A DNA stretch of 64,000 nt from Planctomycetota bacterium (GCA_040386595.1 JAZKFE010000003.1:24440-88439), one strand, 5' to 3'. Positions 1-64,000 are shown, counted from the stretch's first letter. Notes: generated by a model not told the origin, from the letters alone. Translations and numbers: made by a program.

Positions 1-1
1 G

Positions 2-3000
2 ATCGCCGGCACCGACTACGATCAAATCATAGTCAGCGGCACGGTTGATCTCAGCGGCGCGACGCTGGTTATCACGGGTGCCACAGGTGCGGTCAGCACG
101 AATCAAATTGTCACGCTGATCCAAAACACTTCCGTCAATCAGATCATCCCCAGTGCCACGTATGCGGACGGAGCAGTCGTCACGATCAACGGTAACTCGT
201 ACCGGCTGTTCTACAACGGCGGAGCAGGGGACAATGATCTGGTACTGGTCGAAAACAGTGCGCCGGCCACCGTCTATGTCGATGACAGCTTCACCGGAAA
301 CGTTGGTCAAACCATCGACGACGCCGATCTCGGCACGACCGGCGATCAGCCCGCAGTATTTGGAATCAACGCCTTCACAACGATTGCTGAAGCATTGGCT
401 GCCGTCAGCAGCAGCGGCACGGTGATCATCAACGCCGGCACTTATGCCGAGACCGTCTCCGTGAGCAGCACGCAGACGCTGGTAATCGGTGGGGCGGACA
501 CGGCTCAAGCCGTGACATTCTCCAGCTTGGCGACAGTGTCGGGAACGACCCTGAATCTGGCCGGCACTTCCAGCCTGACGATTGGTGATGCTACGGACAC
601 CGTGATTGCGGGAACAATCACCGGCGGGGGCAGCCTGACTAAGCAGGGGGCAGGCATCGTCACGGTGTCTGGAGACAACACTTACTCGGGCACGACGTCG
701 GTCAGCGCCGGCACACTGCAAGTGACCGCAAACAATGGGCTGGGGACGACTGCGGGGGGCACCACGGTCGCGTCGGGAGCTACGCTTGACCTGCGGAATG
801 TGAACTACAGCACTGCGGAAGGAGTGACACTGCAGGGCGGGACACTGGCCAATTCCAGCGGGACGTCGACCTTCGCTGGCAACGTCACAATGACTGCTGA
901 TAGCGATTTTACGACGAGTTCTTCGGTCCTGATCCAGAGTGGCGCGATTCTCGGCAACTTCCGCATCAACAAGGCAGGAGCGGGAACACTGCGGTTGAGC
1001 AACACCGGCAATTCCTTCAGCAGCGCCAGAATTAGTGGCGGTACCCTCCAATTGGGCGCATCCGGTGTGATTCCCGACATCGCCAATATCATGAATTCGA
1101 GCTCCTTTGACCTGAATGGATTTGACGAGACGTTGGACGCAGTCTCTGGCAATGGCAGCATCGTCAATTCGTCCCCCTCCATCGTCAAGGCCACGCTTAC
1201 GGTAGGCGCCGGGAATAACAGCGGTGACAGCCGGTTCAACGGCCCGATCTCGGGAGGAATCAACCTCGTGAAAACGGGGACAGGCCGTCAGACGTTGGGC
1301 TCCGGAAGCAGTTCATACACCGGCACCACAACGATCAACAACGGGACGCTGGCAGTCACCACCGAGAATTCGGGCACGGCGGCACGCGCCCTGGGCTCGG
1401 TGAACGGTCGAACTATCGTGAATTCCGGCGGCATTCTCGAATTCGTGAATGTGACTTACGACCTGGCAGAACCGATTACGGTCAACGGCGGGACGATTCG
1501 TGCCAGTGCCATCGGCGGCAACCCTGCGGCCGGCGCCAGCACCTTCGGCGGTCCGATCACCCTGTCCACCGGCACCGCCGCGTTCGACCTGACCACGGCC
1601 GCCACACTGACGCTGAACGGTATTATCGATGGCGACCAGGCACTCACCAAGACTGGCGTAGGAACGCTCGTTCTCGCCGCCGACAATTCCTATTCGGGCA
1701 ACACCACCGTCAACGCCGGCACGTTGATCGTGAATGGCTCGCTCGCTTCCAGCAGCGCAGTCGCGGTGAATAACGCCGGCACACTCGGTGGCACGGGAAC
1801 GGTCAACGGCACGGTCAATGTGGCCAGCGGGGGTACGGTTAGCCCTGGGAATTCTCCGGGAGTGTTGAGTACGGGCAATGTGACTTTTCAGAGTGGGTCG
1901 ACGTTTGTCGTGGAACTCAACGGCGCGACGACTGGCACGTTTGATCAACTCAACGTCACTGGAACCGTCTTCTTGTACAACGGCACGCTGACAGTCTCTG
2001 GCACGATTACCAGCAACATCGGTCAGCAGATCGTCATCCTCAATAATGACGACGATGAGGGGCTCGCGGGGACATTCAACAACTTGCCTGAGGGGGCCGT
2101 CTTGGACCTAAATGGTTTGGCGTTCCAAATCACGTACCAAGGTGGGACAGATGGCAACGATGTGGTGCTGACCGAAGTGCTGCCACCGAACGATGTCTCC
2201 GTGACGGTGACGGACAACATGGCGGTGCCCGTTGCAGGCGGGACAATCACCTACACGATCACAGTGACCAACACGGGACCGTTCGCCGCGAATGCCACGT
2301 CGTTAATCGACAACATCCCCGTAGCAATCACAAGCACCAGTTGGACGAGCTCAGCGGCGGGCGGGGCTACTGGTAACACAGCCTCGGGTAGCGGCAATCT
2401 CGCCGAAACGCTATTCCTTCCGGCCGGAGCGTCCGTCACTTACATGGTGACAGCCAACATCTCTAGCTCCGCAACGGGAAGCTTGAACTATACCGCGACA
2501 GTCTCTCAGGCGGGCGACACGAACTCAGACAACGACAGTGCCACGGATACCGATTTACTCGACAGCCGCGTGGCGATCACGAAGATTAACGATGCATCTG
2601 AGCCGTCCACCAACGGCAAGTTCCGAGTCACTCAAGCTGTGGCGACGGAACACGACACGATCGTGACGTACTCCATCAGCGGTACCGCCTTGAATGGGAT
2701 CGACTATGCAACCTTAACGGGCTCCGTCACGATTCCGGCGGGATCAACTTCAGCAGACATCGACGTGCTGGTTCTGAACGACCTGATCGTCGAAGCCGGC
2801 GAAACCATCGAAGTGACCCTGACGGGTTTCACGCAAGCGGACCCCGGAGTGATTCTGGATCCCACTCCCAGCAATTTAACCGCGACGGTGAATCTCAGCG
2901 ACGATGATGTCGCGACGATTTCCATAGCTCGGGTGACCGACGGTGCCGAGTCGAATTCGCCGACAAATGGCAAGTTTCGCATCACACAATCGGCCGTCAG

Positions 3001-4378
3001 TTCGATCGATACCGTGGTCAATTATTCGATCAGCGGTAGCGCAACGCCGGGCGCTGGCAACGACTACTCGACGCTGACGGGAACAGTGACGATCCCTGCC
3101 GGGCAGACTTCGGTCGATATTGATGTGACAGTTTTGAATGACAACCTTGTCGAGAGCGACGAAACGGTCATTGTGACTTTGACGACGCTCGGTACTCATG
3201 ATCCTGAGGTGACGATCAGCACACTCCCGGCAGATCAAACCGCGACCGTGACGATTCCGGACGACGACAAGCCGGTGTTTATTGGCGACAGCTCGGTGAG
3301 CGTTCCCGAAAACACCTTAACATCGACAGTGGTTCTTGATGTCGATGTAGACGATTCGCGGATCGCTGCGGGCCATAGCGTGACCTACAGCCTGTCTGGT
3401 CCCGATGCGGGATTGTTCAACATCAACAGTGCAACCGGGCAGATTACTTTCATCACCAGCCCCGACTTCGAAGCTCCCGCGGACGAGTTGGCCGATAATG
3501 TTTATCACGTCACGGTGACAGCCACTGCGGACACCGATCCGACTCAAGCGGCATCACGCGATTTGACCATCACCGTAACGCCAGTGAACGAGTTTGCCCC
3601 GGTCTATGCCAACGCTTCGCCAACCTTCTCCTTGCCAGAGAATTCAGCCGTAAACACAGTGGTGGGGACTGTCGCAGCCACAGATGCCGATTTGCCAACT
3701 CAAGGACTGACATACTCCATCGTCAGCGGTAACGACAGCGGTGCCTTCGCTATTAATCCTACAACGGGCGAAATCACCGTCGCTGATTCAACGTTGTTGG
3801 ACTACGAAACAACGCCCTCGTTCACACTGACGGTACGCGTGAGCGACAACACCCCGACGGCGAGAACCGCGAATGCCGTTGTGGAAGTGAATCTCACGAA
3901 TGTCAACGAAGGTCCGCAGATCACTATCCCTAACGCGACGGGGACGTATCATCTGACCAAACTTCCGGCGTTTGTATCTCCCGATTCTTCCTTTGCGTAT
4001 CCCGACAACGCGACCCCGAACTATGCCGGGGCGACTCTGAAGTTGTCGATCGTCGCTGGCCGCTCCAAACGAGATAAGTTAACGATCTTCTCGAAGGGAA
4101 CGGATGCCGGGCAGATCCACATCAAAGGGAAAAAGGTCTTCTTCGGTTCGACACAGATTGGAACGTTTACCGGTGGTAAGGGGGCCAAGCCTGATCTGGT
4201 GGTGACATTCAATTCCAACGCAACGAATGCGGCGGTTGACAACCTGTTGCGACGGCTCAATTTCCAAGCCAAAACCGACGTGGGCACGAACCGCACGGTG
4301 CAGATCCAAGTGACCAACATCGAAGGAGTCGACAGTAACGTCGCCACCCGCGACATTGCCGTCGTCGCCAGGGTTTGA
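2..4378 (+). CDS. 3' portion (about 1458 aa) of a very large secreted/surface adhesin-like protein; the 5' end lies upstream of the window
   Basis: Frame 2 is open from nt 2, with no stop before the listed Met at 395. Nt 2-394 translate to IAGTDYDQIIVSGTVDLSGATLVITG...YRLFYNGGAGDNDLVLV, in the same style as the rest. Four units such as LTKQGAGIVTVSGDNTYSGTTSVSAGTLQV and LTKTGVGTLVLAADNSYSGNTTVNAGTLIV match autotransporter-associated beta-strand (PATR-type) repeats (about 600-1900). There is a DUF11-like ITYTITVTNTGP unit (about 2200-2560). Two Calx-beta-like units follow (NGKFRVTQ...YSISGTA..DY.TLTG.VTIPAG.TS.DIDV.VLND; about 2570-2830 and 2910-3190). About three cadherin-like units (VPEN/LPEN ... 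DAD ... YSIVSGNDSGAFAINPTTGEITV) lie at about 3270-3900. Stop at 4376-4378. Confidence 0.85.
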   Translation: MAGTDYDQIIVSGTVDLSGATLVITGATGAVSTNQIVTLIQNTSVNQIIPSATYADGAVVTINGNSYRLFYNGGAGDNDLVLVENSAPATVYVDDSFTGNVGQTIDDADLGTTGDQPAVFGINAFTTIAEALAAVSSSGTVIINAGTYAETVSVSSTQTLVIGGADTAQAVTFSSLATVSGTTLNLAGTSSLTIGDATDTVIAGTITGGGSLTKQGAGIVTVSGDNTYSGTTSVSAGTLQVTANNGLGTTAGGTTVASGATLDLRNVNYSTAEGVTLQGGTLANSSGTSTFAGNVTMTADSDFTTSSSVLIQSGAILGNFRINKAGAGTLRLSNTGNSFSSARISGGTLQLGASGVIPDIANIMNSSSFDLNGFDETLDAVSGNGSIVNSSPSIVKATLTVGAGNNSGDSRFNGPISGGINLVKTGTGRQTLGSGSSSYTGTTTINNGTLAVTTENSGTAARALGSVNGRTIVNSGGILEFVNVTYDLAEPITVNGGTIRASAIGGNPAAGASTFGGPITLSTGTAAFDLTTAATLTLNGIIDGDQALTKTGVGTLVLAADNSYSGNTTVNAGTLIVNGSLASSSAVAVNNAGTLGGTGTVNGTVNVASGGTVSPGNSPGVLSTGNVTFQSGSTFVVELNGATTGTFDQLNVTGTVFLYNGTLTVSGTITSNIGQQIVILNNDDDEGLAGTFNNLPEGAVLDLNGLAFQITYQGGTDGNDVVLTEVLPPNDVSVTVTDNMAVPVAGGTITYTITVTNTGPFAANATSLIDNIPVAITSTSWTSSAAGGATGNTASGSGNLAETLFLPAGASVTYMVTANISSSATGSLNYTATVSQAGDTNSDNDSATDTDLLDSRVAITKINDASEPSTNGKFRVTQAVATEHDTIVTYSISGTALNGIDYATLTGSVTIPAGSTSADIDVLVLNDLIVEAGETIEVTLTGFTQADPGVILDPTPSNLTATVNLSDDDVATISIARVTDGAESNSPTNGKFRITQSAVSSIDTVVNYSISGSATPGAGNDYSTLTGTVTIPAGQTSVDIDVTVLNDNLVESDETVIVTLTTLGTHDPEVTISTLPADQTATVTIPDDDKPVFIGDSSVSVPENTLTSTVVLDVDVDDSRIAAGHSVTYSLSGPDAGLFNINSATGQITFITSPDFEAPADELADNVYHVTVTATADTDPTQAASRDLTITVTPVNEFAPVYANASPTFSLPENSAVNTVVGTVAATDADLPTQGLTYSIVSGNDSGAFAINPTTGEITVADSTLLDYETTPSFTLTVRVSDNTPTARTANAVVEVNLTNVNEGPQITIPNATGTYHLTKLPAFVSPDSSFAYPDNATPNYAGATLKLSIVAGRSKRDKLTIFSKGTDAGQIHIKGKKVFFGSTQIGTFTGGKGAKPDLVVTFNSNATNAAVDNLLRRLNFQAKTDVGTNRTVQIQVTNIEGVDSNVATRDIAVVARV

Positions 4379-4465
4379 TCTTCTTCAGACGTGCAGAGTG
4401 TTGTGGAGTGCCAACGTAGATCTGGTAGTCCTACCCGCTTCCACTTTGCCAGCCGATGTCAATAG

Positions 4466-4499
4466 GCAACAACCCTCTGCTTTCGCAGAGGGTTGTTGC
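4466..4499 (+). terminator. Candidate intrinsic terminator hairpin downstream of the first giant gene
   Basis: Perfect inverted repeat GCAACAACCCTCTGC-TTTC-GCAGAGGGTTGTTGC (15-bp stem, 4-nt loop), about 88 nt after the stop at 4378. It is followed by GTTCTTTGACC, which is only moderately T-rich. Confidence 0.5.
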
Positions 4500-5286
4500 G
4501 TTCTTTGACCTCTGGCAACGCTTGCACCTTGCGACAATGGAAACACTGCGTAAGCCGGGTAGATCCGCCGCCATGATAAGTCGCATCCACAAAGACCTGA
4601 CGTCAAGGTTTAGTGATCGTGGCTGTAACGGATTCGCGATCACATTCTGGTGGCAAAATGCCTCGTCTGATTGTGCCTCGGGGATGAGCTTGATTCGTGG
4701 ACACACGAAGATTGACTCGTAATACATCGGGTCTGACGTTGTGTTTGGCGTTTCCAGTAAGGTTAGCCGATTCTGCCCAGAATTCGCCGCAATCAGAGGT
4801 TCCTTCATTGCTATCCCGTTGGTAAGTGGACAATATTGTTCAGGCGTGACGATGGGGCCGTTATCACGCCAGCCAATCGGGTCGACGACACTGACGGTTT
4901 TCGACCACCGGCGCGTACTTTTGCTGATTTTAACGGAATTTCATGAGACTTCTGAGCCAACGCCGACTGGCCAGACGCTCCCATACTTCGCTCGATCCTT
5001 CAGAAATTGCGGCGGCTTTTATTCACCTGGGCGAATTCTCACAGTGCCTAGATGGACAGAATCTTCCGCATTTTTGATTTGCATAACAGCAGTGCATCTG
5101 ATTTTCACTCGCAATTTCCTGTCAAACGGACCATGCATCAGGAGACTTGTTCGCCCGTCTATTCTCTGAATTTTCCTCGATTGCAGCATGCTCTGAATGC
5201 TCCGATCAACAGTTTTACAGCGATTACGACGGATGTTCGTCTTGTACTCTGATGTGGTCTTTGGTCCCCCAGGTTAAGGTCCTTCG

Positions 5287-8200
5287 ATGCTAATTCGCTC
5301 CTGGTTGTTTAATCTCGTCTCGCAGTTTGCGCGTCTGACAACGCGCCGCCGCAAGGCACGGCCACAACGCATGCGAGTTCGCCGGGTCCAGAAATTAGCG
5401 CGCGCGGGCGAATCGCTGGAAGATCGAACGCTGCTGGCGGCCAGTCTGATCTTCTCTGCCCAAGTCCAGACGCCACGAAACTTGACGTTGCTCCTGGTCG
5501 GGACCGACGTGCAGATCGTCGATTCCAGCAACTCATCCACCGTGCTGGCGACAGAGTCACTGGCGAATATCACGGGCGGAGTTCAGATTTCGGGTTCCGG
5601 ATACGACGTGAATCTGACGATCGATTCCAGCCTGCCGTTGATTCCGGGAGGCATCCAGTTCGATGGTGGTTCAGGCGCCAACACCTTGAGCGGGCCAGTG
5701 GCCGACACGACGTGGTACGTCACGGGGGCGGACTCGGGCAACCTGACGAGCGGCATTTTGACCGTGCAGTTCACCGATGTCGAGAATCTCACAGGTGGTG
5801 CAGGGGCCAGCGACCAGTTTATCGTTTCTCCCACAGGTAGCCTGAGCGGCAGCGTTCAAGGGCAAGTGATCGATACGGACAGCGTCACCGTCCAGTTACA
5901 AGCCAATTCCAGTGCCCAGACGCTGGCAGCGGTTTCCGGGGCGACTTCCACTGCTGGCACAGTGACGCGCAACAATGTTGCCGCCGTCACGTATGTCGGG
6001 ATCAAGCAGCCGGTCGGCCTGACCGTCATCGCCACGGGTCAAGCAGACTCCATCGAACTGCAACGGGGAACTGCGGCCGGTACGCTCGACATTCGCAGCA
6101 CGAACACGATTGCGACCTTCGGAACGGTGAACGTGTCGCTGAAGGCCGGCACGGTGGTCGGCCTCGACATGGGAGGTGGTGGGGACTCACTGACGATTGG
6201 CTCATCCGCCGTCGACGCGGTGCTGGAAGGGGGCGAGATCGAGGTTTATGGAGGAACCGGCACAAACACCATCACCAGCCTGGCCGCAAAGAACGCATGG
6301 AACATCGACGCTCTCAACCAGGGCATTCTCAACGATCTCATCAGCTTCGTCGACATCCAGAATCTCACCGGCAGTTCCGGGCAGGACTCGTTCAACTTCG
6401 CCGCCGGTGCCGCCGTGAGTGGCACCGTGGACGGTGGCGATGGCCAGAATACCCTGGACTATTCCGCCTACACCACGCCAGTCGCCATCAATTTCGGCAC
6501 CCATGCCGCGACCGGAACGTTCTCGGCTCTCAACTACGACAAGGTCATCGGTGGTTCCGCCAGTGACACGCTGACTGGCCCGACGACCGACACCGCCTGG
6601 CACATTGAGGATGTGAACACCGGATACCTGGTCAATGCCAGCGAGACGATCCTGAACTTCTCGGGAATCGAGAACCTGACGGGCGCTGCGACCAATCGGG
6701 ATGCCTTCATCGTCGAACAGGGGGGGAGCATCTCGGGGACGCTAACAGGATCGGCCGCCGGTCACGGGGGACTGCTCATCCAAAGTGACCTCGACGACGG
6801 CTACACGATTGTCAATCCGCTGCCGGGCCTCACCACGCAAACGGTCACGGTGCATACCAAGACCGTGACCTATACCGGGCTGAATCCCTTCGTGAGCGCT
6901 ACGGCAACGGCGGACGCTGTCATCCGAGGGGGCGAAGTCGACAGCGAGTGGCGGCTGGGGGATGGCGCTACTGCGGACAAGTTGAAGATTACCAGTGTCA
7001 AAGGCCGGTTCTACGATGTCGCTTCGACAACTCTCGTCGACAACCTCACCTTCGCTAAACCGACCACGTCATTGACGATTGTTCTGGGGGACGCGTCATC
7101 GAGCCTCGCCTTGAACGCGATCAACGGACCGCTAGCCATCGACATCCAGGCGGGTGAGGGGCTGAATACACTCTATGCCTCCGACGGTGTGGACCATCTC
7201 TGGACGATCACCGATTTCAATGAGGGAACCGTTGACGGTTACGGCACAACCACCGTGCATTTCACCGGCATCGGCACTTTGATTGGTGGCAATCAGAACG
7301 ACACGTTTGCCTACGCCAATAACGTCGCGGGCGTGGATGGGATTGATGGCGGTTCTGGTGGCACCGACACGATCGACTACAGCGCCAGGACGAGCGGAGT
7401 GAGTCTCCAACTGGGCGTCGGAAACAACAACATCGACGCCGTCATTGGCGGCTCGGGGGTCGATACCCTGGTCGGCGTCGCCGATGACAACGTGTGGACG
7501 ATCTCGGGGACCAATAGCGGTCAGGTGGTCACTAACCGGCACTCAACGACCGATCTGGATTCATCCACAACGGTCGACATCGCAGCCAAAACAATCCTGT
7601 TCGCGGTCGGACAGGCATTCACTGACGGGGAGCAAGTCACTTACGTCAGCGACCTGGCCGCGGGAAGCGATACGAGCGGTCTGACATCGCATGCCACGTA
7701 CTTCGTCAAAGTGATCGACTCGAAAAAGATTCAACTGAGCCTCACTGCCGGCGGTCCACCGATCGTGCTCGGAGCCAGTCCTTGGGCCAATGGCAACAGC
7801 ATCCTGTCGCATACCGCCGTTGTGATTTACAACGTTTCCTTCAGCGGTTTTGAAAACCTCTCGGGCAATGTGGGGGACGATGAGTTCGTCCTGGCTAACG
7901 CCGCAGGAGTGAGCGGCTGGATGGATGGCGGGGCGGGAAACAATACCCTCGATTACTCGGCATATACCACCGCAATACAAGTAAATCTCGGGAAGACCTC
8001 AGCCGGGGCGACCACTGGCGCCGCGGGGGGGATTCGCAACATGACGGAAGTGGTCGGTGGCAGCGCCGCCGACACGCTGCTGGGGCCGGATCAGGATGCC
8101 ACGTGGGAAATCACGGGCGTCAACTCCGGCTCGATCGATCATGTCACATTTACCGGCAACGGCCTCACCCTCTCGCGACCGGTAGCCTTCTCCAGTTTCG

Positions 8201-11200
8201 AGAATCTGACCGGCGAATCTGGCGTGAAGGATGGATTCGTTGTCCGCGCCGGCGGCAGTATCAGCGGTATCATCAACGGCGGCACGGATCGCTCAGGCAG
8301 CCTTGCCATCGAAGACCCCGCACATCCCGGTCAAGTAGCGATCGTCATTCCGGGTGCCTCGGGAGCAGGAACATTGGCCGCTGGCACCATCTACGCGAAC
8401 ACGAGTGCGGTCACCTTCGCCGGAATCGACGCCCCATTCCGCGCGGACACGTCGGTTCCCGGTGTGCTGACAATAAGCACCAGCCTGATCAATGGACAGG
8501 TTTCCTTAACCCAGGACTCATCCGGCAACCTGACCTTAACTAGCACGAGTTCTTCGACCGCATTCTGGAACTACACGTCGAGTCAATTCGGCACCGGTTC
8601 CGTGACCTCCTCCATCCCCGCCGGAACCAACCGTGTGGAGCTGACTGGTGGCGGCAGATTCACGATTGGTGGTCTGGACCTAAACGGCGTTAATTTGGTC
8701 AGCAAGTCCGGCGGCGACTACGTATTCACTCAAAATGTGCTGACGGGCGGCGGCAGTATTATTATCGCCCCCCCGGACCGGACTAACAACGAAACGTCTC
8801 GCAATACGGACGGGACGATCACGGTCAATTCCGGTGTGGTGCTGGATACGCGGAATAAGAACTCGCAAGGCGTTTCGATCGGAGCCTCCGGCAATATCAC
8901 GCTGCAGGCCTATACGATCACCGTCAATAGCGGCGCGCAACTACTCAGTTTTGATGATCGAACGACGGCGTCTACTGCCGGCATTCCCCTGGCCATTTCG
9001 AACCAGTCGACCCCGGCAATCTTGTGGCTTCCTGGAAAAGTCTATCGCGACATTCCGACCACGGGTGGCAGTGGCACGGGACTTCGGGTTGATGTCATCA
9101 CCGACAACCAAGGCAACCCAACGGTGATCCTCCGCACGCCGGGCACGGGTTATACCAGCGGCGACGTCATCAACATTGAACACCCCAATCAATTCCTGAC
9201 CGGTAGCACATTATTCCATAATGGCAGTGACCTCACGGTGAAAGTGGACGGGCTGCAGTCACTCGGCGGAAGCATCAGCCTGTCGGCGTACCATCACGCT
9301 CAGGCAATCGCTTATTCCTACAATCCGATCGACGTCGGTATCACGGTTGGCAGTGGAGCATCAATCCGAGGTCGCGACGTCAGCATCATCGCCGACGCGG
9401 ACAATACGCGTATCTTCGATGATTCCCAAGATCAGCTGGGGCTGCTTAAAGAGGGACTGACCAATTCGTATGTCAAGCAGAAGTCGGAAGCCTTGCTCGA
9501 CTTCCTGATTAATTTCCGCGTCCTGGTGGGAGTCAGTCTGTCCGAGGCCTCGGCCACGGTCAACCTGATGGCCGGGTCGACGATCGAAGCGGTCGGCGGG
9601 AGCGTCTTCACCGAGGCGTTTGCCAGATCCAAAGCCCATGCGTTTACTCTGGGGCTGACGGTTGGATTTACCTATGCCCGCAGCGATGCGACAGCGTCGG
9701 TCGATGTGCAAGGAACCGTGACCTCAACGACAGGCAGCGTCAGCATCGTCGCCACGACGGCCAACATCATCGATGTGACCACTAAGACCACGAGCGCTGG
9801 GCCGCTAAAACGCCTCAACCCGTTTTCCGTTTCGGCAGCCGTGACGGAAGGCTATTCGCATGCGACGGTCACCATCGGAACGTCCGCGGTGATTTCCGCG
9901 GGTAAAGATGTGGCGGTGTGGGCGCTCAACGCCAAAAACATGTCGACGTCCGTCTCCGCTTCGAGCGACGACTCGAAGCTGGGCATCTCCGTATTGGTGG
10001 CGCTCGACGACGCCACAGCCGACGTGCTGATTGCCGGCCACGTGACTGGGGCGAACGTGCAGTTCGTCTCCCAGACGATGGCCGACAAAGACTCCACCTT
10101 GGTCAAGTTCCAAAATGGCCAGCCCATTAGAAACAATAAGGTCAACTACGCCACCAATCTGCTGCAGATTACGCGAACGGGTGCTGACGCGGTCGCGGGA
10201 AGCCCCGACGTCACGGCGGGTATGGCCGGCATCATCGGCTCGCTCCTGAAAACCCGCAGTGACCGGAACTATGGCAAAGATGCGGAGAAGTTGGGGGATC
10301 AAGTTAAAGAAGGTCATTCCGTCGGAGTGATCGTGGCGGGGTTTGGCTGGCATTCGGATACTGCGACGACCACAATCGCTAGCACGGCCGTGATCAACGC
10401 TACCGGCAGTGTCAAGATCCATGCCGATGTCCTCGATCGGCCCGACGTGACGGCCCAAGGTCTGGCCGCCGTCATGAGTCTGCCGGGCGTGACTCAGACG
10501 CCTGGCGAGCGGATTGTGGCCATCGCCGTCGGCTTTGGCGACTTCACCAACAAGTCGAACGCACTGGTTCAAGGGGGAGCGGAAATCAATGCCGGCGGGC
10601 TGCTGGACGTCGCGGCCAACACGCTGCTTCCCTACGTCATTCCGTGGCAGGATTTCAATACCGAGGACACGCTCAAAACCAGTGAGCAAGTCGTCAGTCG
10701 CCTGCTGCAGCATCTCGGCGATGATAATCTGGGGGCGAATGAATATTTCACGTCTTTCGCCCAGAGTACGGCTGTCGGTAACAAGAAGGGTTATGCGGTC
10801 TCGGCGGACATTCTGGGGATGACCAATGGTGCGGTGGCCCGCATCGAATCCGGCGCGAAGATCAACCAGACCGGCGCGATAACGAGTACGCGCGACGTGA
10901 GCGTCACGGCCAAAGTGGACGTCATGGCGCTGCACCTGGCCGGCAACTTTCCGCAGATTCTCGATGCCGTATTGGGCTCGGCCGATCGGAAGCAGACGGT
11001 CAGCAACAGCGGCACGGCGAGCGGCATTGGCGGCGCGTTCTCGGTGATTATGTACGACAACACGACGCAGGCCATCATCGAGTCTGGTGCTCAGGTGAAG
11101 GCCCACGATCTGCGGGTTGATGCCCAAACAGTGGTCAAAACGGTCTCACTGGGAATCTCCGGCGGCAAGGCGGGTGAGACGGCCGTTAATGGCGTCGTCA

Positions 11201-14200
11201 ACGTCGTCAGTATTAACGATACGACACTCGCCCAAATCGGACAGGGGGCCATTGTCTCGGCCACAGGCAAAATCGACGTCACCGCGAATGATAATCCGCT
11301 GGTCATCAACCTCGCCGGCGGCGTGAGCATCGGCACGAGCCTTGGGTTCGGTCTGGCGGTCGGCACGAATGTCATCGTCCGGGACACGAAGGCGATCATC
11401 GGCAATGCCGACGTGACCATCGGCAACGGCGATGTCGCCCCGAACACCGGTGTGAATGCATCGACAAATACGATCGACCTGGGATATGTCCATGGCTTCA
11501 ACACCGGCGATGAGGTCGTCTATAGCACTGGTGGTAACGATCCGATCGGCGGTCTGACCGACGGCAACACCTATCGCGTCACGCGGATCAACGCGACCAC
11601 GATCGGCCTGGCCCGTTCGCTGGTGGAAGCCAACGGCACTGCCCCTCGCTTCGGCGCCGCGGCCGTCACGGCCAACGTCTTGGATCTGGGCTATGCGCAC
11701 GGCTTCCAGACGGGTGATGCCGTCGTTTATGACAACGGTGGTGGAACCAGCCTGGGCGATTTGGTTCAGCGACGAACATATTACGTCATCCGCGTGGACG
11801 CCACTCACGTGAAGTTGGCCGACACGGCCAGCAACGCCGCCAACAGTGTCGCGCACATCCTGGCCACCAACCCCACCGGAACCGGCACTGGCCACAGCCT
11901 TCGGATCGCATTGAATCCCACCGCGAACAGTGGTGTGCTGCACAACATCGGCCGGAACTTCACCTCCGCCACGGCCGTCACCAGCGCGTACGACAGTATC
12001 GATCTCGGTTACGCTCACGGCTTCCAGAAGGGTCAAGCCGTGGTCTATACCGCGGGGACCGACGGAGCCATCGGCGGTTTGACCAACAACACCGTCTACT
12101 ACGTGGTGCCCGATTCGAGCAACCCGAACGCCTTCCACCTCGCGGCATCGCAAGCCGACGCGTTGGGACTGACGCCAGACCTGCTCAGCCTGACACCGTC
12201 GACGAACGCCGGATCAGTGAGCGGCTTCGGAGTGGTGCTGAATCCCACTTCGGCCGTTAGTGTCACGAATGCAACGATCAATCTCGGCTACAGTCACGGG
12301 TTCCAGGACGGTACCGCATTTATCTACAGCAACGGTGGCGGGGGAAGCATCGGCGGCCTCACCAACGGCAATACGTACTACGTCAAGGTCGTGAACGATA
12401 CCACCATCAAAGTGTCGGCCACCGCTGACGGCGCGACGAACGGAAACTTCATCACCCTCAGCCTGACGGGAACCACCGGTGAGAAGCATAGCTTCCGGAT
12501 CGCGATCAATCCGCAGGCGGCCGTGACTGGCGGCGATGTGACGACGGCCGAGGTGATTAGCCTGGGCTATACGCACGGATTCACCACAGGTCAGCGGGTG
12601 ATCTATAGCAACGGCGGTGGTTCGAGCATTGGTGGTCTGGCGAACAAAAACGCCTACTACGTGATTGTTGTCAGCCCGACCTCCATCCGTCTGGCGGATT
12701 CGTTGGCCAATGCCCAACGCGGCGTATCAATCGATCTGGACGGCACGCTCGCGACCGGAGCGAAACAGAGCATTGCGGTTCCCTTCCGAGCCCTGCCGAT
12801 CGTCGACGGCGCCACCAACTCCATTCATCTGGCGAATGCCGGCGGATTTTACAATGGGCAAGAAGTCGTCTACGACAATGGTGGTGGCACCAGCATCGGC
12901 GGCCTCACTCAGCTCGGACATTATTTCGTCACGGTGGTGGATACTTCCACCATTCAACTGTCGACCAGCAACAGCAGTGTCGCCGATCGAGCGGCGACGA
13001 TCGTCACGCTGAATCCTAGTGTGGCGACCGGCACCCAGCATTACTTCTCGGATCCGAAAACCGGTATCGGTTCGTTGAGCTCCGTCGGTAAGACGAGTGT
13101 CCACGCCGTGAATGAAGGTCTGATCGTTACGGTCACACTAGCGGCCGCGAAGGTGGGGGATCCGCCCCCCTCCGAGGACGACGACATGGCGGAGGAAGCC
13201 GCTGGCGGCCAGAAGCAAGGGAAGGCCGTGTCGGGCAGCGTGTCAATCAATTACATGCACGACACCACCGAAGCGTACATCCGCGGGATTACTCTCACCA
13301 ACGTCGGCGGCGTGGACTTATGGGCGAAGAACAGCCCGGCGATCATCGCTGTCTCGGGTGCTGCCGCATTGTCCACGAATTCGAGTAACTCGGCCAAGAA
13401 CGTGGGCGTTGCCGGCGCCGTGACGATCAACATCGTCGACAGCCAGACGCATGCTTTCATCCAGAACTCCACACTCACAAACGTAGGGGCAGTGACGGTC
13501 ACGGCAGAGGGCTCGGCGGGAATCATTTCAATTGCGGCCGGCCTGGGTGGTTCGTCCCGGGGATCGGGCATCGCGGGTTCCGTCGCTTACAATCAGATCG
13601 ACAGCGAAACGGCGGCCTATCTCTCTGGCGGTTCGATCACAGCCAGCAGCCTGGCGGTCACGGCTCACGATTCAACCTCGATCATCACGGTGGCCGGCAG
13701 CCTGGCTTATGGCGGCAAGCTCGGAATCGGGGCGGGCATCGCCGTCAATTCCATCACAGAAACCGTCGATGCTCATCTGAATGGCATCGGAGTCAACGTC
13801 ACCGGTGCCGTCACCGTCGATGCGAAGAACAACACGCACATTACGGCAGTCGCTGCCGGGATTGGCGTCGTCGTGGCTACGCCTCCGGCGGACGATCCGA
13901 CAGCCAAGCCGAAGGGCCTGGCCCTTGCCGTGGGGCTGTCCATCAATTGGATCTCCGCGGACGTGAAAGCGTACATTTCCGATGACGGCTCGCACGTTGT
14001 TAATGTGGGTAGCCTCTCGGTGAATGCGGATGACACCGATTCCTGGATTATCACGGTGGCGGGTGGTGTCGCTGTCGGCTTGTCCAAGGGTGAGGAATCA
14101 GGTTCCGGCGCCGGGGCGGGGGGAGCGGCATTTGCCTTTAACAAGATCGAAACATCGGTCGCCGCCTACCTCGACCACGTCGTTGTCGTGAGCACAGCGG

Positions 14201-17200
14201 GCTTGGTTGCAGTGAAGGCCCATTCTAAGAGCCGAATTGAGGCCTATGCGATCGGCGGGGCACTCGCTGGAGCCAAGGGGGGCGGGACAGGGGGAGCGGC
14301 CGCCATTGCCGGTGCTGGGGCCTTCACGTTCAACGATATCCGCAAGGATGTCACGGCTTCGATCCGCAACCAAAGTGCGGTGAGCACGACGGGGACCTAC
14401 GGTGTAACCGTCTCCGCCATTGATGAATCCAAGATCGTGGCAGTCGCCGGTTCAATCGCGATTGCAGTCGGTTTGGGTGGCAGCGGCGGCACCGGAGTCG
14501 GGGTTTCGGTGGGCGCCTCGGTGGCCATCAACAGTATCAAGGACAAGACTTCCGGAGTCGGAGTCCAGGCCACGATCTCTCGCTCGACCGTTGCCGCTGG
14601 GGGTGATCTGCGCGTGATCGCGACGTCCACGCCCACGATCACCGTCACGGCTGTCGCCGGAACCGTGGGAGTCGCCACATCCGGCAAGACTTCGGCCGCG
14701 GCCGTATCAGGAGCCGGGGCAGGCGCAGACAATGTGGTCGACATCACGGTCCTCGCGGCCATTACGGACACGCCCCCCAAGGGTCTGGTATCCGATCCAG
14801 CCCCCGTCCGTTCTCAGACCGGCAGCGTGCTGGTCACCGCGACCGACACGTCGACAGTCAAGGCCGTTGCAGTCGGTGCCAGCATCGCATTTGCGGCAGG
14901 AGAAAAGAACGCGGGAGGCGTGGCCATCGGCATCTCGATCGCTCACAACACCATCGACAACGACGTCACGGCTGCACTACGCAACGCTGATGTGGGGGCG
15001 GCGCAAGTCGTCGGTGTGGTGGCCACCAGTACGAGCATCGTCACCGCGACCGCTGTAGCGGCCTCAGTCTCATTCGCCAACGCCGATAACGCCGTGGCCA
15101 TCAGCGGTGGCGGAGCCGAATCCACCAATGTGATTCTCTCGAAGACCAACGCCCTCATCCAGAACAGCTTCATCGTCTCGAGTGGCAACGTGAACGTGAC
15201 CGCCACGAACTCTTCGGACATCGACGCCACCATTGTGTCGGCGGCGCTGGCCTTGGGATTCGGGAAGAAGCTCGGTGTTGGTGTGGCAATCGGCGCTGCG
15301 GTGGCCACCAACCTGATCGGCTTTAAAGCCGGGGACGATACGCCGACGCCGGCCGAAGTGCAGGCCTACGTCCGGAATTCGACCATCCAGGCACAAGGCA
15401 ATCTCACCGTCACCGCCAACGCGGATCACGAGACGATCGACGCGACCGTCGTGGCAGCCTCAGCAGCCATCGCCGCGAGCCGCGACCTGGGGATTGCAGC
15501 CGCTGGATCGGGTGCCGATGTCAAGAATAAGATCGCAACGTCGATCAAGGCCTTCGTCGATTATGTTCCCAGTCTGCAGGTGGCGGGTGGATCCGTCGGA
15601 ACTTTCGAAGCGGTAAACGGAACGATTCGCGCACAAGATGTGTCGATCACGGCCAGCGACACTTCCGAGATTACGGCGGTAGCTGTCGGCGCGTCGTTAG
15701 CCGGTTCTTACGGTGACAAGGGAGCCGTGTCCATCGCGATTGGCGTTTCATTGGCCCATAACGAAGTCCGCAACCAGGTCGAGGCCTACGTTAAGAACGC
15801 GAACAAAAACACCGCGATTGCTACGGACTACGGAATTTCGTTCGGTGGTAATTTTAAGGTGCAGGCGACCGAGGACGCCACGATCACCGCGACCGCGGTT
15901 GCGGCGTCTCTGGGGGCCGCATTTAGTAAGGACGGCGCCCTAGCGCTGAGCGGAGCAGGGGCGGAATCCACCAACGTCATCCTCACGAATACCAACGCTT
16001 CGATTCAGAACAGCCGGATCGTGGGCACAGGGACGGGCGATGCCACTTTCCTGGCAACCAACGACTCGCACATCACCGCCACTATCGTAGGTGCGGCCTT
16101 GGCTGTTGGGGTTGGTAAGGAAGGGGGCGTGGGGGTCTCGATCGGCGCGGCGCTGGCGAGAAACTACATCGGCTGGGATCCCGCTGCAGGTGCTTCGCAG
16201 CCCCCCGCGGGCCAGACACAGGCCTACGTTTCCAATTCCAGCATCATTGTCGGCGGCGCGTTTTCCGCCACGGCCAGGGCCTCGGAAATCATTAACGCCA
16301 CCGTCGTCGCGGCTTCGGCGGCGGTCGCAGGGGGCAAAGTCGGAGTTGCCTTGAGCGGTTCGGGTGCCGACTCGGTCAACGAAGTCGCTTCCTCGGTGCG
16401 GGCTTACATTGACGGTGATAATTCCGGAGGCATCCACGCGACTGCGATCACGGTGTCCGCCGACGATACTTCTAAAATCACGGCAGTCACCGTCGGAGCC
16501 TCACTGGCGGCCTCGTTTGCGCCCGATCTGGGAGTTGCTCTGGCGATCGGAGTCTCGCTGTCGGAAAACGTCATCCGCAGCCAGGTCGAAGCCAATATCC
16601 TGAATGCGCACGATGTCGTCAGTACGGGCACCATCACGGTGGCCGCCACAGATCATACCTCGATCCATTCAGTCGCCGTCGCGGCTTCTCTCGCGGTTGG
16701 TTTATCTGGAAAAGCCGGAATTGCGATCGCCGGTGCCGGAGCCGAATCCACCAATGTGATCAATACCCGGATCAATGCCCGGGTCGAAAACAGTGCTTTG
16801 ACAGCCAGCGGCGCGGTATCGATCACTGCGGGCTCAAGTTCGTCCGCGGCACCGACGGCTCTGACGCCTGTCGGCAATTTCACCGCCGGCCTGGATGATG
16901 CGGCCGCTACGGACTTGCTGGAAGAAGACAAAACCGTCGCCGGCGTGGTCTATAAGGCGGGTACGCCAGACCCGACGGATGTCGCCAACGACAACGCATT
17001 TAAGACGACGCTCCAGTCGGCGCTGGCCGCTGCAGGCGTCAATTTATCCACAAATGTCGATGATCTGGCTGTCACGGTCCGGAAGGTCGACACGGGTGCG
17101 GATCTGATCGACCCGGATGATGACACCGGGATCGAGTGGTCGGTGACCGACCGCAAGTCGGGAATCTCTGTGATCATTGCCAAAGATGCAAACGGCAATT

Positions 17201-20200
17201 TCACCGTCTTCGAGACGCAGATCTCGGCCACAGTCGTCGGTGCGGCGGTGGCGGTGGGCGGCGGCGGGCAAGTAGGTGCCGGGGTAGCAATCGGGGCATC
17301 TGTCGCCCGGAACCTGATCGGTTCCAAGCAAGATGACACGGGCGGGATGCGGCATTCCGCGATCATCTCCAACGACGATCCGTCCGAAATTCGGGCGCGG
17401 ATTCTGAATTCGAGCATCAACACCACGGGTGGCAATCTGACCCTGAGTGCAACTGCTCAGCAATCGATTGACGCGTTCGTCGGCGCCTTCTCGGCAGCCG
17501 TAGGGGGCTCTGGAGGAGTCGGACTGGCCGGCAGTGGTGCGGGCGCCAGAGCGACGAACGCCGTTTCGATCAACGTTGCCGCGTTCATTGACGGGAATGG
17601 GACCGCCGGCATCCACGCTCGCGGCATTGTGGTCGAGGCCATTGATACGTCGTCTATCTCTGCTGTTACGGGTGCGGCCACGCTGGCCGTCTCGTTCGGG
17701 GGAACCGCCGCCGTTTCGATCGCGGTCGGCGTTGCCATCTCTGAAAACGTGATTCAGAACAAAGTCGAAGCCTATATCACCCATGCGGATCAGCTGACGA
17801 CAACCGGAACGGGCTCGATCCGAGTGTTAGCGTCCGAGTCCGCCACGATTGATTCCACGACGTTTTCCGCCGCAGTGGCCATCGCCGTTTCCCAATTCAG
17901 CTTCGGTGCGGCTGTGGGTTACCTCTCAGCCACCAACACGCTGTCAAACTCAGTTACCGCCTATATCTCGGACAGCGCCGCGATCACGTCTGCGGCAGGC
18001 GTGACGGTCTCGGCACGCGACATCGGGGTGATTTCAGCGGACACCTTCTCTCTGGCAATCGCTGGTGGCGTAGTGGGAGTCGGCGTGGCGGCTGGCTCGG
18101 CGGTCAATACGATCGACGATGACGTGTCGGCCTCAATCAAGAACTCGACAATTAATGCGTTGGTCGGCGATATCGCCGTCACGGCGACATCGACACCGAC
18201 CATTACGACCACTTCCACAACGGTGGCAGTCGCAATCGCAATCGGCGCGGGTGCGGCCATCTTCGATGCAACCACCAAGGTCCGTGGGAAGACCGAGGCC
18301 TATCTGCTCAATTCCCGGTTGACGGCACTCGCCCATGCCATCAACGTCAGAGCCACTTCCACAGAATCTCTCAGCCCCCTCGTCCGCGGGGGAGCGGGTG
18401 GCCTGGTCGCGGTCGGGGTCATGTTGTCCGACGCCACCGTGGAAGGTTCGACTTTGGCGCACCTCGACGGTGCCACGACGATCTCGGCAAATAACGTCTC
18501 GATCACGGCCACCGATACCAGTACAGCCACGCCCGTGACGAATGTCGGCAGCGTGGGCGGCGTCGGAGTTTCCTACGCGAAAACTACCGCCACGCTCAAG
18601 CGGGAGACCCTGGCGACCATTCCAGCGGGGACGCGAATCACCCTGGCATCCGGGTCGCTGACGGTCCACGCCGAGTCCTCTGCCACGGCCTACACCAGCA
18701 GCCGCTCCGACGGGGGGGGCGTGGTCGCGATCAGTATTCTCGATATCGATTCGAAGGTGGCCAGCGTCACCCGGGCCACGATTGCCAGTGGCGCCGAGAT
18801 CGTGGTTCCGTCCACCAATACCACCGGCAACGTCACGGTCTCCGCGACGTCGCAAAACCTGGCAGTCGCGAATACGGTGAATTACGGCGGTGGCGGAGTC
18901 AACGTCCAGGACAGCACTCCGACCGCCACTGTGGAGAGCACGACAGAAGCCCTGATGTTCGGCAATCTGAAGGGACCAGACGGCGCTGCGTCCGGTGCTT
19001 CCAGTCTCGAAGTGCGAGCGACGGCCAATGATCGATCAATCGCGGGATCCAATACTCGCGGTGGAGGCCTCGTTCAGGTCGGAATTGCGAATGTCAAAGC
19101 CAATACAAATCCCACGGTGAGGGCTCAGATCGGTGGCACGATCGAGGTCAAGAACGACATCACCGTGCAGGCCGACTCGCGAACCGACGCGGATACGACC
19201 AACGATAGCGCTGGGGGCGGAGCAGTCGCGGTCACCGACCTGCACACGACAGTGACTCTGACCCCGACAGTGTCCGCCAGTGTCGCGACAGGAGCCAGAC
19301 TGACTGCCGGCCAGGACATCACGATCAGCGCAGTTCATGGCCTGACGGCTCCGACGAGTGCCCCGGTGCTCGACGTGAACCAAACGCCGCCCGCCTCGGA
19401 TGGAATCGCCAAAGCCGCTGCCAGCGGGGCTTCCGGGGGCATCGTGCAGGTTTCGTCGGTGACGGCGACTGTGAATGCGACGCCTAATGTCAGCACCACA
19501 ATCAACGATGGTGCGAAGCTGACCGCGGTTCGAAATATCGACATCGAATCGGCGGCTATTGCCAAAGTCTCGGCCGTTGCTGAAGGGGACGGCGGTGGAG
19601 TGGTGTCGGTCGGAGTGTCGAACTCGAACGTGACGGTCAAGCCGGAAAGCGCCGTCAAAATCAATGCCAACGCTGTCATCAATGCCACGGGGAACGACTC
19701 AGGTATAACCGGCAGCATCACGGTCTTGTCGACGACATCCACCGATGCGTATGCCAAGGGCCGTGGGGTCAGCGGTGGGGTTGTTGCTGTGGCCGCCGCG
19801 ACGGTGACGATGAACCTCTCTCATGCTTCGACAATCGCAGTGGGAGATTCCGCCACGCTGCAGACCAAGGGCAGCCTGTTTGTCGAGTCCCGCAGTGATA
19901 CGACGGCCACCACCGATTCCTCGGTCACGGCCGGCGGCGGTGTGGCCGTGTCCACGAACACGACGACGCTCAACCTGGGTGTGGCCGGCGTCCCAGCGAC
20001 GACATCCACCGCCATCGGGACGAATGCTCTGCTCAACGGCGGGGCGGTCACCATTGGGGCTCTGGTGACAAAGCTCAATCTGAACGACACCGCCGACGAA
20101 GAAGCGGATGGGCTGGGGTCGGGGGCGACGGCCAAAGCTTTGATGACGATTTACGACACGACCGAAGTCAGTCTGGCCGCCAATTCGGCCGTGACGGGCG

Positions 20201-23200
20201 ACACGGTGACCATCAACTCCAATCATGAGCAAGTCAAACTGACTTCCACGGCGACCGCCACGGCCTACGCGCTGGTTGGGATTCCGAGCGCCGAGGCGAA
20301 AGTTGACTACAACAGCACGGCGCGGGTCTTCAGCGCTGCGGGGGCTCAAGTCTCGGCACGCGTGGTGAGCGTCAATACGACGCAGCAAGTCCAGACGTAC
20401 GAAAAAACCGCAACGGAGTACGCCTGGCAGAACGGCAGCGGCGGCAGCACCGGCACGAAATCGGGTTCCAATAACTCGACTCGCGTCATTGACTGGAACG
20501 GAAATGTGGTCCTCTTGTCGGGTCCCGATCCCGAACTCGTGATTGATAGCAATGGCTTGATCGTCAAGGCGGTCGGTGTCACGGTCGGCGGCAAGGTCCA
20601 AGGACAGACCGTCACGGATACGACCATTTCGGTCGATCCGATCATTAACAACACCAGCTATTACACCGGTGCGATCACCAGCACCACCGGTGCCGGCACG
20701 TCGCCCATTGTCATCAGCACGGCCAACACGACCGGCTTGACCAACGGTCGGGTCGTGACCATTACCGGCGCAAGCGATCCCAACGCCAACGGCACGTTCG
20801 TGATCGGGAACGTCATCGCGAACACCTCGTTCACGCTGCTCGGAACGACTGGTGCCGGCGTCTCAGCCGCGGGTGGTACCTGGGTCACCGGAGGCGCCGT
20901 CACCTTCACCGCCGACACCCTGACGGGATCAGGCGGGAAGATCAGCGCGGCCACGGCATTCCGTTCCGTCAACATTACCAACTCGCTGAATCGGCCTCTG
21001 GTTCTCAACGGCATTAACGTGGTAACGCCCAGTGCGTCGCCCACGATCTTCCTCAACGCTGCCAGCTGGCAAGGGTTCACATACACGGTCGGCAATGACA
21101 TTTCGCCCACGGATATCAAGATTGATAACGAAGGGGCCAACTCGGACATTCGGCTCAACGCCCCGAGCCTCTTGCCGGGAACGACTCAAGGGTTCGCGAT
21201 CTACAACCCGATCGGAACAACGAAAATCATCGCGGCACATGGCAGCGTTGTGAACGCCGCCGGAACTCTTCAGGTCCCGGTCATTTGGACTCGGACCCTG
21301 GATGTGCAAGCAGCGGGCGCCGTGGGTGCCAGTACCAGTCGGTTGAATGTGCACCTCGTTCGATCGTTCGGTCAAACCGATCTGAATATCCAGGCCGGCG
21401 CGGATATCTTCCTGGATCTCGAAGGCCGGTCCCGTACGACCGGGGTGAGCAATCCCGTGTTCCAGGGGGGCACGATTCAAACCTCTGGTTCAACCAGTCA
21501 GATCGATCTGTTGTTGCAGTCGGTTTTGCAAGAAGTCCCGTCATCGACGACATCGGGCATGCTCAATGTGCAGCGTTACGTCAACGGTGTCCTGATGGCG
21601 TTCCAGAGTGGAGCACTCGCACTCCCCACTTACACGGCATCTGCGGTCGAAGGGACATATCAATTCGAACAGATCAGTGCCGGGGCCGTCAGTGGAAATA
21701 TCACGATCACGGCCGCCCACCCGCTGGCGAGCGACCCTCGGGTCAATTTCACGTCCGGTACGGACATGGGCACGACCGGTGAGCTGATCGCCGCGACCAG
21801 TGGCAACTTGTCGCTAACCGAGCGGAGCGGTGATTTCCGAATTCGCAATGTGTCGTCATCGGCCGGCAACGTGTTTCTCGCCGCCATCGGAACCGCAGGC
21901 TCGATTTACGAAGTCAACAACGAACTGCCAGCCAACGCGGACTATGGAACGACTCCGTGGGTCACCGGCAATAGCGTGACGCTGAGCTCCCGCGATGGCG
22001 GGATTGGCTCTGCGGTCGATTTCCTCGAAATCAACTCGTCGAACCAAGCTGTGGGTGCAGTCATCGCACTCGCCAAGAACGGCGTCTACCTTACGGAGAC
22101 AACTGGGGACCTGAATGTCGACCAAGTGCTCTCACGCATCTCCGATGTCGTCTTGATCGCACAACAAGGTTCGATTCTGGAAGCAGGTTCCGACGCCCAG
22201 GCTGATATTCAAGGACAAAACATCGATCTGATCGCCACCACTGCAGGCAGCAAAATCGGTGACGCCAATAACCCAATTGAAATCCTCGGCGGTGGCACGG
22301 GCCAACGTCCGAATGACGGGTTCGAGATCGAACAGTTTGCCCCGGGGACCGGACGCCTGGTGGCCGAGGCCAATGCTGGCGTCTATCTCACCCAGACCAG
22401 TGGTGCCGTCAATGTGTTGAGCGTTCAGACGCCGACGGGCGACGTGGTCCTGACCGTGCACGATTCGGTGCTCGCGGGCGAAGATTTGATTCTGCTAGCT
22501 TCCGGTGGCCAGACATTCCTGGGAGCGGTCCTGGGAACTCCGGCGCTGACCTCGGGACGGATTCTGGCGGCAACCGGTAGCATTACCGCTGCCGCCGGTG
22601 ACGACTTCACTCTGCCGACCGGAACCTCGATCCAAGGGGGCACCGCAACGGGCAAGAAGGTCACGCTTCGCGGTGGGCAGATGAGTGATGCGGCCAGTGA
22701 TCCGGATCCGATGGGCTCCATCCTGACGATTGCCGGAAACATCGTGGCGAATGCCGTCGAGATTTATGGTGGCAGCAACCTGGACTACTTCGATCTCATC
22801 AATCCGGCTGGAATCAATGCCCCAACCACATTGACGGGAAATGCCGGTGATGACCGCTTCTTCATTCAGGCCGTCCCTGTGGCCATGACCACTAATGGCG
22901 GTACTGGCGCCAACCGCTATTACATTTCCAGCAATGCGGCTCGTTCGTTGTTCGTCACCAACGGCGTGTTCGACGACACCGGCGACGGCCTGGCCTTCCC
23001 GTTCTCCGATTCGCGATTGTCATCGGGGACACTCACGACGGTTACTGCAGCGCTGACGATCAACACGGGGAGCGGCGGCAACGGCGGAGCCCAGGACGCG
23101 ATTTTCCTGAGTGCCGCTGGCAGCACGACGGCATTGACCAATGGCCTCGTGACGACCGGTCAGATCACGGGCCTCGGTAACTCCGGCAGCATCAATTACA

Positions 23201-26200
23201 CGACGACCACTGACGGCGGCACCAGTCTGCTGTTGAAACTGGGAACACAGAACGATCAAGTTCGAGTCACAGGGGCGAGTGCCAATACTCAAGTGTTCGT
23301 GTTTGGTGGTGACGGCAATGACACGATCAATGTCGGCAACGCGGGCGATCCGCTCAGTGCTATCAGCGGGATCGTGGCCTTCTTCGGCGAAGGTGGTTCC
23401 AGCGACACTCTGAACGTTTACGGGATCGCCACACCACCGGCACCAGGCAACGCCAACCCCAATCAATTGACGGCGATTGCCGTGACGGGGTTGGGCTCGG
23501 GAACTAACAAGCTGGTCGCGACGCACAACGATCTGTTCGGTGCGGGTTACACCATCAAGGACGTTCAGAATATTGCATCCTTGTTAGAAGCGGCCCAACT
23601 GACGCCAACCACCATGGCGATTCTTGCCGGCCAGTTGCAGGGGCCGTTGCGGAATATCGACGCCTACCTCTCGAACAGCTTGTCCGCTGCCACCCGGAAC
23701 GCCCTCTTCGGCTATCAAACTGGCGACGAGGTCGTGTACCGGGTCAACACGCCGGGGACCACGCCGATTGCCGGCTTGACCGACGATACCGTTTATTACG
23801 TCAGTGCCGTTGATGCGACAACGGTGTTCCTCGTGACGAACCTGAACGACACCAGTAGTCCTGTTGCCGTGCTCTTGTCCTTGATTGGGGAGACGAAGCC
23901 GGTCACTCTGGCTCAGACCGACGCCGCCAAGCGGGTCGTCATCAATGTGTCACTGACCGACTCCTTCGCGGGCAACGAAACGATCGCCGGCAATCAGATC
24001 GTCTTCTCCGGCAAGCACAACCTGACCACCGGGCAAGCGGTCGTCTACCACATCGGCACCGGCAACGCCCCCATCGGCGGACTGACGGAAGGCGAGGTGT
24101 ACTATGTGATCAAGATCAATGACACGACCATTCAACTGGCGTCGTCTGCAGCCAATTCCCAAAGCCTCACTCCCGTCGCGTTGACGTCTCCGAGCGCCGG
24201 CACGGCCGATACGCTGGTGCTGCAGGGCACCGCTCTCTTCAATGCGCATTCCTCAATCTCCAACAACCAGATCACGTTCTCGGCCAATCACAATCTGAGT
24301 ACCGGCCAAGCGGTCGTCTATCACGCCGGAAATGTCAGTAGCACTGGCAGTGTGACTAACGTCGGCGGCCTGGTGGACGGCGAGGTTTACTATGTCATCA
24401 ATGTCAATCCGTCGACGATCAAGCTGGCCTCGTCGCTCGCCAATGCCCAGAGCGGCACATTCATCAATACGCTGACACCCATCGCAGATGCGACAACGAA
24501 CTTCGATTCGTTGACGACCGCCCGGTCGTTTGCTCAGTCGGACATCACCGCGAATAAGCTCGTCTTCACCAGCAACCCGGGCCTCGTCGAAGGGCAGGCG
24601 GTGGTCTACCACCAAGGGAGCGGCAACGCATCAGTGGGGCTGACGGAAGGCGAGGTTTACTACGTCAATCTGGTGGCTGGCCAACCCACCGCCATCCGGC
24701 TGACTGCGACCCCTGGCGGGATCGCGATCGTTCTGAACGCAGGCGTTGGTACCGGTGTGGATACGCTGACACCCGCGGCGTCGTTCGATCCGTCATCGTT
24801 GCACGTCAACAACGATCAGATCACTTTCACGAACAATCACAACCTGCTCGATGGACAACGCGTGGTCTATCGCCTGGGCGACGGCAACGCGCCCATCGGC
24901 CACCTGACGGCAGGCCAGCCTTACTACGTAATCAGAGTCGATGCCACGACCATCAAGTTGGCCCAGACCCCAGGTGGCGCTGCGATTCATCTGGATACTC
25001 AATCGACGGCCGCACTGCTGCCAGTGGTCACGACGCCGTTGTCGACCTTGTTGGCACAAGATCTGAATGCCCTCATTTCCGGGCCGTCGATTTATGATGC
25101 TCAGCGGTTTTCCGGTGTCGCTCTGCGGCCGATTACCAGCCAGCTTCTCGCGCAGTATCCGGAAGGCAATCCGGTCCTCAATCGCTTGCTGCTGGAAGAT
25201 GCTTATTCGCAAGCCTTGCCCCGGATCGCGAATTTGACTCCGGACCTTCCTGGCTCTATTTACTACGCTCAGCGATTCGTCAATCGCGATGGTGCAGAGA
25301 CGATTCTCAGCACGGTGGAGAACGTAAATATCCACCTTTCCGGAACTGACAACGCCTTCCAGGTGGACAGCACCTTCGGCGGAAATACTTCCATCGATGG
25401 CGGCACGAACACGACGATCACGCTCGGCAGTTCGGTCAGCGGCCTGCATCCGGCCACGCCGAAGCGGGTGGCGTTCCTCGCCGGGAACATTTCTGTGACC
25501 GCCGCCAACATCGTGCTGGATGATTCCGGCAACGACCAGCGGACGATCGGCACCTTCGAGGGGAGTCAGGTCACGGGCCTGGGCATGCCGGGGACAGTCA
25601 CGTTCTCGGGCATTACCTCCACCACGATCAAACTGGGGGCCAACGACGACACATTCTATATCCCCGCCACTTCCGTCTCGCAGTCAGTCCGAATCGAGAC
25701 TGGTGGCGGTTACGATACGATCTACGTCGGCACGCGTCGTGGTTCTGAAAGCACGGGGAGTCTCGCTGGATTGCAAGGCAGTCTGGAGATTGACGGTGGG
25801 GAGCTGCTGACCGGAATCAACACGCTGTTCTTGAACGACCACGACACAACGACGGCTCAAGCGTATGTCGTGACGAATGATTACGATTGGAACAGCAACA
25901 CCAACAATTCCAGCACGATCGACACGACGACTATCACCCGCGGCGGTCAGGTGGTTGTGCGCTATTCGCATGTGGAAACGGTGGCTCTGACTGGTGGTCA
26001 GGGTGGTAACGCGGTCGATATTCAGCAGACGCATCGTGAGCAAAGCACGGACGGCAGTTCAAGCTCGACCTTTACGGTGAATACTGGCTCGGGCAGTGAT
26101 GTCATCACCCTGGGGGCCCCGGTGGGGACCACTGGCCTGTTCTCCATGGATGGCTTCCAACAGGATGTCGTCGCGCCGATCTTCACCGGGCTGAACCCCA

Positions 26201-29200
26201 GTCGCCGGGGAATTCCCGTCCTGATCAACAGCCAGGGAGGCAATGATTCGGTCGCGATCCGCGACATGGGCAGCATCACTCCGGCGAGTCTCGCATTGAC
26301 GCAGACACGGTTCCGCGACTTGTTCCCGGAAGCTCCCGATGCCGTGTTTGATTCGGTGGACGTGTTCGCCGCGGTCTTCGGCGAAAACCCGTTGAGCCGG
26401 CCGTTCACGACCGTGGCGTTGGCCTACGACGCACAACGGCCGATCAATATCAGCATTCGCGAATCGCTACTGCAAGCACAACGTGTCACGGGCCAGAACT
26501 TGCAGCTTGAGGTCTCCCTGGGCAACGGGGGAAGTCAAGGCAATGTGGTCCAGCTGACGAGCGCCGCGTATGAATCCGACATTGTCATTCATGCGGGGGA
26601 CGGCAACGACACGTTCAACGTCGAGAACGGCGTGCGGATGACGAACGGCCACACGCTGGTCCTCAACGGCAACGGCGGCGATGACACCACCTATGTCGAC
26701 TTCAACGGCGTCTCGATCATCGATCGCGGCAATCTGGGGCAGACCGTCACCAACGTGAGCTACTCACGGGACGATGCCGATTCGGGGATCGCCGGACGTA
26801 CTCCGCTCGTCCCGGGAACGTACTTCGTCGAAACGCGCTGGAGCGGCTCGGAGTGGCAGTTCCGGGTTGTTGACATCAATGGCTTCCCGATCGCTGTTGC
26901 GGATCTGGCTGATGTGAACGGGAACGGGTTGCTGGCCAACTGGCAGAACATTAGCCAACTACCGATCGTCGTTCAGCCTGATGCGAACCACCCTCTGGTT
27001 TCTCGCTTCAACTCACACCGTGGATTCGTGATTGACTTCAGCGGTCAATACCTGGCCACCGGCCCCACGATCAATGGAGCCGTCAGGCTGGAATTGTTTG
27101 CGGATTCCGCCGGAGATGTCGATGGGCTCTCGCTGGCCAAGAATGGCGTTCTCGGGCAGACCGTCACCAACGTGACGTTCTTGGCGGCCGATGTGAATCC
27201 GGCACAGCGTTTAACTCCCGGCACGTATTACGTGGAAACGCGGTTAAGCGGCACGGACTGGCAGTTCCGCGTCGTCAACGGCGCGTCGGGCAACCCGGCC
27301 GCGCTGGTGAATCTGGACGATCAAACCGGTTCGACTTTCACCACTGACTGGCAGAACATTCGGAAGGTGACCGCCGAAACCGACGGGCGCCGCGTGTTTC
27401 ATACAGGGACTGGACTCGTCCTCGAGTTCGGTGCCGAGTACCAGACGGGCTCCCAGAACAATGGCACTGGAACGCAGCTCCTGCTGGGTGTTCCGACCGG
27501 TCAACTCGCATTGACCTTCAATGCGGGAACTCAATCCACGACAGGTGTAGGCGACACCCTGCGAATTGCTGGGGATGGACACGCCACGGGAGCTGTCTAC
27601 CAACCCAGCAGCACCGTACCCGGCGGTGGTACGGTGACGATCTCCGGCAATCAGTTCACGTTCAGCGGAGTCGAACCGCTCGTCGTGCACGGTCTGCCCG
27701 ACTTCAAGATGCTGACACCGAACCTGGCCGCGGCCCTGATCATCGATAGTGCGGAGCTGGCCGATTCCACCCGGCAGCAGTTGCAATTGCACACATTGAC
27801 TGTGGAAGGCCAGGTGACGTGGACACAGACCAAGCAGTTCATCCTGGAGAGTCCCGCGTTCGACCCGCGTCAGGTTGGCCGAGCCATTGCCGTCAGTGAC
27901 GACGGCCTGACAATGATCGTGGGAGCCAAAGCCACGTCCGGCGGAGCGACCACCGGGAATCTGTCCGATGGCATGGTGCTCGTCTATCAGTGGAATGGTA
28001 CCGCGTGGGTCGAGCAGGCCCGGTTAGAGCCCAACGACGCCCGTCTGGGGCTGAACTTCGGCGTTGATTTCGGGGCGTCCGTGGCCATTGATGGCAACCG
28101 GTTGATCGTAGGGGCGCCGGGAGACGCGCCCGCCGACGCACCTTCCGTGTCGTTCGACCCGCTGACGCTGATTCCCTCCGACAACCGGATCGTTTTTGCG
28201 AACGCTCACGGTCTGACCGAAGGCCAAGCGGTCGCCTACCACAAGGGGGCCGGCAACAGCGCGATCGGGTTGATCGATGGACAAATCTATTTCGTCAAAC
28301 TGGTGGCCGGCAATCCGAACGCCATCCGGTTGGCGTCGACCCCAGGCGGAGCGACCATCTCTCTCAATTTGCCGGTCACTCCGGGGAGCGGTGCGGCGGA
28401 TTCGCTGACACTGGCCAACTACGGCGCGGCCTATGTCTTTGAACGCAGCGGCCCGAATGCCCCTTGGATTCAAACTCAGAAACTGTTGGCCAATGATTCT
28501 GCCGCGAACCGTTATTTCGGGACGTCGGTCGCCATCCGTGGGGGTGAGGTTCTGGTCGGAGCGCCTGGAGCAGCTGGAGCAAACACGTCGGAAGCCGCGT
28601 ACTTCTACAACCTGAACAATGGAAACTGGCAACAACAATCGCGGCAAACGGGGACTGGTGATTTCGGCCGTACGGTCTCGCTCACTAGTACATTTGCGGT
28701 GATTGGATCGCCAGGGTCTGACCTGGCCACGGTCTATCACGTTTCGTCGACATCGGTGACGCTCTGGACCACGCTGACGGCGTCGGCTCCACAGTCTGGC
28801 GAACAGTTCGGTGCGGCGATCGCAGCGACTTCCCAACTTCGCACAGATACTGTGAACGGAAGCCCGGTCACATCTCAAATCAACCGCATCGTAATCGGCG
28901 CGCCTCTCTGGAATGGACCGGGGACTTACACGGGAGACACCACCCACGCACAGCAGGGGCGAGTCTTCGTCTATGATCTGTTCGGTACCAATTGGGTTTC
29001 TGTGGCCCGTCTGACGGCTGAAGGTGGGTTGCCACAGGCCGAAGCGGCTACGGAATCCAGGACCGGGGATCACTTCGGTGCGGCGGTCGCTCTTGATAGC
29101 CAATATGTCGTTGTGGGTGCGCCAAATCACCAGTCGGGCTCCAGCCTCCAAGTCGGGGCAGCCTACATCTTCTACGAACTGCGTGATGGTTCGGCCGGCC

Positions 29201-32200
29201 CCAATAGCTCCAGCTGGACGCGCTCGACTGGCGGAGCGGTCACCTCCACGGGAGGCCCCGGCTCTGGTCGCCTGCAGGCGACGAACCCCGCGGCCAACGA
29301 CCACTTCGGCCAAGCGGTGGCGATCTGGCACGATCCGATTACGGGCGCCGGTCGCACGATGATTGGCATTCCCAATCTCGATGAGACGGCAGGCACATCA
29401 CGGCAAGACCTCGGTGGCGTCCGCACCTTTACCACGGCCGGAGTGGTCCCCAATCCGACGTTGTACCCGCTCTACGCGGAGACGATTGCTCTCCCCAACT
29501 CCAGCTCGATGACGCTCTACGATGCCGCGTCGCGAACCTTGTTCGTCTCGGACAAAACGACCGGCTCGATTTTGACGTACATCAACGAAGGCCTCTACTG
29601 GCGGCCTTCAAACACCCTCACGGGGTGGACGTCCGGGAGGACGGCGGGCTTCGGCATCGATATGGATCTCGATGCCGTGAGTGGCCGGCTGGTCGTCGGG
29701 ACAGAAGCGAATTATGTCTACATCTTCCAGCGCCAGGCAAATGGTACCTGGAGCATCGGATGGGCCATCAGCGACATCGGCACAGCCGGCACGGCGATGG
29801 GGGGCTCATTCGGTGCGTCCGTCGCTATTGAAGGAAATCGGCTGGTCATCGGAGCCCCAACCGCAACGGTGAAGTATTACTCGACGGCTGCTGGAGGTGT
29901 CAGCGGTTACGTGCTCGATTTGGGTCTCGGAGCGGCGACGACGACCTCCTCGTCGTCGACTACCCAACCGAGCGGTGTAACGACCTCCGTGGGCGCGGCT
30001 CACTACTACACCTTTAACTCTGGCACCAGCTCCTGGGGCTACGACCGATTGCTGATGCCCGATGATCCGAACCTCCCCACGACGACCTCGTACTACGATC
30101 CCGGTATTCCAGCGTCGGCGGGTGTAGGTTATGTCGGGTTCAAAGTTAACGATTCGGATGCTCAGTTCTCCTACTTCTCGAAAGTAGGCTCGTACGATCT
30201 TGGGCGCTACAAAGATACGTATGGCAGGAACTTAGAGAACAACACTGTTCAGATGAGTATAGGACCTCGCACCCAAGTCGTTGTGAAAGACTCCAGGGTG
30301 TTTGACCCGTTTGGCAACACGACTTTCTACAACGACAGTTACACCGAGTACCGTACGATTTACTTCCGCTCGACTGATAGCGGAAGCAACCTGGGCGATC
30401 TGAGCGACTATCGCAACGAGATTAATGACATTACTTCGAGTGTCTACGATCCGACATCCATTCCTCCAACATCGACCTATTATGCATTCTCGATGGCGGG
30501 AGCGCGGTGGGGCTCAAGCGTCGACATTGTCGGCAGCACAGTGATCGTGGGAGCCGCAGGCAGATCTCGCACAGCCGTGTACGACGTCAGTCAATCCAGT
30601 TCTCAAGCGGATTACACCGCTTGGAATGTCTCGATTCCCGGCCTGGCGTCAAGCGTTCCCATCGCCCGCGCTAATCCGGCGATCTTTAACCCCACGGGAA
30701 GTTTTACGGGGGGCTTTGGATCGGATGTCACCGCGATCGATGGACGCTTCTACTCCGGAGCGCCGGGTACCAATACCGTTTACTCCTATACGGGGTACGG
30801 GGCTTATTGGAGCAACGTCAGCAACTTCACCGTTCCGTCTGGACAACCTTCCGGCGGTTTCGGCGGCGCTCACACCATTGGCCAGACGGGTAACCGCGTC
30901 CTGATCGGCGCCCCCGGCGCATCTTCCGGAGCGGGGGTCGCTTACCTCTACGACAAAACGGGCAACTATCAGGGAATCAAGTTCTCTCCCTACAAGTTCC
31001 AGAGCTCGACGAATTCCACGGTGATTGATACGTCCGCGGTCGGATTTGGCACCGCGCCGTCGATCGTCAGTGATGGCTTGTATCTGATCGGAAATAACTC
31101 GAGCATCGCGAGCAATCGCTTCTTGTACAACTTCCGTCAGCGAGGACCGGCTTGGACGTCGGACGAGGGCCTGTTGAGCTCTCCCGCTCCTGTTCAACAG
31201 GCGGAAATGGGCAGCAGTGTCGCCATCTCTGGCACGACGGCCATTATGGGTGCCCCCGACTATGGGAACCACGGCGCCGTCTTCATTTACAAGCAAGTCC
31301 CGAGTTCCGATCCCACTGCGGATCCCGTCTGGGAACTGGAGGCCCAGATCGACTCGCCGGGTTTCCAGACTGGTGATGACTTCGGTGCCAGTGTCGCGAT
31401 CAACGGGGACACGCTGATCGTCGGCGCGCCGGGTCGAAATAATGGAGCTGGCGGTGCGTACGTGTTCCATCGGCTGAACGGTCAGTGGACCTTGCAGAAC
31501 GATCTGAGCGGTAACGTGGCCGGCGAGCGTCGCGGCACATCGGTCGATATCGGCGAGGAGTACGCGGCGGCGGGTGCGCCGGGTGGCGCGGCTCCTGCCG
31601 TTTACCTGTATCGCAAGCTGGGTGGGGTCTGGTCCGCGGACGCGAAAGTGTCGTCACCGCAATCGGGCAATGCCTTCGGGACCGCAGTCCATCTGGAATC
31701 GAACGCACTATTCGTTGGAGCGCCGGGTACCAGTACGGGTCCGGGAGCCGTGTTAATCTACAGTCTCGCGGCACATCCGCAAAACGTCGTATCGAACGTA
31801 TCACCCTCCACGCCGACAACCCTGACGGCCACGAATGGTGCGAATGGAGATCAGTTCGGCTATTCACTCGACGGGAGTGGCAACTACCTGGTGATCGGCG
31901 CCCCTGGTGCGGCCTCCAACACCGGTGCGGCGTACGTGTTTGAACGGGCATCCGAAGCGGCGCCGTGGGTCCAGACACGTCTGGATTACTCTGCAGGCGC
32001 AGTCAGCGGAGACCGTTTCGGATCTTCTGTCGCCATTGATGGCGTGCAAATCATCGTCGGCGCCCCCGGCCGGACGCAGACAACAGGGACAGACGGGAAA
32101 CAGTATTCTGTCGGCGAAGCCTTCAGCTATGGCCTGAAGAACAACGGCATCTGGACTCTGGAAACGCCCGCAGACAAGCCCGGAACTCACGTTCTCAGCG

Positions 32201-35200
32201 GGGCCGCCGCCACCGCCGGGGACAATATCGGCTACGCCGTGGCGATCAGCGGGGATCTGGCGTTGCTCGGTGCACCGCAACTGGCGGGACGACCTCCCGT
32301 TACGGGAGTCAAGGACACCGACGGCGGGGGCTATGCCTTCGTACGTCGGATTACCCCGCCGGGTAACAAGCTGCTGCCCGAGGCGCAAACCCAACTGGTT
32401 GCCGGCGCGCAGACCAACACCATTGCCAGCACGATGCTGGATGGCACACTGGTCAATGCCACGCTGCAGTTCTTCGACATCAAAGAATTCGCCCTGCAGA
32501 CGACGTCTGCTGCCGACAACAACGGCGACCTGATCATCAGCACGATCACGGTCGAGCCGGCCGGATTCACGGCTTATGGGTTACAAAAATTCACGGCGAG
32601 CGGAAACATCACGTTCACGAACCGGGCAACCGATCTGGCACTGCCGACTGACGGTCTGTTCGAATACGTGGCGAGCGTTGAGGTCAAGGGGACGGCACCG
32701 ATCGCCCTCGACCTGAATGGGAACGGGTTGGAGTTTGTCGGGAAATCGCCCACGGGCGCCACGTTCGATTGGAACGGAACCGGTACCCCCGAATCGACCG
32801 CATGGCTGGCGGCCACCGACGGCTGGCTGTTCATCGATCTGATAGCCGGGGGACAGGTCACCCGCAACGAACTGAGCTTCTTATCTCTCGTTCCGACGGC
32901 CAGTTCCGATCTGGACGCTTTGCGAATTGGCTTCGACAGCAATCACAACAACATCCTGGATCCACAGGACGCCGAGTGGAGCAAGTTCAAGATCTGGCAA
33001 GATCTGAACCAAGATGGGGTCAGCACTGCGAACGAGATCATCAGTCTGGATGCTGCCGGGATCGTGTCGATCGGACTGGTCAGCAACCAGCAACAATTCA
33101 CGGCAGCCTCGGGAGCTGTCACGGTGCTGGGACAATCCAGCTTCGTGAGGAGCAATGGCAGCACCGGCATCGTCGGCGATGTGGTCCTTAACACCGACGT
33201 GCAGGTGATTCAACCAGGAACAAGTTCGCTGCCGATCGATGGGACTTACGCCTTCATCGGTGGACCGGGTTCGACCTACGTGGCGGACGCTGATACCGAC
33301 TGGATCCTCTACAACGGCTACCTCACGGCCAGCGACGGGCGCGATTCCGTCGATCTGACAGGTTTCACGAACGTCGAACTGCGTGGTGGCAACGGCAACA
33401 ACCGGATTGAGGTCGTGTACTGGGCCGGAAATGTGATCATCGACGGCGGCGATGGGGCAGATACGATCATTCTGCACTCCGGCTCCGGGGCGAACGTCAC
33501 GGTCCTGGATCATGGAGCCTCAGATGAGCTGGATGTCCTGGGAACGGATCAACGCGATCAGATCCAGATCACGGCGAGCACGATCGACGTGTTCCCAGAT
33601 GGTTCTGGCGTTCCTTCCTTACACGTGAACTACACCGCGGGTCTCTCCCGAGTGCGAGTTTCCGGCGGGGATGGGAACGATGACTTCACCGTGGCTGGTA
33701 CAAGTTCCACCAAGCTAGACCTCGACGGTGGCGCTGGAGCAGACCTCTACAAACTGTTTACGGCCAGTGCGTCGACTCAAACCCGTGTCTTCGACACGGG
33801 GGCCAATGACGGCACGATCGACACCATCCGAGTGAATGTCGGGACGAACGGCTATTCGAATCTTAAGCCGGGGGATGTGAACTTCAATTCCATCCTCAGC
33901 CCGCTCTGGTACGACAACTCCATTGAGCAGGTCGTTCTGGTCACGGTTGATCCGAAGCTGAACCTCATTGGAAATGGCATCTTCCTGGTCACCAACGACT
34001 CCGTCCTGTTCAACGGTGCCAGCTACCCGCTGGCCGGTGTCACCGATTTAACCATCACGACAACGGGCAGTGGCAGCACAATTCAAATCGATCAGATTCC
34101 GTCGACACTCCTAACCTTCAAGATCATCGCCACTGCCGGTTCGAACGATACCATCGCCGGCCCGGATCAGGCCAACACGTGGTCGATCACCGCGGGCGAT
34201 ACCGGCAGCCTCGCTGGAACTCCCACTGTCACGTTCTCCGGAATTGAGAATCTGACCGGCGGAACGGGAGCGGATCGGTTTGTGTTCGGCAACGGTGGTT
34301 CCATCAGTGGCATCATCGACGGCGGCCTCGGCACGGATGTCCTCGATTACTCGACACGCACAACAGGTGTGACGGTCGATCTCAGCACGGGCGCTTACCT
34401 CAACCTTGAGACATTGCTCGGCAGTCAGGGTGAAGATTTCCTGGTCGGACCGAACACGGCCAATCTCTGGAATATCACTGGGTCCGGCAGCGGAAACGTC
34501 GATGGGCTGGTGTTCTCGCAGATCGAGAATCTCACAGGTGGATCTGAGGCAGACGAATTCCAGCTCAGCACGGCATCGGTGATCAGCGGAATCATCGACG
34601 GCGGAGCGGGTGAGAACCGGATCGAGTTCACCGGCACCGCCGGGAGCGACACCGTTGTCATCGGCGTGCCGGCGGTGACATTGAATGGCGTGACCACGAA
34701 GTATGCGAACATCGCCACGCTCGAAGTTAACACTCTGGATGGCTTGGACCACATCACCGTGAACCCGGCCGTCACCGGATTCCCCCAGACGGTGAACGTC
34801 AACAGTGGCAGTGACGACGATGAGATCACCGTCAACCTGTTGGCGGGCTTGGCGGGCGTGACCTCCACGATCAACGTCGACGGCGGCGATCCTTCGGCCA
34901 GCGATACGCTGATCATCAATGGTACCGCTGACGCAGACGTCATTTCCGTCGACGGCCTGGGAGTCACCTACGGGGCATTGCAGATCAGTCTGACCGCCGT
35001 TGAGAACCTGACCATCGCAGCTGGCGGTGGCAACGACGAACTCAGCCTGACCGGGACATTGGTCACGGGCACGATCCAACTGTTGGGTGAGGACGATGAC
35101 GATACGATTACCTTGAACAACCCCACGGCCGCAGGCAAGATCATCGCCGACGGCGGAACGGGCACCGCTAACGTGCTCCGAGTCAACCTGAGTGACGAAG

Positions 35201-38200
35201 TGGATTCGGTCACTTTGGGAGCGGATGAATTAGTCGTCGCGACGAAGTTCACCGCAGACTACAGCCATTTTGGAACGCTCGATCTGCAGACATTGGGCGG
35301 AGCCGACAACGTGACCATCACCAGTACCCACGTGGGTATGATCGTGTTGGGCACCGGCGATGGCGAAGATACGGTGACCATCCAAAACACCGCAGGGCAA
35401 CTGAGCCTTACCACGGGTGCGGACAATGACACGGTCAATGTCCGCGCCATCGGCGCTTCGGCAACGATTGACACGGGAACCGACGACGACACGTTGAATG
35501 TCGGAAGTACTGCCCCGTCTGGAAACGGCGTGCTGTCCGGAATTGGAGCGGCCTTGCAGTTCATCGGAGGCGAAGGACACAACACGCTGAACGTCGATGA
35601 CACTGGCAATTCAGCGGCCAGCACCGGCAGCTTGAGCAGCACGCTGTTGTCCGGTTTGGGAATGGCGGCTGGGATCTCCTATGAGACCGTCGATGAGCTG
35701 AATATTTCGCTCGGTAATTTTGGCAACCAATTTACCATCAATAGCACTCCTGACGAGACAGCCACAACGCTCAATACCGGCGCCGGCTCGGACCTTATCG
35801 ACGTCCGGGCGATCAACGGAACCACGACGATCAATACAGGTGACGGTTCCGACACCATCAACGTGACACCATCAGCAGACATCCCTGTTGATAGTAACTC
35901 GGCATCACCAGCCAATGTCTCCGCGATCAACGGGTTACTGGTCGTCAACGGCGGCGGCGCTGCCGGAGATGTCGACGAGCTGAACTTCACGTCTACATTC
36001 CCCTCGGTCGAGGCTGGCAATCTGACCGGCACTCAGCTGACCGGCCTGCAACTGCTTGCCGGTATCACTTACTCCGGCCTGGAGGCATTGAATGTCGTAC
36101 TCGATACCAATAGCGACGTGGAATTCACGATCGAAAGCACGCATGCAGGAACAACCAGCCTGACCACGGGTTCCGGTGCCGACATCATCAACGTTCGCAC
36201 CGTCAGCGGAAGCACCACCATCAATACGGGAGCTGAGTCCGACACAATCAATGTCGGTAGCAATGCGGCCGGAACGGCCGGGAATGCGAACGACAACACC
36301 GGGGGTAACCTCAATAGCATCGCCGCCCTGTTGACGATCAACGGCAATGATCCAACCAGTGGCAGTGACGTGTTGAACGTCGACGACACTGGAGACACGT
36401 TGGCCAACATCGGCACGCTGACCTCCACCGGCCTCTCCGGCCTGGGAATGACCGGCCGCATCGTCTACGGCACGATCGAGACTCTGAATATTGGCTTGGG
36501 CTCGAGCGGAGACACCTTCACGATCGAGAGCACTCACAGTGGTGTGACTAACCTCGACAGCAACGCGGGCGCCGACATCATCAATGTCCGCACGATATCT
36601 GGCATCACGACGATCAATACAGGAGACGATTCGGACACGATCAACGTCGGCAGCAATGCGGCAGGTACCGTCGCGAATGCAAACAACAATTCCGGCGGCA
36701 ACCTCAACAACATTGCCGCTCTGCTGACAATCAACGGCAACGACCCGACCAGTGGCAGCGACGTGTTGAATGTGGACGACACCGGTGACTCGCTCGCGAA
36801 CATCGGCACGCTGACCTCTACGAGCCTCTCTGGCCTGGGGATGGTTGGTAGCATCGTCTACGGCACGATCGAGACGCTGAACATTGGCCTGGGCTCGGCG
36901 GGAGACACCTTCACGATCGAGAGTGCTCACAGTGGCGTGACGAATCTCGACAGCAACGCGGGCACCGACATCATCAATGTCCGCACCATTGCCGGTGCCA
37001 CGACAATTAATACCGGAGACGATTCGGACACCATCAACGTCGGCAGCAACGCGGCGGGAACCATCGCCAATGCGAACAACAACACCGGAGGCAACCTCAA
37101 CAACATCGCCTCGCTGTTGACAATCAACGGCAATGATCCGACCAGTGGTAGCGATGTGCTGAACGTCGATGACACTGGTGATACACTGGCAAACATTGGC
37201 AACCTGACCGCCACCAGCCTCTCCGGCCTGGGGATGGGAGGAAGCATCACTTACGGCACGATCGAGACGTTGAATATTGGCCTGGGGGCTGGAGGCGACA
37301 CCTTCACGATCGAAAGCACTCACACTGGCGCGACAAACCTCAACAGCAATGCGGGCGCCGACATCATTAACGTCCGCACGGTCAGCGGAAACACGACGAT
37401 CAACGCGGGAGCCGAGTCGGATACCATCAACGTCGGCAGCCAGGCGGCGGGAACCGTGGCGAATCCAAACCACAATACCGGGGGCAACCTCAACAACATC
37501 GCCGCGCTGCTGACCATCAACGGCGATGCCGCAGCGGTGAATGGTGACGTGCTTAATGTGGACGACACAGGGGACGCGTTCGCGAACGTGGGCACGCTGA
37601 CCTCCACGAGCCTCTCCGGGCTAGGGATGGCCGGTAGCATCACCTACGGCACGATCGAATCGCTGAATATTAATCTCGGTTCCGGAGGCGATACCTTCAC
37701 GATCGAGACCACCCATACAGGAGCAACCAGCCTGACCACCGGTTTCGGTGCCGACATCATTAACGTCCGAACGGTCAGCGGAACCACGGCAATCAATACA
37801 GGCTCTGAGTCCGACACGATCAACGTCGGGAGTAATGCTGCGGGATCCACCGCCAATCCGAACAACAATTCCGGCGGCAACCTCAATAGCATCGCCGCGT
37901 TGCTGACGATCAATGGTGAAGACCCGGCAGCCAGTGGCGACGTGCTGAATGTGGACGATACCGGCGACACGTTGGCGAACATCGGCACGTTGACCGCCAC
38001 CAGTCTGACGGGACTGGGAATGGCGGGCAGTATCACCTACGGCACGATCGAAACGCTGAATATCAGCCTCGGTTCGGGGGAAGTCGAATACCATATCGAG
38101 AGCACACACGCCGGAACTACCAACCTGACCACCGCTCTGGGTAACGACGTCATCAATGTCCGCGCCATCAGCGGGAAGACAGAGATCAGCACCGGTGCCG

Positions 38201-41200
38201 GGAACGACACCATCAACATCGGCAGTCTGGCCGCCGGCACGTTCGCCAACCCGAACAACAACACCGGAGGCAACCTCAATAGCATCGCCGCACTGCTGAC
38301 CATCAACGGCAATGACTCGGTCGGTGGCGACGTGTTGAACGTGGACGACACCGGCGACGCACTGGCGAATACCGGCACGCTGACCTTCACGAGCCTCTCC
38401 GGCCTCAGCATGACCGGCAGCATCACCTACGGCACAATCGAAGCGTTGAATATCAACCTCGGTTCGGGATCCGATACATTCACGATCGAGAGTACCCATT
38501 CCGGAGCCACGAATCTGACCACGGGTCCCGGCGGCGACACGATCAACGTTCGCACCATTGCCGGCGCCACGACGATCAACACCGGAGCGGATTCGGACAC
38601 GATCAATGTCGGCAGCAACGCGGCGGGAACCATCGCCAATGCCAACAATAACACCGGGGGCAACGTCAACAGCATTGCGGCACTCCTGACGATCAACGGC
38701 GATGCCGCGTCGGCCAATGGAGATGTGTTGAACGTCGATGATACCGGCGACACGCTGGGCAATATTGGCACGCTAACTTCCACAAGCCTCTCGGGACTGG
38801 GAATGGCGGGCAGCATCACCTACGGGACAGTCGAGACGCTGAATATCAGCTTGGGATCTGGCAGTGACACTTTCACCGTCGAGACCACTCACAGCGGTGC
38901 GACGAATCTGTACGGCAATGCGGGTGCTGACATCTTCAACGTCCGGACGATTAGCGGTAATACCACGGTGTACGGCGGTGACGATTCCGACACATTCAAC
39001 GTCGGCAGCCTGGCGGCGGGAACCGTGGGGAATGCGAACAACAACACGGGCGGCAATGTGAACAACATCACGGCGCTCCTGACGATCAACGGTGATGCGG
39101 CATCCGCCGGCAGCGATGTGCTGAACGTCGATGACACCGGCGACACGCTGGCAAACGTCGGCACGCTGACTTCCACGACCCTCTCCGGGCTGGGGATGGC
39201 TGGCAGTATTACCTACGGCACGATGGAATCGCTGAATATCAACCTCGGTTCCGGAGACGACACCTTTACGATCCAGAGCACGGCTCTGAATACCTCCAAC
39301 ACGATCGACAGTCGCGGCGGCAGCGACGGATTGTTCATCGGTATCGGCGACCTCGATGAGCTTCGCGGAATCGTGCATGTTGTAGGAGGTAGCAGCGATG
39401 ATCAAATCACGGTCAATGATGGTGGGACTGCGAAAAGCGTCGACTATCACGTCACTCCGTCTACGGTGACTTCCACGGCGCGGGCTGGCCAACCGGTGCG
39501 GACATTCGCCAGCATCACCTTCGACTCCACCGAGTTCCTGTCGCTGATCGGCACCGACGCGGCCAATTGGTTCGATGTCATCCCCAGCAGAGCGACTCGC
39601 TTTGATATTGATGGCAGCCTGCCAGCGCCGGGCACTGTGCCGCCGCGGCTGGGTGATTTCTTGCGAGTCGATTTCTCCGACGTAACCGGCGAAGACTTGC
39701 GGCTGAATCCCGCTGCGGCTGGTTCCGGAATCTGGCAGTTCACAAGTGGCCACAAGCCGGTGCAGTTTGAGAGTATCGAACGGTTCAACGGCGTCGAGAT
39801 TCAGGCGGTCTTCTCGGACACCGGAAGTCAGAGTTCCGCGGACGTGAAAGTATTCGATCCAAACACGGGACTGTTGCGATTCACGATTCCGGGAGCTCTG
39901 CTGTTTGGTAAGAACTATCGCGGTGGATTGCGGACGGCGACGGGCGACTTGAATGGTGACGGAATTCCCGACATTGTCGTCGCGCCGGCCAGTGGCATCG
40001 TCGCGACGATCAAGATCTTCAACGGGATTGATGGCCGGTTGTTGCGAGTCCTCAGTCCCTACGCCGACTTCAAGAACTACCGCGGGGGCGTGGAGCTCGC
40101 GATCGGCGACATCAACGGCGACGGCTGGAATGACCTCGTGGTGAGCCCCACCAATAACGGCTCAATTCCCGTCCGAGTGTTTAGCGGGGCTCCCAACGAC
40201 AATTACAAGCAACTCGGCCCCGATCTCTTCCCGTTCGACAAACGGCTCTCTGGTCAGTTCTCCCTGGCGGTCGCCGATCAGATCGTCAATGGCGACTCCA
40301 ACCGTGGCGTCATCTGGTTTGGTTCGACCGTCCGCGGCGTGGCCACAATCCAGGCATTCCGAATGAACAGCTCGGGCACCTTTGACGCCCTTCCGGAGAG
40401 CCGGTTCAATCCGTTTGGTACCGAGCGTCGCCAGATCGTCCGCGTTGCCACCGGGGATGTAAACGGTGATGGCATCGAGGACGTGATTGCCGGCGTCGAC
40501 CAAGGTCGCTTGTCAGCGATTCGAGTCTTCGACGGTGTGCACTTCGGAGTGCCGCTGACCGACGCATTTACCGTTTCGGACATTTCCAAGACGCTGGACG
40601 CGGTCTTCCTCGACGCCTTCGATCCGGATGGCGACGGAAAGACAAACTTCATCACGTCATTCCAGAGCCCCAAGGGAGTCACCGGCGACGTGAAAAAATT
40701 CACGCCGGCGGGAGCCACGGCCGGTGTCGTCCATGCCAACCTGAGCAAGTCCGCGGATCTCTCGGGAATTTGGATCGTCGATGGCCGCCCAATGACGGTT
40801 TCGCAGACCGGCAATTCCCTCGAAATCACCGACGACCAGGGGCAGACAACGACGGCTCGTATTTCCGGTGGCTTGCTGATCTGGACGAACGGCAAGAAGG
40901 TCCGCGCCAGAATTGACGGCGATGTGCTGCGTTTCACCAAGGGTTCAAACTGGCAGCGTCTCGACCTGACAGGAACCTACGTCGTCGATGGCAAGCTGGC
41001 TCGGATTCAACAACAAGGCAACACGCTGCGGATCTGGAACGAAAACGGAGAACTCTCCGCCGGATCGTTCAGTTCGCCTCAGTCGATCATCGCTACGAAC
41101 TTTGGAAATCTGGTCGCCCAGCTGAGCCTCGGGCAGATCGACTGGTCTGACGGTTCCATCTGGAAAAAGCTCGATCTGTCGAGCAAATACAAAACGGCCT

Positions 41201-41898: not shown

Positions 41899-41994
41899 AT
41901 TGATCGCAAGACTGTCCGCTGCTTCAGCGTGCGGCTTTGTCGGTCGATGGTCGTAAGGTGGCACTATGTGTCAGTCGTCTAGGTTGAGCTCTCG

Positions 41995-42027
41995 CTCCGC
42001 GGCGTCGTACGTGCCGACGCCGCGGAG
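41995..42027 (+). terminator. Candidate terminator hairpin downstream of the giant gene
   Basis: CTCCGCGGCGTCG-TACGTGC-CGACGCCGCGGAG (13-bp GC-rich perfect stem), about 97 nt after the TAA at 41896-41898. It is followed by AAATTGATTTG, a weak U-tract. Confidence 0.45.
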
Positions 42028-42255
42028 AAATTGATTTGCGGCTACTGGGGATGGCTCGACAGGTCACGAACGGCGTCCTCCTGTCGAACCATTCCACTCT
42101 GGCCGGGCCGCCACGTTCGTAACATTGCTCTCCGTCGGGATGTCTTTCTCCGCACGCAAAATGTTTGGAACACCTGCCTCAAACGCGTATTTTTGACTTT
42201 TCTTGTAAGTCAACACGTGTTCGAGTTACCAATTCCTCTGGAGGCAGGTTTTGAA

Positions 42256-42780
42256 TTGCTTGACGAGAACCAAAAATCGCTGTTCATGGTCTGGCTGGGC
42301 GAGCATGGCTCGTCGGTCATGAAGGTGGCGCGTGCCTACACTCTCACCAGTGAGGACTGCCAGGATCTCGCTCAGGAGATTCTGCTTCAAGCTTGGCGGT
42401 CATTACCAAAGTTCGAGGGTAAGGCCAGCGCAGCGACGTGGTTTTATCGCGTGGCACTCCACATCGCGATGAATTGGAAACGCAAGGACCTGCCGCGTCG
42501 CCTGAGGCAGCAACCATTGCTGGAAGTCCAAACCGTCGTCGCGGAGGGTGTTGACAGTGGCGAACAAGCTCAACAGCGAGAAACCATTGAGCAGCTTTAC
42601 AACGCCATCCGCCAACTGCCGAAAGCCGACGCCGCGTTGGTGCTGCTGTACCTGGACGAACTAAGTTACCAAGAGATGGCAGACGTATTGGGCATCTCCG
42701 AAAGCAACGTCGGTGTGAAGTTAAATCGGGCGAAAAAAGCGTTAAGTGAACTCATGAACGGAGGCCCCCATGGAACCTGA
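42256..42780 (+). CDS. ECF-type (sigma-70 family) RNA polymerase sigma factor
   Basis: Region 2: DCQDLAQEILLQAWRSLPKFEGKASAATWFYRVALHIAMNWKRK. Region 4: LPKADAALVLLYLDELSYQEMADVLGISESNVGVKLNRAKKALSEL. The listed ORF starts at ATG 42031, but its first ~75 aa are not sigma-like. In-frame TTG 42256 is preceded by GGAGG (42240-42244); ATG 42286 is the next option. The start is uncertain; the stop at 42778-42780 is firm. Confidence 0.8.
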   Translation: MLDENQKSLFMVWLGEHGSSVMKVARAYTLTSEDCQDLAQEILLQAWRSLPKFEGKASAATWFYRVALHIAMNWKRKDLPRRLRQQPLLEVQTVVAEGVDSGEQAQQRETIEQLYNAIRQLPKADAALVLLYLDELSYQEMADVLGISESNVGVKLNRAKKALSELMNGGPHGT

Positions 42781-45700
42781 CAAATTTCAACAGGCATGGC
42801 AGGTGCATTCGTCTCAGACGCGGATCGCGGTCGATCCCGACCTGCTACTGAAAGAAGTGCAACGTAACCAGCAAGCGTTTAAGACGACGATCTTTCATCG
42901 CGATTTCATTGAAGTTGGAGTCGCGTTTCTAATGTTGCCCTATTGGATTTATGCAGGCATCACACACGCTCTGCCATGGACATGGTATCTCACAATTCCA
43001 GCTCTGATCTGGGTGGCCGGGTTCATTCTGGTGGATCGAGTGCGCCACAAGCGACATCCGAGTGAGCCGGGGGAATCACTGGTCAATTGTGTGAAAGAGT
43101 CGCTGCTCCAGGTGGAACATCAAATCTGGTTGCTACGCAATGTCTTCTGGTGGTACTTGTTGCCGTTTACGTTATCCATCTTGGCCTTTTTTGCGGATGT
43201 TACGTGGCGAGTCTCCAAAGACTGGCTAGAGGCTCTGATCTCCGGGGGCTCCTTATCTGGCATTGTTTTGGGATTATATTCCTTTATCTACTACATCAAT
43301 CAACGTGCCGTACGTGTGCAGCTTGAGCCGCGACGTCAGGAATTGGTCGCGTTGCTCAAAAGCCTTGGCGATGAAACGACCAGAGACGGCTCACTGAAGA
43401 GCACACAGAGCGCCGCACGCCCCTGGTTTTTTGGGCGCTGGCTCGTCATCGCGGTTTCGTGCCTCGTGGTATTGGTGTGCATCGCCTTCGCAGGCGGACT
43501 ATTCGATTCCAACTATGATGGATCTCCTCGAAGCAGCGGCCCAGCAGGTGGCTCGCTGGCGAGCGTGATTACCGATCTGCGCAAAGAAAAGGATCTCGTC
43601 GGCCTTGCTGCGATGGTGATGGTCGACGGGAAAGTCGAAGCAGCCGCGGCGTATGGGGAACGAAAAAACGGGAGCGGCGTGCCCCTGGAGATCGGCGACC
43701 GCTGGCATCTGGGAGGGATCACCAAGTCGATCACCGCGACGATGATCGCACGATTGATCGAGTCGGGTCGGATGCAATGGTCAGACACCGTCGGCCAGAT
43801 TTTTCCGGACGCCTCGGTTCATGAGGATTGGAAGTCGGTCACGCTCTGGCAATTGCTGACAGACACTGCCGGCGCACCAGCGAACTTTCCTACAGATGTT
43901 TTATACCAGCGGCCGGAGATCGGTCCCGAATGTACCCAAGCCCGCCAACAGGCGGTGCTGAACGTGCTCGCAGATAAACCAGCATACCCGCCCGGTAAAA
44001 TGTTTGCGTACTCGAATGTCGGTTACACCATCGTGGGAGCGATGGCCGAGAAGGTAACCGGCAGCACCTGGGAAGACCTTCTGAAACGAGAAGTCTTTGA
44101 GCCTTTAAAACTCACGGAAGCAGGATTTGGCCCCCCCACGAGTGCCGACAAAACGCTCGAACAACCGCGCGGTCACCGCCAGATGCTGGCTGGAAAAATC
44201 GCGGCGGATGATAAGGCAGACAACACTCCCATCATGGGCCCCTCTGGCAGCGTCCATATGACGCTCCAAAATCTCTGCACATTCGCCGAGGAGCACATGC
44301 TGGGCCAAGCTGGCACGGGGAAACTTCTCTCCAAAGCCACTTACGACAAGCTCCAGACTCCCGAACTCAACGCCTATGCCTGCGGCTGGGTGAAGAATGC
44401 CCCCAGCGCCAAAATCCCGCATACGGTGTACTGGCACAACGGGTCAAACACAATGTGGTACGCGCTCGTGGTGTTCATCCCCGAGAAGAACATGGTGGTT
44501 GCCGTCACATCGAACGACGGTGACAACGAGCAGGCCGAAGCCGCCGCCTGGAAAATTGTTGAAGCAAGCGTGAAGCAGCTTAAAGTCGAAGACAATGCCA
44601 AAGGCAGCAAATTGCTGACGAGCAATGTTTCTCCCAAGCTCTCTCCCTTTGCCGCAGTGCGTTGGCAAGATTCCCAACCGGAAGTCAAAATCGACGGCGA
44701 GTGGTTTAAGCTCGTGTCCCTCAACGGCATCCCCGCCGCCGAAATCATGGCCTTCAGTTGGAAGACCAATGGGGAACTCTGGAAAAAACGATTCGAAGAG
44801 GATCTCGTCGAACTGCTCACCCGGATGGGACAGCCACCACAGAAAACCGTCACGTTGGTGGTTCAATCACTGACATCCTCAGAGACGAAGGTCTTAAAAG
44901 ATGTCACCCTGACGCAAGCGAACCGCCTGGCCATCTACTTAGCGGCCCTGGCCCGTGAGCTCGGCCTGCCGCAGACCGAGACGCGAAAAACCAGTGCCAT
45001 TGATGATCCTAAAGTCTCTCTCGCAAAGCGGGTCACCGATCTTCGCCAACAGAAAAAACTCGTAGGTCTCGGGGCGATGGTGATGGTCGACGGCCAAATC
45101 GTCTCGTCCGCGGTCGACGGGGAGCGAAAGCTGGATAGCGCGGTCCCGCTGGCGATCGGCGACCGCTGGCACCTCGGATCGATCACCAAATCCGTCACCG
45201 CCACGATGATTGCCCGATTGGTTGAGTCGGGAAAGCTGAAATGGTCTAGCACCGTCAGCGAATGCTTTCCTGACGCAGCGATCCATGAGGACTGGAAGCC
45301 GGTCACACTCAGACAATTGCTGACGCACACTGCGGGCGCGCCACCAAATTTCTCCCTTCAGGTGGGGAAGGAACACCCTAGGCTCGGCCTCGAATGCACA
45401 CGAGCACGTCGAAAAGCCGTACTGAGCCTAATGGCAGAAAAGCCAGCATCTCCACCGGGTAAAAAGTTTGCCTACTCGAATGTCGGTTACACCATTGCGG
45501 GGGCGATGGCTGAGAAGGTGACCGGAGCGACATGGGAAGATCTCGTGACACGGGAGGTATTTGAGCCGCTAAAGCTCACGGGTGTGGGATTTGGTCCCCC
45601 CAAGAGTGCCGACAAGACGCTCGAGCAGCCGCGAGGTCACATTACGCAAGGTGGTAAGAAAGTCGCGATGAGCGACGAGGCTGATAACACCCCAATCATC

Positions 45701-46072
45701 GGTCCTGCCGGCACCGTTCATATGACACTTGGCGACCTCTGTACCTACGCCACAGAACATCTGAGAGGTGATCGTGCCGAGGGCAAACTTCTCTCCGCCA
45801 ATACCTACAAACTCCTGCACACTCCAGTGCTCGACCAGTATGCGTGCGGCTGGGTGAAAAATGAACCCAGCGAGGAAATCCCGCAGGCTGTGTATTGGCA
45901 CAACGGCTCGAACACGATGTGGTACGCACTCGTGGTGTTCATCCCCGAAAAGAACATGGTGGTCGCCGTCACATCGAACGACGGTGACATTCCGAACGCC
46001 GAAGCCGCTGCCTGGAAAATTGTTGAAACGAGCGTGAAGCAATTCAGCCTTGAGGCGATCCCCCTTCCATAG
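42770..46072 (+). CDS. Polytopic membrane protein (putative anti-sigma/sensor partner) with two tandem beta-lactamase-fold (serine hydrolase/PBP-like) domains, 1100 aa
   Basis: ATG 42770 overlaps the sigma stop by 11 nt, with GGAGG at 42760-42764. The N-terminal ~250 aa contain several hydrophobic helices (VGVAFLMLPYWIYAGI, LTIPALIWVAGFILV, WWYLLPFTLSILAFF, GIVLGLYSFIYYI, WLVIAVSCLVVLVCIAFAGGL). Two ~345-aa copies follow, each with the class-C-like motif set WHLG(G/S)ITKS(I/V)TA (SxxK position), FAYSNVGY (YxN) and YWHNGSN (H-x-G box). A ~130-aa linker domain separates them. Confidence 0.85.
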   Translation: MEPDKFQQAWQVHSSQTRIAVDPDLLLKEVQRNQQAFKTTIFHRDFIEVGVAFLMLPYWIYAGITHALPWTWYLTIPALIWVAGFILVDRVRHKRHPSEPGESLVNCVKESLLQVEHQIWLLRNVFWWYLLPFTLSILAFFADVTWRVSKDWLEALISGGSLSGIVLGLYSFIYYINQRAVRVQLEPRRQELVALLKSLGDETTRDGSLKSTQSAARPWFFGRWLVIAVSCLVVLVCIAFAGGLFDSNYDGSPRSSGPAGGSLASVITDLRKEKDLVGLAAMVMVDGKVEAAAAYGERKNGSGVPLEIGDRWHLGGITKSITATMIARLIESGRMQWSDTVGQIFPDASVHEDWKSVTLWQLLTDTAGAPANFPTDVLYQRPEIGPECTQARQQAVLNVLADKPAYPPGKMFAYSNVGYTIVGAMAEKVTGSTWEDLLKREVFEPLKLTEAGFGPPTSADKTLEQPRGHRQMLAGKIAADDKADNTPIMGPSGSVHMTLQNLCTFAEEHMLGQAGTGKLLSKATYDKLQTPELNAYACGWVKNAPSAKIPHTVYWHNGSNTMWYALVVFIPEKNMVVAVTSNDGDNEQAEAAAWKIVEASVKQLKVEDNAKGSKLLTSNVSPKLSPFAAVRWQDSQPEVKIDGEWFKLVSLNGIPAAEIMAFSWKTNGELWKKRFEEDLVELLTRMGQPPQKTVTLVVQSLTSSETKVLKDVTLTQANRLAIYLAALARELGLPQTETRKTSAIDDPKVSLAKRVTDLRQQKKLVGLGAMVMVDGQIVSSAVDGERKLDSAVPLAIGDRWHLGSITKSVTATMIARLVESGKLKWSSTVSECFPDAAIHEDWKPVTLRQLLTHTAGAPPNFSLQVGKEHPRLGLECTRARRKAVLSLMAEKPASPPGKKFAYSNVGYTIAGAMAEKVTGATWEDLVTREVFEPLKLTGVGFGPPKSADKTLEQPRGHITQGGKKVAMSDEADNTPIIGPAGTVHMTLGDLCTYATEHLRGDRAEGKLLSANTYKLLHTPVLDQYACGWVKNEPSEEIPQAVYWHNGSNTMWYALVVFIPEKNMVVAVTSNDGDIPNAEAAAWKIVETSVKQFSLEAIPLP

Positions 46073-46259
46073 CGGTCGAACCGCAGGAACGTGGTGGAAG
46101 AGCAGGGCCCGCTGGTGACGCTGGCTGGGAGCATCTGGTGGTTTCTGATCCAATGACGCAGATTGACAATTGGCTGGTTACGGGTATTCTGAGCCGTTTT
46201 CGTTCGGTTGCTCCAGTAGTGGGCAGATTTCATCTCGAACCGTAAAACGTGACGACATT

Positions 46260-46922
46260 ATGACTGATGACGACAGAGCTCTAAATCGGACCAAGAAATC
46301 GAAGGCCCGGCGTCCCAAACAGCGTTTCGGGATATTCGAATTCGTTTTGGGGGCGATCTGTTGCGTGGGGCTCCCCGGGCTGATGACGGCGATTGCCCCA
46401 GTCTCCTGGTTAGAGTTCAACCGAGTTGATCATCAAGTTAATGCGGAGACACGGACCTGCGTGTTCTTCTTTTTCCCCTATCGCACGCAACAACTCGCGG
46501 ATGTACGAAATGTCTCCACGGCATTTCGATTGGGGGATGAACAGCATCGACGCCCAGGCGATAAAAAACGCGGCCGAGCGGAATCCGAAGGAACAATCCG
46601 GTTGCATGGTCCACAGGGAGATGCCGAAGCGGGCCAGACGATCTCCGTTTCCGTTTCACCGGCGAGTTACAAATCAATCGAAGCGCAAATCCAGAAGTTT
46701 CTCGCAGACCCACAGCAACACAACTTAACCCTGTTTACTGTGGCCAACTGGAAATTTGGCATCATCTTCGCAATTCCCGTGTGCCTGCTCACTGTCCTCT
46801 TCGTCGTCGGCTGGACCATCTGGCTGGGACAAGCGTTGCTGAGCCCGTTCCTGAATTTATTCTCTTTCCCTGATGATGCGGAAGAGCCAGCAGAAGAAAA
46901 TCAAGAACCGGATCGGTCCTAG
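46260..46922 (+). CDS. Hypothetical membrane protein (two predicted TM helices)
   Basis: The ORF is 46170-46922 and the likely start is ATG 46260 (MTDDDRALNRTKKSKARRPKQRFGIFEFVLGAICCVGLPGLMTAIAP...). There is a second hydrophobic helix near the C-terminus (FGIIFAIPVCLLTVLFVVGWTIWLG) and an acidic tail. No family recognised. Confidence 0.5.
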   Translation: MTDDDRALNRTKKSKARRPKQRFGIFEFVLGAICCVGLPGLMTAIAPVSWLEFNRVDHQVNAETRTCVFFFFPYRTQQLADVRNVSTAFRLGDEQHRRPGDKKRGRAESEGTIRLHGPQGDAEAGQTISVSVSPASYKSIEAQIQKFLADPQQHNLTLFTVANWKFGIIFAIPVCLLTVLFVVGWTIWLGQALLSPFLNLFSFPDDAEEPAEENQEPDRS

Positions 46923-46959
46923 AAATCTGCACCAGGTTCGGCTTGGCGTAAGCTAATTC

Positions 46960-49209
46960 TCACTGCTTGAGATATTGGCTCGTCAATGATTGTTTCGCTC
47001 CCAGCAACTCTTTCGGTGTGCCTTCAAAAATAATTTGACCGCCCTTCTGGCCCCCTTCTGGCCCCATGTCGATGATCCAGTCGGCGCTGCTGATAACATC
47101 CAGATTGTGTTCGATGACGATGACCGTGTTGCCCCCTTCGACCAGGCGATTCATGATTTCGATGAGGTGGGTAATATCGGACATGTGCAGACCAGTAGTC
47201 GGTTCGTCCAGCACATAGATGCTGCCCTGTTTGTGGAGTTCACTGGCCAGCTTGATACGCTGACATTCTCCACCGGACAGGGTGCTTAACGGTTGACCGA
47301 GGGTGAGGTAATCCAGACCAACGTCGCTCAGCGCCTGCATTTTCGACTTGATTGCTGGTAGCGTAAAGAATTCCAACGCCTGCCTCACGGTCATATCCAG
47401 CACATCCACAATGGATTTGCCGTTCAAGTGGTACGCCAGCACCTCGTCCTTGAACCGCTTGCCGTGACAGACTTCGCAGGGAAGGGCCACTTCCTGCAAA
47501 AACGCCAGATCCTGATAGATCTTGCCGGCTCCCTGGCAGTTCTCGCACGCCCCTTTGGAATTGAAGCTAAACAGCCCCGCGTCCACCTTATTCGCTTTGG
47601 CAAATGCCTTGCGAACTTCGTCCATGATTCCGGTGTAGGTCGCCGGGTTCGAACGACTCGACACGCCAATCGGCGCCTGGTCAATCACCACAGAGTCGGG
47701 ATGCTGCCGCAAAAACGCTCCGTGAATCAGCGAGCTCTTCCCGGATCCAGCCACGCCGGTAATCACCGTCAGCACGCTCGTCGGAATATCCACGCTGACG
47801 TCTTGCAGATTGTTGGCGCTCGCGTGCTTGATCGGCAGCTTGCCCTTGGCCTTGCGGAACTTGTCCTTGATCGCGACATTCCGCTGCAAGAACTGCGCGG
47901 TCAGCGTTTTACTCTTCACCAGTCCCGCGTAAGTCCCTTCATAGACCACATGTCCCCCTTCGCTTCCGGCGCGCGGTCCCATGTCCACAATATGGTCGGC
48001 GACCTTCATCACCGCCGGGTCATGCTCCACCACAATCACTGTGTTTCCCTTGTCGCGCAGGGATTGCAGCAGTTCGTTCATGCGATGAACATCGCGCGGA
48101 TGCAGGCCCACGCTCGGCTCATCAAAAATATACAGCGCGTCCACAAGCCCACTCGTCAGGTGCTTGACCATTTTCACACGCTGCGATTCTCCACCCGAAA
48201 GCGTGTCGGTCTGGCGGTCCAGGCTCAAATACTCCAAGCCAATATTCACCAGCTGTTGCAGCCGGTGCGTCAGCTCCTGCACCAGTGGGGCCGCGACAGG
48301 GGTGGTGATCTCCTGGATGACCGGAATCAGCTCATCCACCTCCATCGACGATAGCTGCGCGATGTTTCGCCCGTCGATCTTGCAGCCCAGGACAGCCTGG
48401 CTCAGCCGTGCGCCGTGGCACAGCGGGCACGGCCCCATCGAGATGAACGGCTCCACCGCTTTCTGGGTCCGTTCCGACAACGTTTTGAGGTCGCGGGCGA
48501 TGTACTTCTGGTAGAACTTACTCGCGACGCCTTCAAAAGTGATGTTGATATCTTTGCCGGCAATTTTCGTTTTGATTTTATAAGGTTCGCTGTAGAGCAG
48601 CAGATCCATCTCGGCTTTCGAAAAGTCCTTCAGTTTTTTATCGGCATTGAACAATCCCGTTTGAATGCAGACGCTCCAGGCCCATGAATCGACCTGGTAT
48701 TCAGGAAGCAGCATGGCCCCTTTGTTAAGCGACAGCGACAGATCGAGAGCCTTTTCCAGATTGAGGCCCACCTTCCGCCCCATGCCGCTACATTCGGGGC
48801 ACATCCCTTGCGCGTCATTGAACGAAAACGCATTCGCGTAGCCCGCATACGGCTTCCCCACGCGTGAAAACAGCAGCCGCAGCAGCGTCGCAATATCGGT
48901 CACCGTCCCCACCGTCGAATGCGAACCGCCGCCGAGTCGCTTCTGATCGACAATCACGGCCATGCTGAGATTCTCGATCGCGTCCGCATCCGGCTGCGGA
49001 TACCGCGGCAGAAAGTTCCGCACGAAGAAGCTCAGGTTCTCATACAGCCGCCGTTGCGCTTCCGATGCGAGCGTGTCAAACACCAGCGAAGATTTGCCCG
49101 ACCCCGACACGCCAGTAAAAATCGTAATTTTACGTTTGGGCAGCCGGAGCGACACATCCTTGAGATTGTTTTCGCGAGCCCCGCGCACTTCGATATACTC
49201 TTGCGACAT
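46960..49209 (-). CDS. uvrA: UvrA-family ABC ATPase, short (749 aa) class II-like paralog
   Basis: MSQEYIEVRGARENNLKDVSLRLPKRKITIFTGVSGSGKSSLVFDTL (Walker A 1); CPECSGMGRK zinc motif; LSGGESQRVKM signature; LYIFDEPSVGLHPRD Walker B; second module GVAGSGKSSL, CENCQGAGK...CEVCHGKRF, LSGGECQRIKL, VYVLDEPTTGLH. The start is ATG at 49209-49207, preceded by AAGGAG (complement of 49215-49220). The longer listed ORF, reaching 49344, adds 45 non-homologous aa. Confidence 0.9.
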   Translation of the reverse strand: MSQEYIEVRGARENNLKDVSLRLPKRKITIFTGVSGSGKSSLVFDTLASEAQRRLYENLSFFVRNFLPRYPQPDADAIENLSMAVIVDQKRLGGGSHSTVGTVTDIATLLRLLFSRVGKPYAGYANAFSFNDAQGMCPECSGMGRKVGLNLEKALDLSLSLNKGAMLLPEYQVDSWAWSVCIQTGLFNADKKLKDFSKAEMDLLLYSEPYKIKTKIAGKDINITFEGVASKFYQKYIARDLKTLSERTQKAVEPFISMGPCPLCHGARLSQAVLGCKIDGRNIAQLSSMEVDELIPVIQEITTPVAAPLVQELTHRLQQLVNIGLEYLSLDRQTDTLSGGESQRVKMVKHLTSGLVDALYIFDEPSVGLHPRDVHRMNELLQSLRDKGNTVIVVEHDPAVMKVADHIVDMGPRAGSEGGHVVYEGTYAGLVKSKTLTAQFLQRNVAIKDKFRKAKGKLPIKHASANNLQDVSVDIPTSVLTVITGVAGSGKSSLIHGAFLRQHPDSVVIDQAPIGVSSRSNPATYTGIMDEVRKAFAKANKVDAGLFSFNSKGACENCQGAGKIYQDLAFLQEVALPCEVCHGKRFKDEVLAYHLNGKSIVDVLDMTVRQALEFFTLPAIKSKMQALSDVGLDYLTLGQPLSTLSGGECQRIKLASELHKQGSIYVLDEPTTGLHMSDITHLIEIMNRLVEGGNTVIVIEHNLDVISSADWIIDMGPEGGQKGGQIIFEGTPKELLGAKQSLTSQYLKQ

Positions 49210-49286
49210 TTTATCTCCTTGCGTCCGTATTGTGGGCCTCACGTTATAGCTATTCCCATCCCTCAAGCCAACAAGCCGTTTAAAAA

Positions 49287-49571
49287 TTAGTGTTTGTAGA
49301 TTGGCGGGCTGGCGGAGATAAGATGATCTTCCGGTATTATCCAAAACTCAGCACGAGAACCACCAAGCCCCCCTTCCGACTTGCGTTTGCACTGTGGATC
49401 ACCGAACCATACTGCAACGTGCTCATCCGGCACGTTCGGATCCCCTTCAATTCCAACAACAACGGCTAGGAGCCCGTCGAGTTCGACGAGATCACCGCGC
49501 GCTAGTAGGCCCATGTAGTTGCTCGCTTCTTGTACAGATTGCATTTCTTGGCAATTGGCAGGAAGAGCCAC
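49287..49571 (-). CDS. Hypothetical small protein (up to 94 aa; start uncertain)
   Basis: An ORF upstream of and co-oriented with the uvrA-like gene. The sequence is protein-like (GDLVELDGLLAVVVGIEGDPNVPDEHVAVWFGDPQ...EFWIIPEDHL). Alternative Met codons are at 49544 and 49514. No family recognised. Confidence 0.4.
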   Translation of the reverse strand: MALPANCQEMQSVQEASNYMGLLARGDLVELDGLLAVVVGIEGDPNVPDEHVAVWFGDPQCKRKSEGGLGGSRAEFWIIPEDHLISASPPIYKH

Positions 49572-49722
49572 TTCTTCCTAAAGACAATAGAGGTGGCAGA
49601 CCACAGCTGCATGGTAATGCGTAATCGAACGCCGTACCGAGCCGCGTTGTTAAGGGAACGGATTTCGGCTATTTCACCACCCGATAACGAGACAGGCTTC
49701 GAGCAAGAGGCCAAGAGCCTAA

Positions 49723-50409
49723 CTACACCGACCGCCATCGAAACGCTGGCTCTACCCGAAGAGACAACCCTTCAGCGGAATACCGATCGGCAATCTCCGA
49801 CACTTCCAGAGCCGTCGCATCTTCCGTTAGAGGCGCCCCGCTGTCTAGCAACTGCCGGGCACTCTGAAGTCCTTTCCCAAGCACTCGCCCCAACCGGACG
49901 ATTACTTGGTTACGAGTTCCTCGCTCCCATGCCACCCAAACGTTGTATCGAGTCGTATCGGCGGCCTGTTCGACACGCTCCGCGAAACGCAGATATGCTT
50001 CTGACTCGACGAACTCAACCAAAGCGGCCAAGACCGATCGAATGTTATCTTCAGGGCTACGAGTAAGGACTTGTCGAATGTCCTCACTCAGAATCGGAGC
50101 GTTCCGAGAAAGCTGTATACTCTCCACCTCACCCAAAAGAGGCACAGAAAACCGAACCTCTGCCGCGCGGAGTAGTGCCAGCACACGCATTTCCATGTCG
50201 GACCGTATCGGTACTAACTCATTATCGAAATACAGCCGTCCAGGCAGATAAGTAAGAGACGGACTCAGTTGCGGGAAGGAGTGTTGAACGAGCATCACCG
50301 TGTGTTGGCGTCCGATTTCGTCGGTAGCCTGCAGCAACGTCGTACCACAGTCGAGAGCATACGCGAATTGGTAGACCATCAAACTTGCTGGAAGCTCCAT
50401 CCGCCACAC
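49723..50409 (-). CDS. Hypothetical protein with a C-terminal ribosomal L7/L12 C-terminal-domain-like segment
   Basis: The C-terminus NQVIVRLGRVLGKGLQSARQLLDSGAPLTEDATALEVSEIADRYSAEGLSLRVEP resembles the L7/L12 CTD pattern (V.K..R...GLGLKEAK.LV...P..(I/L)KE.(V/L)SKEEAEE.K..LE.AGA.VE(L/V)K). The N-terminal 170 aa are unrecognised. The opposite-strand ORF 49530-50066 is Pro/Thr/Arg-rich and looks non-coding. Confidence 0.55.
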   Translation of the reverse strand: MWRMELPASLMVYQFAYALDCGTTLLQATDEIGRQHTVMLVQHSFPQLSPSLTYLPGRLYFDNELVPIRSDMEMRVLALLRAAEVRFSVPLLGEVESIQLSRNAPILSEDIRQVLTRSPEDNIRSVLAALVEFVESEAYLRFAERVEQAADTTRYNVWVAWERGTRNQVIVRLGRVLGKGLQSARQLLDSGAPLTEDATALEVSEIADRYSAEGLSLRVEPAFRWRSV

Positions 50410-50603
50410 TCCTCTTTGGAACTAATCTCTTTCTCACCCCACTCTTTTCAGAAATCGCAGTGCAAAACGAATTGCACACCTCGATTTTCCTGGGTTTCGG
50501 GCTTGCCTGCAAACCTTTTGCCGACAGTAGAGCTTGCGGAGTACATTCTCACATCCCCCCGTCGCACTCGGAGATCAGGTCGTTCAGCCAGCTTCCCCCT
50601 CCC

Positions 50604-51053
50604 TCAATCGCTTTTGAGGTTCTTCTTAGAGCGGGTAGGGCTCGCGGAGGTTCGCGCTGAAATGTTCAGCGCGACGGCGGCGAGAATCAGCGCCTTCAAC
50701 GCCTTTTCATCAATCTTGTCGCCCTCATGAATATCGATGGCGCGTCTGGTGTTGCCGTCGAGACTGGAATTGAAGAGGCCTGATGGATCCTCCAACGAGG
50801 CGCCGTGGGCGAAGGTCAGCTTCACGGCGCTCTTGTACGTCTCGCCGGTGCAGATGATTCCGTGATGCGACCAGACGGGTACCCCCACCATCCCATTCGA
50901 CGGCTTCTTCCATTTCTGCTCCTCAACGATCTCGGGGTCGGCCTGCTTGATGAGCGTTCGCACTCGCGCGAGCGTCTCGCCACGCCAGTCGCTCAACTGC
51001 GAGGGAGAATCTTCTCCTGCCTCTTCCTGCGAGCCGCTCTTCGCCTTCTTCAT
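50604..51053 (-). CDS. DUF1801-family protein
   Basis: DWRGETLARVRTLIKQADPEIVEEQKWKKPSNGMVGVPVWSHHGIICTGETYKSAVKLTFAHGASLEDPSGLFNSSLDGNTRRAIDIHEGDKIDEKALKALILAAVALN matches the pattern I recall for DUF1801 proteins. Confidence 0.7.
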   Translation of the reverse strand: MKKAKSGSQEEAGEDSPSQLSDWRGETLARVRTLIKQADPEIVEEQKWKKPSNGMVGVPVWSHHGIICTGETYKSAVKLTFAHGASLEDPSGLFNSSLDGNTRRAIDIHEGDKIDEKALKALILAAVALNISARTSASPTRSKKNLKSD

Positions 51054-51115
51054 GATCGTTGTCGCTTTCTTGATGGTAGATTCTGTACTTCCCTCATAGG
51101 CTCAGTGCGGACGTT

Positions 51116-51796
51116 TCAAAGCGTGCGGCCGAAATCCGCTGTCGCGCGATCTAACCAGTCCTCGTACCAGTCAAAGAAACCGAAAAGTCGATGAGGATTG
51201 ACCAGTAAGTCGCTTCGTCCTCGCTCTTTTCGCGACCAAGTGTAGACCCCTTCAGGCATCAACGCACACAACGCGGTTTGAGGCTCAACGATTTCCGCAG
51301 TTAGTCCAAACACCTTTCCTCGCATTGGTCCGTACGTGACAATACACGTGTATGCACCACATCCGCTCTCTGAAATGATGAGCAAGTGCTGATCCGAATT
51401 AACAGAGATCCCCAGCGCGGAATTAGCGCCGGTTGCTTCCCACTTGTTCTGAATTGCAGCGATGTGGGCCAGAGTGATTTCGGCGGCGTTTTCGACCTCA
51501 CCTCCGGTCCCGGCCTCATCATCAATGTATGGTGGCGCGAACACCTTCTCCAGCGATAAAAGTCCGTAGTCAGGGCCCGCGCCCCAACCCACCCTCAATA
51601 GCCAGTCGCGATACTCTTCCGGCAATGTAAAGCCTAGTTCTACCTCTTTCGCAACAATCTGATCGCTCACAATTGTATGAACTCGATACCCGTGCCCCGA
51701 CGGGGAACCGGCACCAAATAATGCGAGTTTTTTGTCGAGATTGCGAACAGTCGTCAGTTTTTGGTGCAATCGCTCGATGAGTTCAGGTGTCGGCAT
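51116..51796 (-). CDS. SMI1/KNR4 (SUKH-1 superfamily) protein
   Basis: The core LGFTLPEEYRDWLLRVGWGAGPDYGLLSLEKV... is followed by a LLIISESGCGAYTCIV-type segment. Both are typical of SMI1_KNR4/SUKH domains. Confidence 0.7.
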   Translation of the reverse strand: MPTPELIERLHQKLTTVRNLDKKLALFGAGSPSGHGYRVHTIVSDQIVAKEVELGFTLPEEYRDWLLRVGWGAGPDYGLLSLEKVFAPPYIDDEAGTGGEVENAAEITLAHIAAIQNKWEATGANSALGISVNSDQHLLIISESGCGAYTCIVTYGPMRGKVFGLTAEIVEPQTALCALMPEGVYTWSRKERGRSDLLVNPHRLFGFFDWYEDWLDRATADFGRTL

Positions 51797-51928
51797 GGTC
51801 CTTCCTTATTGCAACCTCTCAATGTCCACTCTCGACGACCGGAGGATATTTACAACGAAAGCTGACAGGCAAACCGCGAACCGTCCCACCATCTAGTGCG
51901 TCGCGACGGTATCGACGCGGCGTCTATA

Positions 51929-52426
51929 TCACATTCGTTCCCCGGGAAATTGGCTGGCCTGCTGCACCCAATCGGCGAACTGCGCTTCGTCGAGCGGATC
52001 AGCCTCGCGGATGTCGAGGTAGCGCACGTCCTTTTGTTTGGACTCGCCTGGGGGAACAGGGTGCAACGACGCGCCGCGAAAGAAAGCCACCTTGATGTAC
52101 TTCGTGAAGCAATGAATACCGAGGAACCAACCCTGGTTTTCAATTCCGTACAGCGGCGAGTTCCATTTGACCGCCTTGTGCACACCGGGAACAGTGCGCT
52201 CAATAATCTCATCGAGACGACGTCCGAGGTCGCTTTTCCAACCTGGCATCGCCGCAATGTAGGCCTGCACGGAAGCATCGCCGTCCCCCTTCGCGATCTG
52301 AGGGTTGCCGCCTGAAAGCAGTTTCGGCTCCGCAGCCTGGGGTGACTGCGACTTCGGTACCGTCTTTTGCGATTTGGCCGCTTGGACCACGGCTTGTTTT
52401 ACAACTTTCTCTGACTTTTTGGCCAT
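51929..52426 (-). CDS. DUF1801-family protein
   Basis: GGNPQIAKGDGDASVQAYIAAMPGWKSDLGRRLDEIIERTVPGVHKAVKWNSPLYGIENQGWFLGIHCFTKYIKVAFFRGASLHPVPPGESKQKDVRYLDIREADPLDEAQFADWVQQA. The likely start is MAKKSEK at 52426; the listed ORF extends to 52513. Confidence 0.75.
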   Translation of the reverse strand: MAKKSEKVVKQAVVQAAKSQKTVPKSQSPQAAEPKLLSGGNPQIAKGDGDASVQAYIAAMPGWKSDLGRRLDEIIERTVPGVHKAVKWNSPLYGIENQGWFLGIHCFTKYIKVAFFRGASLHPVPPGESKQKDVRYLDIREADPLDEAQFADWVQQASQFPGERM

Positions 52427-52443
52427 TATATTCCCTTCCGTCA

Positions 52444-52668
52444 TCACTCGCTGGAGGCCCCTGCGGATCTTTTCGATATCAATCGTTGAACAACATGACC
52501 TTTCCACATCCACAATCCCGTCAGGATGAGTACGGGCAGGAAGACATACCGAGTCGGGCCAGCGTAATTGGGGATTTCTTCAAATGGACTATAAACATAA
52601 CCGATGATCGGAATACTAAAGATAATATGAATCCAGCGAAGAATCGAACGTTTAGTGCCTTGGTTCAT
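52444..52668 (-). CDS. Small hypothetical membrane protein (74 aa, two hydrophobic helices)
   Basis: MNQGTKRSILRWIHIIFSIPIIGYVYSPFEEIPNYAGPTRYVFLPVLILTGLWMWKGHVV... The listed 212-aa ORF (to 53082) overlaps the SRPBCC gene and is low-complexity Ser/Arg in its N-terminal part, so the internal Met at 52668 is preferred. Confidence 0.4.
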   Translation of the reverse strand: MNQGTKRSILRWIHIIFSIPIIGYVYSPFEEIPNYAGPTRYVFLPVLILTGLWMWKGHVVQRLISKRSAGASSE

Positions 52669-52918
52669 GATATTGAGGTGTCTGAATTGGTGAGTGTGCG
52701 TGTGGATATTGTGAATGCTCGTCGCGACTCTTTGATTATGGCCAAGCAGATTTTGCAGCTCCGCGATTGATACTGGCGAGCCCGGCGGCGTGAGCCCCGG
52801 GATTCCTCGTAAATCCGCAGATTTGCTAAGCCACGAAGAATCCGGGGACTGACGCCATCCGGCATCGCCCGATGCTGTTTGTTTTGTAGGTCTACTATTG
52901 GTTCGGCTTCGGAAATGG

Positions 52919-53371
52919 CTACTCTTGCTTCGTGCGAACAGATGCATTACGGGCCGCGACGACAGCAGGAAGTTGCCCGAGCATCTTCGCCCAACCGTAT
53001 TCGGCTCCGCGGAAAGCTTGTTCGCTCCAAGACTCCGAAATGTCAAAGCCGGAGTGCTCGAAGAGGACTCGCGTTCCTTCACCGTCGGGTTCGAGCTGGA
53101 AGCTCACCCGTGTATCAACGAGTCCTCCGGCCGACCACGAGAATGCCAGCCGACTGGGCGGTTCGCACTCTAGCACCTCGCAGTGCACAATCATTCCGTC
53201 GAAGCCGACCTTGGGATTTGCCGGCACGCGGAACGTGAACTGATGGCCGACGCGCGGCTCCATGTCGTTCGGGAACATCCACTCGGCGAGCGTGGCGCTG
53301 TCAGTGATCGCCCGCCAGACCTGCTCGCGCGGCTGGGGAATCGGAATCTCTCTGCGAATCGTTTTAGTCAT
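52919..53371 (-). CDS. SRPBCC-superfamily protein (AHSA1/START-like)
   Basis: IRREIPIPQPREQVWRAITDSATLAEWMFPNDMEPRVGHQFTFRV...CEVLECEPPSRLAFSW.......VSFQLEPDGEGTRVLFEHSGF is typical of Aha1-like SRPBCC proteins. Its start overlaps the ArsR stop by 4 nt (53368-53371), a common ArsR-SRPBCC pairing. Confidence 0.8.
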   Translation of the reverse strand: MTKTIRREIPIPQPREQVWRAITDSATLAEWMFPNDMEPRVGHQFTFRVPANPKVGFDGMIVHCEVLECEPPSRLAFSWSAGGLVDTRVSFQLEPDGEGTRVLFEHSGFDISESWSEQAFRGAEYGWAKMLGQLPAVVAARNASVRTKQE

Positions 53372-53700
53372 TCTTCGCTCTTTTTAGATAACAGCTTCTG
53401 CAGACGCTGGAGGTGGTCGTCCCAGAATCGCTCGTATTGCGAGATCCAATCCCGCACCGGGCCGAGTCGTTCGGGGACGAAGTGGTAACGACGTTCGCGG
53501 CCGTGCCGCTGTTCGGTCACGAGACCAGAATCGAGCAAGATGCGGAGGTGCTGGGAGACCGCCGGGCGACTCATCTCGAAGTGGCCAGCAATCACATTCA
53601 CAGAACGGTCGGCCTCAATGAGCAGATCCAGCATCCGGCGTCGCGCAGGATGGCTGATCGCAGTGAACACATCGGGCTCGCGATCGGAAGTTGAAACCAT
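53368..53700 (-). CDS. ArsR/SmtB-family transcriptional regulator
   Basis: Winged-helix core VFTAISHPARRRMLDLLIEADRSVNVIAGHFEMSRPAVSQHLRILLDSGLVTEQRHGRERRYHF. The likely start is MVSTSD at 53700; the listed ORF begins at 53727. Confidence 0.85.
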   Translation of the reverse strand: MVSTSDREPDVFTAISHPARRRMLDLLIEADRSVNVIAGHFEMSRPAVSQHLRILLDSGLVTEQRHGRERRYHFVPERLGPVRDWISQYERFWDDHLQRLQKLLSKKSEE

Positions 53701-53976
53701 GTCGCCAATATACGTAAGCAAGCCCAACCAGTCCCGCTGCCCGGTGACAATGCGATGACCGTGGAATCGGAGAGTATTGAAAACGCTCTGAAGCGACTGA
53801 ATCGCTCACCGCTCTTTTTGCTCTGACAAAACGAACCGCAGAACCACGCGCAACGCGAGTATCCACCACGTGAACAGAGAGCTATGATTGGAGTGGCGAT
53901 CGCCACATCTCCTGAATTTTAGAGCGGCACCAGAACTGCATCCCGACGTTCCTTCGATTTTGATTCACGAGCACTT

Positions 53977-55494
53977 ATGGCAAAAGAATCGTCTCCAGAG
54001 CAGTTAAGCTCCACTGACCACGAAACAGATTCCGTCTTGTCCGGCACCAATCCCCAGGATTTGCGAGGACTGCGAGAGTTTTGGCACACCACCGCCTTGT
54101 TTGAACCGGGGCGGAAGCTGGACTCAATGCAGACTCGTTACGAACAGGGGAAAGCATTACGGGAGCAGACGCCACGCGAGTCGCATGCCGCGTTGGTTTC
54201 GACAGCGGATCGTGTTGATCCGTTAACCACGCTCCTGGCGAGCAATGCTGGACGAGAGACGAATTTGGTGCCGCTGCGAATGGGTCGCATGGCGGCATCG
54301 CCCTTTGCGTTCTTGCGCGGTGCGTGCGCAGTGATGGCCGGAGATCTGGCTCGGATGCCGATCAGTGGCCCCCAGGTCGTCATCGACGGAGACGCCCACA
54401 TCAACAATTTCGGCTTCTATGGAACTCCCCAACGCGATGTCGTGATCGACATTAACGACTTCGATGAAGCGACCGCAGGCCCGTGGGAATGGGACTTGAA
54501 ACGACTGGCTGCCAGCGTCAATGTGGCCGGTCGTGAAAATGGACTTGATGCTGAAGAACGGCATTCGGCCGTCGTACGTTGCGTCACCGGCTATGCACAA
54601 AATGCGCAGCGTCTCATGAGATTTGGGATTCTGGAAACTTGGTCCTTGTTCGCCTACGCGGACCTCGCACGGAACGACGCCGCACTGAAACGTGAGGGCA
54701 TTCAAATCGGCAACAAGTCCCGAGCCATGATCACAAAGGTCCTGACGAAAGCGAGGCGGACTCACAATGAAGCTCTGCTGACGAAAGTTGCCCGGCGACA
54801 AGCGGACGGCGGTTGGCGGTTTGTTGAAGACGCACCGATTCTGACGACCCTCGACGAGGAGACACGTCAGAAGGTCATCGCGTCACTCATCGATTATGTT
54901 GAGACACTACCGCCTGAATACAGATTCATGTTACATCGTTACTCGGTCGCAGACGTCTGTCATCGCGTAGTGGGAGTGGGCAGTGTGGGCTTACGAGCAT
55001 ATCTCGTATTGCTGTTTGGGAATGGAGACGACGATCCACTATTCCTACAAATCAAGGAAGCGGTCGAGCCGGCACATGCCCCGTACCTGCCACATGTGAA
55101 GTTCCGAATCGACCACGAAGGCCGCCGAGTGGTCAACATGCAGCGTACGCTGCAATCGCTGGGAGATCCGCTGCTCGGTTACACGACGATCGACAATCGG
55201 CACTACTTTGTACGGCAGATGAAAAATCTGAAGGCGTCGATGCCGCTGGAATGGCTCACAGGCGAACCGTTCGAGTTCTGGGGGTGGGCGTGTGGAGCAC
55301 TATTGGCTCGAGCCCACGCTCGTACTGGCGACATCGCCAAGATCGCCGGATATATCGGCAAATCCAACGTTTTCGCGGAAGCAATGGCCAACTTCGCCGA
55401 AGGCTATGGTGATCAAACCGAACACGACCATGCGACGCTCGTCGAAGCAATTCGAACAGGAAGTGTCCTGGCCGTCGCTGACGACAAACTATAA
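53977..55494 (+). CDS. DUF2252-family protein (505 aa)
   Basis: RYEQGKALREQTPRESHA...DPLTTLLASNAGRETNLVPLRMGRMAASPFAFLRGACAVMAGDLA...VVIDGDAHINNFGFYGTPQRDVVIDINDFDEATAGPWEWDLKRLAASV matches the conserved DUF2252 core as I recall it. Confidence 0.75.
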   Translation: MAKESSPEQLSSTDHETDSVLSGTNPQDLRGLREFWHTTALFEPGRKLDSMQTRYEQGKALREQTPRESHAALVSTADRVDPLTTLLASNAGRETNLVPLRMGRMAASPFAFLRGACAVMAGDLARMPISGPQVVIDGDAHINNFGFYGTPQRDVVIDINDFDEATAGPWEWDLKRLAASVNVAGRENGLDAEERHSAVVRCVTGYAQNAQRLMRFGILETWSLFAYADLARNDAALKREGIQIGNKSRAMITKVLTKARRTHNEALLTKVARRQADGGWRFVEDAPILTTLDEETRQKVIASLIDYVETLPPEYRFMLHRYSVADVCHRVVGVGSVGLRAYLVLLFGNGDDDPLFLQIKEAVEPAHAPYLPHVKFRIDHEGRRVVNMQRTLQSLGDPLLGYTTIDNRHYFVRQMKNLKASMPLEWLTGEPFEFWGWACGALLARAHARTGDIAKIAGYIGKSNVFAEAMANFAEGYGDQTEHDHATLVEAIRTGSVLAVADDKL

Positions 55495-55550
55495 TCCGAA
55501 CAGTAAATCTAATGGATGACCAGCCGAATTGATCAACACTGGGATTCCCG

Positions 55551-55823
55551 TTAACAACCAAATTGAGACACCTCGACACCGGCATAGTGTCGACCGAGAA
55601 TAAGGTCGCGAAGATCAGCGGGCTCGCTGGCCAGATAGAGCGAGTCACGGCGAATGAATGCGCACCACTCTCCCAGTTTCGAGGTCAATTCTTCGAGTTC
55701 TTGAATCGCCTTAACTCCACGCCGATAGGCATGTACGCCGTGCGTCTCGCGGACCTGATGAATCAGCTCCACATTTTGTCCCGCCTGTGCCGCGGTCAGA
55801 TTCGTGGTAGGATCAAAGATCAC
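55551..55823 (-). CDS. Possible small hypothetical protein (about 90 aa; GTG start)
   Basis: The minus ORF is 55551-55931. Its first 36 codons are antisense to the start of the hydrolase gene and look non-protein-like. In-frame GTG at 55823 gives VIFDPTTNLTAAQAGQNVELIHQVRETHGVHAYRRGVKAIQELEELTSKLGEW... No family recognised. The + frame is also open here, so coding status is uncertain. Confidence 0.25.
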   Translation of the reverse strand: MIFDPTTNLTAAQAGQNVELIHQVRETHGVHAYRRGVKAIQELEELTSKLGEWCAFIRRDSLYLASEPADLRDLILGRHYAGVEVSQFGC

Positions 55824-55868
55824 TTTCGTAGGTACACCTGGATTAACTTGAGCGTCAGGGAGGAAGCA

Positions 55869-56522
55869 GTGACATCGAATATTCCAATTTATCTTTTTCC
55901 TGGTATGTCGGCCCAATTTCCTATTTTTCATAAGCTAATCCCGCTACTGCCCACGTCAACCGTGATTCAATATCCGACGCCAGCTTCCGGCGAATCGCTC
56001 TCTCATTTTGCCCATCGAATTGCGGAGCTGCTGCCATCTGATTGCTTCGTCGCAGGGGTGTCGTTTGGCGGGATTGTCGCCCAAGAGGTGGCACGAGTCA
56101 TTCGTGCGCGTGCCTGTTTCCTGATTTCCAGCATTCGCGGGCTGCACGAACTCCCTCCCTGGCTGCGCGTTTGGCGATGGATCGGCACCACAAATTGTCA
56201 GCGATTACTGAATGGCGTCGGCCGCGTCGCAGCCCTGTTCCCAGCCGGTCTATGTACTAGATCTACTCTGCGACTCCGTAAATTGTCTGGCGCTTCAGGC
56301 GTTTGGTATCGGTGGGCAACGTCGGCTGTTCTTGGCTGGCAACCACAACGCACCCCACCTGATGTGCCCCTGATTCAAATACACGGCGATGCCGATATGA
56401 CCTTTCCCATTCGCTACACCAATCCCGACATCATGGTGCCCAATGGATTGCATGCACTACCAGTCTCGCACCCCGAAGCAGTCGCAAAAGCAATCACAAC
56501 GTACATCGCAAGAACTGCCTGA
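55869..56522 (+). CDS. Alpha/beta-fold hydrolase (about 217 aa)
   Basis: IPIYLFPGMSAQFPIF...; nucleophile elbow GVSFGG; LIQIHGDADMTFP (Asp) and NGLHALPVSHPEAV (His). The proposed start is GTG 55869, preceded by GGGAGGA (55857-55863). The listed ORF start (55563) adds about 100 non-homologous residues. Confidence 0.7.
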   Translation: MTSNIPIYLFPGMSAQFPIFHKLIPLLPTSTVIQYPTPASGESLSHFAHRIAELLPSDCFVAGVSFGGIVAQEVARVIRARACFLISSIRGLHELPPWLRVWRWIGTTNCQRLLNGVGRVAALFPAGLCTRSTLRLRKLSGASGVWYRWATSAVLGWQPQRTPPDVPLIQIHGDADMTFPIRYTNPDIMVPNGLHALPVSHPEAVAKAITTYIARTA

Positions 56523-56650
56523 AAGCCGTTATGTACTGCGGTCGCGTTTGGAGTAAAATCCAACAGTCACATGCAGGTTAAATAGGCGTTGGGCCACGAT
56601 GAAAATGATCGGTCGGAAAGTCTTCTTAGCTTCGATCTAAAGAGTGCGGA

Positions 56651-57325
56651 ATGAATCTGCGACCGCGGAACCTCACACCTAAAGTGGATGCCTGTTCGGC
56701 GCCGTTCCGTGAGTCAGATCTTCTCATGAGATTCGCGGTGTTAGCTGGCTACCTTACGATCGGACTGTCCGGAATGGCGTTTTTTCGTCCGTCGCCGCAG
56801 ACTGAATTCTTTCGTCAATCAACTTTGGCTATGCCACATCAGCCCGTCCGACATGTTGTACATCCAAAAAGTTTTCGATCAGAGAAGGTTGCCGAGATAC
56901 CGGTTGTCAAATCGAAGCTTCGTCTCCCCACTGTCGCATCGCAGCCGTGGGTGGCTGCCACAAGTTCCAGTGACAATCCGCAAACTCGAGAGTTTCTGGC
57001 ATGGGCAAAGGGACGTTGGGTCCATTACTGTGTGATTCAGCTTGATCACCAAGGCCGTTGCATTGCGGTACAGACTCATATCTGTTGGAACATAACGGAT
57101 GAAGAACTCAAGGTGATCTCTGGACTGAAAGACGTTCAGTCGCTGTCCTGTAACGGCTCAGCGTTAACTGACTCAGGACTTCGATTTATCGTTAACATGC
57201 CCGCCCTTAGGCATCTTCGACTTACTGGCGCGGCCAATGTCACTGAAACCGCATTGCAACGCTTGCGGGATGCCAGACCTGACATAGAATTTGAGCTCCC
57301 GTATCGTCCTCAAGTTGATCGATGA
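56651..57325 (+). CDS. Hypothetical membrane-anchored protein with a C-terminal leucine-rich-repeat-like segment
   Basis: N-terminal hydrophobic helix (FAVLAGYLTIGLSGMAFF). The C-terminus ITDEELKVISGLKDVQSLSCNGSALTDSGLRFIVNMPALRHLRLTGAANVTETALQRL is LRR-like. The start could instead be Met at 56726. Confidence 0.5.
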   Translation: MNLRPRNLTPKVDACSAPFRESDLLMRFAVLAGYLTIGLSGMAFFRPSPQTEFFRQSTLAMPHQPVRHVVHPKSFRSEKVAEIPVVKSKLRLPTVASQPWVAATSSSDNPQTREFLAWAKGRWVHYCVIQLDHQGRCIAVQTHICWNITDEELKVISGLKDVQSLSCNGSALTDSGLRFIVNMPALRHLRLTGAANVTETALQRLRDARPDIEFELPYRPQVDR

Positions 57326-57525
57326 AGTAGCACCGCGTCCAACGATAAGAAGCTCCAGCGAAGTGAAGACGACTGACAAAATGACCAAATGTCTACTTGT
57401 CGTCAAGATCGTCCAACACTTTGTCGCTCCAAATCTGGTCGGTCCGTCGAAATAGTGAAACTGGACGGATGGCAATACGATGTTCGAAAATTCGGCACCG
57501 ATTCAGGCCATACACGGAGTTATTG

Positions 57526-58734
57526 ATGAAACCCATTGACTCGAAGATCCTGACGATCAATGGTGGCTCGTCAAGCATCAAGGTTGCCGTCTTCGACGCT
57601 GGTCATCCGGTCCAAAGAATCCTGACCGGTGAGATCGCGAGAATTGGGCTCCCCGATGCGACTCTGCGGACAAAAGGTGTCAGTCCAGCGGACAATCTGT
57701 CACGCACAGTCGCGGCACCTGATTATGCGACCGCCGTGAATGTCCTGCTGGACTGGATTCGAGAACGCCTGAGCGTTGCTGCATTGGCGGCAGTCGGACA
57801 CCGAGTGGTCCATGGTGGCCCCAAGTATGGTGATCCGCAGCGGATTACGCAGGAGCTCATCGCCGAGCTGCGGCGGTTCAGTCCATTTGATCCCGAGCAC
57901 CTCCCCGCAGAACTGCTCTTGATCGAGGCGTTTCAGCACCAGTTTCCTGAGGTTCCTCAATTCGCATCCTTCGACACGGCCTTCCACCATGATCTGCCGC
58001 GAGTTGCCCAGCTGTTGCCGATTCCACGCCGCTATGCCGCACGAGGGGTACGGCGATACGGGTTTCATGGTTTGTCCTACTCCTTTCTCATGGGAGAGTT
58101 GGCCCGCGTAGCCGGAGCAGAAGCAGCACAGGGCCGCATCATTCTGGCACATCTCGGTAACGGCGCCAGCCTGGCCGCAGTGCGTGCGGGCCAGCCGATA
58201 GATACCAGCATGGGCTTTACACCGACCGCCGGCTTGGTGATGAGCACCCGCACTGGTGATCTGGATCCCGGCCTCGTCTGCTATCTCTCAAACACCGAAC
58301 ACATGACAGTAACGCAATTCCAGCACATGGTGAATCACGAGTCGGGACTGCTGGGCGTGTCCGAGACGAGTTCCGACATGCGCGACTTGCTGATACGAGC
58401 GGCCAGCGACGAGCGGGCGAATGATGCCGTCGAACTATTCTGTTACCAAGCGAAAAAATGGATCGGTGCTTTCTCGGCGGTACTCGGTGGAGTTGATACA
58501 CTCATATTCTCAGCGGGAATTGGTGAGAACTGTCCGTCGGTCCGCGCTCGGATCTGTCACGGACTTAGGTTTCTCGGAATCGAACTCGACGAAGTTCGCA
58601 ACAACGCGAATGCAGCCATCATTTCCACAGACGCCAGCCGCGTCTCAGTACGGGTCATGCATACCGACGAAGAAGTCATGATTGCGGGGTCGGTGTTCGG
58701 ACTGCTGACTTCGAATGCCTCTATAGAAGGTTAG
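57526..58734 (+). CDS. ackA: Acetate kinase
   Basis: MKPIDSKILTINGGSSSIKVAVFD...GHRVVHGG...FDTAFHHDLP...RRYGFHGLSY...ILAHLGNGASLAAV...DTSMGFTPTAGLVMSTRTGDLDPG...SDMRDLL...LIFSAGIGENCPSVR. The start is ATG 57526; the listed ORF start at 57397 adds 43 non-homologous aa. Confidence 0.9.
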   Translation: MKPIDSKILTINGGSSSIKVAVFDAGHPVQRILTGEIARIGLPDATLRTKGVSPADNLSRTVAAPDYATAVNVLLDWIRERLSVAALAAVGHRVVHGGPKYGDPQRITQELIAELRRFSPFDPEHLPAELLLIEAFQHQFPEVPQFASFDTAFHHDLPRVAQLLPIPRRYAARGVRRYGFHGLSYSFLMGELARVAGAEAAQGRIILAHLGNGASLAAVRAGQPIDTSMGFTPTAGLVMSTRTGDLDPGLVCYLSNTEHMTVTQFQHMVNHESGLLGVSETSSDMRDLLIRAASDERANDAVELFCYQAKKWIGAFSAVLGGVDTLIFSAGIGENCPSVRARICHGLRFLGIELDEVRNNANAAIISTDASRVSVRVMHTDEEVMIAGSVFGLLTSNASIEG

Positions 58735-58737
58735 ACG

Positions 58738-61143
58738 ATGACTAACAGCCCTCTTTCGCCAGAACTGCTCCACAAGATGGATGCCTACTGGCGCGCGGCC
58801 AATTTTTTATCGGTCGGCCAAATCTATCTGCTCGACAATCCGCTCCTGAAAGAGCCCCTAAAGCGGGAACACATCAAGCCCCGATTGCTCGGCCATTGGG
58901 GCACGTCACCAGGTTTGAACCTCTTGTACGTCCATCTCAACCGGATCATCTCAGATCAAGATTTGAATGTTTTATTTATTACGGGCCCCGGACACGGCGG
59001 ACCGTCTTTGGTCGCCAACGCCTATCTCGAAGGCACATACACCGAGGTGTATCCTAATATTTCCCAAGACGAAGTCGGAATGCAAAAACTGTTCAAGCAG
59101 TTCAGCTTTCCCGGCGGTATTCCCAGCCATGTGGCTCCAGAGACCCCTGGCAGCATCCACGAGGGTGGCGAACTGGGATATGCACTCTCCCATGCCTTCG
59201 GTGCCGCATTTGACAACCCGGACTTGATTGTAGCCGCCGTCGTTGGCGATGGCGAAGCGGAGACCGGGCCGCTCGCCACGAGCTGGCATTCGAACAAGTT
59301 TCTCAACCCTGTGACCGATGGCGCCGTGCTGCCCATTCTCCACTTGAATGGATATAAGATCGCCAACCCAACGGTCCTCGCCCGCATTCCTCAGGACGAG
59401 TTGCAGAAACTCTTTGAGGGCTACGGATACAAGCCGTACTTCGTTGAAGGACATGAACCCGAGAAAGTACATCAGCGACTGGCCGCGGTCTTGGATGAAG
59501 TGACGGCTGAGATTCGACAGATTTGGTCTGACGCCCGGACCAAAGGAATTCAAGGTCGGCCGATCTGGCCGATGATCGTTTTGCGAACGCCGAAAGGTTG
59601 GACCTGTCCGGCAGAGATCGACGGCAAGAAATGCGAAGACTATTGGCGCTCCCACCAAGTTCCCATGGGGGAGATGGATAAAGTCGGACACGTCGCGATC
59701 CTCGAAAAATGGATGCAAAGCTATCGTCCAGAGGAGCTCTTCACGCCCTCGGGCAAGCTCCAGCCCGAAATCGCACAGTTGGCGCCGCAGGGCGTGCGAC
59801 GCATGAGCGCCAATCCACACGCTAACGGTGGAATACTGTTGGAAGACCTGCGGCTTCCGGACTATCGCAACTATGCCGTGAAGGTCGCTGCCCCAGGTGC
59901 AGCGGACGCCGAATCGACCCGCGAAATGGGAAAATTCTTGCGGGACGTCATGCAGCTCAATCTGCCGGCTCAAAACTTTCGCTTGTTCAGCCCGGACGAG
60001 AACAACTCCAACCGCTGGCAGGACGTTTTAGACGTCACAAACCGCGCGTGGATGGCCGAGCACTATGCGACTGACGATAGGCTGGCCTGCGATGGACGCG
60101 TCATGGAAATGCTCTCGGAACATCAGTGCCAGGGCTGGCTCGAAGGTTATCTGCTCACCGGACGCCACGGGTTCTTCTCCTGCTACGAGGCATTCATCCA
60201 CATCATCGATTCGATGTTTAACCAGCATGCGAAGTGGCTGAAAGTCTGTAACCACATCCCCTGGCGAAAGCCGATTGCGTCACTGAATTACTTGCTCTCG
60301 TCACACGTCTGGCGGCAAGACCACAACGGGTTCTCACATCAAGATCCCGGGTTCCTGAATCACGTGGCGAACAAAAAGGCAGAGGTCATCCGCATCTATC
60401 TGCCCCCCGACGCGAACACGTTGTTGAGCATTACCGATCACTGTCTGCGCAGCCGGAACTACGTGAACGTCGTGGTTGCCGGAAAGCAGCCCGCCCCGCA
60501 ATGGCTGACAATGGATCAGGCCGTAAAGCACTGCGCGGCGGGATTGAGTATCTGGGAATGGGCCTCAAACGACGAGGGACGCAATCCGAATGTCGTTCTG
60601 GCATGTTGTGGAGACGTACCGACCTTGGAGACGCTCGCGGCCGCTGCGTTACTGCGCCAATATCTGCCACAGTTGAAAGTACGTGTCGTCAACGTTGTCA
60701 ATTTGATGAGGCTGCAGCCTCCTAAAGAACATCCACACGGTTTGCCGGATGAGGAATTCGATGCCCTCTTCACAACTGATCGGCAAATCATTTTTGCCTT
60801 CCACGGGTACCCATCCCTGATCCACCAGTTGACCTACCGGCGAACCAACCACCGAAACCTGCACGTCCGTGGCTACAAGGAAGAGGGTACCACCACAACT
60901 CCGTTCGACATGGTGGTGATTAATGACATGGACCGGTTCCATCTGGTGATGGACGTCATCGACCGGGTGCCTGGCCTGGCAGCTCAAGCAATTGACGTTC
61001 GCCGAACGATGGTCGAGAAGCGAGCCGAGCATAAACGGTACATCGAAATTCACGGCGAAGACATGCCAGAAATTACGGGTTGGCGCTGGGGATGCGGCAC
61101 GACCTCGGGCGGGGCGAGTGACACGGCAGCTGATCACGGCTGA
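58738..61143 (+). CDS. xfp: Phosphoketolase (xylulose-5-P/fructose-6-P phosphoketolase), 801 aa
   Basis: [56 protein letters not shown]...[10 protein letters not shown]...[51 protein letters not shown]... It starts 3 nt after the ackA stop. Confidence 0.93.
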
Positions 61144-61557
61144 TTCATCTTCAATCCTGGGGAAACCAAATCCACCCAAACCTTGAGATCGCCGCCCATG
61201 AACAGCGATCAACACAATGAATCGCCCCAACAATCGGCCTCTCTCTGGTTATCCCCGCAGTGCCCGAGGGATCCCCTCGGTGTATCTCGTGGTTGCTCAA
61301 ATCGGCTTCTCAGGCTGAAGCGCAAACGGCTCGGTATGCCGCAGATGATCGAACGGTGGTTCACGCCTCTGAAATGTTATAAGGTCTTTACGAAACCGAC
61401 GGAAACGGACAGGAACGAAATCTGTAAGACATTGTCTCAGGTGAAGGGAAGCGTCTCATCGCGAATTACAGAACTTGTGGAGGCAGAACTGACACGGTTC
61501 CAATAGGCAGACGGCTCTAATCGCCATTAGTAACTGGTGATGAGAGCCGTTCTTGTA

Positions 61558-62145
61558 TTAGCTTGCTTCATTCTGGATCATCTTGGCTTGGCTCGCTTGA
61601 AGTTGGAGCGCCTTAACCTGTTCGATGATTTCGATAACCTCATCGCCCCAGACTCGCTTCTTTTCCAGCAGTCGGTTGGCGATCGGTTCGATTGTCGTTT
61701 TGTGCCGCTCCAGAATTTTGCGAACGGCAGCCTTCTCGGCGTCAATTGTGTCTCGTAGTTGGCGTCCACAGGCCAGCTTGAGGGGCCAATCTGCGATGTC
61801 CAAGCGGTTGGCCTGAATCACGTCCTTCGGCGACCCTTTCATCTCCAGGGCGAATTTCCAACAACTGTTTCGCGCCAAGCCGACGCAGCGGTCATAGGGG
61901 GGGGCGAACCACATCGATTCCGCAACTTCACCGGCGGCATGCACTGCCAGTTCCCGCTGACTCTGGGTTTGGATAAACACCGCGGACGATTTGCGAGGTG
62001 CAATTTTCCAGAGACAGCCTTCGAAATTTTCGGGGCCATCAATCCGCACCGCGAGCAGCGAAAAGCCGTGGTAAGCAGCAATAAATGCACGAGCGGCCTC
62101 GTGCCACGCAATGCGTTTCAGCAAATTATCGGGAAGGGTCATCAT
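61558..62145 (-). CDS. Stand-alone FtsH-like peptidase-M41-domain protein with a degenerate zinc motif (HEAAR)
   Basis: KRIAWHEAARAFIAAYHGFSLLAVRIDG aligns with FtsH VAYHEAGHA(L/I)V.......V.KV(T/S)I.PRG. AVHAAGEVAESMWF aligns with (L/M)GGRAAEE..FG. IDAEKAAVRKILERHKTTIEPIANRLLEKKRVWGDEVIEIIEQ aligns with the FtsH C-terminal helices (...L.ALA..LLEKETL.GEE(I/V)..I(L/I)). There is no AAA+ module and no TM segment. Confidence 0.7.
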   Translation of the reverse strand: MMTLPDNLLKRIAWHEAARAFIAAYHGFSLLAVRIDGPENFEGCLWKIAPRKSSAVFIQTQSQRELAVHAAGEVAESMWFAPPYDRCVGLARNSCWKFALEMKGSPKDVIQANRLDIADWPLKLACGRQLRDTIDAEKAAVRKILERHKTTIEPIANRLLEKKRVWGDEVIEIIEQVKALQLQASQAKMIQNEAS

Positions 62146-62417
62146 GTCTCCAGCGGTAAATGAATGAACTCAAAAGGACTGAATGAATAGCCGTTGCGTG
62201 CCGAAATCCCAAAATTCCAATACCATCCTGGCCCGAAGACCCAATCGGGTTCACAAAGGGGCGGAAGACAGAACTTCTTGCAAATCGACCCAAATGGCAA
62301 TGGTGGGGGCTTAAACCAGCTTGGGAGACAGGTCTCAGAGGGGTAGGGGGGCAAAGTGATAAGGCGACGGTACGCATCAAACCAGTCATTTTACACGCCA
62401 ACGCATTGGCAGCAGGT

Positions 62418-63119
62418 CTATTCCTGAAACTGCTCTACCATTCGATTGACCCACAGGAGTTTTTGCCGTTGCAAAGTCGGTAACGGGTGCAGGAACTTGT
62501 TCGTTGTTCCCTCTTTTATCAGCCCTCTGATCGTCTTGCTATAGCTGATTTGAGAACTGCAGCGTTCAATCAGTGGGTCCAGCTCTGGGCTCACTCCCCA
62601 GGCTCGGATGACCGGAATGGACTTGTGTTTGGTGAGTTTTACTGCCAGTTCTTGCTTTCGCCGAGCGGAAAAAATGGAGTGCGAATCGAACGAGACTTCG
62701 TCTTCCAATCGCTTGAACTGCTTAAAAAACTCCGGGCTTTTGGAACAGCGCAGGTCGGATAAGTTCAGAACTCGGACATGTTTCAAGCCGCAAAAATGCA
62801 TCACGCGCATGACTTGGTACTGCGTCGTATCAGGTTTCGTCGGAACCAACGAGATCGGCAATTCATGAATCGCATCCGCATGAATATGATTGTTGGTTTC
62901 AACCAACGGTTGCGATGACCCCGGATTCATCATGACAATCACTGCATCGGGCTTTCGAGTGGCAAGCACCGACATACTCGCGGGAGTATGAGCTTTCTGA
63001 ATGAGTTCCAGAACACTTCTGCACTCGACAACGATATTTGGGACAACTTCCACCGAGTAAAAGTGGCCGAACACATCGTATCCGCGTTTCAATTCTTCCG
63101 CCGGAATGAACTGAATCAT
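62418..63119 (-). CDS. DUF1643-like protein
   Basis: PDAVIVMMNPGSSQP...KPDTTQYQVMRVMHFCGLKHVRVLNLSDLR...PVIRAWGVS...IRGLIKEGTTNKFLHPLP follows the DUF1643 pattern I recall (..(I/F)(I/M)(M/L)NPS.A....D.T.rr...fa...G.g...v.NLFa.r...AWG......L..l.k.g.p.HPL). The likely start is MIQFIPAEEL at 63119. Confidence 0.6.
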   Translation of the reverse strand: MIQFIPAEELKRGYDVFGHFYSVEVVPNIVVECRSVLELIQKAHTPASMSVLATRKPDAVIVMMNPGSSQPLVETNNHIHADAIHELPISLVPTKPDTTQYQVMRVMHFCGLKHVRVLNLSDLRCSKSPEFFKQFKRLEDEVSFDSHSIFSARRKQELAVKLTKHKSIPVIRAWGVSPELDPLIERCSSQISYSKTIRGLIKEGTTNKFLHPLPTLQRQKLLWVNRMVEQFQE

Positions 63120-63353
63120 TCGTTGATCCTTACGATTGATTGACATAGGCCAAAAGATCGCCAACTTAACCCGTCTTCGAGTCAATCGCTAGTCGTGGAG
63201 TCGCTTCCAACGCCAATCTTGCTTCGGCAAATCGCGAGTACAATCAAGAGGCCGACATGCCAGTCTCGGAACGCTGTCCTATCGGCCCCGCGGGCAACAC
63301 GGTACCATTGATCATGAGCGCAGAACTTCTGACGCTATTCTCAATAGGGAGCA

Positions 63354-63596
63354 TTGATGCGTGAGTCACCGAAGGTCCAGACTTGGACTGTCTATGAGAC
63401 AGTGACAGGGCCGAAGACGGGAATGAGATCGGTTTGCACTGCCGATGAATGGAAGGTGATCGAACTGCGAGATTCCGTCATGAATCGGCTGGTTCGAGAA
63501 GGTATTGTTGCCGAGAACGAAGCAGAGAAACTGGCACGTGGGACTTCTGGTGATTTAAAAGTTCGCCCGCAGGCACTGCGTCCCAAGTTTCAATGA
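63354..63596 (+). CDS. Small hypothetical protein (80 aa)
   Basis: A protein-like ORF (WTVYETVTGPKTGMRSVCTADEWKVIELRDSVMNRLVREGIVAENEAEKLARG). No family name recognised. Confidence 0.4.
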   Translation: MMRESPKVQTWTVYETVTGPKTGMRSVCTADEWKVIELRDSVMNRLVREGIVAENEAEKLARGTSGDLKVRPQALRPKFQ

Positions 63597-63840
63597 TCGA
63601 TTGTTCCCGGACAAGAGTTCCAAGATGCCATGTTCTGCTGGCTCGATGTGGGAGAACTCCCCTCGTCGCCAGACTCTTGGCCCCAAACCCGATACCAACC
63701 TCATTTAATTCGACGAACGGATTAAGTTGGAAATCGCGGGCAAAGGGGGCCGAGTTTTCTTCAGCTTCCCGCCTTCCCAATCGTATCCGCCTCGCCTTCA
63801 GTACCACGACATCGACCTGCAGGCGACCTGAGAGAGTTGT

Positions 63841-64000
63841 ATGACCAAGAGCCAAATCGAAGCGTGCCGGGAGCGAAACAAACAGCTCAAGCAGGATATC
63901 GTCGATGGAAAAGTCACCATTGTGAATGTGACGAAAACCTGCGCGGATGTTGACAGTTTGCTAGTCGATCTGGAGCTCTCGGTGGATAGCATGCGCCTCG
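63841..64000 (+). CDS. Possible 5' fragment of a CDS running off the window end
   Basis: ATG 63841 opens a frame (MTKSQIEACRERNKQLKQDIVDGKVTIVNVTKTCADVDSLLVDLELSVDSMRL) with no stop before nt 64000. It is too short to classify. Confidence 0.25.
   Translation, partial: MTKSQIEACRERNKQLKQDIVDGKVTIVNVTKTCADVDSLLVDLELSVDSMRL

Follow-up and report, generated by a model that had tools for sequence, protein, structure and literature searches.

Giant surface proteins of planctomycetes and similar repeat proteins

Giant cell-surface proteins with the Planc_extracel signal are reported from Rhodopirellula baltica (Studholme 2004). The largest gene of another planctomycete, Fuerstia marisgermanicae, spans 36,239 bp (PMC5177795), and the longest proteins of Tuwongella immobilis range from 4,016 to 10,566 aa (PMC8567305). 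In T. immobilis, RRLxxExLExRxLLA occurs in 8 of the 10 longest proteins, and mass spectrometry detected 20 of the 52 proteins that contain this motif, for which a role as cell-surface signal of planctomycetes has been described (PMC8567305).

The gene described here is encoded in a Planctomycetota metagenome-assembled genome (MAG), within a window of 64 kb (the whole stretch of DNA analysed, from the first letter of which all positions are counted), and the proteins encoded next to it are identical to MES2787990.1-MES2788004.1. It resembles the giants of R. baltica, T. immobilis, and F. marisgermanicae in phylum, size class, the ExLExRxLLA core matched in the basic N-terminal leader, and the content of integrin-type (FG-GAP) and Ca-binding repeats, the likeness resting on these features; it differs in that its leader falls below the Pfam threshold and starts without RRL, and that its LktA-type 53-residue solenoid, SPM-like domain, HG-YYV domains, 131-aa units, and WS tip are not reported for the named proteins. 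The initial annotation had called genes of this size rare in bacteria, which holds overall, but not within Planctomycetota, a phylum rich in such genes (PMC5177795, PMC8567305). Giant genes were already expected in this phylum, and the current view of it is unchanged. The present gene is a well-supported addition to the planctomycete giant surface proteins, intact, under selection, and with its modules mapped.

Outside the planctomycetes, the giant T1SS RTX adhesins (LapA, SiiE, MpIBP, FrhA) share with this protein megadalton size, the lack of cysteine, acidity, and Ca-dependent repeats (as judged, in our case, from motifs), and their design, a spacer with a ligand-binding tip, is plausible for the giant protein as well. 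In contrast to these adhesins, it has no C-terminal RTX beta-roll, T1SS signal, HemolysinCabind match, or adjacent ABC/MFP/TolC genes, and carries an N-terminal targeting motif instead. The LktA family of Fusobacterium necrophorum (NF012206) and FHA-like TpsA proteins have in common with it tandem 53-residue repeats (at least 19-23), which are expected to form a filamentous beta-solenoid; here, however, these repeats make up about 19% of the protein, and neither a TPS secretion domain nor a TpsB partner accompanies them.

An intact gene under purifying selection

The gene and the hairpins that flank it are as follows.

5287..41898, + strand: giant gene, ATG start, 12,203 codons plus stop (ORF listing and separate translation)
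4466..4499, + strand: terminator-like hairpin with a 15-bp stem after the upstream gene, separating that gene from the giant gene
41995..42027, + strand: GC-rich 13-bp hairpin, about 100 nt past the stop of the giant gene

The ORF listing and our own translation bear out the uninterrupted frame of 36,612 nt and the 12,203-aa product that had been annotated from the sequence: there are no internal stops in 5287..41898 (+), the sole stop being the terminal one, and an in-frame TAA at 5275 makes any earlier start impossible. Across the same interval, the other five frames contain 115-681 stops each, and GC3 stays at 0.67-0.74 in all 3-kb tiles, with GC2 at 0.46-0.57; in view of the stop counts and GC3, the open frame is not a product of chance. 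The predicted protein has a mass of 1,234 kDa, is strongly acidic (1040 D+E vs 544 K+R), and contains no cysteine among its 12,203 residues, compared with 1.14% in cytoplasmic neighbours. The gene upstream likewise encodes a surface-type protein free of cysteine, in which PATR, DUF11, Calx-beta, and cadherin domains occur.

A genome scan for orthologues identified one locus, L005, from the MAG Planctomycetaceae bacterium RYN_439, which is the closest orthologue and covers the first 44% of the giant gene, with 84.8% nucleotide identity over 16.5 kb. Its frame is open for 5,313 codons, with a single in-frame codon indel. Between the two genes, Ka/Ks is 0.124 overall (aa 1-5313) and 0.08-0.18 in every 500-codon tile, with the differences distributed over the three codon positions as 443/263/1613. 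Other samples yielded colinear protein fragments that correspond to aa 107-1514, 7225-9817, and 11899-12202 and are 55-74% identical to the giant protein. Among six of the 131-aa units, Ka/Ks is 0.07-0.21 at Ks of about 1, and for aa 5314-12203, the evidence of selection comes from such paralogue comparisons and from protein fragments. The giant ORF is, then, a real gene, coding and subject to purifying selection.

The initial annotation had advised comparing synteny in related genomes and had pointed to an internal stop, frameshift, or assembly chimera as possible faults of the ORF. Three further loci, L002, L003, and L015, are colinear with the first non-repetitive block, L015 being a colinear homologue of aa 188-5121 on a 41-kb contig with a nanopore-style name. 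In L005, purifying selection has kept the frame open over 5,313 codons, and no exact repeat in the giant gene exceeds 35 bp, neither of which speaks for such a fault. Two observations can be cited in favor of an artefact or a dead gene, whether the frame stems from chimeric assembly, from a repeat array that was collapsed or expanded, or from a pseudogene left open by chance; we nevertheless consider any of these extremely improbable. An independent Logan assembly from the same run is interrupted within the 131-aa array (contig L004 begins at 38613), and the related loci L002 and L015 are broken into many ORFs with shifting frames. The break, however, coincides with the single 35-bp exact repeat of the gene (37039/38608), the longest that it contains, and would be resolved by any reads or k-mers above 35 in length; elsewhere, L004 and the window show 2 mismatches over 8.5 kb. 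As for the frame-shifted relatives, one lies on the nanopore-named contig (L015) and the other on a metagenome contig (L002), and their shifts are likely to be indel errors. Also at odds with an artefact are the low Ka/Ks against L005 with but one in-frame indel, the equally low Ka/Ks among the array units, and the uniform GC3. Collapse of the 131-aa array during assembly was considered separately and rejected as unlikely because the longest exact repeat is only 35 bp. A metagenome scan with aa 11331-11830, aimed at continuity of the array in relatives, returned distant FG-GAP matches only.

A putative planctomycete-type leader and the route of export

Both ends of the protein bear on its export.

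5287..5451, + strand: basic N-terminal leader (aa 1-55), pI 12, MLIRSW...RRRKARPQRMRVRRVQKLARAGESLEDRTLLAAS, with a PF07595 core match
5410-5445, + strand: leader core ESLEDRTLLAAS, aligned with profile positions 8-19 of 20 of PF07595
C-terminal end of the giant protein, + strand: ...FDPTLLNYVFGNV

The leader matches PF07595 (Planc_extracel) with E 0.0018-0.0082 and 16-18 bits, below the gathering cut-off of 25.5 bits, and has no counterpart to the RRL at the N-terminal end of the profile. This is the sole Pfam match both of the first 65 aa and of the aa 28-57 segment; it appears with such short leader queries and is absent from the scan of the 2,500-aa tile. The leader is conserved in L005, and a similar one stands directly before WS modules in two small proteins (P0165, P0167). 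Searched alone against NCBIfam at E<=10, the leader had no match, and the LEPR-XLL domain (NF012209) was discarded for it on this outcome. The LEDRTLLAA leader can be read, from this below-threshold match, as the putative core of the planctomycete cell-surface signal. Together with the absence of cysteine and a pI of 4.43, the PF07595 core suggests a location on the cell surface. The leader would direct export by a putative planctomycete pathway, and it provides a handle on the proposed PF07595 signal.

The T1SS, TPS, and T9SS routes were each considered and rejected, in the absence of their signatures. PF00353 (HemolysinCabind) matches no tile of the protein; the eight GGxGxD matches are scattered, with none past aa 9679, and D-x-[DN]-x-[DN]-G likewise occurs eight times. 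No ABC/MFP/TolC genes lie beside the giant gene in the 64-kb window, where the sole ABC-type protein is UvrA-like. Neither Pfam nor NCBIfam detects a TPS (Haemagg_act) domain in aa 1-2500, and no TpsB partner (POTRA/ShlB-type) is encoded in the window. When the last 863 aa were searched against NCBIfam at E<=10, no known C-terminal sorting signal (T9SS CTD, PEP-CTERM, LPXTG) appeared.

Modular architecture

Self-BLAST and iterative HMMs reproduce the order of modules in the annotated mosaic of distinct repeat families, which runs as follows behind the leader.

5467..8526, + strand: about six ENLTG-type Gly/Asp-rich modules (aa 61-1080; self-BLAST, iterative HMM)
7612-7800, + strand: solitary HG-YYV domain (aa 776-838) within the ENLTG region
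8527..11166, + strand: non-repetitive block 1 (aa 1081-1960), orthology marker for related loci
11488..13050, + strand: HG-YYV cluster 1, six domains of about 68 aa (aa 2068-2588; iterative HMM)
13204..19986, + strand: solenoid of LktA-type 53-residue tandem repeats (aa 2640-4900; NF012206, LktA_tand_53)
20047..22716, + strand: non-repetitive block 2 (aa 4921-5810), without self-similarity
22798..23259, + strand: diverged 131-aa-type unit (aa 5838-5991; HMM E 4e-32, alignment)
23704..25035, + strand: HG-YYV cluster 2, five domains (aa 6140-6583; iterative HMM)
25300..25938, + strand: two diverged 131-aa-type units (aa 6672-6884; HMM)
26698..27495, + strand: duplicated domain of about 130-139 aa, two copies (aa 7138-7276 and 7277-7403; HMM)
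27883..32358, + strand: 15-16 FG-GAP_2 blades (aa 7533-9024; PF14312 E 1.5e-76, 252.8 bits; count by internal HMM)
28204-28410, + strand: solitary HG-YYV domain (aa 7640-7708) inserted in an FG-GAP blade
32698..33198, + strand: FrpC SPM-like Ca-binding domain, the Ca-loop module (aa 9138-9304; phmmer vs PDB 6sjw, 6sjx)
33283..34779, + strand: second ENLTG block, with related Gly/Asp-rich modules (aa 9333-9831; HMM; fragment P0031 colinear at 60% identity)
35374..39264, + strand: ten tandem 131-aa units with a 393-bp period (aa 10030-11326; HMM, TRF)
39904..40656, + strand: FG-GAP / FG-GAP_3 (VCBS-like) repeats (aa 11540-11790; PF13517 6.9e-15, 55.8 bits; PF01839 5.7e-14, 52.1 bits)
40738..41895, + strand: five to six WSxGxxW beta modules of about 70 aa (aa 11818-12203; alignment) with a conserved tail FDxxLLNYVFGN

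Segment-wise HMM searches against Pfam and NCBIfam, likewise advised in the initial annotation, used overlapping tiles of 2,500 aa and returned NF012206, PF14312, PF13517, and PF01839, NF012206 being the sole match of these tiles within aa 1-7500. The annotation had left several module families without a name: the leader, the solenoid, the Ca-loop module, and HG-YYV can now be assigned, whereas the 131-aa, ENLTG, 139-aa, and WSxGxxW modules remain without a family. No family could be assigned to about 40% of the protein, which comprises blocks 1 and 2 and the ENLTG, 131-aa, duplicated 139-aa, and WS modules.

Among the Gly/Asp-rich repeats, the ENLTG modules at aa 61-1080 have no Pfam or NCBIfam match. 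The annotation had overlooked the second ENLTG block (aa 9333-9831) and, at aa 5838-5991 and 6672-6884, units that are diverged members of the 131-aa type. Tandem Repeats Finder delineates the 393-bp array at 36178-39281, with 7.9 copies and 75% matches; nucleotide identity is 70-83% among eight close units and 53-61% for the two diverged first units. The 131-aa units match nothing in Pfam, searched as individual units, or in PDB. No Pfam or NCBIfam match was obtained for the duplicated 139-aa domain, the second copy of which is conserved in fragment P0015, and no Pfam match at E<=10 for block 2. Block 1 has only three homologues and is 88% identical in L005; its sequence has a beta-helix-like look.

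The solenoid is matched by NF012206 in 23 stretches (E 4.1e-160, 520 bits vs a cut-off of 50), whereas an internal HMM counts 19 units; the first 53-residue repeat appears already at aa 1966-2016. This array, some 2,300 aa in length, and the possible beta-helix of block 1 could point to a role as secreted toxin, or as contact-dependent effector, in the manner of LktA or filamentous haemagglutinin (two-partner secretion). Nevertheless, such a function appears quite improbable, given the missing N-terminal TPS domain and TpsB neighbour, the lack of any toxin or enzymatic domain in the Pfam, NCBIfam, and PDB sequence searches, and a C-terminus that consists of repeated beta modules and is conserved as such in homologues.

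The FG-GAP blades, which exceed the Pfam thresholds (PF14312, PF13517, PF01839), stand as annotated, with the count of FG-GAP_2 blades lowered from about 20 to the 15-16 listed above; these suffice for about two beta-propellers, and the fragment P0015 is colinear with them at 55% identity. At the C-terminus, the module type likewise stands, the strict WSxGxxW motif being present four times, accompanied by one or two degenerate units, in place of five modules. The WS region is basic (pI 8.1) and has only nine homologues. Its AF2 model is all-beta, with a pLDDT of 82, and a Foldseek comparison of this model with PDB yielded multi-domain matches only, with a TM of about 0.1 and no meaningful fold. 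The basic WSxGxxW module also exists as a stand-alone exported protein.

A probable adhesin at the cell surface

Throughout the protein, rod-forming repeats (the LktA-type 53-residue solenoid, ENLTG modules, and 131-aa Gly/Asp-rich modules) alternate with globular modules, namely, 13 HG-YYV domains, about two FG-GAP propellers, the SPM-like domain, VCBS-type repeats, and WSxGxxW modules. It appears likely that this 1.23-MDa, Cys-free, acidic product is an exported surface fibre or adhesin of a Planctomycetaceae-type bacterium. Outside the cell, the acidic, EF-hand-like, and Gly/Asp-rich modules would fold on Ca2+, if the motifs are a guide to Ca binding, and the solenoids would act as spacers that project the HG-YYV domains, propellers, and WS tip to surfaces, polysaccharides, or cells.

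Attachment and fibre formation are known from planctomycetes of this group. A protein of this kind could also be imagined as a structural component of a matrix, such as a holdfast, a stalk or crateriform fibre, or an S-layer-like coat, in which the repeats would serve self-assembly. The leader and the Cys-free acidic repeats fit this role as well as that of an adhesin, the upstream neighbour is of the same Cys-free surface type, and structural roles for giant genes have been discussed (PMC5177795). We nevertheless regard a matrix role as unlikely: the protein has no oligomerisation or anchoring domain and no known C-terminal sorting signal in its last 863 aa (NCBIfam), and binding-type modules, that is, FG-GAP propellers and domains of the phage receptor-binding type, dominate. 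The matrix component and the adhesin differ in their target alone, and the sequence does not separate the two.

The SPM-like domain

The SPM-like domain of the giant protein would be a Ca-dependent structural module only, without cutting. This domain, the sole match of the whole protein in the PDB sequence search, is a full-length homologue of the fold of the FrpC and ApxIVA module (phmmer vs 6sjw/6sjx, E 2.5e-23, chain residues 1-171 of 179). In FrpC, Asp414 is the nucleophile of the mechanism (PMC7078468). Were the giant protein a clip-and-link RTX-type protein like FrpC and ApxIVA (6sjw, 6sjx; PMC7078468), Ca2+ would trigger a cut at aa 9137/9138, and the 9,137-aa N-terminal fragment would be cross-linked by way of an isopeptide bond between Asp and Lys. 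Much of what this chemistry calls on is conserved: the homology is full-length, and Pro415, the W451/W519 pair, D456, D579, and the EF-hands at 499-510 and 521-532 are retained.

The position of the scissile Asp-Pro, however, is taken by Ala9137-Pro9138 (32695-32700), with Ala9137 aligned with Asp414, and in the four orthologous fragments with a visible site, it is Ala-Pro in three (P0011, P0013, P0081) and Pro-Pro in the fourth (P0144). In addition, D478 is replaced by Ser, the narrow-port residues are gone (L475 to S, G477 to L, G491 deleted), and the EF-hand at 462-474 is degenerate. The best 150 of more than 14,000 representatives contain 352 SPM-like domains; of these, 172 have S, A, or P in front of the Pro, and only 9 have D. 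Further unlike FrpC and ApxIVA, the giant protein contains no C-terminal block of RTX nonapeptides, no T1SS gene lies in the window, and the domain is located at 75% of a 12-kaa protein. Clip-and-link processing was, therefore, rejected as an account of the protein, to which we would assign very little probability: a cut by this domain would not be expected with Ala in place of the nucleophilic Asp.

The relatives of the domain, those more than 14,000 representatives, are found mostly in proteins of 2-7.7 kaa, often in 2-5 tandem copies. They could constitute a widespread Ca2+-triggered folding or latch domain, with the autoproteolytic module of FrpC as a rare, specialised offshoot. The Ala-Pro variant, which has no Pfam or NCBIfam model and no solved structure of its own family, is relevant to clip-and-link and NeissLock chemistry, as well as to the role of the larger non-Asp family.

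A domain shared with phage tail fibres

In profile comparisons, the HG-YYV domain matches phrog_2885 (baseplate wedge) at 3.5e-35 and phrog_38233 at 5e-18, and its homologues carry PF09215, PF03906, or PF11134, with the domain present in 1-7 tandem copies. The AF2 model (pLDDT 84), compared with BFVD by Foldseek, produced 14 matches at E<=1e-3, the best of them with a TM of 0.67-0.69; the match to a cyanophage baseplate wedge initiator has a TM of 0.67, an rmsd of 1.5 A, and 27-40% identity. The same model had no match at E<=1e-3 in PDB by Foldseek, and profile searches of PDB with the HG-YYV, WS, and 131-aa alignments gave none that was significant, the best being a phage endosialidase (4hiz, E 0.31) and Bacteroides proteins (E 0.033).

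By profile and predicted fold, HG-YYV is a domain of about 68 aa common to phage baseplate and tail-fibre proteins, the same one as in the baseplate, tail-fibre, and tailspike proteins of phrog_2885 and phrog_38233 and in the BFVD entries A0A222YXC4 and E3SIS4. The difference from the phage proteins lies in the setting: 13 copies are contained in a cellular protein, one of them within an FG-GAP blade, and no other virion domain accompanies them. This small domain, common to phage tail fibres and the giant protein, has neither a structure nor a name, nor a model in Pfam or NCBIfam. We tentatively propose that the SPM-like Ala-Pro domain and HG-YYV might be two unrecognised domain families, the former a Ca2+ latch or folding domain and the latter a receptor-binding module exchanged between the tail fibres or baseplates of phages and the surface fibres of bacteria. 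If such an exchange took place, the 13 HG-YYV copies of the giant protein would be phage-type binding units, which it might present to the same glycans. The two solitary HG-YYV copies, outside the clusters, had been missed in the initial annotation.

Coding integrity and conservation of the giant gene

The claim of an uninterrupted 36.6-kb reading frame in the initial annotation is borne out: in the ORF listing and in translation, the giant gene (5287-41898, +) runs from an ATG through 12,203 codons to a single, terminal stop, with an in-frame TAA at 5275 as its upstream limit. The remaining five frames contain 115-681 stops across the same 36.6 kb, and GC3 is 0.67-0.74 in 13 of 13 3-kb tiles; an ORF of this length cannot be due to chance, and its coding signature is even throughout. 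Terminator-like hairpins at 4466-4499 and 41995-42027 flank the gene; the former, with a 15-bp stem, lies 3' of the upstream neighbour's gene.

Scanning GTDB species genomes with the first non-repetitive block of the protein identified a single locus, L005, in the MAG Planctomycetaceae bacterium RYN_439, which aligns with window positions 4711-21229 in one 16.5-kb HSP (84.8% nucleotide identity). It begins with the same leader as the giant protein and stays open through all 5,313 codons that it holds, with one single-codon indel. The overall Ka/Ks is 0.124, the 500-codon tiles all fall within 0.08-0.18, and the differences at codon positions 1, 2 and 3 number 443, 263 and 1,613. Further relatives, namely, colinear protein fragments from other samples (55-74% identity to the giant protein) and homologous regions of two contigs, are the following:

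P0002: fragment colinear with aa 107-1514
P0015: fragment colinear with aa 7225-9373
P0031: fragment colinear with aa 9119-9817
P0160: fragment colinear with aa 11899-12202, sharing the C-terminus of the giant protein
L015, positions 702-20957: ENA ERZ26871208, contig_216687_np1212 (41 kb, nanopore-style name), colinear with aa 188-5121 at 40-55% identity
L002, positions 8547-23255: JGI 3300031671, Ga0307372_10001272, colinear with aa 836-3533 and 7391-8005

In both contigs, the homologues shift frames and are called as 7-13 successive same-strand genes, which probably reflects indel errors of long-read assemblies or, possibly, gene decay. In L002, some 2,500 aa are also missing from between solenoid and FG-GAP region, so that module content differs among the relatives.

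The tandem array of 131-aa units consists of eight close units (70-83% nucleotide identity) preceded by two diverged ones (53-61% to the others), with protein identity among units of 72-90%. In the C-terminal third of the gene, selection was assessed by comparing units of the array as paralogues; pairwise among six units, Ka/Ks is 0.07-0.21 at Ks of about 1, which implies old duplicates kept in frame by selection. The longest exact repeat in the whole gene is 35 bp (37039-37073 and 38608-38642), and it is exactly at this repeat that Logan's independent assembly of run SRR30894616 is interrupted, its contig L004 beginning at 38613 and showing 2 mismatches to the window across 8.5 kb. Given the short repeat, the position of the break and the age of the units, the array is unlikely to have been collapsed or expanded. 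The break also illustrates that k-mer-limited assemblies split such genes even at 70-83% unit identity. That the gene is an artefact or a pseudogene, a reading for which the frame shifts in L002 and L015 could be cited but against which the selection measured here speaks, appears improbable in the extreme.

The leader as a candidate export signal

Strongly basic (pI 12), the leader (aa 1-55) has ESLEDRTLLAAS at its end. Searched alone, its sole Pfam match is PF07595, 'Planctomycete extracellular', over profile positions 8-19 of 20, at E 0.0018-0.0082 and 16-18 bits, below the 25.5-bit cut-off. According to the account in PMC8567305, Studholme et al. 2004 put forward the motif RRLxxExLExRxLLA as a signal, specific to planctomycetes, for the export of cell-surface proteins. 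Tuwongella immobilis has it in 52 proteins, 20 of them detected by mass spectrometry, and in 8 of its 10 longest proteins (4,016-10,566 aa) (PMC8567305). In our alignment of WS-module homologues (A2), similar leaders stand immediately before the WS repeats of P0165 (469 aa; '...RRKQNRDRL...EVLESRELLS') and P0167 (363 aa; '...RRRKKQND...ILETRALLA'), which makes the leader a portable N-terminal element. These two small proteins (363-469 aa) comprise a basic LExRxLL leader followed by WSxGxxW modules, so the C-terminal module of the giant protein also exists as an independent, putatively exported protein; such 'leader plus WS' proteins might interest specialists for the modularity of the export signal.

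Module order and module families

Self-BLAST and iterative HMMs reproduced the module order of the initial annotation with small corrections. The FG-GAP array stands, but 15-16 FG-GAP_2 blades are detectable rather than about 20. Absent from the earlier list were two solitary HG-YYV copies, one of them within an FG-GAP blade (aa 7640-7708), a second ENLTG block (aa 9333-9831) and, at aa 5838-5991 and 6672-6884, divergent units of the 131 type. Several families had been considered unassignable; the solenoid, the Ca-loop module and HG-YYV are now matched to known families or proteins, as is the leader at a score below the Pfam cut-off. The ENLTG modules, the 139-aa duplicate and non-repetitive blocks 1 (aa 1081-1960) and 2 (aa 4921-5810) stay unassigned, with no family match in Pfam/NCBIfam searches, and so do the 131-aa units, with no Pfam or PDB match in profile and single-unit searches.

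The FG-GAP regions match Pfam PF14312 (aa 7533-9024, E 1.5e-76) and PF13517 and PF01839 (aa 11540-11790). The C-terminal WS region (aa 11818-12203) is basic (pI 8.1), in contrast to the rest of the protein, and has only nine database homologues, with a conserved tail FDxxLLNYVFGN (A2). Its confident model (pLDDT 82) is built of five to six units, each with about eight short strands, and has no meaningful fold match in Foldseek against the PDB.

The solenoid (aa 2640-4900) is an LktA-family 53-residue tandem repeat (NCBIfam NF012206; 23 stretches, 520 bits, E 4e-160), shared with LktA-family filamentous proteins; the first such repeat already appears at aa 1966-2016. This kinship could be taken to indicate an LktA- or TPS-like toxin. 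However, the protein has neither a TPS domain nor a toxin domain, no partner gene lies in the window, and this reading is quite improbable. In Pfam, NCBIfam and motif searches, the protein also lacked any known domain for C-terminal sorting and any RTX block, and no T1SS, TpsB or T9SS genes lie within the 64-kb window.

A Ca-loop module related to the FrpC self-processing module

One part of the protein, and only one, has a solved relative:

32698-33198 (+): SPM-like Ca-loop module, aa 9138-9304, homologue of FrpC's self-processing module (SPM)

Its match to the Neisseria FrpC SPM (6sjw, 6sjx) spans chain residues 1-171 of 179, with E 2.5e-23. In FrpC, Ca2+-induced folding strains the Asp414-Pro415 bond, and the Asp414 side chain attacks its own carbonyl, yielding cleavage and a reactive anhydride (PMC7078468). 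The giant protein retains P415, D419, G424, W451, D456, W519 and D579 and the EF-hands 499-510 and 521-532, but Ala9137-Pro9138 takes the place of the Asp-Pro pair, the EF-hand at 462-474 has degenerated, D478 and L475 are replaced by Ser and G477 by Leu, and G491 is deleted. Among four orthologous fragments with a visible site, three keep 'GTA/PIALDL' (the slash marks the site), and P0144 has Pro-Pro. The relationship to FrpC would fit a clip-and-link protein, but the Asp is missing at the scissile site, which makes this role highly improbable.

When 1.84 billion representatives were searched exhaustively with HMMER, the SPM-like domain, for which there is no matching Pfam or NCBIfam model, turned up in 14,164 proteins at E<=1e-3 (6,503 at E<=1e-10); many top matches are proteins of 2-7.7 kaa with 2-5 tandem copies. 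Among 352 instances in the best 150 of these 14,164 proteins (P0010-P0159), a sample biased towards relatives of the Ala-Pro query, the residue before Pro is S in 63, A in 62, P in 47, T in 14 and D in 9, the strict motif not being found in 129. A few proteins (e.g. P0020, residue 710) carry an Asp-Pro copy near the N-terminus plus non-Asp copies near the C-terminus. Judged by its sequence, the survey shows the domain of the giant protein to belong to a large non-Asp group, and we conclude that it is presumably a Ca-binding structural module at which the protein would not be clipped. Specialists may be interested in this naturally occurring Ala-Pro variant of an SPM-like domain and in how large its non-Asp family is.

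A phage-type domain in 13 copies

The HG-YYV unit (about 68 aa) is present in 13 copies, and a database search recovered it in 69 proteins with 1-7 copies apiece, some of which also contain the phage domains PF09215 (T4 gp8 baseplate), PF03906 (T7 tail fibre) and PF11134. Cluster 1 matches PHROG baseplate wedge subunit families (phrog_2885, 3.5e-35; phrog_32294) and a tail fibre family (phrog_38233, 5e-18). The AlphaFold2 model of one unit (63 aligned copies; pLDDT 84, pTM 0.76) shows a small beta domain that includes a single short helix, with no significant structural neighbour in the PDB and 14 matches at E<=1e-3 among predicted viral structures, namely, cyanophage 'baseplate wedge initiator', 'fiber', tail-fibre and tailspike proteins (best match: TM 0.67-0.69, rmsd 1.4-1.5 A, 27-40% identity). 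This unnamed phage-type domain, too, might attract specialist interest.

Proposed role and standing among giant genes

The predicted protein (1,234 kDa, pI 4.43; 1,040 D+E vs 544 K+R) has no Cys among its 12,203 residues, compared to 1.14% in six cytoplasmic neighbours. From an intact gene under selection and the observed identities of its modules, we infer export, Ca dependence, a fibre shape and a binding role: the protein is probably exported and forms a fibre or adhesin at the cell surface. The planctomycete leader would target it to export; the acidic, Cys-free chain would fold outside the cell, probably assisted by Ca2+, to which the EF-hand-like sites in the SPM-like module, the Ca loops of FG-GAP and the Gly/Asp-rich modules point. 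Solenoids would serve as spacers, and phage-type domains, propellers and the basic WS tip as binding units. A structural matrix or holdfast component would have the same sequence features, from which the two roles are inseparable; we consider it unlikely and favour the fibre or adhesin.

Giant genes are already recognised as characteristic of Planctomycetes: among 29 genomes surveyed by Kohn et al., all 29 contain genes >5 kb and 15 contain genes >20 kb, the largest being 36,239 bp (PMC5177795). Far larger still than the 36.6-kb gene are two ORFs of a green sulfur bacterial epibiont, one of 110,418 bp (36,806 aa) and one of 61,941 bp (20,647 aa) (bioRxiv 10.64898/2026.03.19.712371). The gene therefore belongs to an already known class; its specific mosaic, in a public MAG, is previously undescribed.

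Gene neighbourhood

395-4378 (+): upstream neighbour, 1,327-aa Cys-free protein with PATR (autotransporter passenger) repeats and DUF11, Calx-beta and cadherin domains
42031-42780 (+): ECF-type sigma-70 gene
42770-46072 (+): 1,100-aa protein, beta-lactamase/serine-hydrolase domain in the last 330 aa
46960-49344 (-): UvrA-like protein, 794 aa, two ABC ATPase regions and a zinc-finger-like stretch
49700-53730 (-): small genes, ArsR-family HTH, AHSA1/SRPBCC, DUF1801, SUKH-1 (SMI1/KNR4)
57526-61143 (+): adjoining acetate kinase and phosphoketolase (Xfp) genes
Within the window: DUF2252 gene

Five proteins encoded near the giant gene are identical to MAG entries in the range MES2787990.1 to MES2788004.1 at NCBI. 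The domains and absence of Cys in the upstream neighbour point to a second surface-type protein; it is not syntenic in L005, whose alignment begins only at 4711. Immediately 3' of the giant gene, the ECF sigma gene overlaps the start of the next gene by 11 bp, and the two products, the second without a Pfam match in its first 750 aa, may form a sigma/anti-sigma-like pair. The UvrA-like protein is shorter than canonical UvrA; unusual UvrA forms are on record in Planctomycetes (PMC8567305). The run at 49700-53730 has negative GC skew and several ORFs without a Pfam match, and none of its genes was recognisable as a toxin partner of the SUKH protein. Outside the window, on the Logan contig of L001, an RNA ligase and HD/AAA_33 kinase pair (13512-15370) looks like an RNA repair cassette.
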